Source: Bacteroidia bacterium | Lineage (GTDB): Bacteria; Bacteroidota; Bacteroidia; JAIBAJ01 | NCBI GenBank assembly: GCA_019695265.1 | Contig: JAIBAJ010000004.1 | Coordinates: 402-64,401, forward strand | Length of the DNA stretch: 64,000 bases | Reading direction: 5' to 3' | In this document: positions 1 to 64,000 of the stretch, one piece after another | Numbering within the stretch: position 1 is the first letter of the stretch | Layout: every line of letters starts with the position of its first letter | The notes under the pieces: generated by a model | What the model saw: the letters and a program-made list of their open reading frames with translations, nothing else | Told to the model about the DNA's origin: nothing | Databases searched by the model: none | Program-made: the position numbers and the translations under genes

Positions 1-1
1 A

Positions 2-1171
2 GATGGGGTTGCAGAAAACCAAGGAATGGGCAATTACTGGCTTGGTACCGATACTTTTCCATTGCAATCGCCTTGGGTAACTAATGTTAAGTGCTACTTG
101 CATCCGGATGGTTCATTCGATTTACCTTCTCAAGTGAATCCACCTAGCAATGTTGAAGATCAGTTTAATATTTATGTACATGATCCGGATGATCCTTTGA
201 GAACTTGTGGAGGCGGAAATATGATTGAGCAAACCCCGGATGGAACCAGGGATAGCCAAGGTCAAATGGATTTTACTTCCGATCAAAATAGACCTTTTTG
301 TTTAGATCGTCCTGGAATTTTGGCGTATACTTCACCTGAAGTGCAAGATTCATTGTGTATTATAGGTTTTCCAACCGCGACTATTTATGCAAAATCCAAC
401 CCTGGAGGGGCAAATACCGGCGACCCAACTGATACCGATTTCTTCGTTCGAGTTTTGGATGTTTATCCGGATGGAAGAGAGTTTTTTGTTGCAGAAGGTG
501 GCGTAAATGCCCGTGCCAGAGAATATGTAAGAGGATTGGTTGAACATCCTGAATGGGATCAAGAAATTCCTTACCCTATCGATACCATACCATTTTCTAA
601 TATTGAAACAGGAAAAATTTACGAATACAAATTCAAAATGCTTCCACTTGGTTATACCTGGGGAAAAGGGCATAAGATGAAAATACTTATCAGCAGTAGC
701 AATTTTGACCGTTTCCAAGTTAATCCTAACATACCGATGAATGATGGAGAGTTTTTCCGTCGCAAACCGGGTGATGGACAAACTTATACTTACCAAGGGG
801 TGGAATATTCGCCAAGAGTAGCTGTACAACGAATTGCATTTTCTGCAGAACATCCTTGTAACATCGAATTTCCGGTTTATACCCAACAATATGTTAATGT
901 ACCTGATCTTTCTAATAACCACAATACCGGATTGGATGCCTTGGTATATCCAAACCCTACTGCAGGTGATTTGAGTATTTTTCCTACAAAACCGGGAAAA
1001 TATCAGGTAACTATTCTCTCCATTACAGGGACAGTAGTTGCTAAGCTCGATAATCAAACGGAAGAAACTATTCGTTTAGATGCATCTAAGCTTGGAGCAG
1101 GAATTTATTTGATTGAAATTGCCAATCAAGTAAATGGGGAAAGAATCGTTAAAAAGTTTACTAAAGAATAA
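2..1171 (+). CDS. C-terminal part of a CocE/NonD-type (X-Pro dipeptidyl-peptidase C-terminal domain-like) hydrolase with a T9SS type A sorting domain; 5' end cut by the window edge
   Basis: The frame is open from base 2, so the listed ORF 26..1171 starts only at the first in-window Met. The stretch VLDVYPDGREFFVAEGGVNARAREY resembles the beta-sandwich C-domain of this family. The C-terminus LVYPNPTAGDLSIF...GIYLIEI...KKFTKE is a typical T9SS CTD. Confidence 0.55.
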   Translation, partial: DGVAENQGMGNYWLGTDTFPLQSPWVTNVKCYLHPDGSFDLPSQVNPPSNVEDQFNIYVHDPDDPLRTCGGGNMIEQTPDGTRDSQGQMDFTSDQNRPFCLDRPGILAYTSPEVQDSLCIIGFPTATIYAKSNPGGANTGDPTDTDFFVRVLDVYPDGREFFVAEGGVNARAREYVRGLVEHPEWDQEIPYPIDTIPFSNIETGKIYEYKFKMLPLGYTWGKGHKMKILISSSNFDRFQVNPNIPMNDGEFFRRKPGDGQTYTYQGVEYSPRVAVQRIAFSAEHPCNIEFPVYTQQYVNVPDLSNNHNTGLDALVYPNPTAGDLSIFPTKPGKYQVTILSITGTVVAKLDNQTEETIRLDASKLGAGIYLIEIANQVNGERIVKKFTKE

Positions 1172-1188
1172 TGTAAATGAAAAACTAA

Positions 1189-1224
1189 GAAAGGGTCATC
1201 TTATGATGGCCTTTTCTTGTTTTA
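1189..1224 (+). terminator. Rho-independent terminator after the hydrolase gene
   Basis: Stem GGTCATC (1194-1200) pairs with GATGGCC (1205-1211), including one G:U, around loop TTAT. It is extended by AGAAAG/CTTTTCT pairing and followed by a T-rich run (1212-1224). Confidence 0.6.
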
Positions 1225-1327
1225 TGAAGGTTGGGTCAGTAGAAATATAGTGGAAAATAAAATGAACTATTCCTTGTTCACCCATTAAATTTAGGTTATT
1301 TTGGCAGCCTAAACACCATCAATACTT

Positions 1328-2566
1328 ATGGATAAATTTACAGGAATAATTGGAGTAGTTTTAATTCTTGGAATTGCATTTGCCCTTTCCAATAACAAAA
1401 CAAAAATTAATTACCGATTGGTTCTTTCCGGTTTATTAATTCAAGTGGTTTTAGCCATTTTTATTTTAAAAGTGCCAATAGGAAAAGAGATTTTTGGATG
1501 GATAGGAAAGGCAGTTACTAAATTGTTAGCCTTTTCTGATAAAGGTGCCGATTTTGTTTTTGGGGCTTTGGTAAATCATGATTTTATGGAAAAGGCTTTT
1601 GGCCAGGGGAATAGTTTCATTTTCTTCTTTAAAATTATACCAACCATCATTTTTGTGGCTGTTTTGGTTAACATAGCCTATCATATAGGTTTAATGCAAA
1701 GAGTCGTAGCAGTTATGGCTAAAGGCGTGCATTTTCTTATGGGTGTGAGTGGTAGTGAAGCTTTGAGCAATGTAGCTTCAGCATTTGTAGGACAGGTGGA
1801 AGCCCAAATTATGATTAAGCCTTATTTGAAAGGCATGACCAAAAGTGAACTGTTAGCCAGCATGGCAGGTAGCATGGCCTGTATTGCAGGTGGAGTAATG
1901 GCCGTTTATATTTCACTGGGGGTTCCTGCCGAATATCTGCTGGCAGCCAGTTTAATGGCAGCACCCGGTTCTTTGGTAATTTCTAAGATTATTTTTCCTG
2001 AAACTGAACAAAGTGAAACCCAAGGTACGGTTCAACTGGAAGTTCAAAAAGCTCACTCCAATTTATTAGATGCTATTTCAGCCGGTGCAAGTGAAGGATT
2101 AAAAGTTGGATTGAATGTTATTGCTATGTTAATTGGATTTATTGCCCTAATTGCTTTGGTAGATTATATTTTAGGAATTACGGGTGGATGGATGAATTAT
2201 CCAAATCTAAGTTTGAAAACAATTTTAGGATTTATTTTTTCCGGGTTTGCCTGGTGTATGGGTGTTCCATACAAAGATATTTTTGCTGCTGGGGAATTGA
2301 TGGGTACTAAAATGGTAATCAATGAATTCGTAGCCTATATCGATCTTTCCAAAGTGAAAAGCTCCTTAGATTCTAAAACCTTGGTTATTACTAGTTTCGC
2401 TTTGTGCGGATTTGCAAATTTTAGTTCCATAGCCATTCAGGTGGGTGGAATTGGTGAATTAGCTCCTTCCAGAAGAAAAGACTTGGCTTCTTTGGGTGTT
2501 AAAGCCTTAATTGCCGGTACCTTAGCTTCTTACCTTTCTGCAACCTTGGCCGGTATGTTAATGTAA
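1328..2566 (+). CDS. nupC: NupC/NupG-family concentrative nucleoside transporter
   Basis: 412 aa polytopic membrane protein. The N-terminus MDKFTGIIGVVLILGIAFALSNNKTKINYRLV and the overall layout are typical of CNT/NupC transporters. Confidence 0.8.
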   Translation: MDKFTGIIGVVLILGIAFALSNNKTKINYRLVLSGLLIQVVLAIFILKVPIGKEIFGWIGKAVTKLLAFSDKGADFVFGALVNHDFMEKAFGQGNSFIFFFKIIPTIIFVAVLVNIAYHIGLMQRVVAVMAKGVHFLMGVSGSEALSNVASAFVGQVEAQIMIKPYLKGMTKSELLASMAGSMACIAGGVMAVYISLGVPAEYLLAASLMAAPGSLVISKIIFPETEQSETQGTVQLEVQKAHSNLLDAISAGASEGLKVGLNVIAMLIGFIALIALVDYILGITGGWMNYPNLSLKTILGFIFSGFAWCMGVPYKDIFAAGELMGTKMVINEFVAYIDLSKVKSSLDSKTLVITSFALCGFANFSSIAIQVGGIGELAPSRRKDLASLGVKALIAGTLASYLSATLAGMLM

Positions 2567-2573
2567 TAATTCC

Positions 2574-3398
2574 ATGCGATTTATTCCACTTGGACTTTGC
2601 TTTCTGGCAGTTGTGTTCATTTCATTTACACATCCGCAAGGGAAAAGTACTGGCGCACCGGCCTCTAGCACTGGTGCCCCGGATGAATTTACCTGCAACA
2701 TCTCCGGTTGTCACGACGATGCCCTTACCAACCAAGGAGATGCTCAGCTGTATTTAACTTGTTCCGACTTTCAACAAGGTTTGATTCCAGGGAAAACCTA
2801 TTCTATTATCTGTTCAATTTCAAAAAGAAATACACAACGTTTCGGTTTCCAATTAGTAGCTTTGGATGAAGCAGGAAATCAAGCCGGTAAATTTGATTTG
2901 CTTGAATCAAATAGAACCCAAATCCTTTACAATGATGCTTCGCTTAAAGACCGACAATATGTAACTTATACCTACCCCGGAACAAAAGCTGTGGCTGAAG
3001 ATTTAGGTCAGTGGACGGTTTATTGGACCGCTCCTAAACACATTGCCGGGAAAGTAAGTTTTTACTTAGCAGGGGTTGCAGCCAATGACGATGCCAGTGA
3101 TAAAGGTGATGAGGTTTACACATTTCAAAAACATGTACTTCCTGGTAATTCAATTGAACTGCTTGCTTTCCCAAACCCATTTCGTAATACCTTGACCATT
3201 CAGTGGCCCTTTACTCAAATCCAAGCTTCCCTAAAAATATGGAATAAGGAAGGTGTTTTGGTGTTTGAAAAGGAAATCCCAAATGCCTTAGGACAAAGCC
3301 AAACCTTGGAAGAAATGAATCAGTTGGCTTCGGGAATCTATTTTCTAGAGTTGAGTTCAGGTTCATTTCAGGCAAGTCAAAAATTGATTAAAGAATGA
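2574..3398 (+). CDS. Secreted reeler-like domain protein with a conserved TGAPxExTC-x4-CH motif and a T9SS type A CTD (paralog 1)
   Basis: Signal peptide present. Motifs STGAPDEFTCNISGCHDD and RFGFQLVAL resemble the GAP..C...H / FxGF pattern of reeler domains. The C-terminus LLAFPNPFRNTLTIQW...GIYFLEL is a T9SS CTD. Confidence 0.55.
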   Translation: MRFIPLGLCFLAVVFISFTHPQGKSTGAPASSTGAPDEFTCNISGCHDDALTNQGDAQLYLTCSDFQQGLIPGKTYSIICSISKRNTQRFGFQLVALDEAGNQAGKFDLLESNRTQILYNDASLKDRQYVTYTYPGTKAVAEDLGQWTVYWTAPKHIAGKVSFYLAGVAANDDASDKGDEVYTFQKHVLPGNSIELLAFPNPFRNTLTIQWPFTQIQASLKIWNKEGVLVFEKEIPNALGQSQTLEEMNQLASGIYFLELSSGSFQASQKLIKE

Positions 3399-4237
3399 GA
3401 AAGAATTTAAGCTTAGTTTCGGTATGCCTGGTTTTGATTTCAATCGGACTAATGCTTTCTTCCTTTATTCCCAAAACGTCAGGATCTCATATTTCATGTA
3501 CCGGTGCGCCCGGTGAATTAACTTGTAAACAAGCAGGATGCCATGCAGATGCAACTATTGAAGATGATACTTTAACCAATGAACTAGTCTTTGGAAATCA
3601 TCAGAATTTCTACATTCCCGGGCAAACTTATTCCATCCAAATAAAGGTTAGGAAGCCCGGACATGATAAGTTTGGATTTCAAATTGTTGCGCTATCTGAA
3701 CAAGATGAAACAAATGCAGGTACCATTCAGGTTACCGATCCTGTTAGAACTCAGTTGCAAGATAATGCAACTCCTCCCATCGAAGATCGCCGATATTTGA
3801 CTCATACAGCAAATGGTACCATTGCTTCTCCTGCTGATTCCATTTCCTGGACCTTCGATTGGACGGCTCCAAGCGTTGATGTTGGACCTATTGTATTTTA
3901 CTATGCCACTAACTGTACCAATCATAACAATCAAAATACGGGTGATGAATTACATCTTTCAACTTATAGAATTACAAGTCAGGGAAGCGGTTTAGATGAC
4001 TATGCCAATTCCATCAGAACATACTATGACCCCATAAAGAAAATGCTTTTTACTTTCGGATTACCTCCGAGCAATGGTACTGCCACCATTTTTAATTCGG
4101 AAGGTCAAACCATAATTCAATTAAGTTTGAAAGGGAGTGCTGATGAAATCTTTCACTTACCTCTACTCAACGGAATTTACTTTATACATTTTAAATGGAA
4201 TCAAAAGGAAGCGATTAAACGGGTCGTTTCCTTCTGA
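3395..4237 (+). CDS. Secreted reeler-like domain protein with a CX4CH motif and a T9SS-like CTD (paralog 2)
   Basis: ATGA start/stop overlap with the upstream paralog. Same motifs are present: CTGAPGELTCKQAGCHAD and KFGFQIVAL. The C-terminal NGIYFIHF block is CTD-like. Confidence 0.55.
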   Translation: MRKNLSLVSVCLVLISIGLMLSSFIPKTSGSHISCTGAPGELTCKQAGCHADATIEDDTLTNELVFGNHQNFYIPGQTYSIQIKVRKPGHDKFGFQIVALSEQDETNAGTIQVTDPVRTQLQDNATPPIEDRRYLTHTANGTIASPADSISWTFDWTAPSVDVGPIVFYYATNCTNHNNQNTGDELHLSTYRITSQGSGLDDYANSIRTYYDPIKKMLFTFGLPPSNGTATIFNSEGQTIIQLSLKGSADEIFHLPLLNGIYFIHFKWNQKEAIKRVVSF

Positions 4238-4243
4238 ATTACA

Positions 4244-4297
4244 CCATGGTAGTCTTAGAAAAATAGTTCAGAAACTATTTTTCCAAGACTACCATGG
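4244..4297. terminator. 25-bp near-perfect inverted repeat hairpin between convergent genes; probable bidirectional terminator or RNA-stability hairpin
   Basis: Arms 4244-4268 (CCATGGTAGTCTTAGAAAAATAGTT) and 4273-4297 (AACTATTTTTCCAAGACTACCATGG) pair at 24 of 25 positions around a 4-nt loop. The 3' arm covers the last seven codons and the stop of acpS. Confidence 0.55.
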
Positions 4298-4649
4298 CAA
4301 TGGCAGTTTCTTTGATATGACTTAAACTTACATGAGTTTTCTGAACTCCCATGGATTCGGCCTTTTTTAGTGTTTCCCCATGAAGGAACAGATGAGGTTT
4401 TCCTAATTCATCTAATCGGATTTCAATTTCATGCCAAGCCATTCCTTCTCTCCAACCGGTTCCCAAAGCTTTAAATAAGGCCTCCTTCGCTGCAAACCTG
4501 GCTGCAAAACTTTCTGCATAGTTCTTTTGGGAGTTGCAATAAGTAATTTCGCCTGAATGAAAAAAGCGTTGTTGAGTAATTTCGCCTTTGTCAACCAAAG
4601 ATTTTACTCTTTCCACTTCAATCATGTCTATGCCTGTTCCGAGAATCAT
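4275..4649 (-). CDS. acpS: Holo-[acyl-carrier-protein] synthase
   Basis: MILGTGIDMIEVERV... matches the canonical AcpS N-terminus (GxGxDxxEixR). I chose the ATG at 4649 over the GTG at 4664. Length is about 124 aa. Confidence 0.85.
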   Translation of the reverse strand: MILGTGIDMIEVERVKSLVDKGEITQQRFFHSGEITYCNSQKNYAESFAARFAAKEALFKALGTGWREGMAWHEIEIRLDELGKPHLFLHGETLKKAESMGVQKTHVSLSHIKETAIAMVVLEK

Positions 4650-4729
4650 GAAAAATATTTCCACAAAGAAAGGAAATTTTAACCTTATACCATTCGGATT
4701 AGCATGATAAGCTTGGAGTGATTGGCTTG

Positions 4730-6082
4730 TTAAACTTTTTCAAGAACCAAATCTTCACCCACCAAATCTTCATCCACCAGGTTAAGTTGTTTTTCTGCTT
4801 GAAACCTACCGGAATCCATTAGGTCTATTTCGCTTACAACCTGATATGCCGCACTGGCGATGCCATCAAATTTATAATCTCCTTCAGAATTGGTGTAGGA
4901 GGTAAATAGAACCTCTTTGGATGGAAGTTTGACCAATTTTACAACCCCTTTAAGCAAGAAATCCTGTATTTGTCTTCTTTCCAATTCTAAATCCTCTTGA
5001 GCTTTGGCAATCAATTCAGGATTTGGTTCTGAAGCGGATTCCAGTTCTGCCAATTTGTTTTCGGCTTCAGTAACTTTAGTAAGGCACTCGTCAGGTAAAC
5101 TAATTTTTCCGGAGATGCTATAAACCATTTCTTCCTTTTTATCGGTACCAAAAGGCAAGAGGATGTCTTTAATGCGATTTAATAAATCCATCATTCTTCC
5201 GCTGAAAAAGCCTAGTAGAAATGAAATAGCAACGGTTGATTCTGTTTTAGCCGTGCTGGCACCGGAGCTTGATTCCGTTAGCATATCATAGCAGAGATAA
5301 ATTACTACTGCGCAAGGTGGTGAATACAATAACTTGCCCACATGAACATAAATTTCCTTTTTATTGAATTCAGCCTTTCTCAATCGCTCGCTGGTGTTAT
5401 AAATCAAGTTGCAGAAAACCCCAATTAGACACCAAAAAAAGATTTCCATAAATACCCAATTGCCAAAAAGGTAAAAATTGGAAGTAGTTTTAACCTGGTA
5501 TTTTGGTAGTAATTTCTTCAATTCAACCGGGTTTGCACTTGACAGGATTTTATTCAAATCCGAATGGAGAAATTCAGGATCAATGTTGGAAAATGTATTG
5601 GAATAATAGGCTTGAATGAAATTAATGAAGTCTTCTTTAGATTCTTGGGCATCATCCCTTTTTTCATTCCAATAGATTAGTTGTTTTGCCAAGGCAATGG
5701 TATCCTTTTTTACCTTTTCAACATTCCAAGCACGTAACTCGCTATCTAAGGAATCTATTTTATAGTTGGTAAGCCGGTAGGCATTTTCTCTTTCTTCTAA
5801 CACATCGAGGTAGGAGTTTAATTCGGTAACTTGGCTAACATCCAACTGCACCAACTTTATTTTACCGGTTTCAATTAAAGGTAATACCTTGACACCTCCA
5901 ATGGTTAAAGGCATTTCCAAGTGCAAAATGCCGTAACAAATTAAGGTTGCTAACAAGCTAAATCCCATATAAACCATCCATTTATAGCCTGCCCTTGCCT
6001 GATCTAAGGGTTCTAGTTTGTCAAATAAACTTGGAAATATTCTCTTGGTTTGAGTTTTTCCCGGGTCAGCACTTGTTGCCAT
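4730..6082 (-). CDS. Multi-pass membrane protein of unknown function with a coiled-coil region and a C-terminal carboxypeptidase-regulatory/Ig-like domain
   Basis: Hydrophobic segments: WMVYMGFSLLATLICYGILHL, WVFMEIFFWCLIGVFCNLIY, CAVVIYLCY, VAISFLLGFFSG. The C-terminus has a GKISLPD...TNSEGDYKFDGI pattern. I recognise no family. Confidence 0.5.
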   Translation of the reverse strand: MATSADPGKTQTKRIFPSLFDKLEPLDQARAGYKWMVYMGFSLLATLICYGILHLEMPLTIGGVKVLPLIETGKIKLVQLDVSQVTELNSYLDVLEERENAYRLTNYKIDSLDSELRAWNVEKVKKDTIALAKQLIYWNEKRDDAQESKEDFINFIQAYYSNTFSNIDPEFLHSDLNKILSSANPVELKKLLPKYQVKTTSNFYLFGNWVFMEIFFWCLIGVFCNLIYNTSERLRKAEFNKKEIYVHVGKLLYSPPCAVVIYLCYDMLTESSSGASTAKTESTVAISFLLGFFSGRMMDLLNRIKDILLPFGTDKKEEMVYSISGKISLPDECLTKVTEAENKLAELESASEPNPELIAKAQEDLELERRQIQDFLLKGVVKLVKLPSKEVLFTSYTNSEGDYKFDGIASAAYQVVSEIDLMDSGRFQAEKQLNLVDEDLVGEDLVLEKV

Positions 6083-6154
6083 AGTTTTATTAAAGGTATT
6101 GGTGTTTAGATGAAAGGTTAATTGTTTATTTCAAGAAAAAGGAATACCTGCTTA

Positions 6155-6691
6155 TCACACATTGTAATATTTCAAGGTTCCGGATACCAACAAATCTCGT
6201 TCACTCATTCGTCTGTAGGTAAGTCCCTTTAATTCTACCTTAACACCATTTACAGTTCCTTTATTCCATAATAGAAGCTTATCTCCGGCTAATTTAATAT
6301 CTCCTTTATTGATGGCAACCAAGGCGCTGGAAGATTTGAATGCAGCCACGCCAACATTGTAAGAAAATGCCACCAAGGCACCAATCTGGTCATCGTTTAA
6401 TGTTCCCGGAACCAATTTCCGAACCTCAATTTCATAGGTTGATAAATCCCTTTTTAGTAAATCTTCTGCTTGCTGTAAGTTAAAATCAGGAAACAATTCC
6501 TCTGCTCTTTTTTTGTTTGCAGCTTCTTTCACAAACCTTCCGCTGATTGGGTCAAAAATGGCATGTCCCCAACCAATTGTCCAAATTCCTAATGGGTCCA
6601 TTTTGGGTTGAATGCCAATTTTGCTGAGGTCTCCATCGTGTAAACTCTCATAATGTTTTATTAAATCGATTGATTTTTGAGAAATAGCCAT
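6155..6691 (-). CDS. GH24 phage-type (T4-like) lysozyme with no signal peptide
   Basis: IDLIKHYESLHDGD...GIWTIGWGH carries the Glu/Asp/Thr catalytic pattern of GH24 lysozymes. 178 aa. The N-terminus is hydrophilic. Confidence 0.8.
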   Translation of the reverse strand: MAISQKSIDLIKHYESLHDGDLSKIGIQPKMDPLGIWTIGWGHAIFDPISGRFVKEAANKKRAEELFPDFNLQQAEDLLKRDLSTYEIEVRKLVPGTLNDDQIGALVAFSYNVGVAAFKSSSALVAINKGDIKLAGDKLLLWNKGTVNGVKVELKGLTYRRMSERDLLVSGTLKYYNV

Positions 6692-6728
6692 TGGTTTGAA
6701 TGTTTGGGTTTGATAGATGTTGAATGGT

Positions 6729-6736
6729 CAAATATA
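6729..6736 (-). promoter_or_regulatory. Bacteroidota sigma-A -7 box (TATATTTG) for the lysozyme operon
   Basis: Exact TAnnTTTG on the minus strand, about 38 nt upstream of the ATG at 6691. Confidence 0.45.
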
Positions 6737-7063
6737 GTTTTTTACAGTATGTATTATTGTAACAGTATAAATTTTTATCATTAGAAGATTAAATTTTATC
6801 CAATTTTTAGTATTAATTGTCTTATAATATTGAAATAGATTAAAGCGAGTTATATTTTTTGAAACAAAAAAGTTGATTCCGGAAGTATTGAATTGAAATT
6901 TCAATTTGCATTTTTTCCTCCGCCTAATGAATCAGCAGGAGGATGCTTTATTTCTTGAACCTGGTAATTTCTATACCTTTATTTAACCAAATAAAAATAC
7001 CCTGTCGTTTATCGAAACCTTATTGTGCTATTGGAGGTACAAGGTGGAAGTTTCCACCAATTT

Positions 7064-9808
7064 ATGAAAAAAATCTACTTCTTGTTTTGCCTGCTTTTTT
7101 CATTTCAAATGAGCTTTGCAGGATCAACCGACTTTGTAGCTCAAACAGTAATTGTAAAGGTAAAGCCTTTCTACCGAAAACAATGTAAACCCAATTCGGT
7201 TGAGGTGATGCGGGTGAAAAAAGTGTTATCTGAATTGCAGGTTAATCATACCCAATTACTTTTCCCTCAATTAAAAAACGTCGGTAAAGTTGATTTGAGT
7301 TTAGTTTATGAACTTCATTATCAAAGTGAACTAGATGCTCAAAAAGCTGCTGAATTGCTCATGCAAACCGGTATTTTCGAGTATGCCGAGCCTCGTTATA
7401 CTTCCATTCCTTTATATACCCCTAACGATGCCAATATTGCGAATCAAACTCATCATACCATCATTCATTCCTATGAAGGATGGGATTTGGAACAAGGCGA
7501 TACCAACATTGTAATCGGTATTACCGATACCAGTTTCGATATTCTTCACCCCGATTTGAGTGGTAATATCAAGTACAATTATGCTGACCCTGCCGGAAAT
7601 GGCGACAACGATGGCGATGGCTATACTGATAATTATTCAGGTTGGGATTTGGCCAACAACGATAATACCATGTACGTGAGTGGAAATTACCATGGAACCG
7701 GTGTAGCTACTTTTGCCGGTGCAACTACTAATAATGGAATCGGAGTTGCCGGTACCGGATTTAAATCGAAAGTAATGCTAATTAAAGTGGCTCCGGATGC
7801 TAATCAAAATTCCATTACTCATGGCTATGAAGGTATTGTTTATGCCGTAAATCATGGCTGTAAAGTGGTTAATTGCTCCTGGGGTAATACCACCTATAGC
7901 CAATTTGCTCAAGATGTAATTAACTATGCTACCTTCGATTTTGATGCCACCATCATCGCCTCTTCCGGTGATTCGGCGGGTGGAGTTACTAAATATTATC
8001 CTGCATCCTATGCTCATGTAATAAGTGTGGGTGGTACCGATAACAACGATTGTAATTTTTACCAAAACAACCATGCAGTTGATATCGTTGCTCCTTCGCT
8101 TAGCCTTTATGGAACCGCTTCAGTTGCGCCCGGTAATCCGGTTTATACCTCCAGCGGTGGAAACGGAACCTCTTTTTCTGCACCATTGGTTTCAGGTGCA
8201 GTAGCCTTGGTTCGTGCCCATTTCCCTGCCATGAATGCTCTTCAAGCCGCAGAACAAGTCATCGTGCATGCCGATAATATTTATGGATTAAGTTGCAACT
8301 CTGCTCTTACCGATCGCTTGGGGGTTGGTCGATTGAATATTTACCAAGCTCTCTTGGGTATGAATGAACCCTCGGTTCGTATGACAGATTTTCTTTTAGA
8401 TGCCTCTAATAACCAGGTTGCCATCGCAGGCCAATCCACTTCAATGGTTTGCGGGTTCACCAATTACCTGGCCAATGCTACCAATGTGGTGGTTACCTTA
8501 TCTACAACTGCCAGTTATATTTCTATTACACAAGGTGTTGCAGCTTTAGGCGATTTAAATACCTTACAAGCAACCACAAACGCGGCTACTCCGTTTTTGT
8601 TTACAGTCGCTGCCAACACTCCGCTCAACCAAAAAGTAGAATTTAAGCTCAGTTTTGTTGGCGATAATGGTTATACTGCTTACCAGTATTTTGAAGTAGA
8701 TGTAAACCGCGACTACATGAACATAGAAGTCAATAATTTGGCTACAACTGTTTGTACTCGCGGTAAAATTGGTTACAACACCCCTTATCAGCAAAGTGGT
8801 TTAGGAATTGCCTATAAGCCTTTGAACGATTCTTCTCAGGTATTTTTGAGCACATTTATGATTGGCAGTGCTGCCGGCAATGTTTCCGATATGGGTTATA
8901 GTGCAACTCCACCTGCTCCTGAATTTGATTTTCAGCCTGTTTCAAGAATAGTACGCACTACTACCAATGCCAGTGATTTTGATACTGAGGCCACCTTCAA
9001 CGACAATGGCGCAGGTGGAAATGCCTTGGGTGTTCAGGTGAAACAAATTAACCACGCCTGGGTAAGTGATCCCAACAAAGATTTTGTAATATGGGAATAC
9101 CATATCAAAAACAATAGTGCAAATACCCTCAACGATGTTTATGCCGGAATTTTTGCCGACTGGGAAGTTATGGGAACCAACAACAAAGCCGATTTCGATA
9201 TCAATCGCCAGTTGGCTTATGCTTATAATCCATCAACCCCGGATGTGTATATGGGTATAAAATTGCTGGAGCCTTCAGCCGGTAATTGCTACAATATTGA
9301 CGCCATTGCGGGCGGTAGCGGAGGCGTGGATATTTCTGATGGTTTTACCGGTGCAGAAAAGTACACCTCGCTTTCTACTTCCAGAAACCAGGCAGGCGGA
9401 ACTTCAGGAAATGATATTGCCCAGGTAATGAGCGCAGGTCCATTCGACTTAGCTCCCGGCGATTCGGTTAAAGTTTCCTTTGCTATTCTGGGCTCTTTAG
9501 ATTTGAATTCCTTACAGGTATCGGCCGATCAGGCTCAAACTGCCTACAATGGTATCGGTGTTTCAGCTCCTGTTTCCAAATATTCCAATAGCCTGAAATT
9601 GTTTCCAAATCCTGCTCATCAGTATGTAAATGTGTATGGCGATTTATCCGGAAAGGATATTCAGATTTTAGATGCCCTTGGCCGTACTCAGCACCTTGAT
9701 AAAACTACCATTGGCCCTCAGTTGGTTAAACTTTCTATTGCCGGCTTAACTCCCGGAGTTTATGTAGTTAAAGTCGGAAATGAAGTTCGCCGTTTAATAG
9801 TAGAATAA
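7064..9808 (+). CDS. S8 (subtilisin-family) serine peptidase with a T9SS type A CTD
   Basis: Catalytic blocks GITDTSFD (Asp), HGTGVATFAG (His) and GTSFSAPLVSGAVALV (Ser). Signal peptide MKKIYFLFCLLFSFQMSFA begins at the ATG at 7064. The C-terminus LKLFPNPAHQYVNV...GVYVVKV is a CTD. Confidence 0.85.
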   Translation: MKKIYFLFCLLFSFQMSFAGSTDFVAQTVIVKVKPFYRKQCKPNSVEVMRVKKVLSELQVNHTQLLFPQLKNVGKVDLSLVYELHYQSELDAQKAAELLMQTGIFEYAEPRYTSIPLYTPNDANIANQTHHTIIHSYEGWDLEQGDTNIVIGITDTSFDILHPDLSGNIKYNYADPAGNGDNDGDGYTDNYSGWDLANNDNTMYVSGNYHGTGVATFAGATTNNGIGVAGTGFKSKVMLIKVAPDANQNSITHGYEGIVYAVNHGCKVVNCSWGNTTYSQFAQDVINYATFDFDATIIASSGDSAGGVTKYYPASYAHVISVGGTDNNDCNFYQNNHAVDIVAPSLSLYGTASVAPGNPVYTSSGGNGTSFSAPLVSGAVALVRAHFPAMNALQAAEQVIVHADNIYGLSCNSALTDRLGVGRLNIYQALLGMNEPSVRMTDFLLDASNNQVAIAGQSTSMVCGFTNYLANATNVVVTLSTTASYISITQGVAALGDLNTLQATTNAATPFLFTVAANTPLNQKVEFKLSFVGDNGYTAYQYFEVDVNRDYMNIEVNNLATTVCTRGKIGYNTPYQQSGLGIAYKPLNDSSQVFLSTFMIGSAAGNVSDMGYSATPPAPEFDFQPVSRIVRTTTNASDFDTEATFNDNGAGGNALGVQVKQINHAWVSDPNKDFVIWEYHIKNNSANTLNDVYAGIFADWEVMGTNNKADFDINRQLAYAYNPSTPDVYMGIKLLEPSAGNCYNIDAIAGGSGGVDISDGFTGAEKYTSLSTSRNQAGGTSGNDIAQVMSAGPFDLAPGDSVKVSFAILGSLDLNSLQVSADQAQTAYNGIGVSAPVSKYSNSLKLFPNPAHQYVNVYGDLSGKDIQILDALGRTQHLDKTTIGPQLVKLSIAGLTPGVYVVKVGNEVRRLIVE

Positions 9809-9859
9809 GGGTTTAACACAGGTTTTAAGAGAAATTTCAGTCTCTTTTATATTATTTAT

Positions 9860-10013
9860 GCGGGCCGCTTTCGCCATCGGAGTGATTATTAGACTCAAAC
9901 AGTTTCAATAGGCGAAATCGCCGGGCTATCCACTTCAAGTCCTCGTCGCCGAAGGCCCCGAAAGTGTTCGGGACCTTCGGCTCCTGTGGGCTTTCCGTTA
10001 CTATCCCTGCCCG
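9860..10013 (+). repeat. GC-rich structured intergenic element, copy I-1 (type I)
   Basis: Conserved blocks GCGGGCC...GGGCTATCC...TCCTCGTCGCC...CTCCTGTGGGC...CTATCCCTGCCCG. Lies 3' of the S8 gene on the same strand. The core may extend about 15 nt further 3'. Confidence 0.9.
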
Positions 10014-10147
10014 AAGGGCCTGTGCATCCTAGAAGCTTGGTACCTAATCTAAATCAGTCAACTCCTTGTATTTACAAAATTGGTTTTTAAGGCTATGGTA
10101 AACTTCGATTAGTTTACAATCCAAGGACTTTAATTGGAAGTAACTGC

Positions 10148-10155
10148 TATATTTG
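10148..10155 (+). promoter_or_regulatory. -7 box (TATATTTG) abutting the start codon of the TPR-like gene
   Basis: Exact TAnnTTTG. Its final G is 3 nt upstream of the ATG at 10159. Confidence 0.4.
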
Positions 10156-10158
10156 TGC

Positions 10159-11088
10159 ATGCCCTATCTGAAAGCCATTTTGATGTTTTTTGTCCTATTG
10201 CATGGTTTAATACCTGCTAATGCACAAAAGGGGGCGAGCTTATTAGATAAAACTGAACTGGGTTTTCAATTGGTTTATCAAAATAAATTTCGTTCAGCAG
10301 ATAGTTTGTTGCATCAAAATAAAATGCATCATCCACATCATTACCTCAACCATATTTTAGCCGCAAATATTTACTGGTGGAGGATTTTGTATGGTGAAAA
10401 ATCCGATAAACTCGATCAATTATTTACTTCCGAAGTTGACAGCGGAATGGCCTTGTTGGAGAAAATCGGAGTAGATCGTATGAACCATGAGCAATTGTTT
10501 TTGTATCTGAATTTGTATGGATTTCGTTCCAGGATTTATTTTAGGGAAAGATCCTATTTTAAGGCCATACAAACTTTCAGTGGAATTATGGGTTTGCTTA
10601 AAACCACCTTTGGTAAGGAACCTGAATTTGAACGATTTTACTTTACATCCGGCTTGTTTAATTTTTATACCGGTTCAGGAAGAGAGTATTCCAATGTAAT
10701 TAAAGCTGCATTGTTTGCTTTTCCGCCCAGTGATAAAATGAAAGGAATGGAGTACTTATATCGCCTTATTCATTCAAAGGATGTCATTATGAAGAATGAA
10801 AGTCGGTATTTTTTGCTTAAGATAAGTTTGGATCACATGAATAATTTCAAGGAATCGCTTCGGTTGTCTACTATGCTGGCAAAAGAATATCCAACCAATG
10901 CCTTGTATCAATATTATGTATTTAAGAACTTGGTAAAACTCAATCGGATGGAAGAAGCCAGAAAGGAATTGGCACATCTGGATTTGATTTTGATGGAGAA
11001 TCCAAGTATTAAGCCTGATTATATTAAATTTTGGAAAGGGAAAGCACAGGAAACATTGAAAAGGCATTACGAAGCTAGTGCTGATTAG
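10159..11088 (+). CDS. Secreted all-helical (TPR-like) hypothetical protein
   Basis: Signal peptide MPYLKAILMFFVLLHGLIPANAQ. The sequence is helix-rich. I chose the ATG at 10159 over the TTG at 10153. Confidence 0.55.
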   Translation: MPYLKAILMFFVLLHGLIPANAQKGASLLDKTELGFQLVYQNKFRSADSLLHQNKMHHPHHYLNHILAANIYWWRILYGEKSDKLDQLFTSEVDSGMALLEKIGVDRMNHEQLFLYLNLYGFRSRIYFRERSYFKAIQTFSGIMGLLKTTFGKEPEFERFYFTSGLFNFYTGSGREYSNVIKAALFAFPPSDKMKGMEYLYRLIHSKDVIMKNESRYFLLKISLDHMNNFKESLRLSTMLAKEYPTNALYQYYVFKNLVKLNRMEEARKELAHLDLILMENPSIKPDYIKFWKGKAQETLKRHYEASAD

Positions 11089-11332
11089 TAACAAGTTCGT
11101 TTTGGGATTAACATGGTTTCTTTAAGTGTCTCTAAAGAACCATTTTTCATTTTCATAATTTGGAAAGTATTATAGCCAAACACATTGGGAAAATTGGTCA
11201 TTGCAAAGTTGTAGGAAGTGGCAGAAATAAAAGATGTTCCAGGTAGGAATGATGTAAATTGCAGGGTAGTATTCGATTTGGAAGTTGAAATACGGAAGGT
11301 GGATTGTAGCACATCACTTGGGACGGAGCACC

Positions 11333-11479
11333 CGGGCAACGATAGAGCGTGATACCCCACAGGACTGTGCAGCGGTAGCGGAGCAGGCCGAGGAGTATTA
11401 GCGATAGCGTGACCCGAACGCACCTTATCAATAGTTGGGGGTAAGCAACTAGCTTTGGAGGTGCGGAAGGGGGCCCGCC
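11333..11479 (-). repeat. GC-rich structured intergenic element, copy II-1 (type II)
   Basis: The plus strand reads CGGGCAACGATAGAGCG...CCCCACAGGAC...CCGAGGAGTA...GCGATAGCGTGACCCGAACGC...GGGGGCCCGCC, the reverse complement of the element consensus. Lies 3' of fumC on the same (minus) strand. Confidence 0.9.
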
Positions 11480-11556
11480 AACTTTAGAAAAATAGGAATA
11501 AAAAAGCCGGATTTATTCTTAGTTAAACCCGGCTTTGGAAGGAAAATGGTCTCCTA

Positions 11557-12951
11557 TTATTTTGGGCCGATCATATCTTCAGGTCTTACCCATTGGGTGA
11601 ATTGCTCGTCGGTGAGCAAACCCAAGTCGATGGCAGCCTGGCGAAGAGTTTTGTTTTGTTTATGCGCTGTTTTGGCAATTTTAGCGGCATTTTCGTATCC
11701 AATATGCGGGTTAAGAGCCGTAACCAACATCAGAGAATTTTCCAAGTGTTTCTTAATAACTTCGTTATTTGCCTCAATTCCAACGGCACATTTATCATTG
11801 AATGAAACGCATGCATCGCCTATCAAACGGGCGCTTTGCAGTACATTGGCGGCGATGAGAGGTTTGAAAACGTTTAGTTCAAAATGACCTGTGGCGCCAC
11901 CTATAGAAACGGCTACATCATTTCCCATTACCTGGGCACAAACCATGGTCATGGCTTCGGGCTGTGTAGGATTTACTTTTCCGGGCATGATAGAGGATCC
12001 AGGCTCGTTGTCGGGGATAATAATTTCACCGATTCCGCTGCGTGGGCCTGAGCTTAACATACGGATATCGTTGGCGATTTTCATGAGGGAAACGGCAACT
12101 CTTTTCAATGCTCCGCTCAGTTCTACCATGGCATCGTGGGCGGCCAGGGCTTCGAATTTATTTGGGGCAGTAATGAACGGAAGGCCGGTGAATTCAGCGA
12201 TTTTTTGGGCAACCAAAACATCGTAACCTTTGGGGGCGTTTAGTCCGGTACCTACGGCGGTTCCACCTAGGGCCAGTTCACGAACAGCTTCCAGGGCGTT
12301 TTTAAGAGCACGTATACCATTGTTGATTTGTTGTACATATCCTGAAAACTCTTGTCCAAGGGTAAGAGGAGTTGCATCCATAAAATGGGTACGTCCAACT
12401 TTTACAATAGGTGCAAAGGCTTTAGCTTTGGCATCGAGGGTGTCGCGCAACAATTCCAAGCCCGGAATAGTAATCTCTACTACTTGTTTGTATGCTGCAA
12501 TATGCATAGCAGTAGGGTAGGTATCGTTGGAGCTTTGGGCTTTGTTTACATCATCGTTGGGGTGAAGTACTTTTTTATCGTCTAGTAAATTGCCACCTTG
12601 TACCACGTGGCCGCGGTTGGCGATTACTTCGTTGACATTCATATTGCTTTGTGTACCCGATCCGGTTTGCCAGATTACCAAAGGAAATTCGCCATCGAGG
12701 CTTCCGGTAAGGATTTCGTCGCAGACTTTAGAGATGAGGTCTCTTTTTTCGGCAGGGAGAATTCCAAGTTCGGTGTTTGCGTGGGCGGCCGCTTTTTTAA
12801 GGTAAGCAAAGGCGTAAATTACTTCCTTTGGCATGGAAGCTTCCGGACCAATTTTGAAGTTGTTTCGGCTACGTTCGGTTTGGGCTCCCCAGTATTTTTC
12901 GGCGGGTACTTTTACCTCGCCCATGGTATCGTGTTCGATTCTGAAACTCAT
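11557..12951 (-). CDS. fumC: Class II fumarate hydratase
   Basis: N-terminus [28 protein letters not shown] and signature [13 protein letters not shown]. 464 aa. Confidence 0.95.
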
Positions 12952-12967
12952 TGATGAAAATTTTGCT

Positions 12968-12975
12968 CCAAAGGT
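12968..12975 (-). promoter_or_regulatory. -7 box (TACCTTTG) for fumC
   Basis: Exact TAnnTTTG on the minus strand, 17 nt upstream of the ATG at 12951. Confidence 0.5.
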
Positions 12976-13068
12976 AGGAGCAATAAATGAATTTCAAAAC
13001 CTAGTTTAGGGAGATTTGGAAGGAAATTGGGTGATTTTTATCAAGGAAAGTCAATGAAATCTTGATTC

Positions 13069-14319
13069 TTATCTTTTCACAGTATTCACTTTTCCCCAAT
13101 CCATACCCGGGTCTGTTTTTACCTGGCCTTCGAAAGGTTTATCCGGATTGTATTGCACGTTTTCAGGAATAGCGGCTGCGTTTTTGGTTTCGATTTGAGA
13201 AACTGAGAAAAGCTGTTCAACTTTAAAATTGGCTTCTTCATTGGCGTCGAAGAGGTGCTTTTTGGTTAGTTTGGCAGCTCCATCTACATGAAAATAATCG
13301 GGATACCACCGATCATTAATTTCCCTAAAAGAGTATTTTTTTCGGTAATGAGGGTTTTCAACTTCGTAACCAAGGGCAAATAGGATGGGTTTAGCGGTTA
13401 ACGGAATTACGATGGAGGAATAGTAATCAATACTAACAATGGCGTAGGAATTGTTTTCGAGATAAATGCTGCCTTTTTGTTTTTCATGCTCCACTGTTCG
13501 TTTGGCTACAAAGTTTATAACCATAACCTCTTTGCCCTGAAAGGTGGTGGATGGGCCGAATTTGTATTCATATTTTTTAAAGTTATGGCTATCCAGAAAC
13601 AATTCGGTTTCACGAATAAAATCCATTTGGAGGATGGTTTCCGGACCGCCGAGTTCAAGCATTTCGGCTAATTCTCTGGTATCTACTTCTTTTCCTTTTT
13701 TAAGGTCTTTTTTTCGTTGTTTAGCGATGCGTTTATCTATTTTTTTTCGGATAAAACGTAGTTCAGTGATTTTCCCTTTTCGAAAAAGTTCTAGTTGGTG
13801 TTGGTTTTTAGACTTCGAGGCATAATTAGGATAATAGCTTTTAAAAACAGCTTCGGCATTATCGATGGGTTCATTGTTTTCCCAGATTTTCTCGTGATAA
13901 TAGCCTATGCTTTGAAAAGGTTTATTGGGGTAATTGTTTTTGATATTCCGCATTGCCAGCAAGATGTAATGCGTTGGTGGAAGGGGACGGACAACGACCT
14001 CCTGAAGGTTAACCGATTGAGCTTCGAGACGGATGATAGTACCTGACTTAAATTTGCCTACCTGTATTTTTTGACTCAGGTAACCCAGGTAATTGAATTG
14101 AATAGAATCATTTGCAGAACCTTCGGGCAGAAGGAGTTCAAATTCTCCTTTTTCGTTGGTGGTGGTTCCTATATTTGTTTTTTTAAGGCTAACTGATGCA
14201 AAGGCTAAGGAAGTGTTATTTTTTTTATCAACCACTTTGCCTGAAATTTTTATTTGGCCAATGCCTAGCAGGGGGAGCAGGCAGAGTAAAAATAAATAAG
14301 TATAGGATTTGGTATTCAA
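13069..14319 (-). CDS. Carboxypeptidase-regulatory-like domain protein, secreted
   Basis: ISGKVVDKKNNTSLAFASVSLKKTNIGTTTNEKGEFELLL is a typical CarboxypepD_reg N-domain. Signal peptide present. The only plausible start is the TTG at 14319. Confidence 0.6.
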   Translation of the reverse strand: MNTKSYTYLFLLCLLPLLGIGQIKISGKVVDKKNNTSLAFASVSLKKTNIGTTTNEKGEFELLLPEGSANDSIQFNYLGYLSQKIQVGKFKSGTIIRLEAQSVNLQEVVVRPLPPTHYILLAMRNIKNNYPNKPFQSIGYYHEKIWENNEPIDNAEAVFKSYYPNYASKSKNQHQLELFRKGKITELRFIRKKIDKRIAKQRKKDLKKGKEVDTRELAEMLELGGPETILQMDFIRETELFLDSHNFKKYEYKFGPSTTFQGKEVMVINFVAKRTVEHEKQKGSIYLENNSYAIVSIDYYSSIVIPLTAKPILFALGYEVENPHYRKKYSFREINDRWYPDYFHVDGAAKLTKKHLFDANEEANFKVEQLFSVSQIETKNAAAIPENVQYNPDKPFEGQVKTDPGMDWGKVNTVKR

Positions 14320-14607
14320 GGGTTGTTCGTATGAAAAGTGCTGATTCTACAAATGTTCACTTTTTTTTGGGAATTGCGATTAAAATTGTCATAAGAAATT
14401 TTAAATCTGTCTTTAATAAGTGGTTATAAGGTAGTAGAGCTAATTTTTGATAGCTAACTTTTCTAAAGAGAATCATCCAATTAATTGGTTGATATGATAA
14501 GCTTTTTTGAGGGAACTTAAGAATGAACCACAAAGAAGATTGTATTGATACTTAGGCAAATTAAAAAATATTAAGAAGCAGGAATTTGGAAATATGGAAT
14601 CCACCAT

Positions 14608-14615
14608 TACCTTTG
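14608..14615 (+). promoter_or_regulatory. -7 box (TACCTTTG) for SRP RNA
   Basis: Exact TAnnTTTG ending 5 nt before the predicted RNA 5' end. A TTTG at 14585-14588 sits at about -33. Confidence 0.65.
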
Positions 14616-14619
14616 CGCC

Positions 14620-14716
14620 GGGCAAGTCTTATACGACCAGCTCCTGGTGAACTCCCCCAGGTCAGGAATGAAGCAAGGGTATCCGGTTGTAGCGGTGCGA
14701 TGTAAGTAGCTTGCCC
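14620..14716 (+). ncRNA. ffs: Small (4.5S-type) signal recognition particle RNA
   Basis: Conserved domain IV sequence CCAGGTCAGGAATGAAGCAAGGG (compare CAGGUCnGGAAnGnAGCAG). The terminal helix GGGCAAG/CTTGCCC closes the molecule. A T-run follows at 14717-14722. Confidence 0.85.
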
Positions 14717-14720
14717 TTTT

Positions 14721-15665
14721 TTATTTTATGTTTGGGTCCTTCATTTTCCTTTTACCAAACATATAACCAATTCCTAATTTAGGTTGGAAGTTAATAGTTG
14801 AACCTGTTTCGAAATTAGACGATTTTTCAAGAAAAAATTTTGTATAACCGAATTCTCCACCCAAGTATGTCATAATTCTTGGATGAACGTTAGTCCTGAT
14901 ATATAACATAATGCTTGGTCTAATCATAAATCCATTTTGATCTGTTAATGTATTTAGGTTTGAGAAATAGGCCAATGCTGGAGGTTGAAGTGTTGTATTT
15001 TTCTCTTGGATGTACTTCAGGTTAATACGATATTTAAAGATTCCGGCATCCAATCTAAATCCCAAACAAAAGGATAATACACTGTTTTTAGGAAAGTAAT
15101 TTTGAATGCCAAATCCAAGGTATGCTGAATTTCCCAGAGCATTAAATCCAAGGAGAAAATGATCTAAGTCTCTAAAATGGAGTATGTTTTTGTTTAGATT
15201 GGAGCCTTGAAGAATGGTATTTTTATTTTTAACTGAAATAGAAACTGTGCCAATTAGACTTGATTTACCCGGAATGAAAAAATATTCATACTGAATACAA
15301 AAACGCTTGTAAATAAGTTCACCTAAATCAATACTTAAACTTTGTTTAGGGATAGGAAAGGAGTCGTTTTTACTGGAACTAACAAAAGTTTGGGGTTGAA
15401 TTTTTATCTTTTTAGATGAAAATTTTGGAGGGACGGAATATTGTTTAGAGCGAATTTGCTGCAGGTCAGAGATTGGAAAAATAAAATCCGGTCCATCCGG
15501 TAATTCCTTTTTACGAAATTGGATTTCATTTTTTCGTTTTTCAATTATTTTACCTACCACCCAATTACCGGATTGGAATTGCAGACTGTCTTGGGCAATG
15601 ACATCAAGATTTAAAATAAAGAGAAGCCCTACTACAACAGGTAAGAACAAATTCAAATACTTCAT
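14721..15665 (-). CDS. Hypothetical secreted protein, probable outer-membrane beta-barrel (tandem paralog B)
   Basis: The start MKYLNLFLPVVVGLLFIL at 15665 overlaps the upstream stop as ATGA. It shares the block EIQFRKKELPDGPDFIF with the upstream paralog. The C-terminal half is rich in alternating aromatic/Gly residues. Confidence 0.5.
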   Translation of the reverse strand: MKYLNLFLPVVVGLLFILNLDVIAQDSLQFQSGNWVVGKIIEKRKNEIQFRKKELPDGPDFIFPISDLQQIRSKQYSVPPKFSSKKIKIQPQTFVSSSKNDSFPIPKQSLSIDLGELIYKRFCIQYEYFFIPGKSSLIGTVSISVKNKNTILQGSNLNKNILHFRDLDHFLLGFNALGNSAYLGFGIQNYFPKNSVLSFCLGFRLDAGIFKYRINLKYIQEKNTTLQPPALAYFSNLNTLTDQNGFMIRPSIMLYIRTNVHPRIMTYLGGEFGYTKFFLEKSSNFETGSTINFQPKLGIGYMFGKRKMKDPNIK

Positions 15666-16657
15666 TCTTTCTCTTTGGATTGGCCAAAATTGTATCCTAA
15701 GCAAAAGCTTGGGTTAATTGAAATACCCATAAATCCATTAGCTAATTTTTTGGTATCTGTAAGAAGCATAGTGTATCCCATACTAGCCCCTAAACTCATG
15801 GAGAAATGAGGTGTTGGATTGTATCGGCCTCCGAGTTCAGCAAGAATGCGTACCATACCGCCAATTTTTCCGGTGGAGGAATACTGGAAATCATTATAAC
15901 TAGTATAACCGTCATTATCCGGATGATAGGTGTAAATGTTTTTTTTATAGACAAACGTTCCAAAATCGACCAAAATACCATAATAAAAATTTTTGTCCTT
16001 TAATCCCTTGGGATAATTTCTGAAACCCAGGCCTGTATAGAAAGAATTTCCAAAATTATTGTAAACTGTTAGCTGGGAGAAGGAGTAAATCGGAGCAAAA
16101 ATTTCTGTTGAATAATCATCAAAGATTGGTTTCAAAATGGGAACATAAGAGCCGGGAATCAAAGAGTTTTCTGAAAACCTAATTTGATCAGCCATAAAAT
16201 AAACTTTCTCATCTCTCATAGAGGCAGAGAATGGAATTCGGAATGAAAATTGATTCTTTTTTCCGAAACTATGTTCGTATGTAAATCCGATACGAAATAC
16301 ATTTAAATCAACTGTATTAAACCATAAACTATTTCTTTTGATGGTAAAAATTGCATTAGTTTTTGAAGATTCTTCACCGGGCAAAACAAAATCTTCATCA
16401 GTAGGTTCTACCTCCATCAATTCCAAATGTCCATTGGAAAATTTTATTCGGGTTACTTTACCTTTTGCATAAATAAAGTCCGGGCCATTAGGTAAAGCTT
16501 GTTTTCTGAAATTGACCTCGCCTTTATTGATTAAAAGTACCTTCCCAATTTCTTTTTTACCATTTGAAAGCCATAAGGTATCCTGACTAAAACCAAACCC
16601 TGCGCTACCAATGAAAACCAATAGAAAAAAGAAAAATTGTTTTTCTAAAAAGGTCAT
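15662..16657 (-). CDS. Hypothetical secreted protein, probable outer-membrane beta-barrel (tandem paralog A)
   Basis: Signal peptide present. Block EVNFRKQALPNGPDFIY is shared with paralog B. The C-terminus ends in FCLGYNFG. Confidence 0.5.
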   Translation of the reverse strand: MTFLEKQFFFFLLVFIGSAGFGFSQDTLWLSNGKKEIGKVLLINKGEVNFRKQALPNGPDFIYAKGKVTRIKFSNGHLELMEVEPTDEDFVLPGEESSKTNAIFTIKRNSLWFNTVDLNVFRIGFTYEHSFGKKNQFSFRIPFSASMRDEKVYFMADQIRFSENSLIPGSYVPILKPIFDDYSTEIFAPIYSFSQLTVYNNFGNSFYTGLGFRNYPKGLKDKNFYYGILVDFGTFVYKKNIYTYHPDNDGYTSYNDFQYSSTGKIGGMVRILAELGGRYNPTPHFSMSLGASMGYTMLLTDTKKLANGFMGISINPSFCLGYNFGQSKEKE

Positions 16658-16749
16658 TATATTTTGAAATTGATTTACTACAAAAATATTATAATTTTGT
16701 TATAATTAAATTAATTATTATGTAATTGAATCCTGATTTTGTTGAGGTG

Positions 16750-17859
16750 TTATCTGATTTTTCCAATTCTTACCCCTTTGTAATAATGAGCAATAATATC
16801 TCGATAGGAGTATCCTAATTCAGCCATACGGTTGGCTCCTTGTTGGCAAATTCCAACTCCATGGCCATAACCTTTTCCAGTAAAAATGACTTCTTTACCC
16901 TGGGTTTTGATATTAAAATAGGCTGAACTTAGTCCAAAGTCGGAACGAACTTTTCGGGTGGCAATTATTTGTCCTGCAAGGTCAATTTCTTTTTTTCTGG
17001 CGATTTGAGTTAGCTGAAAATCTTCCCCAACCAATCCATCCATGTGGTGTCGGGTTAACCATTTATCCCATTTTTCTCTGCTCACTTTCTTTTCCCAAAC
17101 AGCTTTAGATTGTTTAAGGCAAAAGGTATCCTGAACCGGCTTGAGATGAATTTTCTCTCCACCCCAAACATTTTCACTACTTTCAGTGTAACCACCGCAA
17201 TTGCTATGATATGGGACAAAAGCCAAAGCGCCATGTGCATCCCTAATTACCATACTTTCTGTTTTTGCAGTGGCTAAAGAAATCCTTTCATTTCGGATTT
17301 CCAGTCCTTTAAAAACCTGGCAATGTACCTGGTCACAAAGATTGAATCCTTCATCCAGATGTTTTTCCATGTTTTCATAGGCAAAGGTTCTTGCTATGAT
17401 GGCTTGCACCTTATAAAATTCCATGGCAAATTTAGGACCCACCTCTGCATCAATTACACCTGACACATATTGTTCTATTCCGGTAATATTGACTACCCTA
17501 ATTCTACCTCTCAACACCCTTATTTCCAGACTTCCTTTGTATAATCTTGCCTCTGAATTTCCCATTTTTAATCGAAATGATTGAAGAAGTGGTCCATAAA
17601 GTTCCAATTTCCTTCCCGACACACGGATACCTTTGAGTGAAATACCTTTTAAGCTATCACCCACCACATCAATTTTTATGACATCCCCTTTTTCCATGGG
17701 CAATCCGTTTAATGAATATCCAATACCTGAAACCGATAATACCATTTGTGAATAATCCTGTCCATCAAAAAGACCAATTCGAATGCTATCTCCTGCAAAA
17801 CAAGAAAAGGATAAAAGAAGGAAGGCGCAAAAGAAGTTCCTAAACAAGGTTATTTCCAT
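16750..17859 (-). CDS. SpoIID/LytB domain protein
   Basis: YHSNCGGYTE and GYGHGVGICQQGANRMAELGYSYRDIIAHYYKG are hallmark SpoIID blocks. Confidence 0.8.
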   Translation of the reverse strand: MEITLFRNFFCAFLLLSFSCFAGDSIRIGLFDGQDYSQMVLSVSGIGYSLNGLPMEKGDVIKIDVVGDSLKGISLKGIRVSGRKLELYGPLLQSFRLKMGNSEARLYKGSLEIRVLRGRIRVVNITGIEQYVSGVIDAEVGPKFAMEFYKVQAIIARTFAYENMEKHLDEGFNLCDQVHCQVFKGLEIRNERISLATAKTESMVIRDAHGALAFVPYHSNCGGYTESSENVWGGEKIHLKPVQDTFCLKQSKAVWEKKVSREKWDKWLTRHHMDGLVGEDFQLTQIARKKEIDLAGQIIATRKVRSDFGLSSAYFNIKTQGKEVIFTGKGYGHGVGICQQGANRMAELGYSYRDIIAHYYKGVRIGKIR

Positions 17860-18071
17860 TTATTAATTAGCCAAAAGAAAAGAGACAACAAAATACTAAG
17901 TAGAATACTTGACATCATTGGAAAATAGATTTTAGTATGACCGGATTGAAAACTGAAATCACCGGGCAAGTTTCCAAAGCTTGGGGTTTTATCTTTAAGG
18001 ATAAAAAAAAGTAAACCCAATAAGAAAACAATTCCACCAAGTAGCATCATAACTTTTCCCAAATTTGCCAT
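17850..18071 (-). CDS. DUF2905-family small membrane protein
   Basis: GNLPGDFSFQSGHTKIYFPMMSSILLSILLS matches the DUF2905 pattern. I chose the ATG at 18071 because the longer ORF would run into the divergent gene. Confidence 0.55.
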   Translation of the reverse strand: MANLGKVMMLLGGIVFLLGLLFFILKDKTPSFGNLPGDFSFQSGHTKIYFPMMSSILLSILLSLFFWLINKWK

Positions 18072-18110
18072 TCCACAAAGAAAGCAGAAAAATAGTAAAT
18101 TGCAAGCCAC

Positions 18111-19412
18111 TTGAAAGCTTTTCATTCCATTTTTAAGACAACCTTAGGCGTTCTTCTGGTAGGATTATTTTATATTTCTTCAGCAAGTGGCCAATCCAAT
18201 TATTTAAGTAGACTCAATCGATTGTTGGGAGATGGATTATTAAGGGACCAATTTTCTCCTCCTGTGGCATCCAGGGTTTATTTATACCCTAATCTGGCGG
18301 CTTATCAAGCTATCCATCAAGATAGTATTTGGAAGTTCCTGAATGGTTTTTCTGAAATTAGTTTTCCAGATTTTAAGGATTATGATGCGAATTATACAGC
18401 AGCATGGTGTTTTGTTTCGCTTGCCTCTAATTTGTTGTTTTCAGGGAAGGAGTTTCAAATGGAAGCTCAACCCCTATTGGATAGTCTGGCAATGACTTGT
18501 TCAGCTAAAATTTTGGAAAAGTCCAGGGCCTATGCAGATGAAATAGTAAAGCAGGTTATGCTAAGAGCTGGAAATGATGGATATAAACAGAGACTTACCT
18601 ATCTTCGATATACTGTTTCAGAAGGGGATACATCTTATCAATTGACACCTCCTAATTTTTCTGAGCCGGTGGAACCACATTGGGGTACCATAAAAACCTT
18701 AGTAATTGATAACCATTGGGCTTATGAAAATGAAATTCCCAATGTTTTTAGTTTAGATCCTGAATCAAATTTTCAGAAAGAATTGAAAGAGGTTTATGTT
18801 TTGTCACAAAAAAATACAGATTCTACCTTAAATATTGCCAGACATTGGGATTGTAATCCCATTCAACTAGGAATGTCGGGTCATTTAATGCAATTTGGTT
18901 TTAGAATGACACCCAGTCAGCATTGGATGACTGTACTTTGTGATTTGGCAGATACCAAGCAGATTACTATTCAGGATTTATCAATGTTATTTGCCAAATT
19001 AGGTGTTGCTTGTTTTGATGCATTTATTGATTGCTGGTATTTAAAGTACCATTTTAATTCCATCCGGCCCGTTTCAGTAATTACAAAATATATTCAATCG
19101 GATTGGAAACCGGCAATTGAGACTCCGGCATTTCCGGAATATCCCAGCGGACATAGTTTGGTATCTGCTGCTGCCACGGTAATATTAAGTAATTACTTTG
19201 GAGATGATTTTTCATATACAGATCGCACCCAAACAGTTTTTTCTCTCCCGGAATCTAGTTTTTCCAGTTTTAAACAAGCCGCCATTCAAGCTGGAGAAAG
19301 CCGCATTCTGGGTGGAATACATTTCAGGAAGGCTGTAACCGATGGATTTAAACGCGGAGAACAGGTTGGAAAACAAGTTTTGAAAAATTGGAGTCATTTA
19401 AAAACACGATGA
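18111..19412 (+). CDS. PAP2-superfamily / vanadium-dependent haloperoxidase-like protein, secreted
   Basis: Motifs KYHFNSIRP (Kx6RP), PSGHS and SRILGGIH. Signal peptide present. Apparent TTG start with no in-frame ATG upstream. Confidence 0.65.
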   Translation: MKAFHSIFKTTLGVLLVGLFYISSASGQSNYLSRLNRLLGDGLLRDQFSPPVASRVYLYPNLAAYQAIHQDSIWKFLNGFSEISFPDFKDYDANYTAAWCFVSLASNLLFSGKEFQMEAQPLLDSLAMTCSAKILEKSRAYADEIVKQVMLRAGNDGYKQRLTYLRYTVSEGDTSYQLTPPNFSEPVEPHWGTIKTLVIDNHWAYENEIPNVFSLDPESNFQKELKEVYVLSQKNTDSTLNIARHWDCNPIQLGMSGHLMQFGFRMTPSQHWMTVLCDLADTKQITIQDLSMLFAKLGVACFDAFIDCWYLKYHFNSIRPVSVITKYIQSDWKPAIETPAFPEYPSGHSLVSAAATVILSNYFGDDFSYTDRTQTVFSLPESSFSSFKQAAIQAGESRILGGIHFRKAVTDGFKRGEQVGKQVLKNWSHLKTR

Positions 19413-22400
19413 GATTAGTTGTTTTTTTATCCTTGATACTGATTTTTTGGGGCCAAGTCTTCTACTCTTGTGCACAATTCAAGCCCATCCCAGGAATTAC
19501 CTCCGGTGTATTATTTGAAAATACATTGAAAGAAACCAATGAGTTTAATGTGTTTAATCAAAAATATCCCTACTTGAGTTTTAGTGGAGGTGGAATTGCG
19601 GTGGCCGACTTCGATAAGGATGGATTCGAAGATTTATTCCTTATTGGGAATCAGGTTAAGTCAATAATGTATAGGAATTTAGGAGGATTGAAATTTGAAC
19701 AATTGCCTGATGGGTTTGGTATTAATACCAATTCATGGACAAATGGAGTTGCAGTGGCGGATGTAAATAACGATGGTTGGTTGGATGTATTTGTAACCAA
19801 GATGTGCTACCCGGATAGCAGTCATGGGGGAAATAGACTTTTCCTGAATAGGGGGAATTTCAAATTTGAAGAGCGTACCGAGCAATTTGGCCTTTCCTTC
19901 ATTGGAAATTCTTATCATGCTTATTTCCTTGATTATGATAAGGATGGTTTTATGGATATTTATCTTCTGAATCAACCTTTAGAAAGTGTTGCTGAAAACA
20001 CCTTTGATATTTTTAAAAATAGAAAAGAGAAAAATTATCTGTTTTCGGATATACTTTATCACAATGAAGGTGGAAAAAGGTTTAAGAATGTTTCTGAACA
20101 AGCAGGATTATTACAAGAAAATGCTTTTGGATTAAGCGCCGTGGTCGGGGACTTTAATCAGGATGATTTGGTCGATATTTATGTGTGTAACGATTTCCTA
20201 TATCAGGATTTTTTATATATCAATCAGGGAAATGGCAAATTTAAAGAAAGCATAGACCAATACTTTGATCATGTCAGCCTATTTTCTATGGGTTCAACAT
20301 TTAAAGACCTCAATAAAGATGGATTGTCTGACTTGATTACCTTGGATATGAATCCGCCGAATCTAAGTGAATACAAAGTTTCCACCTTTGAAGAACATAT
20401 AGATAAGTTTAATATACGATCAAAGAATCATTTTAACCAAGAAGTAAGAAACATGGTTCACTTGAACAATGGCCAAGGACATTTTTCTGAAGTTGGACAG
20501 TTGCTTGGATTGGCATTTTCAGATTGGAGTTGGTCTGTATTGGCTGAAGATTTTAATGCAGACGGGTTAATGGATGTATTTATTACTAATGGTTTGTATT
20601 ATAATGTCTTAGACCGTGACTTCGTACGATATACCGTCGATAGCATGTTTAAGGCAGGAAATCTATCTTCTTATAAATCCAGGCCTGAAGATAATTTCAG
20701 GTTAATAAAGATGAAACCCAGGAAAGTACCAAATCAATTACATCTACAAACCAATCCTTTACATTTTCCTGTTGATCATCATTTCGGAATTCACCAAAAT
20801 TGGGTTACAACAGCAGCTATATCGGCAGACTTAGATCTGGATGGAGATTTGGATTTAGTTCTATCCAATATGGATACAACAGCTATTGTAATGGAAAACA
20901 CCTTGGTTAATAAGAATTATCTTCAAGTAGCATTTGAAAAGCCAAACCAAGCCTTAAATGCAAAAATTTACGCATATCAGAATGGAGTTCTTTTTTTTCA
21001 AGAGTTGGGCAACAACGGAGGGATTCTATGTTCACAGAGAAACAACGCCTATTTTGCCTTTCCAACCAATTTGCATCTGGACAGTCTGGTTATTAAGTTT
21101 GGGGTAAACAGAAAAGTACTTTATTCCAATGTTAAGATTAATAGAAAAATAGAAATCAAGGAATCCGAATCCTTTATTGATAAGATTGGCAAGTCTTTAA
21201 TTTCAACAGCCATGTCCGGTTTTCCTGAATTTTCTGAACTTGGAAAATTGACAGATTTCAATGATTTTAAGAAGGAACCATTGTTACCGCATCGCCTAAA
21301 TGTTTATGGTCCTTATGGCAGTGCTGCCGATTTAAATGGGGATGGTTTAATGGACTTGGTCGTTGGTGGTGTGGCGAAGGATCCAACCCACCTGTTTTTA
21401 CAGCAAAAGAATGGACATTTTATAGAACAAAAATCTTTTTTTCAATTGGATTCAGCCTGCATTGATACAGATATTGAGTTGGCAGATTTGGATAACGATT
21501 CCGATTTGGACATACTTGTTGTTGGTGGAGGTAATGAAGATAAGAAATTCAATAGTTATTCGGATCGTTTATACTGGAATGATGGAAACGGGAATTTCTC
21601 CAAATGCCTGGATTGTTTACCGGTAGATAGTTTTAGTGGAAGTGAAGTGGAAAGTTTGGATTATGATAAGGACGGTGACTTGGATCTATTTGTAGCTTCC
21701 AGAAATACGCCGGGGCGCTATCCCAAGGTTCCGGAATCTAGGTTGTTGCAAAATACAAAGGGTCATTTTGAAGATGTTACCCCTGCAAGTTTGAAAAAAG
21801 CGGGAATGGTAAATACATGCCTGAGTAAAGATTTTGATCAGGATGGATGGGTTGATTTGATGGTTGCAGGAGAATGGATGCCGGTATTGGTTTTCTGGAA
21901 CCAAGGTGGTTACTTTGATAAGGCCGATACTATTTTACCAACCGGATTCTGGCAACATTTGAATTGGGTAGAAGGAAAGAAGGATGGATTTCTAATTGCT
22001 GGAAATTGGGGAGAAAATACGAGAGTAATTCCCGGTCCGAATCAGGAAGTTCGCTTATACACAACAGATATTGACGAGAATGGCAGCCTTGACCCTTTGA
22101 TTTGTACTTTACAGGATGGAGTTTATAAACCTGTGTTATCCTATGAGAAAATATCCAAAGAACTGCCAATTTTTAGAAAGAAATTTCTGCGTTACACTAG
22201 TTACAAACAGGCGAGTATTCAGGATTGTTTAGGTTCAAAATTCCCGCTTGCCGACGTGAAATATTGCCAAGAATCCCAATCGAAAGTGTTAGTTTATTCC
22301 GGAAATAGGGAATTTAATAATTGTGAAACCCCATTGGAGTTGCAGTTTTCACCGGTTTTGACTTCTCTCCAGGTCGGAACTTCTACATCGGGAAATCCCT

Positions 22401-22642
22401 TAGTTTATTTTCATGGTAATTTTTTCGAAAATACACCAGAAGTTGGAAAAATGGATGCCGGTAAAGGGTTAGTAGTAGAGTTACTGCCGAAATTAAAGGC
22501 GCAATTGTTTCCTAATTTCTTTCCAAAAGTATCCGGAAATGTTAGAAAAATTATTCCTATTCAAACGAGTTTAGGTAGTTTTTGGTTGATTTTGAAAAAT
22601 GGAGAGACTCCGGAACTGATACAGCAATTGAAATCAAAATGA
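19409..22642 (+). CDS. FG-GAP/VCBS repeat protein (CRTAC1/ASPIC-like), secreted
   Basis: Repeated D.D.DG..D blocks (DFDKDGFEDLF, DVNNDGWLDVF, DLDLDGDLDLV and others). The start MRLVVFLSLILIF overlaps the upstream stop as ATGA. Confidence 0.75.
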   Translation: MRLVVFLSLILIFWGQVFYSCAQFKPIPGITSGVLFENTLKETNEFNVFNQKYPYLSFSGGGIAVADFDKDGFEDLFLIGNQVKSIMYRNLGGLKFEQLPDGFGINTNSWTNGVAVADVNNDGWLDVFVTKMCYPDSSHGGNRLFLNRGNFKFEERTEQFGLSFIGNSYHAYFLDYDKDGFMDIYLLNQPLESVAENTFDIFKNRKEKNYLFSDILYHNEGGKRFKNVSEQAGLLQENAFGLSAVVGDFNQDDLVDIYVCNDFLYQDFLYINQGNGKFKESIDQYFDHVSLFSMGSTFKDLNKDGLSDLITLDMNPPNLSEYKVSTFEEHIDKFNIRSKNHFNQEVRNMVHLNNGQGHFSEVGQLLGLAFSDWSWSVLAEDFNADGLMDVFITNGLYYNVLDRDFVRYTVDSMFKAGNLSSYKSRPEDNFRLIKMKPRKVPNQLHLQTNPLHFPVDHHFGIHQNWVTTAAISADLDLDGDLDLVLSNMDTTAIVMENTLVNKNYLQVAFEKPNQALNAKIYAYQNGVLFFQELGNNGGILCSQRNNAYFAFPTNLHLDSLVIKFGVNRKVLYSNVKINRKIEIKESESFIDKIGKSLISTAMSGFPEFSELGKLTDFNDFKKEPLLPHRLNVYGPYGSAADLNGDGLMDLVVGGVAKDPTHLFLQQKNGHFIEQKSFFQLDSACIDTDIELADLDNDSDLDILVVGGGNEDKKFNSYSDRLYWNDGNGNFSKCLDCLPVDSFSGSEVESLDYDKDGDLDLFVASRNTPGRYPKVPESRLLQNTKGHFEDVTPASLKKAGMVNTCLSKDFDQDGWVDLMVAGEWMPVLVFWNQGGYFDKADTILPTGFWQHLNWVEGKKDGFLIAGNWGENTRVIPGPNQEVRLYTTDIDENGSLDPLICTLQDGVYKPVLSYEKISKELPIFRKKFLRYTSYKQASIQDCLGSKFPLADVKYCQESQSKVLVYSGNREFNNCETPLELQFSPVLTSLQVGTSTSGNPLVYFHGNFFENTPEVGKMDAGKGLVVELLPKLKAQLFPNFFPKVSGNVRKIIPIQTSLGSFWLILKNGETPELIQQLKSK

Positions 22643-22723
22643 TGGTGGATAGGGGTTAAACCCCATAGGTTCTGCTGGAAAGTCAATTATATCGAATCAA
22701 TTATTTTTTAAAATACGAGTTAT

Positions 22724-22864
22724 GCGGGCCCCCTCCGCCCAACACTTGGTTGGCTAAACCCCAAGCAACTTGTCAGGGCGTTCGGGTCACGCTATCGGCT
22801 GTAGTCCAAGCCACTCCGCTAAACGCTGCGTTGGCTTGGAGCTACTTGCCTCTATCGTTGCCCG
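22724..22864 (+). repeat. GC-rich structured intergenic element, copy II-2 (type II)
   Basis: GCGGGCCCCCTCCGCCC...GGGCGTTCGGGTCACGCTATCGGCTGTAGTCC...GGAGCTACTTGCCTCTATCGTTGCCCG. Lies 3' of the VCBS gene on the same strand, between convergent genes. Confidence 0.9.
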
Positions 22865-22946
22865 AGGCGCAACCTCTAAGTTTAAATGCTAAGCTAACTT
22901 GTAACGGTATCTATGAGCTTCCTGCAAAGGGAATCATTTTCAAACC

Positions 22947-24287
22947 TTATTTGGGTTGCAGCGGAATTCCAACTTTAGAAAGAATATTAATTCCAATAGA
23001 TTTGCCTTGTTTATTGCCGGCTTGAATACCATTTTGGTAATGTATTCCACCATAAAGCCTGCTTAATCCTGCTTCATCTGCAGCTTGTAGAAAAGATGAA
23101 AAGGTTCTTGGTAAATAGGGGAGACCGATGATGGAAAAAGTGGAATCGGTAAAGGAATAAGTAGGACCTGCAAATGCCGTTAGAATTTGGGCTGCCGCCG
23201 CTGAAATTCCACTATGTCCGCTTGTAAACTCCGGGAAGGGTGGAGTAACTATTAGTGGCATCCAATCCGGATCTATCAACTCCCGGATATACGTGACCGG
23301 CCTTACCAATTCATATTTGTATTTGTCGTGCCAAACAGAAATAACAGCGTCTGCCATAGCCATGGAACATAATGCATAAACCAAACTTGTTTTTTCGAAG
23401 GAGTACTTTTCATGTTTGCAGAATTGGGCAATTATGCAAATCCAATGAGAAACCGGGTTAATATGTCTTCGTGGTTTAGGAATATGACCAACAAAATTGT
23501 TTAAATCAGGATTATCGTCCCAATACAAGGCTATGTTTCTTTGTTCAGGGGTAAGTTCATTGGAAGTTTGATAGATATTATGGACCATAGAATAGAAATC
23601 GCTATTCTTTTCGGTACTGTAAGGAATTTCAAAAGATTGAGAAAACTGGGAGGCCGAGTCAATCAGGAAAGTTTGAAGCGTTTCCCAATGTGGTTCCAAT
23701 GCACTTCGAAACTCAGGTGGAGTTGGTTTCCATTTCCCCGGTTGATTGCTGAAAATGTAATTAGGAAGTGCTTTACTAGCAGCAAAACCATCTGCAGCAG
23801 CCCTGTTATTACAAGCTAACGCAATGGAATCTCCTAGTTCTAAAGAGTTTTTTATGGTAGATTCTCCTATACCTGTTTTACGAAAGTAGTTTAAATGCTT
23901 TTTAATTAATGAATCTGCAGCATATTCCCGATAAATATGTTTTATAGCCGTTTTATAAAATGCTTGGATGGCCGCAATTTCAAAATTAATATCGCCTGTT
24001 TTTGCCTTCTGGGGAAACTTAAAACCACGAACAACTTTCCCTAACTGTATAGTTTTACCGGAGGAAGTGCTGTATGCTTGGTACAAAGAAAGATTGCAAT
24101 AGGCAAAAGTTCTGGAAGCCAATAATGGATTAAATCCATCCTTAATCATTTGTTCAGTTAATAACTGATTCCATTCATGGATTACGTGAGATGGTTGGGA
24201 TTGGGAAATGGATGTAAATGAACCTCCTAGTAAAAGCATTAGGAAGAAGCTGGCAGCTTTATTCAAAAAGTTTGTATTCCAATACAT
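22947..24287 (-). CDS. PAP2-superfamily / vanadium-dependent haloperoxidase-like protein, secreted (second copy)
   Basis: Motifs KYKYELVRP, TSGHS and SRLYGGIH. It is a distant paralog of 18111..19412. Confidence 0.65.
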   Translation of the reverse strand: MYWNTNFLNKAASFFLMLLLGGSFTSISQSQPSHVIHEWNQLLTEQMIKDGFNPLLASRTFAYCNLSLYQAYSTSSGKTIQLGKVVRGFKFPQKAKTGDINFEIAAIQAFYKTAIKHIYREYAADSLIKKHLNYFRKTGIGESTIKNSLELGDSIALACNNRAAADGFAASKALPNYIFSNQPGKWKPTPPEFRSALEPHWETLQTFLIDSASQFSQSFEIPYSTEKNSDFYSMVHNIYQTSNELTPEQRNIALYWDDNPDLNNFVGHIPKPRRHINPVSHWICIIAQFCKHEKYSFEKTSLVYALCSMAMADAVISVWHDKYKYELVRPVTYIRELIDPDWMPLIVTPPFPEFTSGHSGISAAAAQILTAFAGPTYSFTDSTFSIIGLPYLPRTFSSFLQAADEAGLSRLYGGIHYQNGIQAGNKQGKSIGINILSKVGIPLQPK

Positions 24288-27200
24288 AAGGAGGTAGTTT
24301 TAGTTTGTGAGAAATTTGAGATAAATATCCAGAGCCAAGATAAAATTCAATTCGTCTTGTTAGTCCATTCTTTAATTTAAATACTGCAAATTTGGTAGTC
24401 ATGGAGGGATTAATCACTTGGCATGTATGACCAATAGAATAGGTTCGTAAATAGTCTTTATTTACACCTGCCAAAAGCAATGTTTTGTTCTTAGCCTCCA
24501 AGGATATCAATGATCTAGCATCACCTTCCACCAGAAAACCCGATGAATTTGTCGAAATACATTTAAATTCTCCTTTTCCATCACCTTTCAAAAATAAACC
24601 TTTGTGGGCAGTATACCTTCCCCTTTCCACTTCATTGGCATAGAAGTTTCCGGTTAATAGAATATCCGGGTTGCCGTCCAGATCGTAGTCGTCAACCAAA
24701 ATGCCGGAAATTGGTCCAAATTGCGCTTTAACAGGTAAGGGTTTTAATTGAAAATGGCCATTTTCATTAAATAGTATGCAGGAGGAGGTTTCTTCTACCA
24801 CCAAATGCATGGCACTATCCATTTTGTTTTTAGGGAATATATCAAACAAAGTGGCTTCAGCAAATTTTGAATGTCTGTAGTACTTTTTACTCAAACCACT
24901 GATGCGTGTTTTATAGGCATTCAGTTGTTTAATTGGGTAAATTTTGTCTTTCTCTCTATAGGTGGTTACCACATCAATAGATCCATTGTTGTCAAAATCG
25001 TTTGCATACAACTCCAATGGTTTTCCCTTTTCAGCTTTGTATCGGATATTCCAACCTAAATTCCCCAAGATATAATCCGTATCTCCATCATTGTCAAGGT
25101 CAGCACCCATCAAGCTGTTCCATAAACCATGCGTTTTTTGACCTATTATTTCTTCTCCCGGAATTCGTTGAAATTTCCTGCCCAGTTGATTTTGGAAGAA
25201 TTGAATTTCCATGTATTCTCCAACAACAATCAGATCAAAAAAACCATCTTTGTTAAAATCTGTCCATAATGCGGAGGTAACCATTCCGACTTTTTTTAAC
25301 CCGATAGCCAAAGAATCTGTTACATCTCTGAAATTGCCATTATCATTAATTAATAGGTAACTATTTGGAATTGTCGGGAATTTTTGACTTTCCACTCTAC
25401 CACCAAGGAATAAATCAATGTCTCCATCTTGATCAAAGTCATTTCCAATTATGCAAGAAGCGCTTGATTGTATGGAAGGGCATAAATCGCTTCTATCGAA
25501 TCGTCCATTTCCTTTATTGAAGTGAATGGTGTGTTTGCTTGCCGTTGGGCTGGTTTCAAATTCAAAACCTCCACTTGTAATTACTATATCATTTAATCCA
25601 TCTTTGTCCGCATCAAAAACCAATATTCCGGCATCTTCTCTCGAACTATCAGACAGGATGGAAGCGATGGTAAATGAATGAAATGCGGTATCGTTTTGGT
25701 TGAATAAGATTTGGGCAGGGTGATTGGCAGCACCTCCCATAATTACATCTTCGAACCCATCTTGATTTAAATCACCGCAAGCTAGTGCAGGTCCTTGAAC
25801 CGAATAAAAATGGGGTAGGAGAGGGTTGTAAATAAAATCATGAAACTCATTTTCATGATGTACAAATTTTGGAAATTTGGACCAAGGCTGGAATAGTGGT
25901 TTTTCTTTTTGAGTGTTTCTAACTTTGGCCTTGGAAGGTAGATCCATATAGTTTATTTCCAAAACCTGATTAGGTTTTGGTTGCCTTATGATCTGCACCT
26001 TGCCATTGGGCCACTTAATAGTCAAGGAATCAATTTTGTTTTGTTGCCCTAACCCAAAATGAAAGTAGGTTTCAGATGATGAAAATAAGCCACGGGAGCT
26101 TTGCATTTCCTGCATTTGTATAGTTCCATCAACATAAATCTCTACCCTTGAATGGAGCAAAGAACGATGCTTACTGTCCTTCAAATGGATCCTAATATAA
26201 TTTTTTTCTTTGTAGGATTCGCTATTATTGCGGTATAGGTAAGATTTGTTTTTTGCATTATTGACTACTAAATCCAAATCACCATCTCCGTCAAAATCGG
26301 CATAGGCGGCTCCTCTGGAATCCATTTCGAAGCTTGAATCAGGAACCAATTTGGTAAATCCAAGATTGCCATTGTTTAGAAATAGAAAATTGAAAAACTT
26401 AAAATCTTTCAATTTAGTCATTAAGGAACAGTTGTAAGGGTCGGTAGAGTCGGAATAATTGACATAATCTTGCAGGAAATATTCCGGATGACTGAAGCCA
26501 TTGGTGATAAAGATATCTTTATGGCCATCGTTGTTAAAGTCGGCAATCAGTGGGGACCAACTCCAATCTGTTGCATCTATTCCTGACAATTCACCAATTT
26601 CACTAAAGGAAGTGTTGCCGTTATTGAGGTTGAGTACGTTTCTTGAAACTTGTTTTGAAAGGAGGTCCGACTTGGATTGCATGAGGTAGTTCCAAGTATA
26701 AGGGGTTTCAAAAGCAAATACTTTCTGCCTGTAATTGTTGATAGGTCGCATATCTGCAACTACCACATCCAGCAGTCCATCATTATTAATGTCTGCAACA
26801 TCTAAACCCATTGAAAAAAAACTGGTAGTTGTTACAAGTTCCGGGGTTTCGGTTAGTTTTTGTCCGTTGTTTGTAAAAATGTAATCAGGTTCGTCAAAAT
26901 CGGAGCTAATGTAAAGGTCGGGGTAACCATCATTAGTGAGGTCAGCCGGGAAATTGGCATAACTGGTATGGGTTGGGGTATGAGAAAATAACCCGTAGGT
27001 TTGGGTTTGGTCTTCGAATGTTTTGCCATTCCCAATTAAAATCCTGTCACTGGTAAATTGTTTTTGGGCATTGTATTTTTCTATATTTATAAGTGCATTC
27101 GTAAAACCTGTGGTGTTGTTGCCGGTTGGATAAGCCCAATGAGAAACAACAATGTCTTCGAATTCATCCATGTTTAGGTTGGTAATGCTAATGGAACTGC

Positions 27201-27672
27201 ATTCCTGCTTCACCTGTATTCCCCATTCTTCTGTAGCATCTCTAAAGATAAAGTTACCCTGATTAATATAAAGCCTTAAACTGGAAGTGGTATCCACTTT
27301 TTGGATTTTTCTAATTCCAATGAATAAGTCAGGATAATTGTCATGATTTATATCGGCAACTGCACAGCTTAAACTCCCCGGAATAAATGGAAAATTTGGG
27401 ATTCTCTTTTCAAATTTCAACTTTCCAATATTTTGGTAGAATTGGTTTTCGGTGGCTCCAATAAAAAAAATATCGGATAAACCGTCTGCATCAAAATCAC
27501 CTACACCAACTCCTCCACCCTCAAATGCACCATCTGCAATTTCATTGTATCGGAATGAAATTCCGGTTTCTGATTCCGGTAATACGGTAAATAGGGAGGT
27601 TTGAGCCAACAGACTCGTGGTGCCGTTAAATAAGAGCAGCGCAAGAAGAGTCCAATGGAGTCGATTAATCAT
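24259..27672 (-). CDS. FG-GAP/VCBS repeat protein (second copy)
   Basis: Repeated DFDADGLSDIF, DINNDGLLDVV, DFDGDGDLDLV and DLDNDGDTDYI blocks. I prefer the ATG at 27672 (MINRLHWTLLALLLF) over the GTG at 27705. Confidence 0.75.
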   Translation of the reverse strand: MINRLHWTLLALLLFNGTTSLLAQTSLFTVLPESETGISFRYNEIADGAFEGGGVGVGDFDADGLSDIFFIGATENQFYQNIGKLKFEKRIPNFPFIPGSLSCAVADINHDNYPDLFIGIRKIQKVDTTSSLRLYINQGNFIFRDATEEWGIQVKQECSSISITNLNMDEFEDIVVSHWAYPTGNNTTGFTNALINIEKYNAQKQFTSDRILIGNGKTFEDQTQTYGLFSHTPTHTSYANFPADLTNDGYPDLYISSDFDEPDYIFTNNGQKLTETPELVTTTSFFSMGLDVADINNDGLLDVVVADMRPINNYRQKVFAFETPYTWNYLMQSKSDLLSKQVSRNVLNLNNGNTSFSEIGELSGIDATDWSWSPLIADFNNDGHKDIFITNGFSHPEYFLQDYVNYSDSTDPYNCSLMTKLKDFKFFNFLFLNNGNLGFTKLVPDSSFEMDSRGAAYADFDGDGDLDLVVNNAKNKSYLYRNNSESYKEKNYIRIHLKDSKHRSLLHSRVEIYVDGTIQMQEMQSSRGLFSSSETYFHFGLGQQNKIDSLTIKWPNGKVQIIRQPKPNQVLEINYMDLPSKAKVRNTQKEKPLFQPWSKFPKFVHHENEFHDFIYNPLLPHFYSVQGPALACGDLNQDGFEDVIMGGAANHPAQILFNQNDTAFHSFTIASILSDSSREDAGILVFDADKDGLNDIVITSGGFEFETSPTASKHTIHFNKGNGRFDRSDLCPSIQSSASCIIGNDFDQDGDIDLFLGGRVESQKFPTIPNSYLLINDNGNFRDVTDSLAIGLKKVGMVTSALWTDFNKDGFFDLIVVGEYMEIQFFQNQLGRKFQRIPGEEIIGQKTHGLWNSLMGADLDNDGDTDYILGNLGWNIRYKAEKGKPLELYANDFDNNGSIDVVTTYREKDKIYPIKQLNAYKTRISGLSKKYYRHSKFAEATLFDIFPKNKMDSAMHLVVEETSSCILFNENGHFQLKPLPVKAQFGPISGILVDDYDLDGNPDILLTGNFYANEVERGRYTAHKGLFLKGDGKGEFKCISTNSSGFLVEGDARSLISLEAKNKTLLLAGVNKDYLRTYSIGHTCQVINPSMTTKFAVFKLKNGLTRRIEFYLGSGYLSQISHKLKLPPYVLEYKLFE

Positions 27673-27884
27673 TGATTTTAGTCCACCAAATAATTTGGAG
27701 AACACAATAATAAGGAATCGAAGTTGAAAAAGTTAAACTTAGTTCGTTTTTTGTTTTCAAAGAATTACACTTAGGATTCAACAATAACAAATTGGGGAGA
27801 AAAATTCTGAAAATTTAATCTAATGTATATTGGCCTTGAAAAAAATCTCAAGTAGTTTTTAGGAATTAAACATGTAAAACAAAA

Positions 27885-30416
27885 TTACCTAAACAGATTT
27901 ACTTTGCCCAGGTAGGTATGTTTTTTGTCTGTGAAATCCAAGGTTCGGATAACGTAGCTGTAAACATCTTGCTGGGCAAAATCTCCGGTAGATACAACTA
28001 TTCCATCCCATCCATATTCTAAACTCTTGGATTTGAATACCTCTTCTCCCCAACGATTGAAGATTCTTATTTCATACTCTTTAACTCCTTCTCCTTTTGG
28101 CAAAAAAGTTGGGTTCCTTAAATCACCATCCGGAGTAAAGGTATTTGGAACATATAAGGAATAAAATGGGTACATACAAACGGTGCGTACAGCGGTATCT
28201 TCGCATCCATAGGTATTGGTAACGGTTTGCACAATATCATAACATTGGGTGTTGGAATATACATGAAATGGATTGGCTACGCTGGCACTTCCTCCGTCTC
28301 CAAATTGATAATTCCAAGAGTCGGCCCCACTGCTTTCGTCGGTAATAGTTACTGTATTATTTACAAAATCCAATTCGGTTGGAGCAGGCGTAAATGCTGC
28401 AATTGGACTTGGCAAAATGCTAATTAAGGAATCTTGGCTGAGTGTATCGGTGCAACCTTGATTGGTAGTAGCAATGAATAGGATTGAAAACTGTCCTTCT
28501 TCATTATAGGTATGAGGGACAATTTTTGCTGTATCTAAATTAGTTTGACCATCTCCAAAATCAAAGAAATAGTTGACAATTGTATTTTGTTGGGTACCTG
28601 GACTTGCAACCGAACTGGCAGTTGCATCAAAGGTGAAGATAGCCGGTAAACAAGAGTCGCCCCTTGAGTTTTGTGCAATAAACACGGCTATGGGGTTAGG
28701 ATAAACCGAATAAATCAAGGTGTCGGCATTGATACAACCGGAGTCGCTAATAGCTTGCAATATTACCGTGTAATCATTACCAGTCAAATAGGTGTGAGAT
28801 GTGTTTTGAGAAGAATCGATAGCAGAACCATCTCCGAAATCCCAAGCAAAACCTGCGATGTTTGAGCCAGAACCCGGACTCGAATTATTGATGAAAATAC
28901 TCTGATTTCCTTCGCAAACAGGGTTGGCAGAAAAATTTGCTACCGGACTTGGATTGACATAAACATCTAAGGTATTGGAGGCGGTACAATTGGCTGCTGT
29001 GGCTACTGTCAAGGTAACGGAATGATTGCCGGGCGTGGCAAAAGTATGGGTAGGATTTTGAATGGTTTGGTTGGGTGTTCCATCTCCAAAATCCCAGTCC
29101 CAGGTGGAAATACTACCTGTTGATACCGAACTTGCATCGGTAAGTTGGGTAGCATTTCCTTCACAAGCAAATCCGGATGTAAAATCGGCAAATGGTATAG
29201 GATTAACAGAGACTTGTTTGGTAACTGTACCTGAACAACCATTCGTTGTAGTTACATTTAAAATTACATTAAAGGTATTCGCAGAATTGTAGGTAAAACT
29301 AGGGTTTTGTAAATTGGAATGAGTGCTTGGAATTCCCGGTAAACCTTGGTTTTGATTGAAATTGTAGTCCCAGGAATTGATTGCGCCTGCTGCAGCAGAA
29401 GAAGTGCTGGCATCAGTAAAACTGATAGGAGAACCAACACAGGCTGGGTCCGGGGTAAACGTAAAATCGACGGTGGGTCCGGGGGTGATGGTAATGGGTA
29501 GGGTGTAAGATGCACCACATCCTCCTACATCATTTACATTCAGGGTAACATTATAGGTTCCTGCTGTTGCAAAGGTATGGGTTGGGTTTGAAACTCCACT
29601 TACTACCGGAGTGCCATCGCCAAAGTCCCAATCCCAGGTAGTAATGCTGCCTAAGTTAGATTGGCTGGCATCGGTGAATTGTACCGGAACCCCCGCACAA
29701 TTCGTTGCTGGCGAAAATGTGAAATTACTGGTGAGGGTAATACACATGGTTTGTTGGTTGTGATAATATCCTGTACCGCCTGTGAAGCCCCAATAAACAT
29801 TGGGAGAGCCACCAAAAATGGAATTGATAATATCTCCGGTGTAAGACGCTCTTAAGCTACCATCAAAGTATACTTTAAAATTAGTGGTTGCTGGATCCCA
29901 AACAATTCTTAAATTATGGCTAGCGCAGTCTTCTGCATTTCCTGAGCTTGGACTAGCCTGAATTGGCCCGGCCAAGGTATTTCCGGTGCTATGATCAGGA
30001 TCCCCGTTTTGAATAATTGCTATGTGATCATTTGCCGGATCGTAGGGGTTGTTTTGGTACGTATCCATTTCAACTACCAAAGAAGGACTTATACCCATAT
30101 ATCCCAAGCCATTCCCACCAACACCTTGATTGGTATTAATAGGTTGGAGAACGAAGGCCATACCGTCTGCACCTAAATCTGTACATCCCAAATTAACTGA
30201 AAAGGTAAAGTCAAATCCATTGTTCAGGCTAATCATGGTAGTATTCCAAACGGATCCAAATAAGGCAATACCATCCGGCGTAATTTCGTAGCAATTACAA
30301 CTGGTTTGAGAAGAATTCCCATTGATGGAAAATTGAGCCTTTACAGCCTGAAAGCTCATTAGAAATATGAAAAAAAACCAAGCTTTTCGGATTCTAAAAT
30401 TTAGCATTTCATTCAT
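27885..30416 (-). CDS. Surface adhesin-like protein: L-type lectin-like N-domain, multiple PKD repeats, T9SS type B (gliding-motility-associated) C-terminal domain
   Basis: Repeated WDWDFGDGTP...NPTHTFAT.G.Y.VTL PKD units. The C-terminus YVPNTFTPDGDLRNPTFLPKG...IFNRWGEEVF is the type B sorting domain. Confidence 0.8.
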   Translation of the reverse strand: MNEMLNFRIRKAWFFFIFLMSFQAVKAQFSINGNSSQTSCNCYEITPDGIALFGSVWNTTMISLNNGFDFTFSVNLGCTDLGADGMAFVLQPINTNQGVGGNGLGYMGISPSLVVEMDTYQNNPYDPANDHIAIIQNGDPDHSTGNTLAGPIQASPSSGNAEDCASHNLRIVWDPATTNFKVYFDGSLRASYTGDIINSIFGGSPNVYWGFTGGTGYYHNQQTMCITLTSNFTFSPATNCAGVPVQFTDASQSNLGSITTWDWDFGDGTPVVSGVSNPTHTFATAGTYNVTLNVNDVGGCGASYTLPITITPGPTVDFTFTPDPACVGSPISFTDASTSSAAAGAINSWDYNFNQNQGLPGIPSTHSNLQNPSFTYNSANTFNVILNVTTTNGCSGTVTKQVSVNPIPFADFTSGFACEGNATQLTDASSVSTGSISTWDWDFGDGTPNQTIQNPTHTFATPGNHSVTLTVATAANCTASNTLDVYVNPSPVANFSANPVCEGNQSIFINNSSPGSGSNIAGFAWDFGDGSAIDSSQNTSHTYLTGNDYTVILQAISDSGCINADTLIYSVYPNPIAVFIAQNSRGDSCLPAIFTFDATASSVASPGTQQNTIVNYFFDFGDGQTNLDTAKIVPHTYNEEGQFSILFIATTNQGCTDTLSQDSLISILPSPIAAFTPAPTELDFVNNTVTITDESSGADSWNYQFGDGGSASVANPFHVYSNTQCYDIVQTVTNTYGCEDTAVRTVCMYPFYSLYVPNTFTPDGDLRNPTFLPKGEGVKEYEIRIFNRWGEEVFKSKSLEYGWDGIVVSTGDFAQQDVYSYVIRTLDFTDKKHTYLGKVNLFR

Positions 30417-30638
30417 TTTCAGGCTGCAAAGATAAAATTAATGGCCCAATACAACTTTGGAATTTGCCAGTATTTTTTTAATCGATTTAATTTTTAAAAA
30501 AGGTAGTTTTCCTGGTATGGCTAAATCAGTTGAGCTATTAACAACAATTGGGACTAACTAACATAATTCCTAAAAAAATTGAAACTTCATTGTTGACCAT
30601 AGTATATCTTCGCCCACTAATTCATCAAAAAAAATACA

Positions 30639-31307
30639 ATGAAAAAATCAATCTTTTCGGTGCTTTTTTCTCTGATCGCCCTTGTTAGTTTCGGTCAATT
30701 CGAAGGTACCATTGTTTATGGAATTACCTTGCCTGATGCAGGAGGAGAAAATGCTAGTCTAATGGCCTCTATGATGCCATCCGAAGCCACTTTGCAGGTT
30801 GGTAAGACTAAATCTCGTGTCGAAATGAAAATGGGAATGGGGATAAAGAATGTTACTATAGTCGATAAAAAGTCAAAAGAGGTGGTTACCTTGATGGATA
30901 TTATGGGACAAAAAATGGCAATGACAATTTCTCCCGATGACATTAAAAAAGGTAGCAAAGAGGCTCCAAAATTTAAGTTGGTGACTTTAGATAAAGGTGA
31001 TCAGGTTGAAATTGCCGGATACAAATGTAAACACGCTATTTACGAAGATGAAAACGGTTCTCAGTTTGATGTGTATTATACAGAAGAATTTGGATCTGAA
31101 AATTACTCGGCTTCTACCGATAATCCATACAAAGATTTGAAAGGCCTTATGCTAAAGTATACCATTGCAGCTAAAGGTATGAAAATGACCATGACTGCTA
31201 AATCGGTTGTTAAAGAAAAAGTTGATGATTCGCGTTTTGTTATTCCTTCCGATTATAAACCGGTAACTCAGGAACAACTAATGAAAATGTACGGAGGTGG
31301 CCAATAA
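30639..31307 (+). CDS. Secreted hypothetical protein (possibly DUF4412-like)
   Basis: Signal peptide MKKSIFSVLFSLIALVSFGQ. The sequence is Lys/Met-rich. Family assignment is tentative. Confidence 0.4.
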   Translation: MKKSIFSVLFSLIALVSFGQFEGTIVYGITLPDAGGENASLMASMMPSEATLQVGKTKSRVEMKMGMGIKNVTIVDKKSKEVVTLMDIMGQKMAMTISPDDIKKGSKEAPKFKLVTLDKGDQVEIAGYKCKHAIYEDENGSQFDVYYTEEFGSENYSASTDNPYKDLKGLMLKYTIAAKGMKMTMTAKSVVKEKVDDSRFVIPSDYKPVTQEQLMKMYGGGQ

Positions 31308-31380
31308 TCCTTGTTGGAAGAATTTTCACTCCTTCTCTTAATTTAGTATAAAAAAATAACCGAACATTTTAGGTTCAACC

Positions 31381-31388
31381 TATTTTTG
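31381..31388 (+). promoter_or_regulatory. -7 box (TATTTTTG) overlapping the 5' arm of the following hairpin
   Basis: Exact TAnnTTTG, 36 nt upstream of the ATG at 31424. Confidence 0.35.
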
Positions 31389-31423
31389 CGCCACCAAGTC
31401 TAATTCTTGGTGGCGCTTTTTTT
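31388..31423 (+). terminator. Strong Rho-independent terminator ending directly at the next start codon
   Basis: A perfect 11-bp stem GCGCCACCAAG/CTTGGTGGCGC around a 7-nt loop, followed by T7 (31417-31423). The ATG of the next gene is at 31424. Confidence 0.75.
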
Positions 31424-32665
31424 ATGAATCAACTGATAGCCGAAAATTTACGTATTGCCATTCAAAGCATCAAAGGCCAGTTGTTGCGCTCAATTCTTAC
31501 TGTCCTTATTCTGGCCTTTGGAATTACTGCCCTGGTTGGCATTCGCACCGCTATTAACAGCATTGAAGGAAGCATTAGCTCCAACTTTACCAGCATGGGT
31601 GCCAATACCTTTACTATCCGGAACAGAGGAATGATGATCAGGATTGGTAAACAAGGGAAAAAAGCTAAAAAGTTCAGGGAAATCAGTTGGGATGAAGCCC
31701 GTCAGTTTGATGAACAATTTTCCTTCCCCGGGCAGGTAAGCATCTCTGCCCTGGCAAGTCAGGCTTCCTCTATTCGTTACAACTCCGCCAAAACAAACCC
31801 GAATATCACCATTTTTGGTTGCGACGATAATTATTTGGCTTCCAGTGGGTATGAATTGGAAAAAGGCAGGAATTTTTCACCAGCCGATTTGCAATATGGT
31901 ACCAATGTGGTTTTGCTCGGTAAAGAAGTGGCTTCCAAATTATTCCCGCTGAAGCAAGAGCCTGTCGATAAAATTATTTCCATTGGTACCGGTAAGTATA
32001 AGGTAATTGGGGTGTTAAAGGAAAAGGGTACCAGTATGGGATTTGGAGGGGACAAGGTTTGCCTGATTCCACTCAACAATTGCCGCCAAAAGTTTGGTAG
32101 AGATGGTATGAGTTATGTTCTGAATGTTTTAGTCGAGAATCAACAATTACTTGATGTAGGAGTGGAAGAAGCCAGAGGGATTTTTAGAAAAATCAGAAGG
32201 GTGAAATTGGGTTCGGAAGATAATTTCGATATTGTAAAAAGTGATAACCTTGCTCAATTGCTGATTGGTAACTTGCAATATGTTAATTGGGCCGCAACTT
32301 TAATTGGTGTCATAACTTTGTTGGGTGCAGCCATTGGGTTAATGAATATTATGTTGGTTTCGGTTTCAGAACGAACCCGAGAAATTGGGGTAAGAAAAGC
32401 AATTGGAGCGAATAATGATGCCATTCGGAATCAATTCCTTTTTGAAACGATTTTCATTTGCCAATTGGGTGGAATAACCGGAATCATTTTAGGGATTTTA
32501 GTTGGTAATCTGACCTCCTTTGCCCTGGGTGGTGGATTTGTAATCCCTTGGAATTGGATTGGGGGCGGATTGCTGATTTGCTTTGTGGTAGGTCTTGTAT
32601 CCGGAATTTATCCTGCACTTAAAGCATCCAAATTAGATCCCATAGAAGCATTACGTACCGAATAA
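31424..32665 (+). CDS. ABC transporter permease, FtsX/MacB family
   Basis: N-terminal TM ([20 protein letters not shown]), a large periplasmic domain, and a C-terminal FtsX block ([11 protein letters not shown]...[17 protein letters not shown]). Confidence 0.85.
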
Positions 32666-33549
32666 TGAGAAGTATTGCCATTACCGGAGCAAACGGCTTT
32701 ATTGGAAAGGCAATGGTGAATCATTTCCTGAATAAAAACTGGAAAGTTTTTGGACTTTGCCGAAATCCTGATCAACTCCAGATTTTTCACCCAAATTTTG
32801 TTTCAATTCCCTATAACCTCGAACAAGGTTTTCGGCCTGAAACTATTTCTGAACCTATTGATGCTATTTTGCATTTGGCTTTTCAACCCTATTCCTCAGC
32901 CTTTCCAAATGCCTATGAAGTAAACCTGAATGAAGTTAGAAATCTGCTTCGTATTGCCTCGGGAACTACCTTAAAATTAATCTACTTCTCCAGTATGTCG
33001 GCTCACCTGCAAGCCGAATCCATGTATGGAAAGCATAAGTTGGAGGCAGAAAAATTACTAGAAAATTCCAATGCCTTAATCCTTAAACCGGGTTTGGTCC
33101 TCGGAAACGGTGGTATGTTATTGAAAATACATGCTATGATGCAGAAACTGCCTATGGTTCCTTTAATTGATGGTGGAAAGCAGCCCGTTCAAACCATCGA
33201 TGTGAATGAATTGTGTGAAGCCTCCTACCGCTTGCTTGAGCAAAACAAGCAGGGTATTTGGTGCATGGCGGAAAGACATCCAACTACCATGCGAAATTTA
33301 TACTTTGCCATAGCTCAGGCAATGAATAAAAAAGTAATCTTTTTGCCTCTCCCGTATGCCTTGGTTTGGTTTCCTGCCTGGTTGGCCGATCGCTTGAAAA
33401 TTTCACTTCCAATTAACCTGGAAAATCTGTTGGGACTTAAAAAATTAACAAGCTTCGATACCTTTGTCACAGAAAACACAATAAAGTTTAACTTTGGCAG
33501 CATGAATGCCATCGTGGCAAAATACAAAGCCATTCTTCAACATGACTGA
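32665..33549 (+). CDS. NAD-dependent epimerase/dehydratase (SDR) family protein
   Basis: Rossmann motif ITGANGFIGKAMVNHF. Active-site-like YGKHK. 294 aa. Confidence 0.7.
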   Translation: MRSIAITGANGFIGKAMVNHFLNKNWKVFGLCRNPDQLQIFHPNFVSIPYNLEQGFRPETISEPIDAILHLAFQPYSSAFPNAYEVNLNEVRNLLRIASGTTLKLIYFSSMSAHLQAESMYGKHKLEAEKLLENSNALILKPGLVLGNGGMLLKIHAMMQKLPMVPLIDGGKQPVQTIDVNELCEASYRLLEQNKQGIWCMAERHPTTMRNLYFAIAQAMNKKVIFLPLPYALVWFPAWLADRLKISLPINLENLLGLKKLTSFDTFVTENTIKFNFGSMNAIVAKYKAILQHD

Positions 33550-33916
33550 AAAACAAACCGTCCTAACTAAAATTGTTCTTATTGCAATGGTTACCAGTAT
33601 TGTTCAATTGGTTTTGCCTTGGTGGAGTATTGCCATTGCTGCTTTTGGAGTTGAACAAATAGGTAAAAACCGTCCTGCTTATTCATTTTATGCCGGTTTT
33701 TATGGTATTTCCCTGGTTTGGATTCCTTATATGTTTTACATCGATCATAAAAATTCTCACATCTTAAGTCAACGAATTTGTAAATTGTTCTCCTTACCGG
33801 AATATCCAATTTTGCTCATGCTGGTGGCCGCCTTGTTGGGTGGTGGAATTGCCGGTTTGGCAGCCTTGTCGGGCAATTATTTCAAATCATTCTTTACCAA
33901 AAATGAAGTGGCTTGA
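33542..33916 (+). CDS. Small integral membrane protein, unknown function
   Basis: The start MTEKQTVL overlaps the upstream stop. There are three to four hydrophobic segments. Confidence 0.45.
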   Translation: MTEKQTVLTKIVLIAMVTSIVQLVLPWWSIAIAAFGVEQIGKNRPAYSFYAGFYGISLVWIPYMFYIDHKNSHILSQRICKLFSLPEYPILLMLVAALLGGGIAGLAALSGNYFKSFFTKNEVA

Positions 33917-34310
33917 GAGAGGCCTTGATTCGGAGTTCCATTTCCAAACTGCTCGTTCAGGAGGCAAAGGCGGTCAGCATGTTAACAAGGTAGAAACCAA
34001 GGTGGAGTTGTATTTCCACATCCAAAATTCACAACTTTTGGATGATACGGAAAAAACTATTTTGCTTCATAAACTTCAGAATAAGCTTAATCAGGAGGGG
34101 TTTGTCATTCTATCTTCCCAAAAATCGCGGAGTCAGCTGGCCAATAAAGAAGATGCGGTAAAGAAGTTTTTTGCCCTGCTGGAGAAGGCTTTTCAGAAGC
34201 CTAAGTTGCGTAAACCTACCCGGGTTCCGGCAGCAGTGGTTGCTAAACGGCTCGAAACTAAGAAGCATCGCAGCGAGGTAAAGAAAAATCGTCGACTTCC
34301 GGATTCTTAG
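33903..34310 (+). CDS. arfB: Alternative ribosome-rescue factor / peptidyl-tRNA hydrolase ArfB
   Basis: RSGGKGGQHVNKVETKVEL contains the GGQ motif. The tail is basic (KPKLRKPTRVP...KKHRSEVKKNRR). About 135 aa. Confidence 0.8.
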   Translation: MKWLERGLDSEFHFQTARSGGKGGQHVNKVETKVELYFHIQNSQLLDDTEKTILLHKLQNKLNQEGFVILSSQKSRSQLANKEDAVKKFFALLEKAFQKPKLRKPTRVPAAVVAKRLETKKHRSEVKKNRRLPDS

Positions 34311-34366
34311 TTGGATTTTTTAAACCAGATTCAGCAGCATCTTGTTGAGTGTGGTCAAGTTTATTT

Positions 34367-34517
34367 GGCGGGTCCCCGGCAACCCTCCCCGGCTTTTTTA
34401 TTTTATTTCGAACGGATATTAACCGGGTTGCCGCGTCGGGCTATTCGTTCCTAGTCCTCGTCCCCCTAGGCTAACGCCGTCGGGGTCCTGTGGGCTATCC
34501 ACTGCTATCCCTACCCG
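34367..34517 (+). repeat. GC-rich structured intergenic element, copy I-2 (type I), left member of a head-to-head pair
   Basis: GGCGGGTCC-CGGCAACCC...GGGTTGCCG...GGGCTATTCG...TCCTCGTCCCC...GTCCTGTGGGCTATCC...CTATCCCTACCCG. Lies 3' of arfB on the same strand. Confidence 0.9.
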
Positions 34518-34605
34518 GAAGTGTCGTGCAAACCCTGACTTTCGGCCTTTTAATTGTATGTTACCTGCAATTATTCAGGAAATGCATAACTGTTTGGGTT
34601 TGGGT

Positions 34606-34746
34606 CGGGCAACGATAGAGCCAAATAACCCACAGGATACCGCAGCCTTAGCGGAGGTAGCCGAGGATTATGGGCGATAGCGTGACCTTTTCGCATGCAC
34701 AATGTCTGTTGGTTGAGATAAATTTTATAGCGAAAAGGGGCCCGCA
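34606..34746 (-). repeat. GC-rich structured intergenic element, copy II-3 (type II), right member of a head-to-head pair
   Basis: The plus strand reads CGGGCAACGATAGAGCC...CCCACAGGATACCGCAGCCTTAGCGGAGG...GGGCGATAGCGTGACCTTTTCGC...GCGAAAAGGGGCCCGCA. Confidence 0.9.
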
Positions 34747-34981
34747 TAAAAATTATCCTAGAAGCTAACTACCTACAAAGAATGATTTTGTTCATGAAAG
34801 CAAATCCAAAAAAGACGCTTACAGGTTTGAAAACCCTTGTCGGAACTAAACCATTGCAACTGAAAATAGTCGAAACACCATAAATTGGACAAGATGATTA
34901 AAGTCAGGATTGGTTGATATGTAACAATTGTAACCTTAATTTTGGTGGAGTAGACTCACTTTTGCTGAAAAATTATTTCAA

Positions 34982-36406
34982 ATGAAAATCGAACAAATTT
35001 ATACCGGCTGTTTGGCGCATGGAGCGTATTATCTCGAAAGCAATGGCGAAGCAGCAATTATTGATCCTTTGCGAGATGTTGAACCTTATATTGCCATGGC
35101 AAAGGAACGCGGGGCAACTATAAAATACATTTTCGAGACCCATTTTCATGCAGATTTTGTATCGGGTCATGTGGAATTATCGAAGAAAACCGGGGCAACT
35201 ATTGTGTATGGACCAACCAAAATGGAAACTGGTTTTGATTGCTTAAAAGGAGCAGATAATCAATTGTTTAAGTTGGGAAATGCTACCATTAAGCTGATTC
35301 ACACACCCGGACATACCATGGAAAGTTCATGCTTTTTGTTGATGGATGAAACCGGAAAGGAAACTGCTATTTTTACAGGAGATACAGTGTTTATTAATGA
35401 TGTTGGTCGTCCGGATTTGGCACAACATGTTATTGCTGATTTAACTCAGGAAAAGCTTGCCTCGCACCTGTACGACAGCATTCACACTAAAATTTTACCA
35501 TTGTCGGATGAGTTAATTGTTTATCCGGGACATGGAGCCGGAAGTGCCTGCGGTAAAAATTTGGGTAAAGAAACGTTTGACACACTTGGTCATCAGAAAA
35601 AAGTAAATTATGCCTTAAATCCGGAATTAAGCAGGGAAGAATTTATGACTGAATTGTTATCCGGATTGACGACTCCTCCGGGTTACTTTCCACAGAATGT
35701 TTTAAAAAACATAAGGGGATACGATGGCCTGGATGCCATAATGGAGCAGGGGATGAAAATGATAGGTGTTGAGGAGTTTGAAAAATTGGCTCAGGATAAG
35801 GAAGTGGTTTTGATTGATACCCGCAAGGCTATGGATTTTTCGAAAGGATATATTCCGGGGGCGATTAATATTGGTGTGGAAGGAAGTTTTGCGGTATGGG
35901 TTGGAACATTGGTTCCTGATTTGCACCAACGAATTTTGTTGGTGGCTGATGAAGGAAAAGAGCAGGAAGTTATTACGAGGTTGGCCAGGGTGGGATACGA
36001 TAATCCGATAGGCTTTTTGGAAGGAGGAATGAAGGCTTGGGAAAAGGCAGGTAAACCTATGGAAACCGTTTCATCCATTACTGCCGATGAGTTTGCCGGT
36101 TTGCTGCAAAGTAATCCTGATTTGGACGTGCTGGATGTAAGGAAGAAAAGCGAATACGATTCAGAACATATCCTGCAGGCCATTAATGCACCATTGGACT
36201 ATTTTGAAAAACAATTAGAAAAAATCGAACAAAATAAAACCTATTTCGTTCATTGTGCCGGCGGTTATCGTTCCATGGTTTTCATTTCATTGTTGCGTAA
36301 AAGAGGATACGATCAATTCGTTGATGTACAAGGTGGAATAACAGCAATAAAGAAAACGGGACGGGTAAGTTTAACCGATTATGTTTGTCCAACAACGATG
36401 TTATAA
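34982..36406 (+). CDS. MBL-fold persulfide-dioxygenase-like hydrolase fused to two rhodanese domains
   Basis: ETHFHADFVSGH metal-binding motif. The C-terminal half contains rhodanese-like blocks, including HCAGGYRS (active-site Cys loop). Confidence 0.75.
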   Translation: MKIEQIYTGCLAHGAYYLESNGEAAIIDPLRDVEPYIAMAKERGATIKYIFETHFHADFVSGHVELSKKTGATIVYGPTKMETGFDCLKGADNQLFKLGNATIKLIHTPGHTMESSCFLLMDETGKETAIFTGDTVFINDVGRPDLAQHVIADLTQEKLASHLYDSIHTKILPLSDELIVYPGHGAGSACGKNLGKETFDTLGHQKKVNYALNPELSREEFMTELLSGLTTPPGYFPQNVLKNIRGYDGLDAIMEQGMKMIGVEEFEKLAQDKEVVLIDTRKAMDFSKGYIPGAINIGVEGSFAVWVGTLVPDLHQRILLVADEGKEQEVITRLARVGYDNPIGFLEGGMKAWEKAGKPMETVSSITADEFAGLLQSNPDLDVLDVRKKSEYDSEHILQAINAPLDYFEKQLEKIEQNKTYFVHCAGGYRSMVFISLLRKRGYDQFVDVQGGITAIKKTGRVSLTDYVCPTTML

Positions 36407-36409
36407 TTT

Positions 36410-36607
36410 ATGGAAAAATGGAAAATGTATGTTAGACCTATGATTGGAGCTTTTTTTGGTGCTGTTTTAGGATATGCTTATTATTATTTTATAGGATGTT
36501 CATCGGGTAGTTGTTCCATTTCTTCTAATCCAATCAATAGCACCTTGTATTTTGCATTATTAGGTATGATTTTGTTATGGGAAATTCCCAAAAAAGCAAA
36601 TGAATAA
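36410..36607 (+). CDS. Small membrane protein with a GCSSGSCSI motif (DUF6132-like, tentative)
   Basis: 65 aa with two hydrophobic helices flanking CSSGSC. Lies 3 nt downstream of the MBL-rhodanese gene. Confidence 0.45.
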   Translation: MEKWKMYVRPMIGAFFGAVLGYAYYYFIGCSSGSCSISSNPINSTLYFALLGMILLWEIPKKANE

Positions 36608-36610
36608 GCG

Positions 36611-36648
36611 AAAGGGTCAATTTTAACTGAATTGGCCCTTTTTTTTGT
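36611..36648 (+). terminator. Rho-independent terminator
   Basis: Stem AGGGTCAATT/AATTGGCCCT (one G:U) followed by T8. Confidence 0.7.
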
Positions 36649-36866
36649 TTAAGTCTTGAGATACAAGCCAAGAATTGAGTTGGTTTTTCAATATTCTTTC
36701 CAACATGGTTAAGTGTTTCAAGGCAGTTTGAGTGATGGGAACAGGTTGTGGGAGATGCCTAATAACCGGGCAATAATTAAAGAGGTTTTTGGTTTAGGAA
36801 GAGGACAAAGAATGTAGGGCTGAAAAATTCTGATGATTATTTTGGAATAAAGTTGGAAAATCCTTT

Positions 36867-36874
36867 TAGGTTTG
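36867..36874 (+). promoter_or_regulatory. -7 box (TAGGTTTG) for the lipid gene cluster
   Basis: Exact TAnnTTTG, 19 nt upstream of the ATG at 36893. Confidence 0.45.
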
Positions 36875-36892
36875 CAGAGAGAAATCTTTGCT

Positions 36893-37396
36893 ATGTCGGA
36901 AATTATACCTTTTAATGCAAAAACCCAGAAATTGGTGGGTAATTTACTCAACAAGAGTAAGTTTAAATTATGGCTTTTTTTAAAATTACCATTGGGTTGG
37001 TTCGCCGGAATGCGAATAGAGTATATTGATGGTAAAACATGTAGAGCGACCATTCCGATGGGGTGGAGGTCACAGAATCCATTTCAATCTATTTATTTTG
37101 CTGCCGAAGCGATGACGGCTGAGTTGACAGCAGGAGCCTTGGGTATGGTTCATATTGAAAACAGTGGTGAAAAAGTTTCGTTGCTGGTAACCGGTTTAGA
37201 AGCTACATTTTCAAAGAAGGCAGTTTCTTTAACTACATTTACCTGTGAGGATGGAGATAAGATTCAGGCTGCTATTCAGGAAACGATACGAACCGGCGAA
37301 GGCACTACGGCTGAGTGTTTATCGATTGGTCGCATGGCAGATGGGACCGAAGTAGCCCGATTTAAAATTTACTGGAGTTTTAAAAAGAAACGATAG
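36893..37396 (+). CDS. DUF4442-like (hotdog/thioesterase-fold) protein
   Basis: WLFLKLPLGWFAGMRIEYIDGKTCRATIPMGWRSQNPFQSIYFAA resembles DUF4442 proteins. I chose the ATG at 36893 over the TTG at 36872. Confidence 0.5.
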   Translation: MSEIIPFNAKTQKLVGNLLNKSKFKLWLFLKLPLGWFAGMRIEYIDGKTCRATIPMGWRSQNPFQSIYFAAEAMTAELTAGALGMVHIENSGEKVSLLVTGLEATFSKKAVSLTTFTCEDGDKIQAAIQETIRTGEGTTAECLSIGRMADGTEVARFKIYWSFKKKR

Positions 37397-39102
37397 TGGT
37401 AAATAAACATAAACCTACTTCATCGGGTTGGTTGTTTGACCCTATTTTTCCGAATGCGGAAGATTGGCCAATTATGCAGTTGGCTAAGGATAGACCGAAT
37501 TTTCTGGAAGAGGTAGAAAACTATGTTTTTGAAAATGTCAAAGCCGGGTTTAAGTCCAGGCAGGACCTGAATGATGAACTCGCCAATGTATTATATCAAG
37601 AGAAAATTAGGTTAAAAACCAATCTTTGGAAGGCAGATCCAAAGGATGAAAAGCCCTTTTGGAAGGGAGTAGAGAAGAAGTTATTAGATATTCAAAGTCC
37701 GGTTAATCCGCAAGGAAGACAAAGTGAGGAGGAGATTTTAAGAGAAATTGTTCATCGGTATGTGCATGAGATTGCCGGAAATTTTGACTTGTTTACCTAC
37801 AATATCACTAAAACCTTGGTTACCCAATGGATGTCGAGGTTGTTGAATGCCGGAGATGGCAAGGGAATAAGTGGCTTGTGGAATATACGAAGGCATTTAC
37901 ACGACCGCATACATTTGCTGGGCGAAGTGGAGCTGATACGTAAATTGGCCAAAACGGATACCATCATTATGGTTCCCACGCATTTTAGTAATTTGGATTC
38001 ACCATTAATTGGATGGGCAATACAATCTTTGGGTTTACCTCCTTTTTTATATGGAGCCGGTTTGAATTTATTTGGAATCGGAATTTTTGGTTATTTTATG
38101 GAGAAATTGGGTGCTTACAAGGTTGATAGAAGGAAGAAGAATTCGATTTACCTGGAAGCATTAAAAGCCTATTCCACCCTAAGTATGCACAGGGGTTGCC
38201 ATTCTTTGTTTTTTCCGGGAGGAACTCGAAGTAGGAGTGGAGCCATTGAATCAAAACTGAAGTTGGGATTGTTAGGTACAGCATTGGAAGCTCAACGACT
38301 CAATTTTGAAAAGGCCGAAAGTCCGGAAAAGGCCAAGCGGATATTTGTGGTACCAGTTGTGATTAATTACAACTTCGTATTGGAGGCGCCGGGTTTGATT
38401 GAAGAGCATTTAAAACGGTCGGGGCAACAGCGTTACTTCAGGGAAAATGATCATTATTCCACTTCCTACCAACTGGCCTGGTTTATTTTCAAATTGTTTT
38501 TTGCCTCTTCTGAAATGGCCTTGACCTTTGGCCGTCCAACGGATTTGTTCGGAAATGAAATTGATGACGAAGGAAATAGTTTGGATCAACATGGAAGGCG
38601 GATTGATATTGAAAAGTACTTTTTTTCCAATCAAACCAATACCCAAGACTTGCAGCGTGATGCCGAATACACCAAGTTGCTGGGTAAGGATATCGTTAAG
38701 AAATATAAGAAATACAACTACATCTATCCGAGTCATTTAGTTGCTTATGTGGCATTTGAAATGATGAGGAAGAAGTACAAAAAACTAGATTTATATTCCT
38801 TTTTGAGGTTGGAGGAAGAGAACGAAAGTTTACCCGGGAAGGAGTTTCAGGAAACAGTTGAATTGTTTATTGGGGTATTAAAGCAAATGCGAGACAATGG
38901 TAAATGCATGTTGGATGTGCGCTTTGATGCTTTGCCGATTGAACGGATAATTGAATTAGGTATCAGGCATTTGGGTTTGTATAATACCAAGCGGCCTTTG
39001 AAAATTAAGGAGAATGGAGAAATAGTAACAGAGGATTTTACCTTATTGTATTTTTACCATAACCGAATGGAAGGTTATGGATTAAGTAAGTTAATCCAAT
39101 AA
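37396..39102 (+). CDS. Glycerol-3-phosphate / lysophospholipid acyltransferase (PlsB/GPAT-like)
   Basis: Acyltransferase HX4D motif in VPTHFSNLDSPLIGW, and block FFPGGTRSRSG. 568 aa. The GTG start overlaps the upstream stop. Confidence 0.65.
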   Translation: MVNKHKPTSSGWLFDPIFPNAEDWPIMQLAKDRPNFLEEVENYVFENVKAGFKSRQDLNDELANVLYQEKIRLKTNLWKADPKDEKPFWKGVEKKLLDIQSPVNPQGRQSEEEILREIVHRYVHEIAGNFDLFTYNITKTLVTQWMSRLLNAGDGKGISGLWNIRRHLHDRIHLLGEVELIRKLAKTDTIIMVPTHFSNLDSPLIGWAIQSLGLPPFLYGAGLNLFGIGIFGYFMEKLGAYKVDRRKKNSIYLEALKAYSTLSMHRGCHSLFFPGGTRSRSGAIESKLKLGLLGTALEAQRLNFEKAESPEKAKRIFVVPVVINYNFVLEAPGLIEEHLKRSGQQRYFRENDHYSTSYQLAWFIFKLFFASSEMALTFGRPTDLFGNEIDDEGNSLDQHGRRIDIEKYFFSNQTNTQDLQRDAEYTKLLGKDIVKKYKKYNYIYPSHLVAYVAFEMMRKKYKKLDLYSFLRLEEENESLPGKEFQETVELFIGVLKQMRDNGKCMLDVRFDALPIERIIELGIRHLGLYNTKRPLKIKENGEIVTEDFTLLYFYHNRMEGYGLSKLIQ

Positions 39103-39111
39103 ATTATTGTT

Positions 39112-40164
39112 GTGGGAAAATCGTATCAAAATACAACTGTAGGGGTTATAGGAGCCGGAAGTTTTGGTTCGGCAATTGCTAATTTACTTGCCGAGAACTG
39201 TGATGTAATAGTTTATTCGAGGAGAGAAGCTGTTGTAAATCAGATTAATTTGGAGGGAAGGAATGGAGCAATTTCGATGCATTCCAGGGTAAAGGCTACT
39301 AATTCGATGGAGGAAATTGCTTCGAAGTGTTTGCTTTTGTACCCGGTAATTCCTTCGGCAGACTTTAGAATGGTCATTCGAAGTTTTGCTCCTTACTTGC
39401 GTCCTGATCACATTATGATTCATGGAACCAAGGGCCTGGATATATATTCTTTAAAGGGAGAGGAGTTGACAGCTAAAACAGCCATTCCTAAGGAGAAGGT
39501 GAATACGATGAGCGAAATTATTCTTCAGGAAACGGTGGTAAAAAGGGTGGGTTGTTTAGCAGGTCCGAACTTATCGGCTGAATTGAATTTGATGCAGCCT
39601 GCTGCCACCGTTGTTGCAAGTCATTACGATGAGGTAATTCGAGCGGCACAGGAAACTTTGAGGAGTAAACGGTTTATGGTTTATCATTCTAAAGATATAA
39701 CCGGAGTAGAACTGGCAGGTGTGCTAAAGAACATCATTGCTATGGCTTCCGGAGCATTAAATGGATTAGGCTACGGAGAAAATACCAGAGCCTTGTTGAT
39801 TAGCAGAGGAATGGTAGAAATGATTCACATAGGACAGGCTTTGGGGGCTGATGCCAGAGCTTTTTTCGGATTAGCCGGGGTAGGAGATTTGATAGCAACC
39901 TGCAGCACCAAGCAAAGCCGAAATTACACGGTTGGATTTCGATTGAGTCAAGGAGAAACCATTGAGCAAATTATGGCTTCTATGGATGAGGTGGCCGAAG
40001 GTATAAATACACTAAAAATTACCAAGGGGCTAATTAATATGTATAAAATGCGTGCCCCGATTACAGAAACCATTTTTAAAATTATGAGTGGAGAAACTAC
40101 CATGCAAAAGGCAATTGAATACCTGATGCTTTATCCATTTAGTGTAGATGTGGATTATATATAA
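39112..40164 (+). CDS. gpsA: NAD(P)H-dependent glycerol-3-phosphate dehydrogenase
   Basis: GVIGAGSFGSAIANLLA Rossmann motif, plus GVLKNIIAMASG and GDLIATCS blocks. GTG start. Confidence 0.85.
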   Translation: MGKSYQNTTVGVIGAGSFGSAIANLLAENCDVIVYSRREAVVNQINLEGRNGAISMHSRVKATNSMEEIASKCLLLYPVIPSADFRMVIRSFAPYLRPDHIMIHGTKGLDIYSLKGEELTAKTAIPKEKVNTMSEIILQETVVKRVGCLAGPNLSAELNLMQPAATVVASHYDEVIRAAQETLRSKRFMVYHSKDITGVELAGVLKNIIAMASGALNGLGYGENTRALLISRGMVEMIHIGQALGADARAFFGLAGVGDLIATCSTKQSRNYTVGFRLSQGETIEQIMASMDEVAEGINTLKITKGLINMYKMRAPITETIFKIMSGETTMQKAIEYLMLYPFSVDVDYI

Positions 40165-40176
40165 ATTTTGAAATTG

Positions 40177-40719
40177 TTAATGTATTAATGGCCAACGCCC
40201 GGCACTAAAAAAGTATTTGCTCCAATAAGGGTCATCAAGAGAGCTAACCATTACTCCCTGACTGGAGGAGGTATGAATAAACATTCTGTTTTGTAGAAAA
40301 ACACCAACATGCGTAATAACAGAGGATTTTACTTTAAAGAACACCAAATCCCCTTCTTCCAATTCGGAAGGAGTAACCCGATTGGTTTTTGGATAAATAT
40401 CTCTTGATCCACCTTGAAGTTTAACACCATAAGCTTTTTCATATAATTGTTTGGCAAAGCCTGAGCAATCAATTCCAAATTTAGAGGCCCCACCCATTTT
40501 GTGAGGAGTGGTAAGCCATTTAAAACTTTCCTGGTACAATTCAGGAGTTTTTATTTTGGTTAAATCGATACCATAAGAAGAAAAGTAGGAAGCAATGTAG
40601 GTAGTGTCTTGCTCGATAATAGAATTGATTTCGGAATATAGGCCTGAGTAGTCGGTAACGGTTTGGCCCAAGCTTACGAATGGTAAAAATACTGCTGTGA
40701 AAAGAAACGGTTTAAACAC
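40177..40719 (-). CDS. C40 (NlpC/P60) family peptidase
   Basis: GIDCSGFAKQLY (catalytic Cys) and ITHVGVFL (His). Signal peptide present. GTG start. Confidence 0.8.
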   Translation of the reverse strand: MFKPFLFTAVFLPFVSLGQTVTDYSGLYSEINSIIEQDTTYIASYFSSYGIDLTKIKTPELYQESFKWLTTPHKMGGASKFGIDCSGFAKQLYEKAYGVKLQGGSRDIYPKTNRVTPSELEEGDLVFFKVKSSVITHVGVFLQNRMFIHTSSSQGVMVSSLDDPYWSKYFFSAGRWPLIH

Positions 40720-40846
40720 GGCACTAAAATAAAGTAGCGAGTAGTAAGTCCGAAATTCTTAACTATTTTTTTGTCTAAAAAAGAGCTGTTGGATAAGGTT
40801 AGCTCAACCATATTTACAAAGATTAGTAGGTGTTAAAATTTTGTCC

Positions 40847-40854
40847 TATCTTTG
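40847..40854 (+). promoter_or_regulatory. -7 box (TATCTTTG) for the DUF4783-nadC pair
   Basis: Exact TAnnTTTG, 31 nt upstream of the ATG at 40885. Confidence 0.45.
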
Positions 40855-40884
40855 TCTGGCTTGATATTTGAAAGCTTCTTTGGT

Positions 40885-41265
40885 ATGAAGACCATAATAA
40901 TTTCTTTTTTATTTTTCCTTCCGTGGTTTGGACCCGGATTTGAGGTACATGATGAGATTGGAGCTGCCATAAAATCGGGCAGTGCAGAAAATGTGACCAA
41001 GTATTTTGCACCGATGGTTGATTTGACTATCATCGATAAGGAAGGGAATTATTCCAAACAGCAAGCAGGACAAATTTTAAAAGATTTTTTTGCCAAGCAT
41101 CCGGTTAAAGATTTTAGGATATTGCATAGAGGGGAGGCTAAAGACGGATCTAAGTATGCTATTGGTACTTTAACGTCTAATGATGGAAGTTACCGGGTTT
41201 ATTTTTTGATTAAGAAAAGCGGAGATAAAATGCTAATGCAGCAATTACGCTTCGAAAACGAATAA
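40885..41265 (+). CDS. DUF4783-like secreted protein
   Basis: Signal peptide MKTIIISFLFFLPWFG. The position immediately upstream of nadC is typical of this family in Bacteroidota. Assignment is from memory. Confidence 0.45.
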   Translation: MKTIIISFLFFLPWFGPGFEVHDEIGAAIKSGSAENVTKYFAPMVDLTIIDKEGNYSKQQAGQILKDFFAKHPVKDFRILHRGEAKDGSKYAIGTLTSNDGSYRVYFLIKKSGDKMLMQQLRFENE

Positions 41266-41273
41266 AATACCAG

Positions 41274-42128
41274 ATGGTTTTGGAAGGGAAGGAACTGGCT
41301 GAAAAGTTAATTCAACTGGCCATTTTAGAAGACATTGGTGATGGAGATCATACCTCACTTGCTTGTGTTCCCGAGAATACTAGAGGTGAAGCCAGGCTGT
41401 TGGTAAAGCAAGATGGTATTTTGGCAGGAGTAGCTGTTGCTGAGCAGATTTGTAAATTGGTATCGCCTGATTTGTCCTTGGAAATTTACTTAAAGGATGG
41501 ACAAATCATTCATTCGGGCGAAATTGTTTTTAGGGTTCAAGGGCCGGAGGTGAAAATTCTTCAGGCAGAGCGATTGATTTTGAATTTTATGCAACGAATG
41601 AGTGGAATTGCGACTCAAACCAATCGACTTGTGAGAATGGTAGCACATACAAGGGTTACCTTATTGGATACCCGAAAAACAACTCCGGGATTTCGTTGGT
41701 TTGAAAAGGAAGCAGTTAAAATTGGTGGAGGCCGGAATCATAGGTTTGGGCTGTACGATATGGTTATGATTAAGGATAACCATGTTGATTATGCCGGAGG
41801 AATTAAACCGGCATTGGAAAAAGTATTTTCCTATTTAAGTAGAACAAACCGGATGCTTCCAATCGAAATAGAAGTTCGTAATTTCGGGGAATTGGAAGAG
41901 GTTTTATCTATTGGAAAAGTTCAAAGAATCATGTTGGATAATTTCTCCATTACAGACTTAACTCAAGCAGTTAAACTTATCGGAAATCGCTTTGAAAGCG
42001 AGGCTTCCGGTGGAATTAATGAAGGAAATTTGGTTCAATATGCTGAAACAGATGTTCAATTCATTTCCATCGGAGCTCTCACACATCAGGTAAAATCATT
42101 GGATCTATCTCTTAAGGCAGTAATTTAA
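41274..42128 (+). CDS. nadC: Nicotinate-nucleotide pyrophosphorylase (carboxylating)
   Basis: DTRKTTPGFRWFEKEAVKIGGGRNHRFGLYDMVMIKDNH is the conserved QPRTase core. Confidence 0.9.
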   Translation: MVLEGKELAEKLIQLAILEDIGDGDHTSLACVPENTRGEARLLVKQDGILAGVAVAEQICKLVSPDLSLEIYLKDGQIIHSGEIVFRVQGPEVKILQAERLILNFMQRMSGIATQTNRLVRMVAHTRVTLLDTRKTTPGFRWFEKEAVKIGGGRNHRFGLYDMVMIKDNHVDYAGGIKPALEKVFSYLSRTNRMLPIEIEVRNFGELEEVLSIGKVQRIMLDNFSITDLTQAVKLIGNRFESEASGGINEGNLVQYAETDVQFISIGALTHQVKSLDLSLKAVI

Positions 42129-42152
42129 TTGTGTTTCAAAAGGCAATTCCAT

Positions 42153-42160
42153 TAAATTTG
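42153..42160 (+). promoter_or_regulatory. -7 box (TAAATTTG)
   Basis: Exact TAnnTTTG, 14 nt upstream of the ATG at 42174. Confidence 0.45.
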
Positions 42161-42173
42161 ACCGCAATTTATC

Positions 42174-42566
42174 ATGAAGAATACCAAACTTGCACTTTCC
42201 TTAGGTTCCTTATTAACCTTAGTTCTCCTTGTTAGTCAATCGTGTTACTACGATCATTACGAAGATTTACATCCCAAGGATACCACCCAAAATACCACAT
42301 GCGATACCAGTAATGTTACGTATTCAGGTCAACTGAAAGCCATTGTTGATGCTAATTGCGCCAATGAATGTCACAATTCTGATTATGGTCAATTCCCATT
42401 GTTAACAACCTATGATGAGGTAAAGAATGGGGTAGATTTAAGTGGAGTTGTTGATCGAATAGAACGTCAAAACGGAGACCCGTTGTTAATGCCTCAGGCC
42501 GGTCGTTTAAGTGATTGCAATATTTCTCTTTTCAAAGTTTGGAAATCCCAAGGCTATAAACAATAA
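42174..42566 (+). CDS. Small lipoprotein with a cytochrome-c-like domain carrying a non-canonical CX3CH motif
   Basis: Lipobox-like LLVSQSC. The pattern IVDANCANECH...LLTTYDEV...LLMPQAGRLSDCNISLFKVWKSQGY resembles Planctomycete-type cytochrome c domains (C..CH...MP...L...W...G). Confidence 0.45.
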   Translation: MKNTKLALSLGSLLTLVLLVSQSCYYDHYEDLHPKDTTQNTTCDTSNVTYSGQLKAIVDANCANECHNSDYGQFPLLTTYDEVKNGVDLSGVVDRIERQNGDPLLMPQAGRLSDCNISLFKVWKSQGYKQ

Positions 42567-42572
42567 ATCAGT

Positions 42573-43472
42573 ATGATTAAACGAATTAGCCTTTTAGCCT
42601 TCTTGTTTTTATCAGTAAATCTCTTTGCTCAGGACGATGATTTATTGAAAGAATTGGAGGCAACCGATGCCAAACCTGTCAAGGAGTTTTCTTTGGCTAC
42701 CTTTAAAACTACCCGGATTATCAACACCCATAGCATAGAATCCTTGGGTAAACGAGCTTGGGATTTAAGGTTGTCGCATCGTTTTGGTGATTTTAAAGGT
42801 GGTTTTAATCAGTTTTTTGGCCTAGATGGAAATGCTCCAATGAAAATTGCTGCCGAGTTTAGTATTGATGGTCGATTAACTTTTGGAGTTGGCAGAACTT
42901 TTTTCAATTCAAGTTATGGGAAGTTGTGGGAAGGATTTGCTAAGTATCGGATACTTCGTCAAACTACGGATAATAAAATGCCCTTATCCATGACTATTAT
43001 CGCCGGCATTGGAATTACCCAGCGCAAACCAAGCACAACTTTGCCTTATGAGTTTGAATATTTTACCAGCAGGATGAGTTATTTTTATCAATTGGCTATC
43101 GGAAGAAAGTTCTCCAAAGCGCTTTCATTTCAGGTATCTCCTATGTTGGTTCATAAAAACCTGGTAGAGAAATCAACCGATAAGAACGATATCTGGGCTT
43201 TGTCCTTAGGTGGACGTTGGAAGTTTTCTCGCAGTGTTGCCCTTACTGCAGAATACACCTTTCGCTTAAATAAATATACCAGCAACTTTAGTGATTATCA
43301 CAATTCTGCGGGTATTGGTGTAGATATTGAAACCGGTGGGCACGTATTTCAGGTGTTTATTATCAACTCGCATCCAATTAGTGAGCTTCAGTTTATTTCA
43401 GATACCCGTAGCAGTTGGACTAAAGGGGATATTAGACTCGGATTCAATATGAGCAGAGTGTTTGCTCTATAA
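42573..43472 (+). CDS. Outer-membrane beta-barrel protein (DUF5777-like, tentative)
   Basis: Signal peptide present. Alternating beta-strand pattern. The C-terminus RLGFNMSRVFAL ends in an aromatic-x-hydrophobic motif. Lies 6 nt downstream of the previous gene. Confidence 0.45.
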   Translation: MIKRISLLAFLFLSVNLFAQDDDLLKELEATDAKPVKEFSLATFKTTRIINTHSIESLGKRAWDLRLSHRFGDFKGGFNQFFGLDGNAPMKIAAEFSIDGRLTFGVGRTFFNSSYGKLWEGFAKYRILRQTTDNKMPLSMTIIAGIGITQRKPSTTLPYEFEYFTSRMSYFYQLAIGRKFSKALSFQVSPMLVHKNLVEKSTDKNDIWALSLGGRWKFSRSVALTAEYTFRLNKYTSNFSDYHNSAGIGVDIETGGHVFQVFIINSHPISELQFISDTRSSWTKGDIRLGFNMSRVFAL

Positions 43473-43474
43473 AA

Positions 43475-44044
43475 TTATTTGGAGCTAAAGCTTCGGTTTC
43501 TATCAACCGCAACCATAGTCTCAACTTCAATCTCTAATTTTAGAGCCCATAACTCCAATACTTCCGGTTCTTTGCCAAATTCCGACATTTGTTCTGCCTG
43601 TTCTTGCATTTGATGGCATTCCTTATTCATATCTAATACAATTGCTTCCACTTCTGCTTTTTTCATGTTGCATAAGCCATCCATATTGGATACTTTTTTT
43701 TGCAATTTGATGGCATGGAAATGGGCAATGTCAAATTTTAATTGTTCCAGGGCAACCAAGTTAGGATCTTCCTTATCTTTAATCCAGGATTGGGTGCAAT
43801 CAAAATAGGCTGAAATACTAGGTTTGAAAAATCCGTTTTTACAAGAGTATTTCATCTCAACCCCGCAAGCTGAATGGCTTTGGGAAAAAGAGCTTGGATC
43901 CGGAATTGCCTGGAAATAGGCAGAGTTGAGGCGAGAACTTTCTGACCAAGGTACTTTTGGAGCAGCCGGTGGCGTGTCCGAATTGCCTGAGAAACTAATC
44001 CAGGCAATGAAGATTGGAAGTAAAGAATAGGATAGTGTAGTCAT
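43475..44044 (-). CDS. DUF922-like protein lacking the HExxH motif (degenerate paralog)
   Basis: Aligns with its neighbour (F..I...S...A.T..G......C........Y....YFD...SW), but the metal site reads ALEQLKFDIAHFHA. I chose the ATG at 44044 (MTTLSYSLLPIFIAW). Confidence 0.5.
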   Translation of the reverse strand: MTTLSYSLLPIFIAWISFSGNSDTPPAAPKVPWSESSRLNSAYFQAIPDPSSFSQSHSACGVEMKYSCKNGFFKPSISAYFDCTQSWIKDKEDPNLVALEQLKFDIAHFHAIKLQKKVSNMDGLCNMKKAEVEAIVLDMNKECHQMQEQAEQMSEFGKEPEVLELWALKLEIEVETMVAVDRNRSFSSK

Positions 44045-44098
44045 ATTGGCTGGTTTTATACCAATATGATTGCAATAGGGTTGCAAAAAAAAAAATAC

Positions 44099-44659
44099 CT
44101 AGTTTTTGTACCTTTTCAAAACAATTAATTCTTGTTCTACCCAATCAGCCCAATATTTTTGTCTTAGGGTGTCCAAACTATGATTGGTTTCTAGATCGTA
44201 CTTTTTTTGTTTTAGCTTATGGTCGCTCACTACATCATTGAATATTTTTTGTAGCTCAGTTTTAGGAAGAAGGCAAGGGTGTTTTAGGTTTAGCAACTTT
44301 TTTCTAAGTTTTCTGGCATACAATTCTGAAATGTCAAAGTGCAATTGTTCATGATTAAGTATGCTGGGTTTGGCATCTTTTCTTTTCCAGCTTAGGTCCT
44401 GATCAAAATAAGCATACACATTATAGCTCATTTTATCACCTTCACATGTATAACTAAAATGAATTCCACTGTTTGTTTCTGCTGCTAACCTTGATTTTTC
44501 GGGTATTTTTCCTTTAAAATTTTCCCAGCTAATTGGCTGGTTTTCTTTCCATTTGATACGACTACCGGGCGAAGCATAAAGGTTGGACCATTCAATAGGA
44601 TGGTATGACCAAACCAAACAAAGGGATAAAAAGAGTTTTTGTTTTGTGGAGAATGCCAT
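44099..44659 (-). CDS. DUF922-like predicted Zn-dependent peptidase
   Basis: NHEQLHFDISELYARKLRKKL contains an intact HExxH. Signal peptide present. Confidence 0.55.
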   Translation of the reverse strand: MAFSTKQKLFLSLCLVWSYHPIEWSNLYASPGSRIKWKENQPISWENFKGKIPEKSRLAAETNSGIHFSYTCEGDKMSYNVYAYFDQDLSWKRKDAKPSILNHEQLHFDISELYARKLRKKLLNLKHPCLLPKTELQKIFNDVVSDHKLKQKKYDLETNHSLDTLRQKYWADWVEQELIVLKRYKN

Positions 44660-44677
44660 CCGGTAATAATTCTAGAA

Positions 44678-44685
44678 CAAAACTA
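44678..44685 (-). promoter_or_regulatory. -7 box (TAGTTTTG) for the DUF922 pair
   Basis: Exact TAnnTTTG on the minus strand, 19 nt upstream of the ATG at 44659. Confidence 0.45.
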
Positions 44686-44734
44686 ATGCAATGGGTCGAA
44701 TTTTCTAATAATTTCGTGCTTTAAAGTTGTGGAT

Positions 44735-45217
44735 ATGGTAAATGAAGAAACCCAGGAAAAAGTAAAATCTATTTTCCTTGAGTATTTGGAAAGAAACCAA
44801 CATCGAAGAACCCCTGAACGTTTCGCTATTCTCAGAGAAATATACAATTACGAAGGGCATTTCGATATTGAGGCACTATATGGCCACATGAAAATAAAAA
44901 AGTACCGGGTAAGTAGGGCTACTTTATATAACACCATCGAGCTGTTGCAGAATTGCAATTTGGTTACCAGACATCAATTTGGTAAGAATTTGGCCCAGTT
45001 TGAAAAATCATTTAAGTTTAAGCAACACGACCACCTAATTTGCACCGATTGCGGTAAGGTATTTGAATTCTGTGATCCAAGAATTCAGCAAATTCAAGAA
45101 ATGGCAGGTAAACTTCTTAATTTTTCAATTCGCAACCATGCCCTTAATTTATACGGTAATTGCAACCAACTTGCCCTTTCCGGAACTTGCCCAAATAAAG
45201 AAAAGGAACACGAATAA
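44735..45217 (+). CDS. Fur-family transcriptional regulator
   Basis: Winged-helix N-domain ([13 protein letters not shown]...[13 protein letters not shown]) and C-terminal [15 protein letters not shown] metal-site motifs. The GTG at 44729 is an alternative start. Confidence 0.8.
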
Positions 45218-45567
45218 TGGCTATTTTTACTTACGATATTGAACAGGTTGGACCTGTTTGGGTTGTTCACCTTTCCGGACGTTTAACAGATCCATTTATG
45301 TCTAAGAAGTTGATCCTAGAACTTCAGGATAATTACCAATCCATTGAGCCCTTTTATGTTATAATTGACCTTAAAAGCCTTGATTACTTAAATTCTTCCG
45401 GTTTGCAAGCCATGCTTCAAATTCTGAAGATGACTCGTGTTCAATCTGGCGAAACCTGGGTGTGCAATGTTCCGGATCGCATTCATAAATTGTTGGTTAC
45501 CACGAAATTAGAGCATATTTTCAAGGTTGTATCCAATTACCAGGAAGCCATTGACAAGTTGGCTTAA
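45217..45567 (+). CDS. STAS-domain protein (anti-sigma-factor antagonist-like)
   Basis: 116 aa. IIDLKSLDYLNSSGLQAMLQIL is the SpoIIAA-type phospho-Ser region. Its start overlaps the Fur stop (TAATG). Confidence 0.7.
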   Translation: MAIFTYDIEQVGPVWVVHLSGRLTDPFMSKKLILELQDNYQSIEPFYVIIDLKSLDYLNSSGLQAMLQILKMTRVQSGETWVCNVPDRIHKLLVTTKLEHIFKVVSNYQEAIDKLA

Positions 45568-45621
45568 TTCCTAAAGAATTTGCATATTTAGGTAGTACTA
45601 AATGCAGTTTTTGATGATGAT

Positions 45622-45757
45622 GCGGGTGCCTTCGCATTCACCTATTGCCTCTTTCTAAAATGTAGTAAGGCTCAGGCCCGGGCTATCGCTGTTACTCCTC
45701 GGTCCACTACGCTAAGGCTGCGTGGCCCTGTGGGGTAACTTGCTCTATCCCTACCCG
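45622..45757 (+). repeat. GC-rich structured intergenic element, copy I-3 (type I), left member of a head-to-head pair
   Basis: GCGGGTGCCTT...AAGGCTCAGGCCCGGGCTATCGCTGTTACTCCTCGGTCC...CGCTAAGGCTGCG...CCCTGTGGGGTAACTTGCTCTATCCCTACCCG. Lies 3' of the STAS gene on the same strand. Confidence 0.9.
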
Positions 45758-45861
45758 GACCCAAGCCCGAACTTTTGGGAAATGGATATACAATTTTGCT
45801 CATCCAGGGTGTTGGTGTGTTGATTACCCGGTCATTGCTGCAACTGTTTGGTTTTGCAGCC

Positions 45862-46005
45862 CGGGCAACGATAGAGGCGAGTAGCTCCCGGCAGAAATGG
45901 CTTCAGTGCGTTGGCAGCCGGGACTACAGACGATAGCGTGACCCGAAGCCCATTCCCAAAACTTATATATTTAAATAAATTTCAGTTGGGCGAAGGGGGC
46001 CCGCC
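45862..46005 (-). repeat. GC-rich structured intergenic element, copy II-4 (type II), right member of a head-to-head pair
   Basis: The plus strand reads CGGGCAACGATAGAGGCGAGTAGCTCCCGGC...GCCGGGACTACAGACGATAGCGTGACCCGAAGCCC...GGGCGAAGGGGGCCCGCC. Lies 3' of the minus-strand gene 46258..46677. Confidence 0.9.
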
Positions 46006-46203
46006 AAAAAACAAATGGAATAATTGGAAAGTTATACCGAATGTACATTATGTTTAGTCCAATTTTAGGTATTAATTTTTATTGAGAAAATTGGCCTAAC
46101 ATTCTGTATACTCGGCATTTACCAATCTAAATTTATAAAAGCCTTCGGACTATTTATAAATTAAAATTGGTATTAAATTTCTGTATTCCGGACCAACCGG
46201 TTC

Positions 46204-46240
46204 AAAAAAAAAGCCAAAACACGTAATGCCTTGGCTTTTT
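46204..46240 (-). terminator. Rho-independent terminator after 46258..46677
   Basis: On the minus strand, stem AGCCAA/TTGGCT around a 13-nt loop, followed by T9. Confidence 0.6.
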
Positions 46241-46257
46241 AAAGGTTAACAACCCGG

Positions 46258-46677
46258 TTAATGACCTTCTTTTTTATGGTCTTCGTCGTTTTTATTACAA
46301 CGCTCAACAATCAAGTGAAAAGTATCGTGAAGATGGGCCAATGCCGCTGTAATTTCTGCATCGCTTCCTCCTTTTTCGATAAGGGCTTTTAATGCATTTG
46401 CTTCTTTTTCAATTGCCTCTGTTGCTTCTTTAACCGATGGCTTATTGAATTCATCCGGAATTTTTGCTGTGTTTAAGGCTTTGGCTTTATCGCAAAACTC
46501 AGCTATTCTTGTTTTGATGGGTTTTAAATCACCTTCTTCGGAAGGGTGGAAGGTTTGAGACATTACACCGTGAAAGGTTTTCAATTCTACCCATTTATCA
46601 AATTTTGATTGAGCAAATGAGGAAGATGATACCAAAAGAAGAGCGAATAAAAAGGTAGCTTGAATTATTTTTTTCAT
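46258..46677 (-). CDS. Secreted helical protein with a His-rich C-terminus, unknown function
   Basis: Signal peptide MKKIIQATFLFALLLVSSSSFAQ. HLHDTFHLIVERC and a C-terminal DEDHKKEGH are present. Lies 73 nt downstream of the TonB-dependent receptor. Confidence 0.5.
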   Translation of the reverse strand: MKKIIQATFLFALLLVSSSSFAQSKFDKWVELKTFHGVMSQTFHPSEEGDLKPIKTRIAEFCDKAKALNTAKIPDEFNKPSVKEATEAIEKEANALKALIEKGGSDAEITAALAHLHDTFHLIVERCNKNDEDHKKEGH

Positions 46678-46750
46678 TTTATTGGGAAATTGTAGGCAAA
46701 AGTATCAACAGGACTGGTAAAAATGCTGTTGGAAATCAGTTTTTAAGAAT

Positions 46751-49063
46751 TTAAAATTGAAGTTTATATTGTAAGGTGAAACTTCTTGGAGCTTCCAGCA
46801 AGCCTGGTCTAAGCGAATATTCCTGATTGGATATATTTTTTACAATCAATGAAATAGTTGATCTGTCGGATAGTTTGTAAGCGAATCGCATATCGAATAC
46901 TAGAATGCCTTTTTTATGGCTTTCTCTGTATTTGCTAATTCCATTTAATTGATCAAAAATTAAATCGATACGTTCCATGAAGCTGTTGTAGGTGCAGGTT
47001 CCCCCAATGAGAATCTTTTTAAAAGGTTCAAATTCCAGATCGGCACGGGCCGTGTTTCGTAAGCGGTACTTCAAAATGCTGGAGGTAGCTAGCAAGCTAT
47101 CGGGTTTTCCTATACTTTGGAATAAGTTTTGGATAAAAATATTGGCTTTTCGTTGAGCTGTATCTGATTCTAAATCAGCCGGGTAATTGAAGGTATATCC
47201 GGCAAATAGTCGGACAGGAATTCCAAGTATTTTCCCATCGGCAATGGTGGAAATTTCGGCCCCTGCTATTCTTGCTCTGCTGATGTTTTTAGCTTGGAAA
47301 CCGAAGCCTTTTTCAGGGTCAATCAAGAATACATATTCAATCATATCCTTAAATTCATACCAGAAGAGTGCCATATCAAGGTAACCCATAAAGTTGCCGA
47401 ATTTATAACCTTGTTTAACGGCTAATTCGGAGGTCCAACCTGATTCAGGTTTCAAACTTGGGTTGGGGAAAATTTTTATGGAGCTTAAGCTGGCATCAAT
47501 GTAACGTTCACCCAAGCTAGGGAAACGGTAACCCTGACCCCAGTTAGTTCTAAGGAAAGTAGCCTTGCCAACTTTATAGTTGATACCGGCTCTAAAAACA
47601 GGTCTTCCCGGGTCGTTGGGTAAACCAAATACGTGATTACGTTCATACCGTGCACCTAACAATAGGGTAAGTTTCTCTTTAAATTCCTGTTCCAATTGCA
47701 GGTAACCAGCCATAAACAATTGTTTAAGTTTCATGCCTTCGTAGAGGCTGCTGTAGGAGTTAGAATAGCTGCCGATGGCACCGCTGGTCAGGCTTAATCC
47801 GAAATCGAATTGTTTTTGGAATTGGTAATCTCCCCAAAACAAATCGGTTGATGCAGTTGTTTTATTGTTACTTCCACTGTAGCGAGTTACTTTATAATAG
47901 CGACTTCTAATTTTATGAATGGCGCCGTTAGGTCCGCTGTAGCTAATTCTTGGGTCGATGGTGAAGTAAGAGTATTTATCTTCAGAGAGGGTACCTTCCC
48001 AAGGGGTGAGGGCACCTGCATCAGGGTCTTGCCAGAGAAAGAATCGTCCAAACTGCTGGTACATGGCATTTCCGGCCAATTCAAAGCTGAAATATTTTAA
48101 TTTTTTAGGTCTCCAGCGGGTTTTGAAATTCACCCTTGCTTGTTGGTCGCTTCCATTTTTCAGGTAACCAGAACTCCAATTTAAGTTTCCACCAATAATC
48201 AGGTCAATATTTCCAAACTTTTGGCGGTGGGAGAGGAAGGCATTTGTAAAAAAAGGATTAAAAAAGTTATCCCACCAGCGTAATTCTTTTCTAGCAGGAT
48301 TGCTGTACACGCCCTGAGCGATTGAAATTTTAGTTTGTGGTTTATCGTAAGCGTAACCGGTTCGAACGTGAATAACACCATTCATAGCACCGGAACCATA
48401 CAAGGAAGAGGCAGCACCTTTAATAACTTCCACTTGTTCCATATTCTCGATTGGAACAAAATTCCAGCGCACTTCGGATAGGTCACCGGTTAACATGGGC
48501 ATGTCATCTACCAAAACCTGAACTCTGGACCCTGTTCCATAGGCATAACCACTGCCGCCACGAATACTTGCCTGACCATCCACAATGGTAACTCCCGGAA
48601 CTTTTTCAACGGCTTTGGCAAGGTCGGGAGCATTGGTATTTTCAACCAGGTATTTTTTAATTACGTCAATAGAAACAACTTCCTTTGCAGCATCTTTTTC
48701 ATATTGAGAACCTGTTACGGTAACCAGCTTCAATTCTTTTTGTTCCGATTTCATTTGGATGTTTATCTCCTGACTTGTTCCGGCAACCGCATTTATTTCT
48801 CGTGTTTCTTGAGTAAAACCTAAGTAACTAAATCGGAGAATGTGTTTACCCGGTTCAACTTCCAGAATAAATTTTCCTAAAACATCCGTAACTGTTCCAA
48901 CACCAGAACTATCTGCCATAATGGTAACACCAATAATGGTTTCATTGTTTCTCGAGTCGGTTATGGTACCGGTAATTTTTGCTTTTTGGGAATAAAGTAC
49001 TTGACTTAAGGATAAAAAGACAAGCAATAAATAGCTTGTAATTAAGAGTGTTTTTTTTTGCAT
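46751..49063 (-). CDS. TonB-dependent receptor with an N-terminal carboxypeptidase-regulatory-like domain
   Basis: ITGTITDSRNNETIIGVTI (CarboxypepD_reg). Plug block VEVIKGAASSLYGSGAMNGVIHV. C-terminal TLQYKLQF. I chose the ATG at 49063 (MQKKTLLITSYLL). Confidence 0.85.
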   Translation of the reverse strand: MQKKTLLITSYLLLVFLSLSQVLYSQKAKITGTITDSRNNETIIGVTIMADSSGVGTVTDVLGKFILEVEPGKHILRFSYLGFTQETREINAVAGTSQEINIQMKSEQKELKLVTVTGSQYEKDAAKEVVSIDVIKKYLVENTNAPDLAKAVEKVPGVTIVDGQASIRGGSGYAYGTGSRVQVLVDDMPMLTGDLSEVRWNFVPIENMEQVEVIKGAASSLYGSGAMNGVIHVRTGYAYDKPQTKISIAQGVYSNPARKELRWWDNFFNPFFTNAFLSHRQKFGNIDLIIGGNLNWSSGYLKNGSDQQARVNFKTRWRPKKLKYFSFELAGNAMYQQFGRFFLWQDPDAGALTPWEGTLSEDKYSYFTIDPRISYSGPNGAIHKIRSRYYKVTRYSGSNNKTTASTDLFWGDYQFQKQFDFGLSLTSGAIGSYSNSYSSLYEGMKLKQLFMAGYLQLEQEFKEKLTLLLGARYERNHVFGLPNDPGRPVFRAGINYKVGKATFLRTNWGQGYRFPSLGERYIDASLSSIKIFPNPSLKPESGWTSELAVKQGYKFGNFMGYLDMALFWYEFKDMIEYVFLIDPEKGFGFQAKNISRARIAGAEISTIADGKILGIPVRLFAGYTFNYPADLESDTAQRKANIFIQNLFQSIGKPDSLLATSSILKYRLRNTARADLEFEPFKKILIGGTCTYNSFMERIDLIFDQLNGISKYRESHKKGILVFDMRFAYKLSDRSTISLIVKNISNQEYSLRPGLLEAPRSFTLQYKLQF

Positions 49064-49347
49064 ACGATACAATTTTGCGCAATTCCCCCCACCTAAAATA
49101 ATAACCTCTTCAGTTTGCAAAGGTAAAAGACTATTTTTTGAGTTTCCTCTTATCTTAAATATTAGTTACCAACAGGTGAGTTTAAATTTTGATTTTGAGA
49201 AAGTTGGTATTGTGAATTTCTTAATGGATGAGGATTTAATGATGGATTTGGTTAATTTTATAGGGGTTTTAGCCTGGTTTTTAGCTTATAGGATAGTAAA
49301 AGGGTGGAGTTTGTAAAAAAAATGTTGAGGTTTCCAAGACTCAATTA

Positions 49348-50187
49348 TTAACTAAGTTTAGTTTTCGATAGATTGGAATGTTGGATTATTTTTTTGCTTA
49401 ATTCTATAAAATCAGCTACACTTAATTGTTCTGCGCGTTTGCTGAGTTCGGGCCATTGGGGTAGTGGTTGGGGTAATAGTGGTTTTAATGCATTACTCAA
49501 CATTTTCCTACGTTGATTAAACCCCATTTTCACTACTTGTATAAATGATTTTTCATCGCAATCCAATTGTTTGACCTGATTTCTGGTAAGTCGTAATACG
49601 CCGGATTTTACTTTAGGTGGTGGATTAAAAACATGTTCATCTACAGTGAACAAATATTCAGCATTATAAAAGGCTTGAAGCAATACACTTATAATACCGT
49701 AGTCCTTATTTCCGGGTCCGGAAGCAACCCGTTGAGCTACTTCTTTTTGAAACATACCGGTAATTTCGGGTACCTGGTCTCGGTGTTCAAAGGCTTTAAA
49801 AAGGATTTGGGAAGAAATGTTATATGGGAAATTTCCTACGATAGCTAAAGGTTCATTCCCCCATTCTTTCCAATCCATTTGAAGGAAATCCCCTTGGATA
49901 AGGTGAAGTCCTTTGAATTTTTCTTTATTTAAAATAAGGTATTCGACGCTTTCGTTGTCAATTTCTGCTGCCATCAACTGGATGCCGGGTTTAGCAAGCA
50001 GGTAGCGGGTTAAAATTCCTGTTCCCGGACCAATTTCCAGAACTTTGGAATACCCGTTTAATGTAATGGAATCTGAAATTTTTTCTGCTATGGAATTGTC
50101 TTTAAGGAAATGTTGGCCTAAGTGTTTTTTTGCTCGAACCTGATCGGATGAATAGTCGGACTTTTTCTTTGGGTGTTTACCTTTCAT
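49348..50187 (-). CDS. rsmA: 16S rRNA (adenine1518/1519-N6)-dimethyltransferase
   Basis: KKHLGQHFLKD and LEIGPGTGILTRYL SAM motif, plus GNFPYNISSQILFK. Confidence 0.9.
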   Translation of the reverse strand: MKGKHPKKKSDYSSDQVRAKKHLGQHFLKDNSIAEKISDSITLNGYSKVLEIGPGTGILTRYLLAKPGIQLMAAEIDNESVEYLILNKEKFKGLHLIQGDFLQMDWKEWGNEPLAIVGNFPYNISSQILFKAFEHRDQVPEITGMFQKEVAQRVASGPGNKDYGIISVLLQAFYNAEYLFTVDEHVFNPPPKVKSGVLRLTRNQVKQLDCDEKSFIQVVKMGFNQRRKMLSNALKPLLPQPLPQWPELSKRAEQLSVADFIELSKKIIQHSNLSKTKLS

Positions 50188-51622
50188 GTTGCGTTAGGTT
50201 TTCCCAGGCCAAAGCGTAGTGATTGGTCAAGGAAATTTGGGTGTAAAGATCGTTGTATTTATCTTGTTCAGGAAGAAAATACAAGGAAACCCCTTTTTCT
50301 GACAACGACACCAATTCTGATTCAGTGAGATAGAATCGGAGGTGAGGAACCAATTTGGGGTTGTTGTTTAGGGCATAAACCATTAACTCGTTATACCACC
50401 ATCCACAAATAATTATGCTTGTTGCATATTCAGGCTGGTCTAAAGTAGTTGCAACCTCTTTGCAAAAACTTTCTTTGTTGTGGCGTTTAGTAAAATCGGA
50501 ATAAAGGGGGCCGGTTGCAGGATCGAAAAACAGTTCCTGATCACGGATTTTATAAACTTTAGCCCAGTTTGAATGCTTACTTCCCCGGTTGGCATCTGTT
50601 AAACCTAGTCCGAAAATAAAAGACGAAACCATGAGACATAAGAGAACAAATTTGTAAAGCATTTCCAATAAACCTACATTTAAGGCAAGGATGATAAAAG
50701 GGATTGCCGGAATCCAATATCCGGATTTTTGGGGCAATCGAAGGTATGAAAAAGTATACAAGAGCGTGATCAGGATAGCTAGGCCTACCATCACTTTGTT
50801 TTTTTTTGTTTGAATTTCTAATTTAGAAAATCCAATAAATAAGGTTTGCGAAATGCATGCTGATAGTATACCCAGCAAACCAATTACACCCCACACACCA
50901 AAAGTGGCTTTAAAGAGTACCTTTTCCCAGGAAGGGTAAGGGAATTGATCGTAGTATTGGAAAAATCGGTATCCATAGGATTGTAGAAGGGGTAAGTAAC
51001 AGATAGTGCCAATAATCAAACTAAGCATGACCAAGTTAACTGTACTTTTTATTTCTGTTTTGTCACGGTTGATGGTCAAAATCCAGGACAAGAAAGGGAG
51101 AAGGAAAATACCGGACGTAATACGGGAGCCAATAGCCAGACCTAAAAATAGAGCAGCCCATAAAAAGGAGGATTCGATCAAAAAGTAAAAGGACCATAAA
51201 ACGAATGCAAGGGTAAAACAATAGTCAATGGTATAGGTGCTACTAATAAATATTACCGGAACGAAGGCCAATGCTAATGCAGAGAGGTATGCAGCTTGTA
51301 AGTCTAGTTTATTGATTATTTTATAAAAAGCAACGGAAGCAAAGGCACAAGCTATTGCCGCGAGTAAGTTCCACCAAAAAGGTGAAGCATAAGGAAGGAG
51401 GAGGTAAAGGAATTCTGGAACCGGATGTCCGGGTAACCGTGAAGGTTCGTAGATGCCGGAATGGAGGGTTTGCCAGATAGCAAGAGGTGTTCCCCAACTA
51501 TCTTCTTCGGCTCCGTAGCCACAAAACAAAAAAGGAATTCGGCTGATTAATACAAGCAGGAATAGGGATACCAGTGTCCAATCCGGTTTGTATTTAAGGT
51601 TTAAATTCAAGACTGCCAGCAA
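50177..51622 (-). CDS. Polytopic membrane protein, GT-C fold glycosyltransferase-like (ArnT/PMT family 39-like)
   Basis: More than 10 TM segments. An acidic first-loop motif GYGAEEDSW is present. TTG start, and no in-frame ATG near the N-terminus. Confidence 0.5.
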   Translation of the reverse strand: MLAVLNLNLKYKPDWTLVSLFLLVLISRIPFLFCGYGAEEDSWGTPLAIWQTLHSGIYEPSRLPGHPVPEFLYLLLPYASPFWWNLLAAIACAFASVAFYKIINKLDLQAAYLSALALAFVPVIFISSTYTIDYCFTLAFVLWSFYFLIESSFLWAALFLGLAIGSRITSGIFLLPFLSWILTINRDKTEIKSTVNLVMLSLIIGTICYLPLLQSYGYRFFQYYDQFPYPSWEKVLFKATFGVWGVIGLLGILSACISQTLFIGFSKLEIQTKKNKVMVGLAILITLLYTFSYLRLPQKSGYWIPAIPFIILALNVGLLEMLYKFVLLCLMVSSFIFGLGLTDANRGSKHSNWAKVYKIRDQELFFDPATGPLYSDFTKRHNKESFCKEVATTLDQPEYATSIIICGWWYNELMVYALNNNPKLVPHLRFYLTESELVSLSEKGVSLYFLPEQDKYNDLYTQISLTNHYALAWENLTQHER

Positions 51623-51672
51623 CTTTGCAAAGTAAACGGATTTAGGAATTAATTGGTATTTGATAAGAAAAC

Positions 51673-51706
51673 AAAAAAGGCGACCTTATGCAGATCGCCT
51701 TTTTTG
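51673..51706 (-). terminator. Rho-independent terminator after 51726..52772
   Basis: On the minus strand, AAGGCGAT...GTCGCCTT stem (one G:U) followed by TTTTTTG. Confidence 0.6.
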
Positions 51707-51725
51707 TGAAAAGAAACTGGATGGA

Positions 51726-52772
51726 TTAATGAGCCACAGTGAAGTTTTTGGTTAAACGGCTTCCATTGGTAACCAAATTGAAAATATAATTACCATTGGC
51801 CAGGTTTTGAGTATTGATGTTTAAGGAATGGTTACCTTTTACACGGATACCTGCTGGAACATTAGCAATCATTTTTCCGCTCATATCGATGATTTCGTAA
51901 GAAGTACTGGCAGTGTTGCGTAAAGTGAAATTAACTACCATGTGATCATTTGCAGGATTTGGGAATAATCCCATTCCTTTAGTTTCGTCAAAATCTTTGA
52001 TACCTGCAGGGCCAATATAACCGTTACCTACCACAGCAATATCATCGATAGAGATTAAATTGTCGTCGTGGCTATTGTGCAAGAAAGCGATATAAACATC
52101 CATTCCTACGTAGGCATCCAAACTGATTTCGAAAGGTTTAAGAACACCGTGGAAACGAAGAGAATCATTGTCGTATTCGATGTAAGAACCATCCAAACCA
52201 TGCACATAACCATCGGAAAATTCAAATTCGGAGTAGCTGCTATCCGGAATTAAATCGCCTTGGCTAATAAATTCTGCAGCTTTAAAAAGAGTATCGGTGA
52301 ATTGGTCGGTGTGCTCATTGGTTCCGATGGAGGCAACAACAGCATATCCGTCGCAGTAACGAGGTGTTTGGAAAGGGGCTGATTTCCACAATAATTTAAC
52401 AGAAGCGTCATTAACGTGGATGGATGGTAAAATAAGCATGTTTTGAACCGGTGTGGTAGCATCATTTGTCCAGGAGTTGGATGCAAATACTACGTTTGTG
52501 TCACCATCCGGAGTGATAGAATCGGCAACAGAAAATGCGTAAGTTAAAAACCATTGGTCTGAGCGGCTAGAACCACTGGCATCAGCCAAACCATCGCCGT
52601 CAATATCGTACCAAAAGGTATCGTACAAAGCATTGGATGCTACTGCATCGATAATAATATGGTCGAAGGTATCTCCTTGGAAATTTTCCCAAAGCAAAGT
52701 ATCGGTTGAAGTTTGGGACATACCAACCAAGGATAAAAAAGCTAAAGAAAGAGTAGTAAACAGTTTTTTCAT
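51726..52772 (-). CDS. Secreted protein with a T9SS type A CTD (choice-of-anchor-like N-domain, function unknown)
   Basis: Signal peptide present. The C-terminus GLFPNPANDHMVVNFTL...GNYIFNLV...TKNFTVAH is a CTD. Confidence 0.6.
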   Translation of the reverse strand: MKKLFTTLSLAFLSLVGMSQTSTDTLLWENFQGDTFDHIIIDAVASNALYDTFWYDIDGDGLADASGSSRSDQWFLTYAFSVADSITPDGDTNVVFASNSWTNDATTPVQNMLILPSIHVNDASVKLLWKSAPFQTPRYCDGYAVVASIGTNEHTDQFTDTLFKAAEFISQGDLIPDSSYSEFEFSDGYVHGLDGSYIEYDNDSLRFHGVLKPFEISLDAYVGMDVYIAFLHNSHDDNLISIDDIAVVGNGYIGPAGIKDFDETKGMGLFPNPANDHMVVNFTLRNTASTSYEIIDMSGKMIANVPAGIRVKGNHSLNINTQNLANGNYIFNLVTNGSRLTKNFTVAH

Positions 52773-52831
52773 ACGTTGATTTTTCTAAATATTTGGGCAA
52801 AGCTAAACATTTAGCGGTTTACCTTTCGTAA

Positions 52832-52839
52832 TAATTTTG
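52832..52839 (+). promoter_or_regulatory. -7 box (TAATTTTG) abutting the putative TTG start of the 7TM-HD gene
   Basis: Exact TAnnTTTG. Its G is 5 nt upstream of the TTG at 52845. Confidence 0.35.
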
Positions 52840-52844
52840 CAGAT

Positions 52845-54890
52845 TTGCGCATTCGAACTTTTCTAAGAAATATAGCCTCCTTTTTATGGAACAGGCATGA
52901 GCTTGTTTTCAGGATATTTTTATTTGTATTGGCCATACTTATTACTGTATGGATTTTGCCAAAGGATGCCAAATTTGCCTTTGAGTATGAAATAGGTAAA
53001 CCATGGTTACATGAGAATTTGATAGCTCCGTTTGATTTTCCAATCCGGAAACCAAAACCAGAATTGGAGGCAGAGAAACGGGAATTGATTAAAAATAAGC
53101 ATTATTATTTTCGTATTGACACTACGATAGGACCAAAACAGATTAAGGAATTTAATGCCGAAGCCAATCGTTTATTCCCTAAGCAAAAAGCAATAGTTGT
53201 TCAGTTAAGCAAAAGGCTTCAAGAGGTTTATGGGAAAGGAATTATGTTGGTGAATGAACCTGCATACAACTTTGAATCGGATAAAGAAATTTACCTACTG
53301 AAAGGGAATGAAGCAAGTCCATTGTTGTTTGAACAATTGTTGACCCCGCAAAAGGCTTATGATTTGGTGATGGAATCCATTTCGGATTTGCCTGAAGGAC
53401 TTCAGGATTTGATTCCTACTTACTTGGTTCACAATGTTTTTTTTGATGATTTAACTACGGAGAAGGTTTTAAATGAAGATTTGACAGAGATTTCTCCATA
53501 CAAGGGCAAGGTTTCTGCCGGGATACGAATTGTTTCACGAGGGGATGTTGTAGATGAATATAAGTATCAGGTTTTGGAATCATTGAAGTCAGAATTTATC
53601 ATTCAGCAAGGAAATAATCAAGGTAAGTTTTTGCCTATTATTGGTTTGGTAGTATTGGTTACCATGGCAACCCTGGTGCTTTACCTTTTTTTGGCATTGT
53701 TCAGGAAGGATATTTTGGAAGATAATACCAAGGTTGCCTTTATTTTATTGTTGTTATTGGTAACGTTAGGAATGACCAAAGTTGCCATTAAATTGGATGG
53801 TATCAGCATTTATGCCGTTCCGTTTTGTTTGCTGCCAATGATAGTTCGTACATTTTTTGATACCCGTTTGGCTTTGTTTGCTCATTTGGTCGCTTGTTTG
53901 ATTATAGCATTTTTAGCCCCTAATGGTTTTGAGTTTGTGTTTTTGGAAGTTATAGCCGGTATTGTTGCCATTTTCAGCATTGCCAAATTGCAAAACAGAT
54001 CGCAGTTTTTCTTTTCCTCCTTAATTATTTTCATTGCCTATTTTGCAATTTACATGGGTTTAACTCTGATTCGCCATGGGGGAATAAAGGAAATGGAATG
54101 GCATAATTTGTACTGGTTTGCATTAAGTGTAACCTTTACCTTGTTTGCTTATCCGTTGATATATCTGTTTGAAAAAATATTTGGCTTAATTTCAGATGTA
54201 AGTTTGTTGGAATTATCCGATATTAATGGCAAGTTATTGAGGGAATTAGCCACCAAGGCTCCCGGTACTTTTCAGCATTCTTTGCAGGTTGCCAATTTAG
54301 CGGAGACAGCCATTTCTCAAATTGGTGGAAATCCATTGTTGGTAAGAACCGGAGCTTTGTACCACGACATAGGCAAGATGGAAAATCCTTATTATTTTAT
54401 TGAGAATCAGGTTTCGGGTTTTAATCCACATGATGAATTGAATTTTGAAGAAAGTGCGGCAATTATCATAGATCATGTTAGAAAGGGTGTAGAGATTGCG
54501 AAGAAGGAAAGATTACCCGATGAGATAACCGATTTTATTCGCACGCATCATGGTACCTCCCTGGTGCAGTATTTTTATCAAAATTATTTGAAGGATTTTC
54601 CAACAGGTAGCTTGGATAAAAACCATTTTTCTTATCCAGGACCTAAGCCATTTTCAAAAGAGACAGCAGTGCTTATGATGGCCGATAGTGTAGAAGCAGC
54701 TTCGCGCAGTTTAAGGGCCTATAATGCAGAAACTATTAGTCATTTGGTAGATAAGATAATTGATAGTCAAATTGAGCAGCAGCAATTTGCCAATGCTGAT
54801 ATTACTTTTAAAAACATCAATCAAATAAAACGAATTTTTAAACGCAAACTCCAGAACATTTACCATGTTCGAGTGGAATATCCTGAATAA
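52845..54890 (+). CDS. 7TM receptor with an intracellular HD/HDIG phosphohydrolase domain (PgpH-type, candidate cyclic-di-AMP phosphodiesterase)
   Basis: N-terminal TM plus extracellular domain, a 7TM block, then FQHSLQVANLAE...ALYHDIGKMENP...HHGTSLVQYF. The start codon is uncertain (TTG). Confidence 0.75.
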   Translation: MRIRTFLRNIASFLWNRHELVFRIFLFVLAILITVWILPKDAKFAFEYEIGKPWLHENLIAPFDFPIRKPKPELEAEKRELIKNKHYYFRIDTTIGPKQIKEFNAEANRLFPKQKAIVVQLSKRLQEVYGKGIMLVNEPAYNFESDKEIYLLKGNEASPLLFEQLLTPQKAYDLVMESISDLPEGLQDLIPTYLVHNVFFDDLTTEKVLNEDLTEISPYKGKVSAGIRIVSRGDVVDEYKYQVLESLKSEFIIQQGNNQGKFLPIIGLVVLVTMATLVLYLFLALFRKDILEDNTKVAFILLLLLVTLGMTKVAIKLDGISIYAVPFCLLPMIVRTFFDTRLALFAHLVACLIIAFLAPNGFEFVFLEVIAGIVAIFSIAKLQNRSQFFFSSLIIFIAYFAIYMGLTLIRHGGIKEMEWHNLYWFALSVTFTLFAYPLIYLFEKIFGLISDVSLLELSDINGKLLRELATKAPGTFQHSLQVANLAETAISQIGGNPLLVRTGALYHDIGKMENPYYFIENQVSGFNPHDELNFEESAAIIIDHVRKGVEIAKKERLPDEITDFIRTHHGTSLVQYFYQNYLKDFPTGSLDKNHFSYPGPKPFSKETAVLMMADSVEAASRSLRAYNAETISHLVDKIIDSQIEQQQFANADITFKNINQIKRIFKRKLQNIYHVRVEYPE

Positions 54891-54896
54891 TAAACG

Positions 54897-55394
54897 ATGT
54901 CATCAGCCTTAAAAAACCTATCTAGTTATGCCCCGGAGACCGTTCCGAATGGGAGAGAAATGAAAATTGCCGTTGTAGTATCGGAATGGAATCATGAAAT
55001 TACCGGAGCCCTCAAAGAAGGGGCTATTTTGACTTTAAAAAAGCATGGGGTTCTGGAGGAAAATATCATGGTTTGTTATGTTCCAGGTAGTTTTGAACTT
55101 CCATCAGCAGCACATTTAGTATTAAGTGCCAGGACGGATATGGATGCTGTTATTTGCCTAGGTTGTGTGATTCAAGGCGAAACCCGGCATTTTGATTTTA
55201 TTTGTGATGCTGCTGCTCAAGGCATTAAGGATGTTTCATTGAAATTTAATAAGCCTGTGATTTTTGGCGTATTAACACCCAATAACCAGCAACAGGCTGC
55301 CGATAGAGCCGGAGGTAAACATGGTAATAAAGGTGATGAAGCTGCTATTACAGCATTAAAAATGGTTGACTTGGCTCAACAATTGAATTCCTAA
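54897..55394 (+). CDS. ribH: 6,7-dimethyl-8-ribityllumazine synthase
   Basis: IAVVVSEWNHEIT...VPGSFELP...GCVIQGETRHFDFI...PVIFGVLT are canonical RibH blocks. Confidence 0.9.
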   Translation: MSSALKNLSSYAPETVPNGREMKIAVVVSEWNHEITGALKEGAILTLKKHGVLEENIMVCYVPGSFELPSAAHLVLSARTDMDAVICLGCVIQGETRHFDFICDAAAQGIKDVSLKFNKPVIFGVLTPNNQQQAADRAGGKHGNKGDEAAITALKMVDLAQQLNS

Positions 55395-55409
55395 AAAATT
55401 AGTTTGAGT

Positions 55410-55417
55410 TAATTTTG
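55410..55417 (+). promoter_or_regulatory. -7 box (TAATTTTG)
   Basis: Exact TAnnTTTG, 43 nt upstream of the ATG at 55460. Confidence 0.4.
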
Positions 55418-55459
55418 GTAGCTTGGAATTAATTTCTATTTTTCCATGCTATTAATCCA

Positions 55460-56329
55460 ATGAAAAATACCTTCATTCTGCTTCTGCTTTCCATGTTTAT
55501 ATTGGAAGGCTTTTCTCAAAACAACCCTTCTCCAAGTTCGAAAAAAGTAAAGGTTTTGTCTTGGAACATTTACATGTTGCCGCGTAATATCAAGCGGACC
55601 GGCAAGATGTATCGTGCGCCCAAAATTGCTGAGGAAATAAAAAAGGAAGGATATGATGTATTGGTTTTTCAGGAAGCATTTCATGGAACAGCCAGGCAGA
55701 TTTTGTGGCGAAAGTTAAAAAAGGAATTTCCCTATAAGATTGGTCCCGGTAACCGCAAATGGTGGTGGGTTAAAGTTAATAGCGGGGTTTGGATATTAAG
55801 TAAAACTCCTTTGAAAAAGGTAGATGAAATACAATTTAGGGATTGTGATGGTTTTGTAGATTGTTTTGCCCGCAAGGGTGGACTTTTGGTAGAAACTACT
55901 GTACAAGGGCAAACCATTCAAATTATGGGGACTCACATGCAAGCAGGAGGAACCTACGATACAAAACGCAGCCAATTCAGGCAATTGGCAAAGGAGTTGC
56001 TGGAACCCAACAAAAAAGAGGGTGTTCCTCAGTTGTTGTGCGGCGATTTTAATATTCGGGAAGCTGATACCGTTTTGTATCCGGAATTGGTTTCTACATT
56101 GCAATGTGAAAATGGGCCGCTCTCAGGGCCTTACAAGTTTACAGCAGATGAAACGAACAACGACCTTAGGCCAAGCGGACAAAAGGTTATTGATTTTATT
56201 TTTTACAAGGGAAATGGAATGTTAGTAAATAGTGTAAAACGGTTTATACGGGTTTTTGAAAGTCCTTGGCATAAAGATCATAAAAGTTTGAGTGATCATC
56301 ATGCTGTTGAAGCTATTTTTGAATTTTAG
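55460..56329 (+). CDS. Secreted endonuclease/exonuclease/phosphatase-family protein (sphingomyelinase-C-like)
   Basis: Signal peptide present. VLSWNIYMLP, VLVFQEAF, GTHMQAG, LCGDFN and SDHHAV are EEP-fold catalytic blocks. Confidence 0.7.
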   Translation: MKNTFILLLLSMFILEGFSQNNPSPSSKKVKVLSWNIYMLPRNIKRTGKMYRAPKIAEEIKKEGYDVLVFQEAFHGTARQILWRKLKKEFPYKIGPGNRKWWWVKVNSGVWILSKTPLKKVDEIQFRDCDGFVDCFARKGGLLVETTVQGQTIQIMGTHMQAGGTYDTKRSQFRQLAKELLEPNKKEGVPQLLCGDFNIREADTVLYPELVSTLQCENGPLSGPYKFTADETNNDLRPSGQKVIDFIFYKGNGMLVNSVKRFIRVFESPWHKDHKSLSDHHAVEAIFEF

Positions 56330-56370
56330 GGAATGGTTGAATTATTAAACTGCTTATTCAAATTTGAAAG

Positions 56371-56886
56371 ATGAAACAATACTTAATCCAATTTTTACTC
56401 CTTTTAGTGGCCATTTCAGGGTATTCCCAAAGTGCAGAGAGTTTTTACAATCGTGGAAATGCCAAATATCAAAAAGAGGATTTTAGTGGGGCCATAGTGG
56501 AGTATAATGAAGCAATTCGCTTAAAACCTGAAAATGCCATGGCCTATTACAACCGCGCTAATGCTAAAGCAAGGTTAAATGATTTCCAGGGTGCATTAGA
56601 CGATTTAAATGAATCTATTAAACTGGAACCGATGTATGGTAATGCCTATTATAGCAGAGGATTGGCAAAGAAAGCTTTAAAGGATTATGCTGGGGCCATT
56701 GCTGATTACGACCAGGCCTTTAAGTTGCAACCAAAAAATGCCCAGGTTTTATACAATCGGGCAATTGCTAAATTTCATTTAAACGATCAAATGGGAGCCT
56801 GCACCGATTGGATAGAAGCGCGTAACATGGGTTTCCCGAATGCAGATGAAGATATTAAAAAGCATTGTCCAAAAAAAATGCGATAG
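56371..56886 (+). CDS. Tetratricopeptide repeat protein, secreted
   Basis: Four tandem units of the form AxxxYNRGNAKxxxxDxxGAIxDYxxAIxLxP. Confidence 0.8.
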   Translation: MKQYLIQFLLLLVAISGYSQSAESFYNRGNAKYQKEDFSGAIVEYNEAIRLKPENAMAYYNRANAKARLNDFQGALDDLNESIKLEPMYGNAYYSRGLAKKALKDYAGAIADYDQAFKLQPKNAQVLYNRAIAKFHLNDQMGACTDWIEARNMGFPNADEDIKKHCPKKMR

Positions 56887-57045
56887 TGCAGAATTGGTTG
56901 GACAATAAACTTTAGCACGGGGAATGGTACAGGTAAGAGAAGAGCCAGCTAATACCGGTTGTAAATTTTGTACTATTCTGATTTTGATGCACCATGGTAT
57001 GCCTATGTAGCTTTTGCATCGGCATATACCAATCCAAATGAAGGT

Positions 57046-58269
57046 TTATTGGATAATAAGTTCAATACGTTCATTGAAGCGCATAGCATCCAAATCCTGA
57101 TTACCTTTCTCATCTGTTTCCGGGAGAAGGGGAGCGGCAGATCCCAAACCAACCGGTTTGATTCGGTTTGGATCCATACCTAATTTAATGAGCCAATTGC
57201 TAAGTTCGGTGGCACGACCAAAGGAAAGGTTTTTGCGTGTTTCTTCACTTCCGATAGAAGAGGTATGAGCCTGAATGGTGAATTTTTTACCGGATTGAGA
57301 TTTTGCCAATTGATTCAGTTTTTCGAGTGCAAAGGTGCTTTGAGCTGCGATACGCTCTTTAAAAAACTCGAATCGAATGTTTTGAAAAGTAGCTTTGTTT
57401 TTAAACAATTGAATGGGGCGAATAAGTTTAGAAAACTCAGCTTGAATCGGAAAATCGACCAAGGCCCAAAAAGGTAGTAGGTTTGGACAAGTAAATTCGA
57501 TATGGTATGGTTTTCCGACGGGAAGGCTAAGCAGGTATTTACCGGTTTTACTATTGGAATTGAATTCACCGAATAGTTCACCGGTGCCGGAATCCCAAAC
57601 TTTTATTTCGGCTCGAATGGGGTTGCCGGTTTCGTCAATCACAGAGCCGGAGAAAAGAGTTACAGCGCCTGAGGGGCCTAAATCCTGGTTTGAAAAACTT
57701 ACCGGATCTTTTACCGGTTTGTTTTTTTGTGCCATGCAGGCTGCTATTCGTTCTTCAATGATTTTATCGAGATCGTAAATGATTGTTTTTTCAGCGGTGT
57801 AAGGTTGTCTTTCTGTGCTAAAGATAGAATAGGCCCAGGTTGAAATTTTCTTTTGTTTGAGTTGTGCTGAGGAAAGTGTGTTTTTGTATTCCCTGTATTT
57901 GCTAATGGCTAATTTGGTTTCACCACCCAGTTCATAGGCTCGAGCCAGCATAAATTCAAGGTCGTCATCGAGGTTAGGGGAATAGTCGAAGCAGCGTTTT
58001 AGGTAAGGAATGGCCTTAACTGCTTCGGCAGAATCGAGGTGGAGGTAGCAAATGCCAATTTTTAGGAGAAGAGAGTTATCGTCTCTTTTCTTTTTTTCGG
58101 CTTCCTGGAAGAAGTACAGGGCTGCGGAAAAGTCGGGAGGTGACTTTTTCATTTGAAAGTCTCCCTTTTCGATGAGTTGTTCTGGTTTATCCTGAGCAAG
58201 TAGGCAAGCAGGGTGGAGTAAGAGTAGAAACCCCGCAAGCAGAAAAAGGATATGTAATTTGGCTTTCAA
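57046..58269 (-). CDS. TPR/OmpA-family outer-membrane-associated protein
   Basis: N-terminal TPR-like region. The C-terminal OmpA-like domain ends in ...AMRFNERIELIIQ. TTG start (only CTG/TTG are available before the upstream in-frame stop). Confidence 0.7.
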   Translation of the reverse strand: MKAKLHILFLLAGFLLLLHPACLLAQDKPEQLIEKGDFQMKKSPPDFSAALYFFQEAEKKKRDDNSLLLKIGICYLHLDSAEAVKAIPYLKRCFDYSPNLDDDLEFMLARAYELGGETKLAISKYREYKNTLSSAQLKQKKISTWAYSIFSTERQPYTAEKTIIYDLDKIIEERIAACMAQKNKPVKDPVSFSNQDLGPSGAVTLFSGSVIDETGNPIRAEIKVWDSGTGELFGEFNSNSKTGKYLLSLPVGKPYHIEFTCPNLLPFWALVDFPIQAEFSKLIRPIQLFKNKATFQNIRFEFFKERIAAQSTFALEKLNQLAKSQSGKKFTIQAHTSSIGSEETRKNLSFGRATELSNWLIKLGMDPNRIKPVGLGSAAPLLPETDEKGNQDLDAMRFNERIELIIQ

Positions 58270-58280
58270 CAGCTTTTTCC

Positions 58281-60269
58281 TTAGTTTTTAAGGATTTCGA
58301 ACTCAATTCGGCGGTTTAGTGCCATGCCTTCCGGGTTTTCGCTTCCGTCTTTGTTTTTGTTGGAAGCAACCGGCATAGATTCACCAAAACCAACTGCTTT
58401 GAGGCGATCGGCGGCAATTCCTCTTTTGACAAGGGCTTGTAGAACCGATTCGGCTCGTTTTTGAGAAAGGGTTTTGTTGTACGCTTCTTCTCCTTTATCG
58501 TCGGTATAGCCGTTGATTTGTATTTGTACTTCGGGGAAGGCTTTTAAGAATTGGGCCAGACGGTTTAATTCGTTTAGTGATTCCTGGCGAAGTTCGTATT
58601 TGTCAGAGTCGAAGAAGAGGTTGTTAAGGGCAATTCGGGTTCCTGGTTTAGCCTTTTTAAGTTCGATGGCTTTTTCTACTTTTCGGAAGTCTTTGGCTGG
58701 TTCGATCAGGAAGTTTTCGGTATGGAAGAGGTAATCGTCTTTAATTACGGCAATGCCATAGTTTTTACCGGAAGGTAGGGAAACCACATATTTACCTGTT
58801 TTGCTGTTGGAAACCAATTCGGCTACTACTTCATTTTTTTCATTATCGATAATTTGGATTCCGGCTTCGGTTGGTGCTTTGGATTTTTCGTCGGTGATGG
58901 AACCGGTAACCAGGGTAAGCGGGCTGAACGGTTGGTCTTTTTTATTGTTTTTGGGGATGCTAACGCTGTAAATGTCATAATCACCCATACCGCCCGGACG
59001 TGCAGAGGAGAAGTACCCTGTTTCACCGCTGGCCGAAAGCACAAAGAAAATATCGTCATCGGGGGTATTGATTGGTGAACCCATATTAACGGGTTGGCTC
59101 CATTTTCCATCTTTGAAAACTGCTTTAAAAATGTCGTAACCGCCCATGGAATTATGTCCGTTGGAGCTGAAATACAAGGTTTTGCCATCGGGGTGGAAGA
59201 ATAGACCATCTTCATCATAGGCTGTATTTATTTCGGGACCCAGGTTTTGTGCCGGACCCCAATTGCCTTTTTCATCTTTTTTAGACCAGTAGATATCTCT
59301 GCCGCCCAGGCCTCCGTTTCCGTCCCGGGTAAAGAACAGGGTTCGTTCGTCGGCGCTCAGAGAGATGGAGTGTTCCGTTGCGGAGGAATTAATATTTTCG
59401 TTGAGTTTAACCGGTTTGGTCCATTGGTCACCATCCAGACGGCTTTGGTAGATATCGCCGTTGAGGAAGAGGAAAATGGTTTGGCCATCGGCTGATAATC
59501 CCAGGGCTGCATCGTGCTTTTTGGTATTTAAGGGAGCTCCCACATTGGAAGCTTCGGTCCATTGGTTGTTAATGTTGTAGGAACGGTAGATGTCTTCAAA
59601 AGGCAGTTCGTCGAATGGGTCTAAACCACCGGAGGAATTTCGGCGGGAGGTGAAATAGAGTTCTGATTCATCGGCTGAGATAATGGGAGCATAATCCGGT
59701 TTGTCGGAGTTAAGTTTAGCTCCCAGGCTTTGGATTTTAACCTGTACCGGATGTTTAAGCAATTCGATACCGTTTCTACATTCCTGAATGCGTTTATCCA
59801 TTATTTTGGAAGGGTTGCTAATGCTCATTTCTCCATTGACATCGGGAGGAGTATTGACCATGAGGGTTCCGATGGTATTGTCGAGTTTAATGGAAGAGGT
59901 TTTTTTGGAATCCAGGTAGTTTTTGTAGGCAATGTATTGTTCAATTGCTTTATCGAATTGTTGATTAAGGTGATAAGCTCTGGCAAGCAGGAAACTACGT
60001 TCGGTGGATTGGGTAGTGGCCGATTTTTCGAGGTATTTTAGGGCTTTGGGTTTTTCGGAGGAATGTAAATAAGCGATTCCCAACAAAAAATTAGCTTCAC
60101 TATTTGCCGGAGAAGCAGCTATTTCTTTCTGAAGCAGTTCAATTGCTTTTTTGTTTTGACCTGGTTCGTCGTTTAGGAGGTGTTTTACCTCGTCGAGGGA
60201 CGATTGAGCAGAAGAAAGTAAGCTGGAGGTAGCAATAAAAAAGAGGAAGATGGTTGCCTTTTTTACCAT
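58281..60269 (-). CDS. TPR + TolB-like beta-propeller (PD40) + OmpA C-terminal domain protein
   Basis: PD40-like repeats (ELYFTSRR, TLFFTRDG, TLYFSSNG, GYFSSAR). OmpA block INGYTDDKGEEAYNKTLSQKRAESV...NRRIEFEI. Confidence 0.8.
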   Translation of the reverse strand: MVKKATIFLFFIATSSLLSSAQSSLDEVKHLLNDEPGQNKKAIELLQKEIAASPANSEANFLLGIAYLHSSEKPKALKYLEKSATTQSTERSFLLARAYHLNQQFDKAIEQYIAYKNYLDSKKTSSIKLDNTIGTLMVNTPPDVNGEMSISNPSKIMDKRIQECRNGIELLKHPVQVKIQSLGAKLNSDKPDYAPIISADESELYFTSRRNSSGGLDPFDELPFEDIYRSYNINNQWTEASNVGAPLNTKKHDAALGLSADGQTIFLFLNGDIYQSRLDGDQWTKPVKLNENINSSATEHSISLSADERTLFFTRDGNGGLGGRDIYWSKKDEKGNWGPAQNLGPEINTAYDEDGLFFHPDGKTLYFSSNGHNSMGGYDIFKAVFKDGKWSQPVNMGSPINTPDDDIFFVLSASGETGYFSSARPGGMGDYDIYSVSIPKNNKKDQPFSPLTLVTGSITDEKSKAPTEAGIQIIDNEKNEVVAELVSNSKTGKYVVSLPSGKNYGIAVIKDDYLFHTENFLIEPAKDFRKVEKAIELKKAKPGTRIALNNLFFDSDKYELRQESLNELNRLAQFLKAFPEVQIQINGYTDDKGEEAYNKTLSQKRAESVLQALVKRGIAADRLKAVGFGESMPVASNKNKDGSENPEGMALNRRIEFEILKN

Positions 60270-60354
60270 GATTTTAAGTATGTAGGTATTTTTTAACGAC
60301 TGCCTTGGTAAAAAGGTTCGATTGGAAATGTGAAGGTAGATTGGGCTTGCACCC

Positions 60355-60508
60355 CGGGCAACGATAGAGCCAAGTAGCCCACAGGAGCCCGGCGCCCGAA
60401 TTTATTCGGGGCGGTGGGCGACGAGGACTACAGGCGATAGCGTGACCTGAACGCCTTGCACCAGGTTTAGGTAAAGATCAAAAGCCGCTTGGCGTGAAGG
60501 GGCCCGCC
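60355..60508 (-). repeat. GC-rich structured intergenic element, copy II-5 (type II)
   Basis: The plus strand reads CGGGCAACGATAGAGCCAAGTAGCCCACAGGAGCCC...GGGCGACGAGGACTACAGGCGATAGCGTGACCTGAACGCC...GGCGTGAAGGGGCCCGCC. Lies upstream of, and co-oriented with, the minus-strand OmpA gene. Confidence 0.9.
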
Positions 60509-60572
60509 AAATAAAACAACTCCCACCAACATTGGCAATAAATAACCACCTTTGTCGCAGAATTTTAAACAC

Positions 60573-61754
60573 ATGAGTTCAAGTTTTCTAACCCATCTTC
60601 AAAACGAATTACAATCGATTGAAACGGCAGGATTATTTAAAAGGGAGCGAATTATTACCGGTCCGCAAGGTGCTGATATTCAAATTAGTACAGGGCAAGA
60701 GGTAATAAATTTTTGTGCTAATAATTACCTTGGATTATCGTCTCATCCAAAAGTGTTGGAGGCCGCAGCAAAGACCCTTGAAACCCATGGTTATGGCATG
60801 AGTAGTGTTCGATTTATTTGCGGTACACAAGACATTCATAAAGAGTTGGAGGAAAAAATTTCTGACTTTTTGGGTTTGGAAGATACCATTTTGTATGCGG
60901 CAGCTTTTGATGCCAATGGAGGTGTTTTTGAACCTCTGTTTGGTGAGGAGGATGCCATTATAAGTGATGAGTTAAACCATGCCAGTATTATTGATGGAGT
61001 AAGGCTTTGTAAGGCTAAACGTTACCGATATAAAAACAATGATATGAACGATTTGGAAGCCCAACTTAAAGCGGCAGATGGAGCTCGTTTTAAAATTGTG
61101 GTTACCGACGGGGTATTTAGCATGGATGGATATATTGCTCAATTGGATAAAATAAGGGCTTTGGCCGATCGATACGGGGCTTTGGTGATGACAGATGAAT
61201 GTCATGCCCTGGGCTTTTTGGGTTCTACCGGACGAGGAACCCCGGAGCATTGTGGGGTACATGGTAAAATTGATATTGTTACCGGTACCTTAGGTAAGGC
61301 TTTGGGAGGAGCCATGGGAGGTTTTACTTCGGGTAAGAAAGAAGTTATAGCTTTATTGCGTCAGCGCAGTCGTCCATATTTATTTTCCAATTCTTTGGCA
61401 CCAGCCATAGTTGGAGCCAGCATTGCCGTGATGGATATGTTAAATGAAACTACGGCATTACGTGATAAAGTGATGGAAAACGCTTTGTATTTTAGAAAGG
61501 GAATGACGGAAGCAGGATTTGATATTAAGCCCGGAATTCATCCCATTACCCCGGTGATGTTATACGATGCCAAATTGGCTCAATCTTTTGCCGAAAAATT
61601 GTTGGCTGAAGGCATCTATGTCATTGGATTCTTTTATCCGGTGGTGCCGAAGGAGCAGGCCAGAATTCGGGTTCAGGTATCGGCAGCGCATGAAAAACAT
61701 CACCTGGATAAAGCCATTGCAGCATTTACTAAAGTTGGAAAGGAATTGTTATAA
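60573..61754 (+). CDS. kbl: Glycine C-acetyltransferase (2-amino-3-ketobutyrate CoA ligase)
   Basis: [25 protein letters not shown] and TLGKALGG (PLP Lys). I chose the ATG at 60573 over the TTG at 60552. Confidence 0.9.
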
Positions 61755-62336
61755 ATGAAAGTTACCTCAGCCCAATTTATTTCCAGTGTAGCTTCTTTAT
61801 CAGCTTGTCCTAAAACCGGTTTTAAAGAATATGCGTTTATTGGACGAAGCAATGTGGGGAAATCCTCTCTCATTAATGCTTTGCTCAACCGGAAAGACTT
61901 GGCTAAAACCAGTTCAAGACCGGGAAAAACTCAAACCATAAACCACTTTTTGGTAAATGAGGCCTTTTACCTGGTCGATTTGCCCGGTTATGGCTATGCT
62001 AAAGTGAGGATTGAAAGCCAAAACAAATGGGAGAAGTTTGTGAACGATTATATTTTGAAAAGGGAAGAAATGGTGCAGTTGTTTGTATTGGTTGATAGCA
62101 ATATTCCCCCACAAAAAATTGATTTAGAGTTTATAAACTTCCTGGGAATTAATTCGGTACCCTTTTCGATAGTGCTCACAAAAACCGATCGGATCAGCAA
62201 GACAGAATTGGTGAAAAGTCAGGTAGCTTTGGAGAAAAAGCTTTTGGAATATTGGGAAGAATTGCCGGTGATAACCAAGGTGTCGTCGGAAAAAAGAATA
62301 GGATTGGATTTGATTTGGGAGCGTATGCAGGCTTAA
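61755..62336 (+). CDS. engB: Ribosome biogenesis GTP-binding protein YihA/YsxC
   Basis: GRSNVGKSSLINAL (G1), DLPGYGYA (G3) and LTKTDR (G4). Confidence 0.9.
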   Translation: MKVTSAQFISSVASLSACPKTGFKEYAFIGRSNVGKSSLINALLNRKDLAKTSSRPGKTQTINHFLVNEAFYLVDLPGYGYAKVRIESQNKWEKFVNDYILKREEMVQLFVLVDSNIPPQKIDLEFINFLGINSVPFSIVLTKTDRISKTELVKSQVALEKKLLEYWEELPVITKVSSEKRIGLDLIWERMQA

Positions 62337-63424
62337 TCCACCGGATTGACGGACACTGTAGGTATTTGCCCTTGTTCCAGCAAGGCATTGACATGGTCAA
62401 TAAATTCCATTTTTCCTTGCAGGGAAGTGGCTAAGGTATAAACCGATAAAAAGTTTTTTGCTAAACCTTTCTTTTTCAGGTGCAATTCCAGGGGAAGGGA
62501 AAAGTTCATTGGGTTTGAAAACGACACATCCATGTCGGGCGATTGTTCTTTTACTACTCCCGGTGCAACCAGGAAACGTTTGGCAGTTGTATCCTGGGTA
62601 CACGTTTCATTTTTAAGCACATCGCGGTTAAGTGAGTTGCAGAGCCTATGTGGAATGGTGGTAATACCAATTTTATTCAACTGTGAGTGTTGAGCCAATT
62701 TGTACAAGGTAATAAAATCAATAGGTTTGGAGGGTTTGGAGGTGGTAGAATAATAACGGGCCAGTTGAGGTTCGAGTAAATAGATTTGATTGTTTAGCAA
62801 AATTATGGGAGCTGAGTGAACCGGATTAACCTCTCCTTTGTCATCGTAAAAGGAAAAGGAAAGGATGCCCGATTCAAAGCCCAATTCCTGGAGAAGGGTG
62901 GTGGTAAAATCGGCAAATCCACCGCAATTGGCCGAAGTTTTATCGCGTTGAAAAGCTAACAGTTTGTCTTTTGCAGAAGTAAATGAAAAGCTAAGTCCTT
63001 CGTTGTAATCGCCTTCGTTAACATGTTCATATACAAAACTTAATACCATTTCCAGTTGTTTCCAGGTATCAGTTGTAGTTTTTATTTTGTTCACAAACTG
63101 TTCATATTCCTGTTGTATTTCCTGCGATGATTTATTCTTATAAGGTAGGAATTTGCCTTTGTAATACTGGATAGAATCCAGTTTTTTCAATTGATATGCC
63201 TGGTTTTCGGGCGACATTGTTTGGGCAAGCTCGAGCAGAAGAATTTTGGATTGATATTCTGCCAGTTTACAGCAGGTATCGCTTTTTACAATGGAAAGGA
63301 TTGAATCGCGATTGATTTTCAAACCGGTTTGGGCGAGGGTGTTAAAATTAAGTCCGGCGAATACCCAGGTCAATAGTGGAACAAGAAGGGAGAGAGAAGT
63401 TTTCACGTGTGCAATAATATTCAA
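62333..63424 (-). CDS. Secreted hypothetical protein, possibly transglutaminase-like cysteine peptidase fold
   Basis: ANCGGFADFTTTLLQELGF...VHSAPIILL...LLEP resembles the Cys/His/acid arrangement of transglutaminase-like domains. TTG start (alternative GTG six codons in). Confidence 0.4.
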   Translation of the reverse strand: MNIIAHVKTSLSLLVPLLTWVFAGLNFNTLAQTGLKINRDSILSIVKSDTCCKLAEYQSKILLLELAQTMSPENQAYQLKKLDSIQYYKGKFLPYKNKSSQEIQQEYEQFVNKIKTTTDTWKQLEMVLSFVYEHVNEGDYNEGLSFSFTSAKDKLLAFQRDKTSANCGGFADFTTTLLQELGFESGILSFSFYDDKGEVNPVHSAPIILLNNQIYLLEPQLARYYSTTSKPSKPIDFITLYKLAQHSQLNKIGITTIPHRLCNSLNRDVLKNETCTQDTTAKRFLVAPGVVKEQSPDMDVSFSNPMNFSLPLELHLKKKGLAKNFLSVYTLATSLQGKMEFIDHVNALLEQGQIPTVSVNPVD

Positions 63425-63525
63425 AGATACTATTCGAAGTTTATTTTTATATCCGTGGAATGGATTCCGTAGTCAATTGATTCGCAAATAGTTGCCAAGT
63501 CGGTTGTTAAAAAAATGTATTATTG

Positions 63526-63660
63526 GGCGGGCCCATCGCAGAAGTGGAGTGTTTCAAAAGAGCAGAAGCAAGGCGAATGGCCGGGCTATCGCCTGTACTC
63601 CTCGTCGCCCTTGGCTAGCGCCGCGGGCTCCTGTGGGGTACCTGGCTCTATCCCTGCCCG
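63526..63660 (+). repeat. GC-rich structured intergenic element, copy I-4 (type I)
   Basis: GGCGGGCCCATCGC...GCGAATGGCCGGGCTATCGCCTGTACTCCTCGTCGCCC...GGGCTCCTGTGGGGTACCTGGCTCTATCCCTGCCCG. I counted 87 G+C in 135 nt. Lies upstream of, and co-oriented with, the gene starting at 63904. Confidence 0.9.
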
Positions 63661-63903
63661 ACGCTACTACAGTCATTTGGGGTTAATTTAGTTGGGCAAG
63701 AAGCCAGAATGAAGGTTTAGCAGGTTGAAGTGCAAGAAAAGAGAAAAGCAGGAGTTATGAACAGGAATAACTAGTTTTTTGGCTTGTATTTTGGCAAAAA
63801 TGCCCTTTATCTGTAAAAATAGTTAAGCCTGGTTTGGGAGCTGGAATACATTGATTGGAAATTATTTCCTTTGTTGACATTATAGTTTTATATATTATTT
63901 TTT

Positions 63904-64000
63904 ATGTTAGTTAAGACGTATGGAAGCACCGTTCATGGTGTAAATGCCACCACTATAACTGTGGAAGTAAACATAGCCGACGGGGTTAATTTCTCCTTGG
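63904..64000 (+). CDS. YifB/ComM-family Mg-chelatase-like AAA ATPase, N-terminal fragment (runs off the window)
   Basis: MLVKTYGSTVHGVNATTITVEVNIADGVNFSL matches the conserved N-terminus of this family. It is not in the ORF track because it is truncated. Confidence 0.65.
   Translation, partial: MLVKTYGSTVHGVNATTITVEVNIADGVNFSL

Follow-up and report, generated by a model that had tools for sequence, protein, structure and literature searches.

A folded intergenic repeat related to Flavo-1 is multiplied as tail-to-tail doublets in a lineage of uncultured Bacteroidia

The stretch of 64,000 nucleotides of Bacteroidia DNA analysed here (the window) contains a GC-rich element that recurs between its genes, and the question it raises is what kind of element this is. 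An earlier reading made from the letters alone (the sequence-only reading) had described nine copies sharing a common block order and had suggested either an undescribed structured RNA family or a non-autonomous mobile element. A covariance model built from the nine copies recovered exactly the same nine in the window (108-141 bits, E 1e-21 to 1e-27; Table 1), in the orientations first given and within 3 nt of the first coordinates, and a search of the window with filters off yielded no tenth match at E<=1. The block order is visible in the alignment of the nine copies, and a pattern taken from the 3' core (CCTGTGGGNTN8CTATCNNTRCCCG) matched the window 7 times, where 100 shuffles give an expectation of 0.00. 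The copies have a G+C content of 0.50-0.64, compared with 0.33-0.47 for the window in 1-kb steps; the copy for which 87 of 135 G+C had been counted fits c9 (G+C 0.64).

Table 1. Copies of the element in the window, with one example of a 5' boundary
Feature	Position	Strand	Score (bits)	P3 variant	Remarks
c1	9857-10015	+	108.4	GG/CC (type A)	alignment
c2	11331-11481	-	126.3	AC/GT (type B)	
c3	22721-22866	+	114.7	type B	solitary
c4	34365-34519	+	114.2	type A	left half of doublet 34365-34748
c5	34604-34748	-	141.3	type B	right half of doublet 34365-34748
c6	45619-45759	+	121.1	type A	left half of doublet 45619-46007
c7	45860-46007	-	109.7	type B	right half of doublet 45619-46007
c8	60353-60510	-	129.0	type B	solitary
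c9	63524-63662	+	127.8	type A	solitary
5' boundary example	34350-34369	+			T-rich leader ending ATT(T/A)G, then GCGGG

Pfam-supported genes lie on both sides of all nine copies, which bears out the claim that every copy is intergenic, and 9 copies per 64 kb agree with the proposed density of about one per 7 kb. Copies c1 and c2 form a wide +/- pair around the ORF at 10153-11088, with a fumarase gene (11557-12951, -; Pfam) and a terminator-like hairpin upstream of c2; c3 lies between convergent genes for an FG-GAP protein and a PAP2 protein; c8 lies in a divergent region between an OmpA-family gene and an aminotransferase gene (Pfam). The 40 ORFs of the window that were scanned include no transposase, integrase or reverse transcriptase gene and no RAYT-like frame, as had been stated. 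The element is likewise, as proposed, structured, multi-copy, intergenic and much longer than classical REPs, and neither a tRNA nor a CRISPR repeat; an ordinary terminator is ruled out, since no T-run follows the 3' end.

Each module of ~145 nt folds as a three-way junction. A closing stem P1 (CGGGC/GCCCG) joins a hypervariable hairpin P2 to a long arm, P3-P7. In the internal loops of this arm the blocks GCUAUC, UCCUCG, CCUGUGGG and CUAUC are invariant; the minimum free energy (MFE) fold of c9 is the complete junction. Among the nine window copies, 16 of the 31 consensus pairs show compensatory changes. In 150 further copies both sides change at 20 pairs, and 88.3% of cells are paired, compared with 78.5% in shuffles and 31-48% in slid controls. 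The alternative blocks noticed at the outset, (GGGTCAC|CCGG)GCTATC and CTATC(CCT|GTT)G, are present and are, more exactly, the two sides of one covarying helix. Every copy has, on its own strand, a T-rich leader that ends ATT(T/A)G directly before GCGGG; over 183 copies, leader positions -4 to -1 are T (167), T (175), T/A (117/58) and G (162), and conservation at the 3' side ends immediately past CCCG(G/A).

At the Rfam gathering threshold the whole window yields SRP RNA only, and the element itself gives no match. Below that threshold, Flavo-1 (RF01705; Weinberg et al. 2010, PMC2864571) is the only family matched repeatedly, by 2 copies in the window and 9 in 64 kb of a related genome. All of these matches fall on the arm, at 26-36 bits against a gathering score of 42; the highest are 30.3 bits in the window (c1 arm, 9915-10015, -) and 36.5 bits in OZ260106.1, and the c4 arm scores 26.4 bits. 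The arm shares with the published seed the blocks GGGAUAG..CCCACAG..CGAGGAC..GAUAGCCCG and the layout of helices and internal loops. The statement that the element could not be assigned to a known family thus needs qualifying: the arm is a recognisable Flavo-1 relative, although every score is sub-gathering, and the significant match to a named family that was to have removed the novelty was found in a weak sense only, because all scores lie below the gathering score. Rfam models a 76-position arm only, on the opposite strand to that indicated by G.U pairs (below). Flavo-1 seeds taken with their flanks, and five Flavobacterium copies, share the architecture of the element, which in them reads T-run, GGGCGUG, hairpin, arm, CACGC; the Flavobacterium copies carry the same P1/P2 domain, which is unannotated in Rfam. 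Both forms are found in Bacteroidota in several copies per genome and have no assigned function. However, P1 reads CGGGC/GCCCG in the present form but GCGUG/CACGC in Flavobacterium, where the copies are solitary rather than in doublets and number 5 in 930 kb; the present form, which occurs solely in a narrow lineage of uncultured Bacteroidia, is ~30 times denser (164 copies in 800 kb of the metagenome-assembled genome OZ260106.1).

Resident copies are not decaying junk. At sites shared with relatives, c3 is present with 0/141 changes in a 98.5%-identical relative (L412), c6 and c7 are both present in a 96% relative (L411), c6 is present with 1/85 core differences in an 84% relative (L410), and the c4/c5 site holds one (-) copy in syntenic loci (L415/L421). 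Four close comparisons gave core changes of 1/85, 0/101, 0/89 and 0/95 (1 per 370 nt), while in the same comparisons flanks differ by 12-59% and genes by 4-22%. Between more diverged genomes the core shows 6-19% difference, with compensatory double changes in P3, P5 and P6, against 40-59% in the P2 apex and 55-63% in the intergenic DNA downstream. Because the junction core is near-constant or compensatory while the P2 loop and flanks diverge freely, we conclude that selection keeps the core almost unchanged at each site.

The unit that is duplicated is not the single module; it consists of two tail-to-tail modules plus spacer, ~400-530 nt long, and ends at the outer 5' ends. Among close pairs, 45 of 48 are in the +/- arrangement, as in c4/c5 and c6/c7 (spacers of 84 and 100 nt in model coordinates; 5' ends outward in c4/c5). 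Loci resemble each other from 0-19 nt ahead of a 5' end, across the spacer and on into the second module, giving duplicated stretches of 468-532 nt at 90-95% identity. The two modules of a doublet are ~63% identical, and heterotypic pairs predominate (a GG/CC-type arm with another type in 31 of 42). The tail-to-tail arrangement had escaped the sequence-only reading. Its suggestion of a non-autonomous mobile element fits the data, since whole doublets are duplicated at many loci; as no filled/empty site pair was found for the element, mobility is inferred from the duplicated doublets.

Small non-coding intergenic repeats of the Correia/NEMIS, RUP, BOX and ERIC type fold when transcribed and can affect neighbouring expression; their terminal inverted repeats come with target duplications (TA for Correia), they show little internal covariation, and they vary between strains. 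The inverted termini of the doublets (TTATTTGGCGGGCC...GGCCCGCCAAATAA) and the many intergenic copies could be read as those of an ordinary MITE, derived by deletion from a DDE-type IS, in which the modules are long degenerate terminal repeats, and the same genomes do contain other, clearly mobile MITE-like repeats. We regard this as very improbable. Target-site duplications are absent at offsets 0-9 from doublets and likewise from single copies; the arms share only ~63% identity and are heterotypic; each arm covaries for an internal fold that a terminal repeat would not need; cores are kept at orthologous sites, whereas true MITEs nearby are present or absent between 96%-identical relatives; and a recurrent transposase was not found in about 1 Mb. 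Target duplication, low covariation and strain variability, in short, are all absent here.

The evidence on which strand folds is divided, which counts against the REPIN-like reading preferred below and bears on two others. Both strands give mirror-image three-way junctions with similar z-scores, and the MFE is better on the opposite, Rfam, strand in 140 of 189 copies with RNA parameters and 178 of 189 with DNA parameters. Consensus pairs show G.U:A.C of 377:34, favouring the strand of the sequence-only reading, and covarying pairs pass through G.U (GC 67, AU 43, GU 34, AC 0), which together indicate a single functional strand. The element might instead act as DNA, as a protein-binding or cruciform site for nucleoid, supercoiling or replication functions in which the doublet would be a strand-symmetric structure, much as BIMEs have been proposed to act with gyrase and IHF. 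Such a site would suit the folding of both strands, the more stable Rfam strand, the symmetry of the doublets, the lack of a transcription or replication bias (no replichore strand bias was found, unlike in IS200/IS605 elements) and the T/A-rich leader beside every module, which would ease local melting; against the G.U asymmetry, and with no candidate binding protein identified, we consider it improbable.

A cis-acting structured RNA is another possibility. The element would then primarily be the true full-length Flavo-1 RNA, bound by a conserved protein and independent of any RAYT. It would form the 3' portion of neighbouring mRNAs or be made as a small RNA in its own right, with a copy number raised by recombination or duplication. 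The strong covariation, the invariant G.U pairs, the purifying selection on the core with compensatory changes between orthologs, and loop sequences kept from Flavobacterium to the present lineage all speak for it. So does position: where genes converge, 24 of 30 solitary copies lie with the 5' end closest to the stop codon of the incoming gene (p=7e-4), and canonical terminators upstream of copies are scarce (3/202). However, co-directional regions show no orientation bias relative to genes (33 versus 31 overall; 20 versus 16 for solitary copies), the 5' asymmetry is equally explained if solitary copies are doublets with an eroded partner, and there is neither a promoter-like -7 box in register nor a terminator after the element. 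The opposite strand, moreover, has the better MFE, Flavo-1 matches in F. psychrophilum occur in either orientation to transcripts, sense or antisense, and in untranscribed DNA (PMC9723704), and whole doublets with sharp ends have been copied to unrelated loci, which is transposition-like behaviour. We therefore hold an RNA acting without a RAYT to be somewhat unlikely.

A possible source of such mobility is a RAYT-like gene of the related genome OZ260106.1 (L070:1470-2114; motifs NHIH..WQ..YIKTNP; 49 bits against NCBIfam REP_Tyr_transpos), the sole one in about 1 Mb, which sits between one + and one - copy of the element, an arrangement kept in an 88%-identical relative. This flanked gene was overlooked in the sequence-only reading; from the window's own genome no RAYT is known in the one 73-kb contig. 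Element and RAYT are linked at a single locus of a single lineage, and the link does not generalise. Wide +/- pairs enclose ~1-2% of sampled genes anyway, 80 homologous RAYT loci in other genomes gave 0 matches to the element's model, 20 of these loci scanned with Rfam gave 0 Flavo-1 matches, and a 65%-identical homolog has no flanking copies. The gene's family has in-frame GTAG..CTAC palindromes, a typical trait of subclass 2.4, whose members are usually partnered by short REPs.

A close parallel is with the REPINs of Proteobacteria, which consist of two REPs in inverted orientation and are believed to be moved by RAYTs. Like REPINs and REP-BIMEs, the element is extragenic, has hundreds of copies, replicates as an inverted doublet without target-site duplication, folds as a single strand, persists long at orthologous sites and flanks a single-copy RAYT-like gene in inverted orientation. 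A REP is a hairpin of 20-40 nt with a GTAG foot, but the module here is a three-way junction of 145 nt; further differences are the pairing of arms of different subtypes and the narrowness of the RAYT link. Structured repeats also flank TnpA-Y1 genes of class 3 and subclass 2.6 (Quentin et al. 2018, PMC6006769), with ~600 such structures in Solibacter usitatus; subclass 2.6 is Bacteroidetes-specific, and in the same study atypical structures accompany the RAYTs of Bacteroidetes. These resemble the element in lying beside Y1 genes with further copies elsewhere in the genome, but the published subclass 2.6 structures are short hairpins and the RAYT-like gene here resembles subclass 2.4. The F. 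johnsoniae subclass 2.6 REP (TTGCGGGCACGGATTNCAAATCCGCGCTATCG) is a separate, stand-alone 35-nt repeat that resembles only the first 35 nt of the element. PATEs derived from IS200/IS605 likewise lack classical terminal inverted repeats and target-site duplications and have subterminal folded structures with a short conserved sequence (ATTTG) abutting one end; unlike the symmetric doublets here, they have a left end that differs from the right end on the same strand, and the element shows no replichore orientation bias. No IS200-type TnpA or TnpB was found near it.

Our tentative preference, held at somewhat less than even confidence, is that the element is Flavo-1 in a full-length form, specific to this lineage and greatly multiplied in it, which behaves as a REPIN-like, non-autonomous repeat, probably mobilised as a single strand. 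The tail-to-tail doublet is copied whole, its folded single strand being a putative substrate of an HUH/Y1 (RAYT-type) enzyme, and at each site the folded core is kept while the P2 loop and flanks drift. Copies typically begin ~60 nt past a stop codon, and convergent regions are enriched in them. The best reading is that this core has a function, as a putative structure bound by protein where transcription units end; by analogy with REPs and BIMEs, it would probably protect or insulate mRNA 3' ends.

Alignment of the nine copies confirmed the positions and block order that the sequence-only reading had assigned to them, and an unfiltered search of the entire window with a covariance model built from these copies (R1) recovered exactly these nine, at 108-141 bits, and no other match at E ≤ 1. 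The 3′ core pattern occurred 7 times in the window as against 0 expected, and the G+C content of the copies was 50-64%, compared with 33-47% for the window. As had been claimed, every copy is intergenic; the genes around them have ordinary functions (they encode, among others, subtilase, fumarase, FG-GAP proteins, PAP2, ArfB, an MBL-rhodanese protein, a STAS protein, OmpA-family proteins and aminotransferases), and no transposase, integrase or reverse transcriptase was found among the 40 window ORFs scanned. An ordinary terminator is likewise ruled out, as the T-run precedes the structure and none comes after it; the GC-rich hairpin followed by a T-run that defines an intrinsic terminator was not found in the element. 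The original observation is thus sound. (The ORF between c1 and c2 has no Pfam match; no relatives of it were found in the JGI metagenome scan, and its exact sequence is absent from the protein collection.) Two pairs of copies, c4/c5 and c6/c7, form doublets, that is, two ~145-nt modules arranged tail-to-tail around a spacer. In the window, every plus-strand doublet partner carries GG/CC in helix P3 (type A) and every minus-strand partner AC/GT (type B). In the window, a tail with loose conservation, (G)NGCAANCC(C)AA(A)C, follows the type-B copies, for example as the CAAACAGTT common to c5 and c7; this tail was not seen in the overall 3′-flank logo of the copies in OZ260106.1, an uncultured Bacteroidia metagenome-assembled genome (MAG).

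Coordinates of the repeat copies and of the other features discussed
Feature	Sequence	Position	Strand	Detail
Copy c1	window	9857-10015	+	
Copy c2	window	11331-11481	-	
Copy c3	window	22721-22866	+	
Copy c4	window	34365-34519	+	doublet with c5
Copy c5	window	34604-34748	-	doublet with c4
Copy c6	window	45619-45759	+	doublet with c7
Copy c7	window	45860-46007	-	doublet with c6
Copy c8	window	60353-60510	-	
Copy c9	window	63524-63662	+	
Type-B 3′ tail	window	34580-34605		
Type-B 3′ tail	window	45835-45861		
Type-B 3′ tail	window	11305-11332		
Type-B 3′ tail	window	22865-22890		
Type-B 3′ tail	window	60330-60354		
ORF between c1 and c2	window	10153-11088	+	311 aa
Small SRP RNA (RF04183)	window	14613-14720	+	104 bits
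P2 hairpin, example	window	45641-45672		
Separate repeat adjoining c7	window	46035-46164		~130 nt
Match to the separate repeat	L027 (OZ260106.1)	2986-3129		89% identical
Stretch aligning to both sides of the gap	L411	650-662		
Replaced P2	L033	7480-7530		compared with L075
RAYT-like gene	L070	1470-2114	-	214 aa
Insertion containing TTTAACCCAGATTACGCATTAGAAACCGTAATGAAGCTTTCAAATGCAATAA	L070	~2180-2360		179 nt
Sequence resembling the insertion	L033	~7040-7090		abuts a doublet
Tandem GIY-YIG ORFs	L083 (OZ260106.1)	2767-4651	-	four ORFs, 126-129 aa
Small ORF upstream of RAYT homolog	L424	~280-420		
RAYT-2.6 repeat, example	L298	1459-1597		

RNAalifold predicted 31 pairs from the nine copies, with compensatory changes in 16. 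In 150 further copies, 88.3% of cells were paired, compared with 78.5% in shuffles; both sides had changed at 20 pairs, and sliding the partner columns by 1-3 brought pairing down to 31-48%. The shape is that of a three-way junction, which is closed by P1 (CGGGC/GCCCG) and from which emerge a variable hairpin, P2, and a long arm, P3-P7, whose internal loops hold the invariant GCUAUC, UCCUCG, CCUGUGGG and CUAUC. The alternative blocks (CAC/GGG)GCTAT and CTATC(GTT/CCT) of the sequence-only reading are the two sides of one helix. Folding z-scores by themselves were weak (-0.4 to -4.0), owing to the GC-richness of the sequence, so the case for the structure is built on covariation and on conservation between orthologs. 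These findings demonstrate that the element is a folded module. The P2 apex is hypervariable in every copy, with differences of 38-59% between orthologs that have an almost identical core, and between two doublets that are otherwise 95% identical (at loci L033 and L075) the P2 of one arm is wholly replaced; such hypervariability points either to an exchange of modules among copies or to the absence of any constraint.

At gathering thresholds, Rfam matched only the Bacteroidales small SRP RNA in the window, which supports the taxonomic placement of the latter. The sequence-only reading could not assign the copies to a known family, but a sub-threshold relationship emerged: at lenient thresholds the sole Rfam family to be matched repeatedly was Flavo-1 (RF01705), an orphan 'sRNA motif' since 2010. 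In the window, c1 and c4 scored 30.3 and 26.4 bits (gathering score 42), with no Flavo-1 match at E ≤ 1 for the other seven copies; nine further matches in 64 kb of OZ260106.1 (27.4-36.5 bits) were also all below the gathering score. In every case the arm was the part matched, and the matching strand was the reverse of that used in the sequence-only reading. Copy c4 aligned full-length to the Flavo-1 model (positions 1-76), with the common blocks GGGAUAG...GAUAGCCCG, as in the seed; Flavobacterium seed sequences also have CCCACAG and GCGAGGAC, and the published seed blocks that match the element are GGGAUAG..CCCACAG..GCGAGGAC..GAUAGCCCGAC. In Flavo-1 itself (a flanked seed alignment and five Flavobacterium copies), read on the strand of the sequence-only reading, a T-run and GGGCGUG are followed by a hairpin and then by the arm, and CACGC closes the structure. 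Because Flavo-1 copies carry the same extra domain, the Rfam model of Flavo-1 covers one arm of the same three-way junction, and the window element is a diverged relative that differs in P1. In other words, a family already known, though uncharacterised, has here a new variant that is full-length and expanded. The 5 Flavo-1 copies in 930 kb of Flavobacterium DNA are all solitary; the literature holds no function for Flavo-1, and its matches in F. psychrophilum are sense, antisense or outside transcripts (PMC9723704).

Which strand folds is a separate matter. Consensus pairs comprised 377 G·U and 34 A·C cells, which favours the strand of the sequence-only reading, that is, the opposite of Rfam's. 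Two invariant G·U pairs supply 278 of the 377 cells, and among the remainder are cells from covarying pairs at which G·U is the intermediate (GC 67, AU 43, GU 34 and AC 0 in one instance). The mean minimum free energy (MFE) was -50.1 kcal/mol on the Rfam strand versus -47.3 kcal/mol on the other; with RNA parameters the Rfam strand was the stabler in 140/189 copies and the other strand in 49/189, and with DNA parameters the latter was the stabler in 11/189. The MFE preference arises because mismatched pyrimidines of one strand turn into G·A pairs on the other. Mirror junctions are formed by both strands and, since a doublet contains one module per orientation, either strand of a doublet always shows both forms.

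A core-pattern scan of reference genomes in 8-kb blocks matched at least 120 blocks; among the matches listed, ~113 came from OZ260106.1 (4.43 Mb) and five more from a contig duplicating part of it. The copies on CBDIPL010000005.1 (94.8 kb, 'Sediminibacterium sp.' bin07; loci L005, L014, L055 and L067) have the scores and spacing of those in OZ260106.1 at 3.74-3.77 Mb, and this contig, from the same CRY1 sample, is probably a wrongly binned duplicate of that region. R1 found 164 copies in 800 kb of OZ260106.1 and zero in 1.48 Mb around the fumarase genes of 80 other Bacteroidota; no viral contig matched, and metagenomic contigs with matches numbered only 23. The window is a separate assembly, and its copies are 65-78% identical to the nearest OZ260106.1 copies; therefore, at least two diverged genomes carry the expansion. 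One metagenome contig (L431, OGVT01001401.1) joins the left flank of the doublet at L103 (248/248) to the right side of the L075 doublet (~94-95%), with the switch point inside the repeat, and reflects either recombination that linked two distant doublets or a chimeric assembly across the repeat.

Among neighbouring copies no more than 600 nt apart, 45/48 are in +/- orientation with their 3′ ends facing, separated by spacers of 71-419 nt. Doublet partners are 63% identical, versus 66% for random pairs, which led us to reject inverted duplication or concerted evolution of partners, and different P3 variants are combined in 31/42 doublets. When copies with 400-nt flanks were compared between loci, similarity started 0-19 nt from the 5′ end and ran through the spacer into the partner. 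Whole doublets recur at 90-95% identity (for example, 532 nt at 90.6% and 468 nt at 95%), and in the youngest pair examined identity extends from TTATTTG/GCGGG to CCCGC/CAAA, with one P2 wholly replaced and the rest 95% identical. Every 5′ end is directly preceded by a conserved ATT(T/A)G, and information content is ~0 directly after CCCG(G/A) at the 3′ end. No abutting direct repeat was found in 175/183 single copies and, in 41 doublets, no target-site duplication (offsets 0-9, lengths 2-5) exceeded shuffled pairings. These findings demonstrate that the element multiplies as inverted doublets, with sharp ends and without target duplication, unlike a TIR-type MITE moved by a DDE transposase, for which target-site duplication is diagnostic.

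The placement of copies also separates the element from IS200/IS605-type elements, whose orientation is tied to the lagging-strand template: with replichores assigned by GC skew, solitary copies showed no replichore bias (23+/20- vs 31+/28-). Nor did copies in co-directional regions show an orientation bias relative to genes (33 vs 31). By intergenic class, 65 copies were convergent (over-represented), 64 co-directional and 21 divergent. Between convergent genes, the 5′ end of solitary copies lay ~60 nt from the stop codon in 24/30 cases; on this asymmetry, solitary copies could equally be doublets with an eroded partner. An upstream terminator hairpin was rejected as the target (3/202 only), as was a Bacteroidetes -7 box (TAnnTTTG) in the leader, position counts placing the conserved A two positions out of register. 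The only recurrent neighbouring protein families were DUF4143 ATPases and ordinary paralogs.

In four orthologous comparisons at moderate divergence, substitutions in the core numbered 1/85, 0/101, 0/89 and 0/95, and the P2 apex was 5-38%, adjacent intergenic DNA 12-59% and neighbouring genes 4-22% different. At deeper divergence (genes 72-85% identical) the corresponding differences were 6-19% in the core, 40-59% in the P2 apex and 55-63% in downstream intergenic DNA, and the core changes included compensatory double substitutions in P3, P5 and P6. As a caveat, several comparators are short-read metagenome contigs, but the pattern recurs in four independent assemblies. Since each copy keeps the arm sequence specific to it, homogenisation among copies does not account for the conservation, and the comparisons establish that copies are held by selection at individual sites. 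A different behaviour is seen in the ~130-nt repeat that adjoins c7, which belongs to a family separate from the element, has a relative in OZ260106.1 and is absent from L411, a 96%-identical relative. Its present/absent pattern is that of a freely mobile MITE, unlike the element, and the L411 stretch that aligns to both sides of the gap may, from the alignment, represent a ~13-nt target duplication.

A motif scan of all the DNA analysed yielded one HUH/Y1 protein (NHIH..WQ..YIKTNP), encoded at L070, an OZ260106.1 locus, which scored 49 bits against the NCBIfam REP-associated tyrosine transposase (RAYT; cut-off 80) and had no Pfam match; a profile search of ~1 Mb found no second RAYT-like gene. 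The gene is enclosed by a + copy and a - copy, as it is in L422, an 88%-identical relative. A repeat-flanked RAYT is the hallmark arrangement for pairing RAYTs with their repeats. The link to the element is nevertheless weak. Wide +/- pairs also surround other genes: a HigB toxin pair, a DUF4143 ATPase, an aminotransferase and unknown ORFs. Homologs of the L070 protein number thousands, across Bacteroidota and other phyla, and general flanking of this family by the element or Flavo-1 was rejected: R1 had no match at 80 homolog loci elsewhere, an Rfam scan of 20 homolog loci gave no Flavo-1 match, and neither flanks the 65%-identical homolog at L424. (A small ORF directly upstream of the latter has, by eye, a GIY-YIG-like translation; tandem ORFs with a GIY-YIG nuclease domain also occur in OZ260106.1.) A 179-nt insertion between the RAYT-like gene and the left-hand copy is absent from L422, and a similar sequence lies at L033; related palindromes of ~170-190 nt are repeated in the spacers of many doublets, at 87-99% identity.

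The RAYT-like gene itself contains tandem GGRGDVVDD repeats and an in-frame perfect palindrome, GTAGAGACGCAAAATTTTGCGTCTCTAC (..VETQNFASL..). Many homologs (P0002-P0117) have one or several VETQNFASL-type in-frame insertions, at varying positions, from a GTAG..CTAC palindrome; such insertions have been described for RAYT subclass 2.4 (PMC6006769). This palindrome was rejected as the abundant repeat, being unique in ~1 Mb of OZ260106.1. We also considered whether the F. johnsoniae RAYT-2.6 'REP' of Quentin et al. (cTTTGCGGGCACGGATTgCAAATCCGCGCTATCGg; PMC6006769), whose subclass is Bacteroidetes-specific, is the Flavo-1 5′ domain. This was rejected because the repeat stands alone, with a length of ~35 nt and conservation that stops at GCGCTATCGG. 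At least 120 8-kb blocks, belonging to dozens of Flavobacterium species, contain it (loci L281-L400); its copies are often head-to-head, 70-200 nt apart, the opposite of the element's tail-to-tail doublets.

Classical REP/REPIN repeats are imperfect palindromes of 20-40 nt with a GTAG-type foot, whereas the module is, as first noted, much longer, a three-way junction of ~145 nt. Its tetranucleotide at the GTAG-like position varies (GUAG, CUAG, AUAC and others) and is base-paired, and its conserved foot is ATT(T/A)G. As in a REPIN, the replicating unit is two inverted repeats plus a spacer. By analogy with REPIN-RAYT systems, the element would be mobilised from single-stranded DNA by a RAYT-type enzyme; the same analogy, and that with REP/BIME sequences, suggests that in the role for which it is retained its structure may be bound by protein at the ends of transcripts. 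The chief alternative is a cis-element that acts purely at the level of RNA. We tentatively raise the possibility that Flavo-1 is not a small-RNA gene: it may instead be one arm of a larger module, a three-way junction, which multiplies as inverted doublets in the manner of REPINs and which its hosts have taken into use as a cis-element throughout the genome. Read as a giant REPIN, it would have its invariant loops read by a dedicated protein at hundreds of gene ends.

Many bacterial motifs found by computation, Flavo-1 among them, have no function assigned to them; for Flavo-1, this lineage provides hundreds of diverged copies per genome. These copies sufficed to redraw Flavo-1 as a complete three-way junction and to question its annotated strand, and in them its behaviour is that of a repeated doublet, not of a gene. 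The Rfam model misses them, so that 1-3% of such genomes is left unexplained by annotation, and short-read assemblies are broken or chimerised by the repeats. Here a defined unit is copied as a transposon would be, and its individual resident copies are under strong purifying selection with compensatory substitutions, two properties that usually occur apart. Research on REPIN-RAYT systems argues that the two together mark a long-term partnership between host and element, an idea that would extend to Bacteroidota and to a much more elaborate fold. If true, the reading of Flavo-1 as a giant REPIN would define a new class with a host function, in a phylum in which REPIN biology is essentially unexplored.

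Follow-up and report, generated by a model that had tools for sequence, protein, structure and literature searches.

E. coli REP/BIME elements bind gyrase and IHF. In Bacteroidota, the described family closest to the repeat analysed here is Flavo-1 (RF01705; PMC2864571), an Rfam entry since 2010 that is presumed to be a small RNA and has no assigned function. In the F. psychrophilum transcriptome, Flavo-1 hits lie sense or antisense to transcribed regions and many of them are untranscribed (PMC9723704). A long form with approximately 500 copies in a single genome gives enough statistics to ask what Flavo-1 is. We see about an even chance that this long form is a dispersed, structured DNA repeat of the REP/BIME kind, placed on a Flavo-1 branch, and that its orientation bias relative to genes arises from how and where copies settle.

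The window is the whole 64,000-nt stretch of DNA that was analysed. A full copy of the GC-rich repeat (~145 nt) is located at positions 11333-11479 (G000:C158:11734-11880; covariance model, 128.8 bits). Two terms are used for its strands: the Flavo-1 strand reads from CGGGC to GCCCG, and the opposite strand, on which an earlier note on this DNA had described the element, reads from GCGGGCC to GCCCG (the GCGGGCC strand). Based on the covariance model match, alifold and pair counts, this copy is a type II core on the plus strand in the Flavo-1 orientation (minus in the GCGGGCC orientation). In its fold, a helix of 5 bp closes the structure, arm 1 is long and irregular and contains an AUAG/AUAG block together with a C.A position, and arm 2 is variable.

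Nine copies lie within the window, two of them partial. The other type II copies are at 22722-22860 (minus, between convergent ORFs), 34606-34746 (plus), 45862-46005 (plus) and 60355-60508 (plus, 43 nt upstream of ORF 60552-61754). Type I copies are found at 9858-10012 (minus, 50 nt past the stop codon of ORF 7025-9808) and 63525-63660 (minus, a covariance model match). The two partial copies are both type I and on the minus strand: 34396-34517 is the head-to-head partner of 34606-34746, the right member of that pair, and 45664-45767 is the left member of a pair whose right member is 45862-46005. A second repeat family, AT-rich and ~150-190 nt in length, occupies 46011-46200, directly after the copy at 45862-46005. 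It has ~99 BLAST matches in this genome (80-99% identity), and the sister genome G002 has over 35 (79-89% identity); 38 matches are within 150 nt of a main GC-rich element. This AT-rich repeat at 46011-46200 has no Rfam match at the gathering threshold.

A search of the whole window at the Rfam gathering threshold found no family for the GC-rich repeat; the sole match was a Bacteroidales-type small SRP RNA at 14613-14720 (plus, 104 bits), an ordinary feature. The gathering threshold of Flavo-1 is 42 bits, and relaxed thresholds were also used. The best window copy is the type I copy at 9858-10012, with a match at 9915-10015 on the minus strand (30.3 bits), and a relative from Flavobacterium scores 25.8 bits, both below this threshold. 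The two matches are on the Flavo-1 strand, extend over the base of arm 1 and take in the C that faces A. The type II copy at 11333-11479 has no Flavo-1 match at E = 10 or below, and none was found for the copy at 60355-60508. By the gathering threshold, the repeat falls outside Flavo-1. The Flavo-1 hairpin is nevertheless present on the modelled strand, with the GAU(A/U)G ... G(A/G)A(A/U)AGC loop block and the GGAAA/CUUG stem. The distribution is also that of Flavo-1 (Bacteroidota and a few spirochaetes, several intergenic copies and no fixed neighbour). A core pattern scan identified more than 120 loci in Flavobacterium, Algibacter, Pedobacter, Mucilaginibacter, Chitinophagaceae, Cytophagaceae and one Spirochaetales MAG. 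The same Flavobacterium loci contain true Flavo-1 copies at other positions, and one locus (L064) is matched by the repeat model and also exceeds Rfam's Flavo-1 threshold. On these alignments, the element is best classified as a lengthened and multiplied relative of Flavo-1 that is a non-member by Rfam's test.

The base of arm 1 resembles Flavo-1 in detail: both have GGGAUAG ... GGAAAG CC / GG ACUUG ... GAUAGCCC with C facing A. The strand, the phylum and the occurrence of several intergenic copies with varied neighbours are also shared. Unlike Flavo-1, the repeat has the inner loop CCCACAG/CGAGGA instead of CCUUU/AAAG, an outer helix that closes the structure and an entire second arm, and it is present at ~500 copies per genome with mixed-type head-to-head pairs. 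Among the relatives searched, copy number is patchy: the congener G001 gave no matches, one genome of another family gave 35, and G002, also a congener, gave at least 77. A role tied to a fixed gene neighbour or to cis-regulation was rejected, as the neighbours elsewhere are unrelated housekeeping genes (DUF2383, GNAT, DUF4126, panB and purT).

A genome profile built from seven window copies was used to search the repeat's own genome, a 3.83-Mb draft with 39% G+C. This profile search found 498 matches, 436 of them full length. All 498 are intergenic and none is within a gene (ORF-based gene map covering 87% of the genome). Copies favour the space downstream of genes: the 406 convergent spacers contain 167 copies, compared with 59 in the 422 divergent and 173 in the 1906 tandem ones. 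Many copies are at contig ends. For annotation, this means that copies break assemblies, as many contigs end in them, and that they can seed false ORFs. A 112-codon ORF at 11085-11423 (minus) begins within the copy at 11333-11479 and is most likely such an artefact of the GC-rich repeat.

Adjacent copies are arranged head-to-head in 60 of 62 pairs, with the leaders facing each other whatever the gene context. Type I and type II are mixed in 43 of the 55 typed pairs (25 expected; p = 2e-6), and the spacers within pairs vary from 42 to 375 nt and are not conserved. An inverted partner at 300 nt or less was found for 92 of 385 copies (24%), even at relaxed thresholds. On this count, the idea that most singletons are hidden pairs with degenerate partners was rejected.

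Each unit consists of a 35-60-nt leader and a core of ~145 nt. Identity in the leader rises with identity in the core (0.73 versus 0.38 at positions -12 to -1 and 0.51 versus 0.29 at -35 to -13), and identity in the A-rich tail has no correlation with it, which suggests that the leader is inherited with the core and the tail is not. In the copy at 11333-11479, the leader occupies 11298-11332 (plus) and is assigned to the element based on position frequencies and this relationship. Leaders are weakly conserved by position frequencies, with TTGG near -33, TTGGG near -14 and TTGCACCT at -8 to -1. The core is followed at 11480-11502 (plus) by an A-rich spacer, T-rich on the sense strand of the upstream gene and recognized by the enrichment of A-runs; further out than about +3, this sequence probably belongs to the flank or target and not to the element. 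At 11320-11340 and in the equivalent part of other type II copies, the leader word GTTGC could pair with GCAAC at core positions 4-8. This pairing would compete with the closing helix, and one type I copy (9858-10012) has a matching CCCT/AGGG alternative. A subfamily of ~48 copies (e.g. G000:C14 near 10365) has an extra conserved 5' extension of ~60 nt, with the word TAGATAC at -49 and TTGGGTTAGAAA near -30.

One strand of the core is folded by alifold into a three-way junction composed of the closing helix, the long irregular arm 1 and the variable arm 2. Arm 1 contains a block with two-fold symmetry, AUAG opposite AUAG, with A.G and G.A mismatches in all 431 full copies. There is a further A.G mismatch in 375 copies, and C faces A in 429 of 431 (Flavo-1 strand). 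The same three mismatches are invariant across all 52 short cross-phylum relatives. Types I and II differ by fully compensated pairs (AC/GT in type II, GG/CC in type I). In the 52 cross-phylum relatives, 237 cells are changed on both sides compared to 68.6 in shuffles, and none of 500 shuffles reached 237. When nearest-neighbour copies within the genome are compared, the differences amount to 4.1% of stem columns and 16.5% of non-stem columns, and 133 changes are compensatory. Because of these double-sided changes and the low divergence of stems, it is clear that the fold is real and under selection on a single strand. The earlier note had proposed single-strand function from a strand asymmetry, a T opposite a G in arm 2 of its fold. 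Both points hold: the T.G pair is present in 429 of 431 full copies and in 52 of 52 relatives, far beyond chance, and the abundant compensatory changes bear out function as a single strand.

The GATAG blocks are invariant in sequence, and not merely in pairing, in 431 of 431 full copies and 52 of 52 relatives. This could be expected if the element were a duplex or cruciform DNA site for a nucleoid protein, topoisomerase or similar protein, with the two direct GATAG boxes as contacts and the folding secondary, and the binding of gyrase and IHF by E. coli REP/BIME elements provides a parallel. The helices outside the boxes vary yet keep their pairing through hundreds of double-sided changes, none of which a duplex site needs, and this makes such a site a very improbable explanation.

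The earlier note had taken the GCGGGCC strand as the functional one. The pair on which it relied, located between GTAG/CTAC and CC/GG, is C opposite A on the Flavo-1 strand and G.T on the GCGGGCC strand, and one invariant G.U is insufficient for this choice, as most of the other strand signals favour the opposite strand, for which Rfam's Flavo-1 model is built. Read on the GCGGGCC strand, the invariant A.G, G.A and A.G mismatches are of the pyrimidine-pyrimidine kind (C.U, U.C). The commonest stem variant, U84.G136 on the Flavo-1 strand (132 copies), would be A.C on the GCGGGCC strand. The Flavo-1 strand folds ~3.0 kcal/mol better on average, and is the better-folding strand in 76% of copies with RNA parameters and in 93% with DNA parameters. 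In the reliably aligned helices of the cross-phylum relatives (one misaligned helix left out), there are 21 G.U and 4 A.C pairs on the Flavo-1 strand. The 63 U.G pairs at 25:62 decide nothing on the strand, as they adjoin and mirror the C/A position. Among recent single-sided stem changes, the two directions are balanced (66 to G.U, 55 to A.C), so the strand call rests on older variants and thermodynamics. Against the Flavo-1 strand is the invariant C/A position itself, which is a clean G.U on the other strand. On balance, the folding strand appears to be the Flavo-1 strand, opposite to that of the earlier note, and we hold this with slightly more confidence than doubt.

A better-folding Flavo-1 strand would also be expected if copies were, or derived from, sRNA genes on that strand, often directed toward the end of a neighbouring gene and sharing its two-way terminator. 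The purine-purine mismatches and U.G variants suit an RNA read from the Flavo-1 strand, the 5' leader is inherited with the core, and in tandem spacers of other Bacteroidota the copies lean to the Flavo-1 orientation, co-oriented with the flanking genes (37 versus 21). To our knowledge, there is no precedent for ~500 near-redundant sRNA genes in a genome of 3.8 Mb, which counts against this origin. No Bacteroidota-type promoter box (TAnnTTTG) is found upstream on the Flavo-1 strand, where TTTG peaks are weak and confined to -15 and -9, and the core is followed on this strand by an A-run and not by a T-tract. Published data also show no consistent transcription of Flavo-1 (PMC9723704). An origin as sRNA genes is thus quite improbable, if a little less so than a duplex binding site.

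The earlier note had counted eight of nine window copies with a co-oriented neighbour. This count is correct on the ORF map, but it says little by itself because each element has two neighbours and ~6.75 of 9 would be expected by chance. The genome-wide test of orientation relative to flanking genes that the note had suggested is positive and non-random. In the first 250 nt past a stop codon, the GCGGGCC orientation accounts for 305 copies and the opposite one for 105, at median distances from the stop codon of 55 nt and 122 nt, respectively. Singletons whose nearest gene end is a 3' end are in the GCGGGCC orientation in 165 cases and in the opposite one in 43 (79%, uncorrected distances), a bias which, at these uncorrected distances, exceeds the prediction from T-run asymmetry alone. 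Between 21 and 33% of 3'-proximal copies have the opposite ("wrong") orientation. In a leader-corrected test, the leader was counted as part of the element and singletons in convergent or divergent spacers were used. The tail (T-run) end was then directed at the nearest gene for 81 of the 121 singletons in convergent spacers (67%), compared with 23 of the 48 in divergent spacers (48%). A "gene-proximal end" rule at the 5' ends of genes was rejected, since the initial ratio of 57 to 26 became 23 to 25 after the correction for the leader and the restriction to divergent spacers. The co-orientation bias with upstream genes is real but moderate. A small sample from G002 has the same trend (9 to 3), and a 3'-end bias is absent from the short relatives in other Bacteroidota (30 to 25). 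Within pairs, a co-oriented gene is often missing for the second member. With replication in view, the ~75 listed positions in G002 were inspected by eye and showed only a weak regional strand bias.

A T-rich run, missed by the earlier note, is found directly upstream of nearly every copy on the GCGGGCC strand. On the Flavo-1 strand, A-runs are enriched approximately ten-fold in the first 20 nt after the core. In element-free spacers, outward T-runs account for 60-63% of runs at the 3' ends of genes and for 46% at the 5' ends. A fixed polarity relative to T-runs therefore reproduces the orientation bias with no need for an RNA function. The element has no T-run after it on either strand; what comes after it on the Flavo-1 strand is A-runs, and on the GCGGGCC strand the T-run lies before it. 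On this basis, the element itself was rejected as an intrinsic terminator (a GC-rich hairpin followed by a T-run). The earlier note's observation that copies on the GCGGGCC strand have neither a TAnnTTTG box upstream nor a T-tract downstream was confirmed.

The gene upstream of the copy at 11333-11479 is located at 11557-12951 (minus, from the ORF list) and was identified as fumC by the earlier reader; gene names of this kind are that reader's, and only positions and strands were checked. Its DNA sequence is 84% identical to that of G002 and 79% identical to that of G001. The fumC stop codon (gene end 11557) is 77 nt from the element, and between them is a terminator-like site that the earlier note did not include: a 13-pair hairpin followed by a T-run at 11536-11503 (minus), which also precedes the element in G002. 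Downstream of fumC in G002 (L133:2210-2290), three to four tandem T/C-rich units of ~20 nt lie between the terminator and the element; these are absent from this genome.

Similar sites, consisting of a hairpin and a T-run, are present between the stop codon and the element in 33% of GCGGGCC-oriented copies, with a median of 16 nt from the end of the terminator hairpin to the element. A further 48% of GCGGGCC-oriented copies have no terminator-like site before or after them, and a quarter start 25 nt or less past the stop codon. Copies with no terminator before them, or starting this close to a stop codon, are likely transcribed with the upstream gene, judging by position. The earlier note's proposal that the element is part of mRNAs may therefore stand, on position, for perhaps half of the copies; it fails for the copy at 11333-11479, which is behind the fumC terminator.

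These transcribed copies are central to the alternative in which the element is an RNA on the GCGGGCC strand, serving as a 3'-UTR stabiliser or processing site with the invariant G.U as its recognition point. The ratio of 305 to 105 within 250 nt of stop codons is in keeping with such an RNA, as are the median distance of 55 nt with a quarter of copies at 25 nt or less, the 48% of copies that transcription would enter by position, the invariance of the G.U (429/431 and 52/52) and the 9 to 3 trend in G002. It is difficult to reconcile with the terminator in front of the copy at 11333-11479 and of a third of such copies, and with the quarter of 3'-proximal copies that are oppositely oriented. 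The 59 copies in divergent spacers, where singletons follow no orientation rule, the second members of pairs that often lack a co-oriented gene, and the unbiased short relatives (30 to 25) also argue against it. On the GCGGGCC strand, the fold would contain pyrimidine-pyrimidine mismatches and be weaker by ~3 kcal/mol, and Flavo-1 is not consistently transcribed in F. psychrophilum (PMC9723704). A 3'-UTR RNA is thus unlikely, though it is the less improbable of the two RNA explanations.

Three spacers are shared with G002 and filled in both genomes (coding DNA there ~70-84% identical). The G002 copies in these spacers resemble each other more than their positional partners in this genome, which suggests replacement or gene conversion. 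These alignments show that each genome turns over or homogenises its copies. The flanks gave no sign of a target-site duplication (longest shared flank word, mean 6.43 versus 6.42 in the shuffled control), a result that fits some mechanisms and proves none. No clean pair of an empty and a filled site was found in the comparison with relatives, so insertion is something that we infer and have not seen. At one spacer filled only in G002, the insertion point is unreadable because of ~1 kb of extra DNA. This divergent spacer is 200 nt long in the window (40640-40839) and ~1.25 kb in G002 (L139/L140), where it contains one copy and ~1 kb with open frames.

Y1 transposase genes were examined as candidate mobilisers. 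This genome encodes an intact IS200-like Y1 protein (G000:C60:11437-11973; L001:1399-1935, minus) with the motifs DHLH, WQ and YIENQKEHH, and a degenerate paralogue (G000:C24:3803-4339; L002) without the tyrosine motif. The signature of the intact gene, Y---Q--HH, is that of subclass 1.2, which has been described as not REP-associated (Quentin et al. 2018, PMC6006769). One Y1 gene of this genome has a copy of the repeat ~300 nt away on one side and none on the other, and the Y1 genes of G002, G030, G013 and G040 have no copy within 1.5 kb. The element-free congener G001 also has Y1 genes. A RAYT/Y1 protein as mobiliser is unsupported, as copies flank no Y1 gene in five genomes and G001 has Y1 genes without the element. 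No mobilising enzyme was found among the Y1 genes of these five genomes and G001. The supplement of Quentin et al. (PMC6006769) lists no REP resembling the repeat motif.

The behaviour of the repeat might be explained by the following sequence of events. Copies would spread, or be copied, as folded single strands by an enzyme, with the Flavo-1 strand, opposite to that of the earlier note, presumably being the better-folding one. They would settle with a fixed polarity beside T-runs, most commonly just past genes at the tails of terminators. This polarity of settling would produce the moderate co-orientation with upstream genes. Neighbouring mRNAs would include the element only where no terminator intervenes, and any effect on the RNA, such as the blocking of exonucleases, would be a by-product, as with REPs.

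This explanation may extend to the whole Flavo-1 superfamily, which would then be a Bacteroidota-wide counterpart of REP/REPIN and not a set of RNA genes: a ssDNA replicator with a three-way-junction unit, a non-RAYT enzyme, T-run/terminator polarity, mixed doublets, and AUAG/AUAG and C/A recognition points. We advance this extension tentatively, as a possibility with rather more against it than for it. If the reading of the repeat as a REP-like DNA element is right, Bacteroidota have a REP-like class of their own that is distinct in structure, the Rfam label "sRNA" would mislead for Flavo-1, and there would be a partner enzyme to look for.

Like Correia/NEMIS MITEs, the repeat is ~150 nt long, has hundreds of copies next to genes and is co-transcribed at some positions. 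Unlike these MITEs, it has no terminal inverted repeats past the 5-bp closing helix, and target-site duplication is at the control level, so that neither hallmark of a MITE is present. It also differs from REP elements in several respects. The unit is a three-way junction of ~145 nt and not a 20-40-nt hairpin. It is not a palindrome with a conserved GT[AG]G foot, the internal GTAG of this genome being GAAAG in relatives, and, unlike REP/REPIN systems with a RAYT, it flanks no cognate Y1 transposase gene. The likeness to REP/BIME/REPIN (PMC3116915, PMC6006769) is in number, place and arrangement: the repeat is high-copy, GC-rich, intergenic, structured and enriched downstream of genes. Its inverted doublets of two sequence types, its homogenisation within each genome and the co-transcription of some copies are also as in REP/BIME. 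The analogy to REP elements drawn in the earlier note is therefore apt, and the mixed pairs of type I and type II recall the alternation of Y and Z REPs in the BIMEs of E. coli.

Follow-up and report, generated by a model that had tools for sequence, protein, structure and literature searches.

Positions 34367 to 34746 of a 64,000-nucleotide stretch of Bacteroidia DNA, hereafter the window, hold two facing copies of a structured repeat of about 160 nt that occurs 506 times in the 3.83-Mb genome from which the window derives, a 213-contig draft of an uncultured member of the class. Doublets of this kind are juxtaposed independent copies and not units that were copied whole. We consider it probable that they are produced by a repeat family of the REP/BIME kind, in which recombination and the instability of palindromes shape the set of neighbouring copies. 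A first-pass annotation of the window had described the ~380-bp stretch as one long imperfect palindrome resembling a REPIN or MITE. Both arms that it placed here are recovered by a covariance model of the family, whereas the single-unit interpretation fails on three counts given below: unique spacers, unlike arms and a large majority of single copies.

One copy consists of a T-rich leader of ~20 nt, a core of ~145 nt and a tail of ~15 nt. Copies are 140-178 nt long (full range 47-178 nt, the short ones lying mostly at contig ends), and all but 16 of the 506 are intergenic, whereas each of these 16 shares more than 40 nt with a called ORF. Each copy is predicted to form, on its own forward strand, a three-way junction. 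The helix P1 (GCGGG/CCCG(C)) closes the junction and bears two arms: P2, which is short and has a hypervariable loop, and P3, which is long and holds an invariant, near-symmetric CUAUC/CUAUC motif. Copies are typed by the bases that form the first two P3 pairs beside this motif, GG/CC in type I and AC/GT in type II. The end of the leader is also type-specific, with ..TTTG before GCGGG in type I and ..TTAT in type II, as judged from flank logos and a consensus of 155 type I and 137 young type IIa copies. The core motif is found nine times in the window, where 0.19 occurrences are expected. The copies are listed here with the state of the matching site in a sister species of the same genus, for which the data cover 65% of the genome.

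34360–34366, plus strand: T-rich 5′ leader of the type I copy (TTTATTT, then G), from flank logos and the type-specific leader consensus.
34367–34517, plus strand: type I core (covariance model match 34365–34534, 121 bits), including a P2 arm with a variable AT-rich loop.
34368–34372 and 34514–34517, plus strand: P1 strands of the type I core, GCGGG (5′) and CCCG (3′).
G34438-C34511 and G34439-C34510, plus strand: first P3 pairs of the type I core, adjoining the invariant CTAT(T)C (34441–34446) and CTATC (34505–34509); the diagnostic sites read GGG-CTAT(T)C ... CTATC-CC-T.
34518–34535, plus strand: 3′ tail of the type I copy, GAAGTGTCGTGCAAACCC; the family consensus in the 3′ flank logo is (A/G)GGTGCAAACCCAAA.
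34536–34589, no strand: centre of the spacer, unique and outside both copies by all-against-all BLAST of 62 recovered doublet spacers.
34590–34605, minus strand: 3′ tail of the type II copy, ACCCAAACCCAAACAG on that strand, from the flank logo and spacer BLAST.
34606–34746, minus strand: type II core (covariance model match 34592–34748, 143.7 bits); the orthologous region of the sister species has an AG/CT copy in matching orientation.
34745–34741 and 34609–34606, minus strand: P1 strands of the type II core, GCGGG and CCCG.
A34683-T34612 and C34682-G34613, minus strand: first P3 pairs of the type II core, adjoining CTATC (34680–34676) and CTATC (34618–34614); the diagnostic sites read ACG-CTATC ... 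CTATC-GT-T.
34747–34755, minus strand: T-rich 5′ leader of the type II copy, AATTTTTAT on that strand.
9857–10030, plus strand: type I copy (covariance model); the orthologous intergenic region of the sister species is 62 nt long and empty.
11316–11481, minus strand: type II copy (covariance model); the matching site holds an AG/CT copy with the same CGCTAATACTCC...GGGGTATCACG arm signature.
22660–22723: extra 5′ module of ~60 nt ahead of the next copy.
22721–22880, plus strand: type II copy (covariance model), not present at the matching site.
45619–46007: second doublet of the window, with a type I copy at 45619–45772 (plus) and a type II copy at 45846–46007 (minus), 104 nt between the CCCG ends; the matching site has only one copy, a minus-oriented AG/CT, and copy 45846–46007 is only 50% identical to its positional partner.
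60339–60510, minus strand: type II copy (covariance model); the matching site holds a GG/CC copy.
63524–63677, plus strand: type I copy (covariance model); none at the matching site.

The two copies of the doublet at 34367 to 34746 lie tail to tail in the intergenic region that separates an arfB-like gene from a rhodanese/metallo-beta-lactamase gene. Its 88-nt spacer does have the inverted ends CAAACCC...GGGTTTG noted earlier, and these ends are the 3′ tails that the two copies share as members of one family.

Several lines of comparison support the predicted fold. P1, P2 and P3 are all recovered by mutual information over the 506 copies, and RNAalifold identified compensatory changes in 21 of 35 pairs among 11 copies; run on 200 HMM-aligned copies, the same program was too strict owing to register shifts. 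Across the class, a 12-sequence alignment that draws on the sister species and ten further genomes has 93% of its cells paired, compared with 38-45% when partners are slid, and both sides change in 26 of the 35 pairs. None of 500 shuffles reached the observed values.

Evidence for the folding strand comes mainly from G-U pairs. Read on the forward strand, U89-G127 is present in 493 of 496 copies, and GU, AU and GC alternate across genera, which favours folding of the forward strand, although the choice of strand is not fully settled. Minimum free energy is lower on the reverse strand in 349 of 438 copies, but this quantity is an unsafe guide because richness in G and U confounds the comparison. 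Within the genome the counts of G-U against A-C are mixed, and C-U mismatches on the forward strand would correspond to G-A pairs on the reverse strand.

The two substitutions that separate types I and II are indeed compensatory changes in a single helix, and occupy the first two base pairs of P3. These two diagnostic pairs are Watson-Crick in 489 of 492 and 493 of 493 copies, respectively. The division into two types extends from the window to the genome, where 476 of the 506 copies are cleanly one or the other, but it is not complete. Along with 176 type I and 300 type II copies there are 8 AG/CT, 5 GC/GC and 2 GC/GT representatives, all of which preserve pairing. In the sister species the balance is different (138 type I, 42 type II, 108 AG/CT and 31 GC/GC), such that AG/CT and GC/GC, rare in the first genome, together make up ~40% of copies. 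The genus therefore has at least four pair-preserving states, namely GG/CC, AC/GT, AG/CT and GC/GC.

The types mark subfamilies, which underwent separate expansions in the individual species. Other genera carry mostly GG/CC, which is the class-wide form, and the nearly identical AC/GT copies represent an expansion that is mainly specific to the genome of the window: the median nearest-neighbour identity of type II is 0.98, and mean identity is 0.85 for type II compared with 0.72 for type I. The strand pattern of the window, where all four type I copies are on the plus strand and four of the five type II copies are on the minus strand, is real but does not generalize. Genome-wide there are 97 type I copies on the plus strand and 79 on the minus strand, 143 and 157 for type II, with no link to GC skew, and the sister species has 180 plus and 167 minus copies.

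Most copies stand alone (374 of 506, or 74%), and only 66 close pairs are present. Of these pairs 63 are convergent, with spacers of between 42 and 375 nt. When the 62 spacers that could be recovered were compared with one another by BLAST, only the tails proved common and no centre was shared. Two arms of one pair resemble each other slightly less than do randomly chosen copies matched for type, and mixed-type arms are ~63% identical. These findings weigh heavily against the view that the I/II doublet is a mobile unit moved by a Y1 (RAYT-like) transposase of the genome, a view that is largely refuted and that we regard as very improbable. It would fit inverted doublets that lack a target-site duplication, the presence of two single-copy Y1 genes, and the GTAG sequence found in P3 of type IIa copies. 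In REPINs of Pseudomonas fluorescens, the spacer is copied with the unit and singlets are decayed remnants (PMC3116915, PMC3337134). The element shares with REPINs the arrangement of two facing inverted repeats, its non-autonomous character and expansion within a genome, but here spacers are unique, singlets are the intact majority and the arms come from different subfamilies.

The search for a RAYT that the first-pass annotation proposed did find Y1 genes, but none flanked by the element. The Y1 gene at the C60 locus has its own 4 + 7 short hairpin repeats on its two sides, which are private to that locus in the genome; one type II copy lies directly beside this REP array. No copy occurs within 1.5 kb of the second Y1 gene, or of the Y1 genes of the sister species and of genome G001. 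The latter has 7 Y1 hits and few copies, and thus Y1 number does not track element abundance. Both Y1 proteins score 30 bits against an NCBIfam RAYT cut-off of 80, and the GTAG of type IIa is not a 5′ tag but part of the covarying P3 helix, where columns 85-88 pair with columns 128-131.

A target-site duplication was reported absent at the doublet, and genome-wide, at all boundary offsets, none occurs above chance (at most 8% for 3-mers). The terminal inverted repeat is limited to the 5-bp P1 helix, a genome-wide search for long autonomous copies found none and no coding parent, and there is no gene that the element flanks in the host genome and in its sister species alike. A MITE of a DDE transposon was rejected on the lack of a target-site duplication, the restriction of inverted repeats to P1 and the lack of a related autonomous element, and an IS200/IS605-type element on the lack of both a GC-skew association and a linked TnpA. 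The combination of folded ends and no target-site duplication is still compatible with a single-strand mechanism of the IS200/IS605 type. Since no transposase, nuclease or binding protein is tied to the element, the case for mobility is made from turnover, near-identical copies and copy number.

Convergent doublets could also be imagined to flank a segment that is flipped by a site-specific recombinase, as in the invertible promoters of Bacteroidales. The geometry is suitable, with inverted arms of 160 nt enclosing unique DNA of 40-300 nt and the invariant CTATC motifs as possible core sites. However, we found neither an inverted form nor an empty site in four metagenomes, in which contigs break at repeats, and one metagenome contig that spans the spacer, as well as one ~96% strain variant, keeps the arrangement of the window. 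Together with the prevalence of singletons, the low identity of mixed arms and the lack of a linked recombinase gene, this leaves an invertible switch scarcely credible.

Turnover between the two congeneric species is extensive. Among 1067 orthologous intergenic regions, 48 have a copy only in the genome of the window, 39 only in the sister species and 20 in both. Insertion differences between relatives, which had been proposed as a check, are therefore real; ~70% of occupied intergenic regions differ between the two species. For 94% of copies in the genome of the window the nearest relative is in that same genome. Even at sites filled in both species, copies resemble the subfamily of their own genome and not each other (median rank 0.57), and most positional orthologs lack sequence support as true orthologs. 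Because copies at co-occupied sites are unlike each other, some of the turnover and of the distribution of types could stem from gene conversion or from insertions that recur at hot spots. Exact insertion boundaries could not be set from empty sites of the sister species because its intergenic DNA is too diverged to align.

The preferred reading, that doublets are independent copies filtered by their effects on one another, would also account for the head-to-head pairing of unlike types, which had been noted in the window. Mixed pairs are enriched in the genome, representing 43 of 55 typed convergent pairs compared with 46.6% expected (p=1.7e-6). In the sister species the excess is marginal and pairing is near random (35 of 44 against 67%, p=0.05), a result that, along with the existence of further types, qualifies the original proposal. 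Pairs of two type II copies are rare at short spacers (1 of 23 typed pairs below 130 nt). Neighbours rarely share direct orientation: among 141 pairs within 4 kb only 4 do so, and beyond 400 nt the figure is 57 of 275 (p=2e-23), with the same pattern in the sister species. Arrays of more than two copies were not found, and neither were divergent pairs within 1 kb.

An alternative is that an active type I subfamily inserts in inverted orientation beside a resident copy of another type, in which case the mixed excess would reflect targeting. Pairs with at least one type I copy number 46 of 55 compared with 60% expected (p=1.7e-4), and 36 of 44 compared with 68% in the sister species (p=0.03). 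Type I copies are also more often paired than type II copies (56 of 176 versus 66 of 300, p=0.02), among 7 doublets whose region has a single copy in the other species 6 have a type I copy as the arm specific to the lineage, and copies at shared sites include only 3 of 30 type I compared with 11 of 43 type II. Against this, shared-site copies are mostly unlike by descent, so 'resident' and 'newcomer' are not firmly established, and spacers of 42 to 375 nt leave no fixed target beside a resident copy. The number of two-copy intergenic regions, 66, is also near the Poisson expectation of ~50 that simple arithmetic gives for 506 copies in roughly 2600 regions. Together with the greater heterogeneity of type I, which makes it apparently the older type, this renders targeted insertion unlikely.

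Under the reading that we favour, filtering of independent copies, the element would spread as a folded single strand by means of a trans-acting enzyme, as REPs do. The 5′ leader would always adjoin a gene border, and two copies that share one intergenic region would then be convergent. By positions that rest on crude ORF calls, the median distance from the 5′ side is 50 nt to a stop codon or 150 nt to a start codon, and the 3′ side is 270-320 nt from the next gene. Recombination between direct repeats may remove neighbours in direct orientation, and the instability of near-perfect palindromes may remove inverted neighbours that are close and nearly identical. Mixed-type pairs, with their diverged arms, would be the survivors, in a BIME-like manner that recalls the pairing of y with z1 or z2 in E. 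coli. Such purging does not explain the missing divergent pairs within 1 kb, which the rule that leaders adjoin genes only describes.

The position of the copies relative to genes raises the possibility that each is an RNA under selection for its forward-strand fold, active in a 3′ UTR or as an insulator (a 3′-end protector or terminator-like roadblock), with doublets as bidirectional insulators and subtypes as neutral markers. REPs and ERICs are credited with 3′-end protection and insulator-like roles. Here a co-oriented gene precedes 70% of copies, its stop codon lying a median of 50 nt before them, and ~38% of convergent intergenic regions are occupied compared with roughly 7% of co-directional ones; the forward-strand G-U pairs and the covariation across genera would also be expected of an RNA. 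Element-like contigs are present in one weak wastewater metatranscriptome at a depth similar to that of neighbouring genes, although these data are unstranded and may include DNA. However, orientation is only biased, since single copies in co-directional regions comprise 77 sense and 44 antisense examples, and no U-tract follows the fold. A canonical terminator already lies just upstream of 15% of copies, four to five times the control rate. Matches to the related Flavo-1 motif (see below) in Flavobacterium psychrophilum are sense, antisense or outside transcripts (PMC9723704). We regard a selected RNA function as improbable.

Two further associations were set aside. Terminators were rejected as the insertion target, the upstream terminator-like site being confined to the 15% of copies mentioned above. 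A copy does occur upstream of the rhodanese/metallo-beta-lactamase gene in one distant genome, but none is present at 79 other Bacteroidota loci of the same rhodanese gene, which rules out a conserved gene association and is a further difficulty for a functional RNA.

The family has its closest parallel in the REPs of E. coli, whose variants y, z1 and z2 occur as inverted pairs, y-z1 or y-z2, separated by linkers that vary (PMC8266576). The element resembles this REP/BIME system in its hundreds of intergenic copies, mostly at gene 3′ ends, in its several subtypes, different ones of which are paired inversely across variable linkers, and in the lack of a target-site duplication. Recognition of REPs is thought to involve a folded single strand, and we propose the same here. 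The differences are also considerable. The element is four to five times longer and is predicted to form a three-way junction rather than a 20-50-nt hairpin, lacks a 5′ tetranucleotide tag (GTAG or CGTC), never forms BIME-like arrays of more than two copies, has no cognate Y1 transposase (RAYT/TnpA-REP) flanked by its own repeats as in a REPtron, and resides in Bacteroidota.

Other intergenic repeats of comparable size are the ERIC/IRU elements of enterobacteria and the Correia/NEMIS elements of Neisseria, which are imperfectly palindromic and 100-160 nt long. The copy number of ERIC and Correia elements varies widely among related species, they are often co-transcribed with their neighbours, and their folds have been proposed to be under selection. 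Terminal inverted repeats and a TA duplication characterize the Correia elements, and ERIC forms a single long hairpin. Compared by description, neither has, to our knowledge, a three-way junction or a two-base-pair subtype marker.

The element also appears to be a long relative of the Flavo-1 RNA motif (Rfam RF01705), an orphan described by Weinberg et al. 2010 (PMC2864571). The type I arm alone matches this model on its reverse strand with 26.4 bits (E=0.002), below the gathering threshold of 42, and no match at gathering level exists anywhere in the window. The match runs the full length of the model (positions 1-76) and takes in P3, whose two conserved loops are near-symmetric; both motifs occur in Bacteroidota. 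The weak match is opposite to the folding strand that the G-U pairs support, and the element differs further in having P1, P2, the T-rich leader and the tail, and in its ~500-fold amplification with subfamilies.

A bolder proposal, which we offer as speculative and on balance improbable, is that Flavo-1 is the recognition arm of a Bacteroidia-wide, RAYT-independent element that an undiscovered enzyme would handle as a folded single strand, the two P3 pairs acting as a four-state code for which subfamily is amplified in each lineage and which neighbours are permitted. If true, this code would lead to BIME-like mixed doublets and to a genome-wide ban on direct neighbours. What is understood of REP/BIME-type repeats and of the enzymes that act on them comes almost entirely from Proteobacteria, and the element is a probable Bacteroidia counterpart. 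It is distinguished by a larger three-armed fold, a compensatory subtype marker, mixed head-to-head pairing and the lack of a linked tyrosine transposase. Flavo-1, an orphan for 16 years, would thereby gain a reading as part of a dispersed repeat and not as a small-RNA gene. The repeats make up ~2% of the genome and assemblies are broken at hundreds of places, and a model of the family would help the annotation and binning of such metagenome-assembled genomes.

The sequence at 34367-34746 is as the first-pass annotation described it: a plus-strand copy of a folded intergenic repeat of ∼160 nt (34367-34517) faces a minus-strand copy (34606-34746), with their CCCG ends 88 nt apart. The observation holds up and has solid statistical support. 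The core motif CTATCNNTRCCCG has nine matches in the window with at most one mismatch, where 0.19 are expected, and the same nine were recovered as full-length matches at 108-144 bits by a covariance model built from the element's own copies. The window corresponds to C158:402-64401 of the assembly (G000; 3.83 Mb in 213 contigs, from an uncultured Bacteroidia of activated sludge or wastewater). When the entire assembly was searched with a profile, 506 copies were found, of 140-178 nt each and none longer, which make up ∼2% of the genome.

The element folds as a three-way junction, on which mutual information over 506 copies, RNAalifold on 11 copies and a cross-genus alignment agree. The closing helix P1 pairs GCGGG with CCCG(C), P2 is a short arm with an AT-rich hypervariable loop, and P3 is a long arm. 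The cross-genus alignment, comprising 12 copies drawn from a congener (G002) plus ten further genomes in the class, was fitted to the fold model; in it 93% of cells pair, versus 38-45% with partners slid, and both-sided changes occur at 26 of 35 pairs, values that none of 500 shuffles reached. The CTATC/CTATC “internal loops” are invariant at four positions (503/503) and partly pair with each other, column 78 covarying with column 139 (A-T in 352 copies, T-A in 69). The folding strand is probably the forward strand as used here. A U89-G127 pair in 493 of 496 copies and alternation of GC, GU and AU at several pairs across genera favor this assignment, whereas by minimum free energy the reverse strands fold more stably, and frequent forward C-U mismatches would become G-A pairs on the reverse strand; we therefore treat the assignment as likely rather than settled.

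Types are defined by profile positions 73/74 and 143/144, the first two base pairs of P3. The proposal that the type substitutions are compensatory within one helix is right, as Watson-Crick pairing is found at 73-144 in 489 of 492 copies and at 74-143 in 493 of 493. Type II (AC..GT) accounts for 300 copies and type I (GG..CC) for 176; the other 30 are mostly truncated and include AG/CT (8), GC/GC (5) and GC/GT (2), in which pairing is retained. The complete congener genome (OZ260106.1, counts covering 2.9 Mb) carries 138 GG/CC, 108 AG/CT, 42 AC/GT and 31 GC/GC copies. Thus the helix behind the I/II dichotomy is real, but it has four states, with AG/CT and GC/GC added, rather than two. GG/CC prevails among copies of other genera. 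Because the states are inherited by whole subfamilies, the “concerted changes” trace back to roughly three evolutionary events instead of hundreds of independent changes. Types I and II also differ, less sharply, at ∼25 further positions, and type II is far more uniform (mean identity 0.85 versus 0.72). The sorting of types by strand noted in the window has no genome-wide counterpart (type I, 97 plus and 79 minus; type II, 143 plus and 157 minus).

The 20 nt 5′ of GCGGG are T-rich, with an ending that depends on the type (type I, ..TTTG; type II, ..TTAT), and the ∼15 nt 3′ of CCCG form a common tail, (A/G)GGTGCAAACCCAAA. The inverted spacer ends and the flanks TTTATTT and TAAAAAT previously described are indeed present, but the former are the 3′ tails of the two copies and the latter their 5′ leaders. 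In agreement with the annotation, no target-site duplication emerged when every boundary offset was scanned. In approximately 36 young type II (IIa) copies, an additional 5′ module of ∼60 nt, ..TAGGGTAnnCnGAAAAAGTCAAnnAGGAGGAAACGACnATTTTTTAAATACTTnnTAT, precedes the GCGGG start (for example, window 22660-22723, plus strand). In the congener, purine-rich tails resembling microsatellites follow the GG/CC copies, and AG/CT and GC/GC copies share a ∼60-nt 3′ module (CTCCGTGCCCGGTTTTnGGTGAAGTAC...GTATTTCATGCCCGGG), so that appended modules also distinguish the subfamilies.

Example sites of 3′ tails and modules in the congener (OZ260106.1)
969985-970151
2183234-2183419
3293100-3293254

The convergent doublet at 34367-34746 had been read as a REPIN- or MITE-like unit. 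This reading is wrong, and the doublet is not a unit. There are 66 pairs of close neighbors (≤400 nt) in G000, 63 of them convergent, with spacers of 42 to 375 nt that have nothing in common except tails. Paired arms are slightly less similar than random copies of the same types, and 374 copies are singletons. Because the 396-nt doublet stretch can fold arm against arm as a single strand (−64.9 kcal/mol, z = −2.8), it is an imperfect palindrome, in the trivial sense true of any two inverted copies. Mixed I/II pairs do make up 43 of 55 typed convergent pairs in G000 (46.6% expected, p=1.7e-6), and only 1 of 23 typed pairs with a spacer below 130 nt is II/II. Equivalently, there is an excess of pairs in which at least one copy is type I (46/55, p=1.7e-4; 36/44, p=0.03 in the congener). 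The mixed-type excess is marginal in the congener (35/44 versus 67%, p=0.05), where no partner code among the four types is visible.

Other repeats accompany the element. The doublet spacer at window 34560-34600 (...GGAAATGCATAA...) resembles a third short repeat, ..TTATGCATTTCTTATGCGTAATCTGGGTTTA.., found beside elements in both species. A second, AT-rich family has 88/131-nt units ending ...CATTCGGTAT, often in tandem, which cluster 3′ of the 160-nt elements and at times lie inside them.

Accompanying repeats
Congener locus L011, about 1640-1700: third short repeat, resembling the doublet-spacer sequence
Window 46033-46164, minus strand: second, AT-rich family, also at 80 or more other sites across the genome

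For 70% of copies the gene upstream is co-oriented, and such copies lie at a median of 50 nt past its stop codon. Of the two sides of a copy, the 5′ one is without exception closer to a gene border, at 50 nt from a stop codon or 150 nt from a start codon, and the 3′ side is 270-320 nt from the next gene; this roomier side frequently hosts other repeat families. Occupancy is highest in convergent intergenic regions. Placement of the leader next to a gene is by itself sufficient for two copies that share an intergenic region to converge. The near-absence of direct neighbors is an unexpected second orientation rule: in G000, successive copies are directly oriented in 4 of 141 neighbor pairs within 4 kb and in 57 of 275 beyond 400 nt (p=2e-23), and in the 2.9 Mb of the congener in 6 of 59 pairs between 0.4 and 4 kb. 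Direct neighbors are still under-represented out to 16 kb in both data sets, and of 26 genes bordered by a copy at each side, 25 have the two copies inverted relative to each other. Recombination between direct repeats may delete directly oriented neighbors, and near-perfect close palindromes would also be unstable.

Among neighboring genes, the one immediately preceding the doublet codes for a 156-aa protein with an RF-1 domain and a basic tail; this protein resembles ArfB, a peptidyl-tRNA hydrolase in ribosome rescue.

Neighboring features in the window
33840-34310, plus strand: RF-1-domain protein gene
14613-14720, plus strand: Bacteroidales-type small SRP RNA (Rfam RF04183, 104 bits)

Insertion differences between relatives, as anticipated, are evident. 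Among 1067 orthologous intergenic regions, set by adjacent reciprocal-best gene pairs (median 80% amino-acid identity), 48 are occupied in G000 only, 39 in the congener only and 20 in both. Five of the nine window copies, including all four of type I, are without a congener counterpart. For 94% of G000 copies the nearest relative lies within their own genome, and type II nearest neighbors are 98% identical; these values indicate expansions specific to each species. At doubly occupied sites the similarity between the two species' copies usually does not exceed that of random copies (median rank 0.57), and at 6 of 11 shared sites a G000 type II copy corresponds to a congener AG/CT copy. Either gene conversion or recurrent insertion where sites are permissive may account for this.

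No enzyme, the suspected Y1/RAYT transposase included, proved linked to the element: Y1 genes are present in G000, the congener and a further comparison genome (G001), and none is flanked by the element. G000 has two Y1 (IS200-like) genes. One, on contig C60, lies between two inverted arrays, of 4 and 7 units, whose 48-60-nt repeat includes the hairpin GACCCC-N3-GGGGTC; none of these 11 hairpins is found elsewhere in the genome, and the locus looks REPtron-like, with REPs that never spread. No element copy lies within 1.5 kb of the second G000 Y1 gene or those of the other two genomes, and no gene flanked by the element in both G000 and the congener was found.

Y1 locus outside the window
G000 C60:10986-12400 (locus L014, 880-2400): Y1 gene with private arrays

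Element-like contigs occur at gene-like depth in one wastewater metatranscriptome, which is weak evidence of transcription. The Rfam family Flavo-1 gives a weak match (26.4 bits versus a threshold of 42), opposite to the inferred folding strand; the element is a probable long, amplified relative of Flavo-1 that stays below the family threshold. In Flavobacterium psychrophilum, Flavo-1 matches are found in sense or antisense to transcribed regions or outside them (PMC9723704), a placement more in keeping with a dispersed repeat than with a gene for an sRNA.

Neither REPIN nor MITE describes the element, given doublet spacers unrelated outside the tails in the one case, and no target-site duplication or copy above 178 nt in the other. 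Its closest analogue in behavior is the REP/BIME of E. coli, where REPs of types y, z1 and z2 form inversely oriented pairs, y-z1 or y-z2, joined by variable linkers (PMC8266576). The element departs from that system in three defining respects, having neither a short palindrome nor a GTAG tag nor a RAYT gene flanked by REPs. It is best read as a REP/BIME-like structured repeat in Bacteroidia.

Follow-up and report, generated by a model that had tools for sequence, protein, structure and literature searches.

A repeated Bacteroidia element with a predicted three-helix fold appears to be an enlarged relative of the Flavo-1 motif

Results

The window analyzed here is a 64,000-nucleotide stretch of a Bacteroidia bacterium contig (JAIBAJ010000004.1, positions 402 to 64,401). 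Within it, a 303-nt spacer separates two divergent genes, one encoding an OmpA/TPR protein (58281-60269, - strand) and the other encoding glycine C-acetyltransferase (60573-61754, + strand), and the spacer contains the element studied here, which we call A60. Repeat finding and a gapped signature pattern indicated that a core of 135 to 160 nt occurs nine times in the window, with the segment at 60355-60508 as one of its copies, in line with the multiple copies reported by a first-pass annotation of the sequence. The pattern matched eight times in the window when zero matches were expected by chance. The segment has a G+C content of 61%, compared with 39% for the window, and the repeat copies range from 50 to 64% GC in a genome of 39% GC. 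A covariance model was built from the nine window copies, which share the common orientation 5'-CGGGYA..GATAG..GATAGC..CCCGC-3', and was used to call copies and their extents. The core of A60 was placed at 60352-60511 on the + strand by the covariance model (134.2 bits), by the pattern match (60355-60507), and by the consensus fold, and a probable 5' extension (..TTGGGCTTGCACCC) that is weakly conserved among window copies lies at 60326-60354. The first-pass annotation had located the core at 60355-60508, but the element extends 40 to 90 nt farther on its 5' side (+ orientation) and about 4 nt farther on its 3' side.

The nine window copies are all intergenic; five of them read in one direction and four in the opposite one. 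A covarying swap at the base of the long arm (P2, below) separates them into two subtypes. Subtype II has the signature CAACGATAG..GATAGCGTGACC and subtype I has the signature YAGGGATAG..GATAGCCCG, and the two match the groups labeled II and I in the first-pass annotation. A60 belongs to subtype II, with the P2 base ACG/CGU, as do D11 (11330-11482, pattern 11333-11478, + strand, 131.5 bits) and E22 (22720-22867, pattern 22724-22864, - strand, called by the covariance model), the latter of which lies between convergent genes. H99 (9856-10016, pattern 9860-10013, 109 bits) and G63 (63523-63663, pattern 63527-63660, 129.5 bits) are subtype I copies on the - strand. The other four form two inverted doublets, in each of which a subtype I copy on the - strand is followed by a subtype II copy on the + strand as the right half: F45m (45618-45760, pattern 45622-45757, P2 base GGG/CCC, 120.6 bits) with B45p (45859-46008, pattern 45862-46004, 111 bits), and I34m (about 34364-34520, 117.4 bits) with C34p (34603-34749, pattern 34606-34745, 140.7 bits).

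Several other features were detected in the window. A second, unrelated repeat at 46032-46178 adjoins B45p and is 89% identical to L067:831-977 and L075:2986-3129 of a related genome. A full-length Bacteroidales small SRP RNA was found at 14613-14720 (+ strand, 104 bits). A match to STnc250 at 51624-51711 (+ strand, 34.7 bits against a cutoff of 42, E = 0.005) falls below threshold in the spacer between the genes at 50177-51622 and 51726-52772 and is probably due to chance. At 4244-4297, a nearly perfect inverted repeat of 25 nt that encloses a 4-nt loop resembles a bidirectional terminator hairpin and lies between convergent genes (3395-4237, + strand, and 4275-4664, - strand). No tRNA or tmRNA was found in the window, and an origin of the element from either was rejected.

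The first-pass annotation had proposed, from compensatory base changes, that the element adopts a conserved fold of two arms with a terminal helix closing it, and had suggested RNAalifold on a copy alignment as a check. RNAalifold recovered the two-arm model from the nine window copies on either strand, with double changes in 16 of about 30 pairs. A larger set of 89 full-length copies comprised the 9 from the window, 78 from 48 loci of OZ260106.1 (the 4.43-Mb chromosome of an uncultured Bacteroidia metagenome-assembled genome [MAG]), 1 from a Sediminibacterium-binned contig of the sample from which OZ260106.1 comes, and 1 from a Cyclobacteriaceae MAG. In these 89 copies, 89.2% of cells were paired versus 73.0% in column shuffles, none of 500 shuffles reached 89.2%, and pairing dropped to 23 to 45% when partners were slid by 1 to 3 columns. 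Double changes occurred in 22 of 29 pairs and in 395 cells, compared with 111 cells in the shuffles. Another 45 copies, taken as a separate set from nine metagenomes, bring the total of full copies to 134; they were 86.6% paired, with double changes in 20 of 29 pairs. We conclude that the two-arm fold is confirmed, because covariation controlled by shuffling and sliding was found in the 89 copies and covariation was found again in the separate set of 45; the distant Flavo-1 members described below support it as well. The Sediminibacterium-binned contig, CBDIPL010000005.1 (L010 and L058), is probably a duplicate or mis-binned piece of the OZ260106.1 organism; L058:4649-4796 and 1997-2145 score the same as OZ260106.1 L006:4940-5087 and 2288-2436 (93.3 and 76.2 bits).

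The consensus predicts that the unit is a three-way junction of helices P1, P2, and P3 followed by a CCAAA tail, and its parts are given here on the + strand of A60. P1 pairs CGGGC (60355-60359) with GCCCG (60502-60506), after which the tail occupies 60507-60511. Closure of the whole element by its GC-rich ends had been anticipated, and the five pairs of P1 are 97% paired, with the innermost being C-G in 64 copies and U-A in 22. The long arm P2 (60361-60443), which is the counterpart of Flavo-1, was delimited by the consensus fold and pair counts. It begins with ACG (60361-60363) paired to CGU (60441-60443) and continues through two opposed GAUAG strands (60363-60367 and 60436-60440), GCC/GGC (60369-60371 and 60433-60435), GUAG/CUAC (60374-60377 and 60428-60431), a mismatch of C60378 with A60427, and CC/GG (60379-60380 and 60425-60426). 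Tipward of the CC/GG pairs are the conserved loops ACA-G-GA and GA-C-GA, followed by GCCC/GGGC (60387-60390 and 60416-60419) and an apical hairpin (60393-60413). At the basal pair of P2, 46 copies have G-C and 43 have A-U; at the pair above it, 67 have G-C and 22 have C-G; and at one pair of a P2 helix, 49 have G-C, 31 have C-G, and 9 have A-U. The basal GCC/GGC, GTAG/CTAC, and GCCC/GGGC helices that had been reported for the second arm are thus all present, and the recurrent apical 13-mer was found as the shared sequence CGCTAAGGCTGCG.

The shorter arm, P3 (60446-60501), pairs CC-UGA-ACGCC (60446-60455) with GGCGU-GAA-GGG (60491-60501), includes tandem G.A mismatches, and encloses an AT-rich loop (60456-60490). 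It contains the ACGCC/GGCGT stem that had been quoted for A60, and as had been described for this arm, the strands differ between copies yet pair: the variable stem has a mean length of 12 bp, its 5' arm exists in 41 distinct versions across 89 copies, and the z score relative to shuffles is -3.3. In one subfamily of 15 copies, a core of about 100 nt is invariant and in the apical stem of the long arm as many as 5 of 7 positions differ, with the changes fully compensated.

The opposed GAUAG strands near the base of P2 correspond to a pair of strands, CTATC opposite TCTAT, that had been described as a strictly conserved 5x5 internal loop. The site is indeed conserved, but it is better read as two invariant A-U pairs (U60365-A60439 and A60366-U60438) flanked by A.G and G.A purine-purine mismatches. 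Strictness applies to one strand more than to the other: the first GATAG is kept in 86 of 89 genomic copies and in all 45 metagenomic copies, whereas the second varies among GATAGC, AATAGC, and GAAAGC in the 89 copies. That the conserved loop is a recognition site for a protein or ligand, as had also been put forward, is plausible, and a ligand-sensing role is unlikely because the repeat occurs hundreds of times and in either orientation relative to genes.

The first-pass annotation had folded the reverse of the strand that is probably under constraint. The + strand of A60 is the better candidate because 175 of 247 noncanonical cells are A.G or G.A when read on it, unpaired conserved positions are purine-rich on it, and its fold is more stable than that of the reverse complement in 69 of 89 copies, with a mean difference of 4.4 kcal/mol. 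All Flavo-1 matches (below) likewise fall on the strand equivalent to the + strand of A60. An excess of G.U over A.C was considered as an indicator of RNA and was uninformative; the two were about equally rare, so the covariation does not tell RNA from single-stranded DNA.

Rfam searched at gathering thresholds returned no match for the element and only the SRP RNA elsewhere in the window. In E-value mode, however, the long arm of GGG-type copies matched Flavo-1 (RF01705) at 26 to 30 bits, below the 42-bit gathering cutoff. The best match was in H99 (9915-10015, 30.3 bits, E = 0.022), I34m gave a subthreshold match of 26.4 bits (34430-34519), and two others scored 27.9 and 27.4 bits. No match at E <= 10 was obtained for 60320-60540, which contains the subtype II copy A60. 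The Flavo-1 blocks GGGAUWG .. GNAWAGCCCGAC, which surround short helices and purine-rich loops, are present in subtype I copies, and A60 has ACGAUAG .. GAUAGCGUGACC instead, a covarying swap of the basal pairs.

In the reciprocal direction, the covariance model of the window copies (R1) found Flavo-1 seed members at full length, from P1 to the tail, on the Bacteroides plasmids p5482 (NC_004703.1, 37.3 bits, E = 6e-10) and pBF9343 (NC_006873.1, 20.2 bits, E = 3.6e-5). When seed rows were inspected with their flanks, 10 of 10 showed a closing helix, a second variable hairpin, and a CCAAA-like tail, with P1 being GCGUG/CACGC or the compensated variants GCGUU/AACGC and GCAUU/AAUGC. The Flavobacterium johnsoniae seed row carries the matching blocks GCGUGAGGGAUAGAAGUGGAAAGCCCGCAG..GCGAGGACUUGUAACGGAUAGCCCGACC, and conservation of the blocks GGGAUAG, CCCACAG, GCGAGGAC, and GAUAGCCCGACC reaches from Flavobacteriia to Bacteroidia and extends to plasmids. 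Like Flavo-1, the element occurs in Bacteroidota, on the same strand, in multiple copies, and with no fixed gene association; both have an arm of short helices split by purine-rich loops and covarying stems of variable length, and the blocks GGGAUAG..GGAAAGCCCACAG..GCGAGGACUUG..GGAUAGCCCGACC are near-identical in subtype I copies. Unlike Flavo-1, the element has CGGGC/GCCCG rather than GCGUG/CACGC as P1, swaps the P2 base to ACG/CGU in subtype II, has a much longer P3 with an AT-rich loop of 30 to 45 nt, adds a 5' extension of 40 to 90 nt and frequent inverted doublets, and reaches hundreds of copies per genome where Flavo-1 has tens. Based on the subthreshold matches on the same strand, the reciprocal model match, and the flank architecture shared with the seed rows, we conclude that the element is no new class but a branch of the Flavo-1 family that has diverged, grown larger, and become highly amplified. 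The two-arm model is more complete than the curated Flavo-1 motif, the Rfam model of which covers the long arm alone.

The 3' end of the unit is sharp, as similarity between copies stops about 4 bases past CCCGC, after the tail and about 9 nt beyond the last hairpin. The tail is CCCGCCAAA in 46 of 89 copies. At the other end, the 5' extension of 40 to 90 nt has subfamily-specific sequence (up to 90 nt in the related genome); the possibility that the extensions are independent repeats that served as targets was rejected because they occur solely next to the core. Copies less than 600 nt apart have their 5' ends facing in 15 cases versus 1, and one copy of such a close pair is usually of the GGG type and the other is not. 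A doublet at L002:3978-4489 and another elsewhere on the chromosome, at L075:7214-7757, share 87% identity across the entire unit of about 545 nt, spacer included, and the homology breaks off exactly at the outer CCCGCC(A)AA ends. Doublet ends form perfect terminal inverted repeats of about 12 bp, single units have no terminal inverted repeats though they too are multicopy, and no target-site duplication was found at five doublets or at single units.

The spacer of the L002/L075 doublet consists of A-rich short repeats. Microsatellite-like A-rich tracts such as (GAAAAGA)n and (AAAAATT)n form doublet spacers at L002:4121-4342, L075:7364-7614, and L083:7250-7403 and also flank many single copies, for example, 3' of L078:4191, L081:6182, and L019:4670. 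The spacers of inverted doublets are themselves partly palindromic. A palindromic repeat, TTAAACCCAGATTACGCATTAGAAATCGTAATCTGGGTT, recurs near the 3' end of many OZ260106.1 copies (L083:7060-7100, the 3' flanks of L024 and L113, and upstream regions in L094, L039, and L080).

All copies are intergenic. Of the copies for which both neighbors were called, 28 have a convergent gene pair around them, 38 a tandem pair, and 8 a divergent pair; the corresponding background counts are 45, 172, and 44. We conclude that copies are enriched between convergent genes and that promoter-bearing spacers are avoided. Many copies lie 18 to 100 nt past a stop codon, and in tandem contexts 20 were co-oriented and 18 to 19 were anti-oriented, such that there was no orientation bias. 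Strand showed no correlation with position along the 4.43-Mb chromosome and hence no replichore bias. The flanking genes are housekeeping genes, and recurrent neighboring protein families, considered as candidates for a partner, were only housekeeping, surface, and ABC proteins. The element carries no open reading frame (ORF) and no terminator-like tail, a Bacteroidetes -7 box (TAnnTTTG) was not found at a fixed position on either strand, and the 5' flanks contained no conserved motif.

No gene for a transposase, RAYT, TnpB, or reverse transcriptase adjoins any of the 134 copies. A HuH-Y1 motif was not found in about 0.65 Mb from element-bearing genomes (the window, about 0.5 Mb of OZ260106.1 loci, and 0.14 Mb of metagenome loci), and the single match given by the scan was in an unrelated chance locus, L056. 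None of the ORFs in the spacers of inverted pairs was transposase-like, RAYT-like, or TnpB-like. A 311-amino-acid ORF between the copies at 9860 and 11333 had no Pfam match, and its translation appears to start with a signal peptide.

The window organism is related to OZ260106.1, as glycine C-acetyltransferase is 93% identical at the protein level and genes are about 70 to 78% identical at the DNA level, and the copy sites differ between the two. Two species with genes about 85% identical share one orthologous copy, which is about 95% identical save for a replaced apical hairpin. We conclude that copies turn over between species. In the window (19388-24287), E22 sits between FG-GAP and PAP2 genes that point toward each other, and in the related genome (L132:3984-8573) these genes are codirectional, 3 nt apart, and without a copy; the comparison reads as a rearrangement at the repeat site. 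Beyond these genomes, related copies occur once or twice each on 80 Bacteroidales plasmids. Pattern matches in GC-rich Proteobacteria, Actinobacteria, and others are attributed to chance, as all fail the covariance model, and a phage origin was dropped after none of nine pattern matches in viral contigs was confirmed by that model.

Discussion

Flavo-1 was described by Weinberg et al. in 2010 with no gene association recorded (PMC2864571), has been listed since then among the most abundant candidate small-RNA families of Rfam, and has no function assigned to it in the literature or in Rfam. The locus studied here shows the motif as published to be a single arm of a larger unit with three helices, and the two added helices and the repeat-like behavior are new for the family. 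The unit has been amplified in certain environmental Bacteroidia, to hundreds of copies that include singlets and inverted doublets. These go unannotated because the current Rfam model misses them; a large and diverse alignment is now supplied for a better one.

We consider the best explanation to be that the element is a non-autonomous interspersed repeat of the REP/REPIN type and a relative of Flavo-1, and we hold the chances of this reading to be about even. It is suggested by the conserved fold, the multiplication of singlets and doublets with sharp ends, turnover, and the avoidance of promoter spacers, and mobility is read from the distribution of copies and from the duplicated doublet. 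The genomic context is typical of REP/REPIN-like selfish or domesticated repeats and not of RNA genes. Several features are shared with REP, BIME, and REPIN sequences (PMC8266576, PMC3116915): intergenic copies in the hundreds, with enrichment at the 3' ends of genes and in the space that separates convergent genes; compensatory upkeep of structure, conserved mismatches within stems, and strand-specific constraint; and a short conserved motif, here GATAG, at the 5' foot of each hairpin. As in y/z BIMEs, two different subtypes are paired in inverted orientation with a variable linker between them, and as with REPINs, doublets are copied as units and persist across related species. The element departs from REPs in that its unit is a three-way junction of 150 to 245 nt rather than a hairpin of 20 to 50 nt, its foot is GATAG rather than GTAG, and no RAYT gene was found near any copy. 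REPs that lie beside Bacteroidetes RAYT genes (PMC6006769) were without Flavo-1 blocks and shared no sequence with the element.

If the element is a repeat of this type, a trans-acting enzyme or a binding protein would recognize its folded single strand as substrate, and that strand would be either DNA that becomes exposed in replication or transfer or RNA made by read-through transcription. Recognition would fix the loops and the two GATAG feet while the stems drifted under a pairing constraint, and template-switch correction in DNA hairpins may help the stems to stay paired. A comparable interspersed repeat of about 150 nt is bcr1 of the Bacillus cereus group, which also has a conserved predicted fold and compensatory changes. 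Repeat bcr1 has a TTTAT target duplication, whereas no target duplication was seen for the element, and the two are unrelated in sequence and phylum. Plasmids of gut Bacteroides have only one or two copies, which is as compatible with a conserved function as with a selfish repeat.

Each rival explanation fails at least one test made here. Rfam files Flavo-1 as a functional host RNA family, and copies might accordingly be small RNAs, or else cis-acting structures within untranslated regions with a role in mRNA protection or processing, with a conserved Bacteroidota protein binding at the purine-rich loops. We consider this possibility unlikely, as tandem copies show no orientation preference, neither a conserved promoter motif nor a terminator-like tail was found, G.U is no commoner than A.C, copies number in the hundreds per genome, and inverted doublets are copied whole. 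Moreover, Flavo-1 matches in the Flavobacterium psychrophilum transcriptome are sense or antisense to transcribed regions, and many are untranscribed (PMC9723704), which agrees with the absence of an orientation preference for the element. What a host RNA would explain is the strong conservation of purine-rich internal loops on the one strand that has the more stable fold, the conservation of sequence blocks from Flavobacteriia to Bacteroidia, plasmids included, the orthologous copy that is more alike (about 95%) than are the surrounding genes (about 85%), and the many copies that closely follow a stop codon.

A more speculative reading, to which we assign a somewhat smaller probability, is that Flavo-1-type elements are the folded substrate or guide of an unrecognized machinery that is Bacteroidota wide, with the hypervariable yet perfectly paired stems bearing copy-specific information instead of being neutral. 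Such machinery could be a structure-specific transposase or recombinase of single-stranded DNA or an RNA-guided enzyme.

It seems very doubtful that the element is a gene-less IS200/IS605 derivative, or PATE, in which the fold would be an omega RNA scaffold for a TnpB or IscB protein encoded elsewhere and the 3' flank would be the guide. PATEs that encode omega RNAs are known (PMC10055086), and like them the element is gene-less, structured, and multicopy, with no target-site duplication and a sharp end beside a variable flank; the position of that 3' boundary about 9 nt after the last hairpin, the lack of terminal inverted repeats in single units, and a multihelix fold with covariation would all be in keeping. 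Against such an origin, no tnpB, iscB, or tnpA ORF overlaps or adjoins any copy, and among co-oriented ORFs of at least 150 amino acids ending in or next to the 89 genomic copies, none was tnpB/iscB-like. The element also lacks the strand bias along the 4.43-Mb chromosome and the 5'-flank target motif of such a derivative, no Rfam match to omega-RNA-type families was obtained, and no gene association was recorded for Flavo-1 in 2010.

Least probable of all is a conventional MITE, in which a DDE transposase binds only the terminal TTTGGCGGGNCCC of doublets and the fold is a functionless by-product of a palindrome repaired by template switching: doublets do end in perfect inverted repeats of about 12 bp and each moves as a single unit, and double changes far outnumber G.U intermediates, as expected if arm is copied from arm, but target-site duplications are absent from five doublets and from single units, single units are multicopy without terminal inverted repeats, and hairpin repair alone is insufficient because unpaired loop nucleotides and mismatches are also conserved, on one strand and across Bacteroidota classes. 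The loop nucleotides are conserved even where a plasmid has a single copy, which likewise speaks against a MITE. Riboswitches, terminators, integron attC sites, retrons, and bridge RNAs were set aside on the basis of copy number, mixed orientation, and the absence of a U tract, of arrays, or of an adjacent gene.

The REP/REPIN-type reading reframes the search for a function of Flavo-1 toward a binding or mobilizing protein and a role in single-stranded DNA. On the conjugative plasmid pBF9343 (NC_006873.1), the Flavo-1 copy (L179:719-801) abuts the stop codon of a recombinase-family gene (129-722) and lies upstream of a gene for an ArdC-like single-strand-DNA-binding protein (1147-2157), a setting that may hint at a role in single-stranded plasmid DNA.
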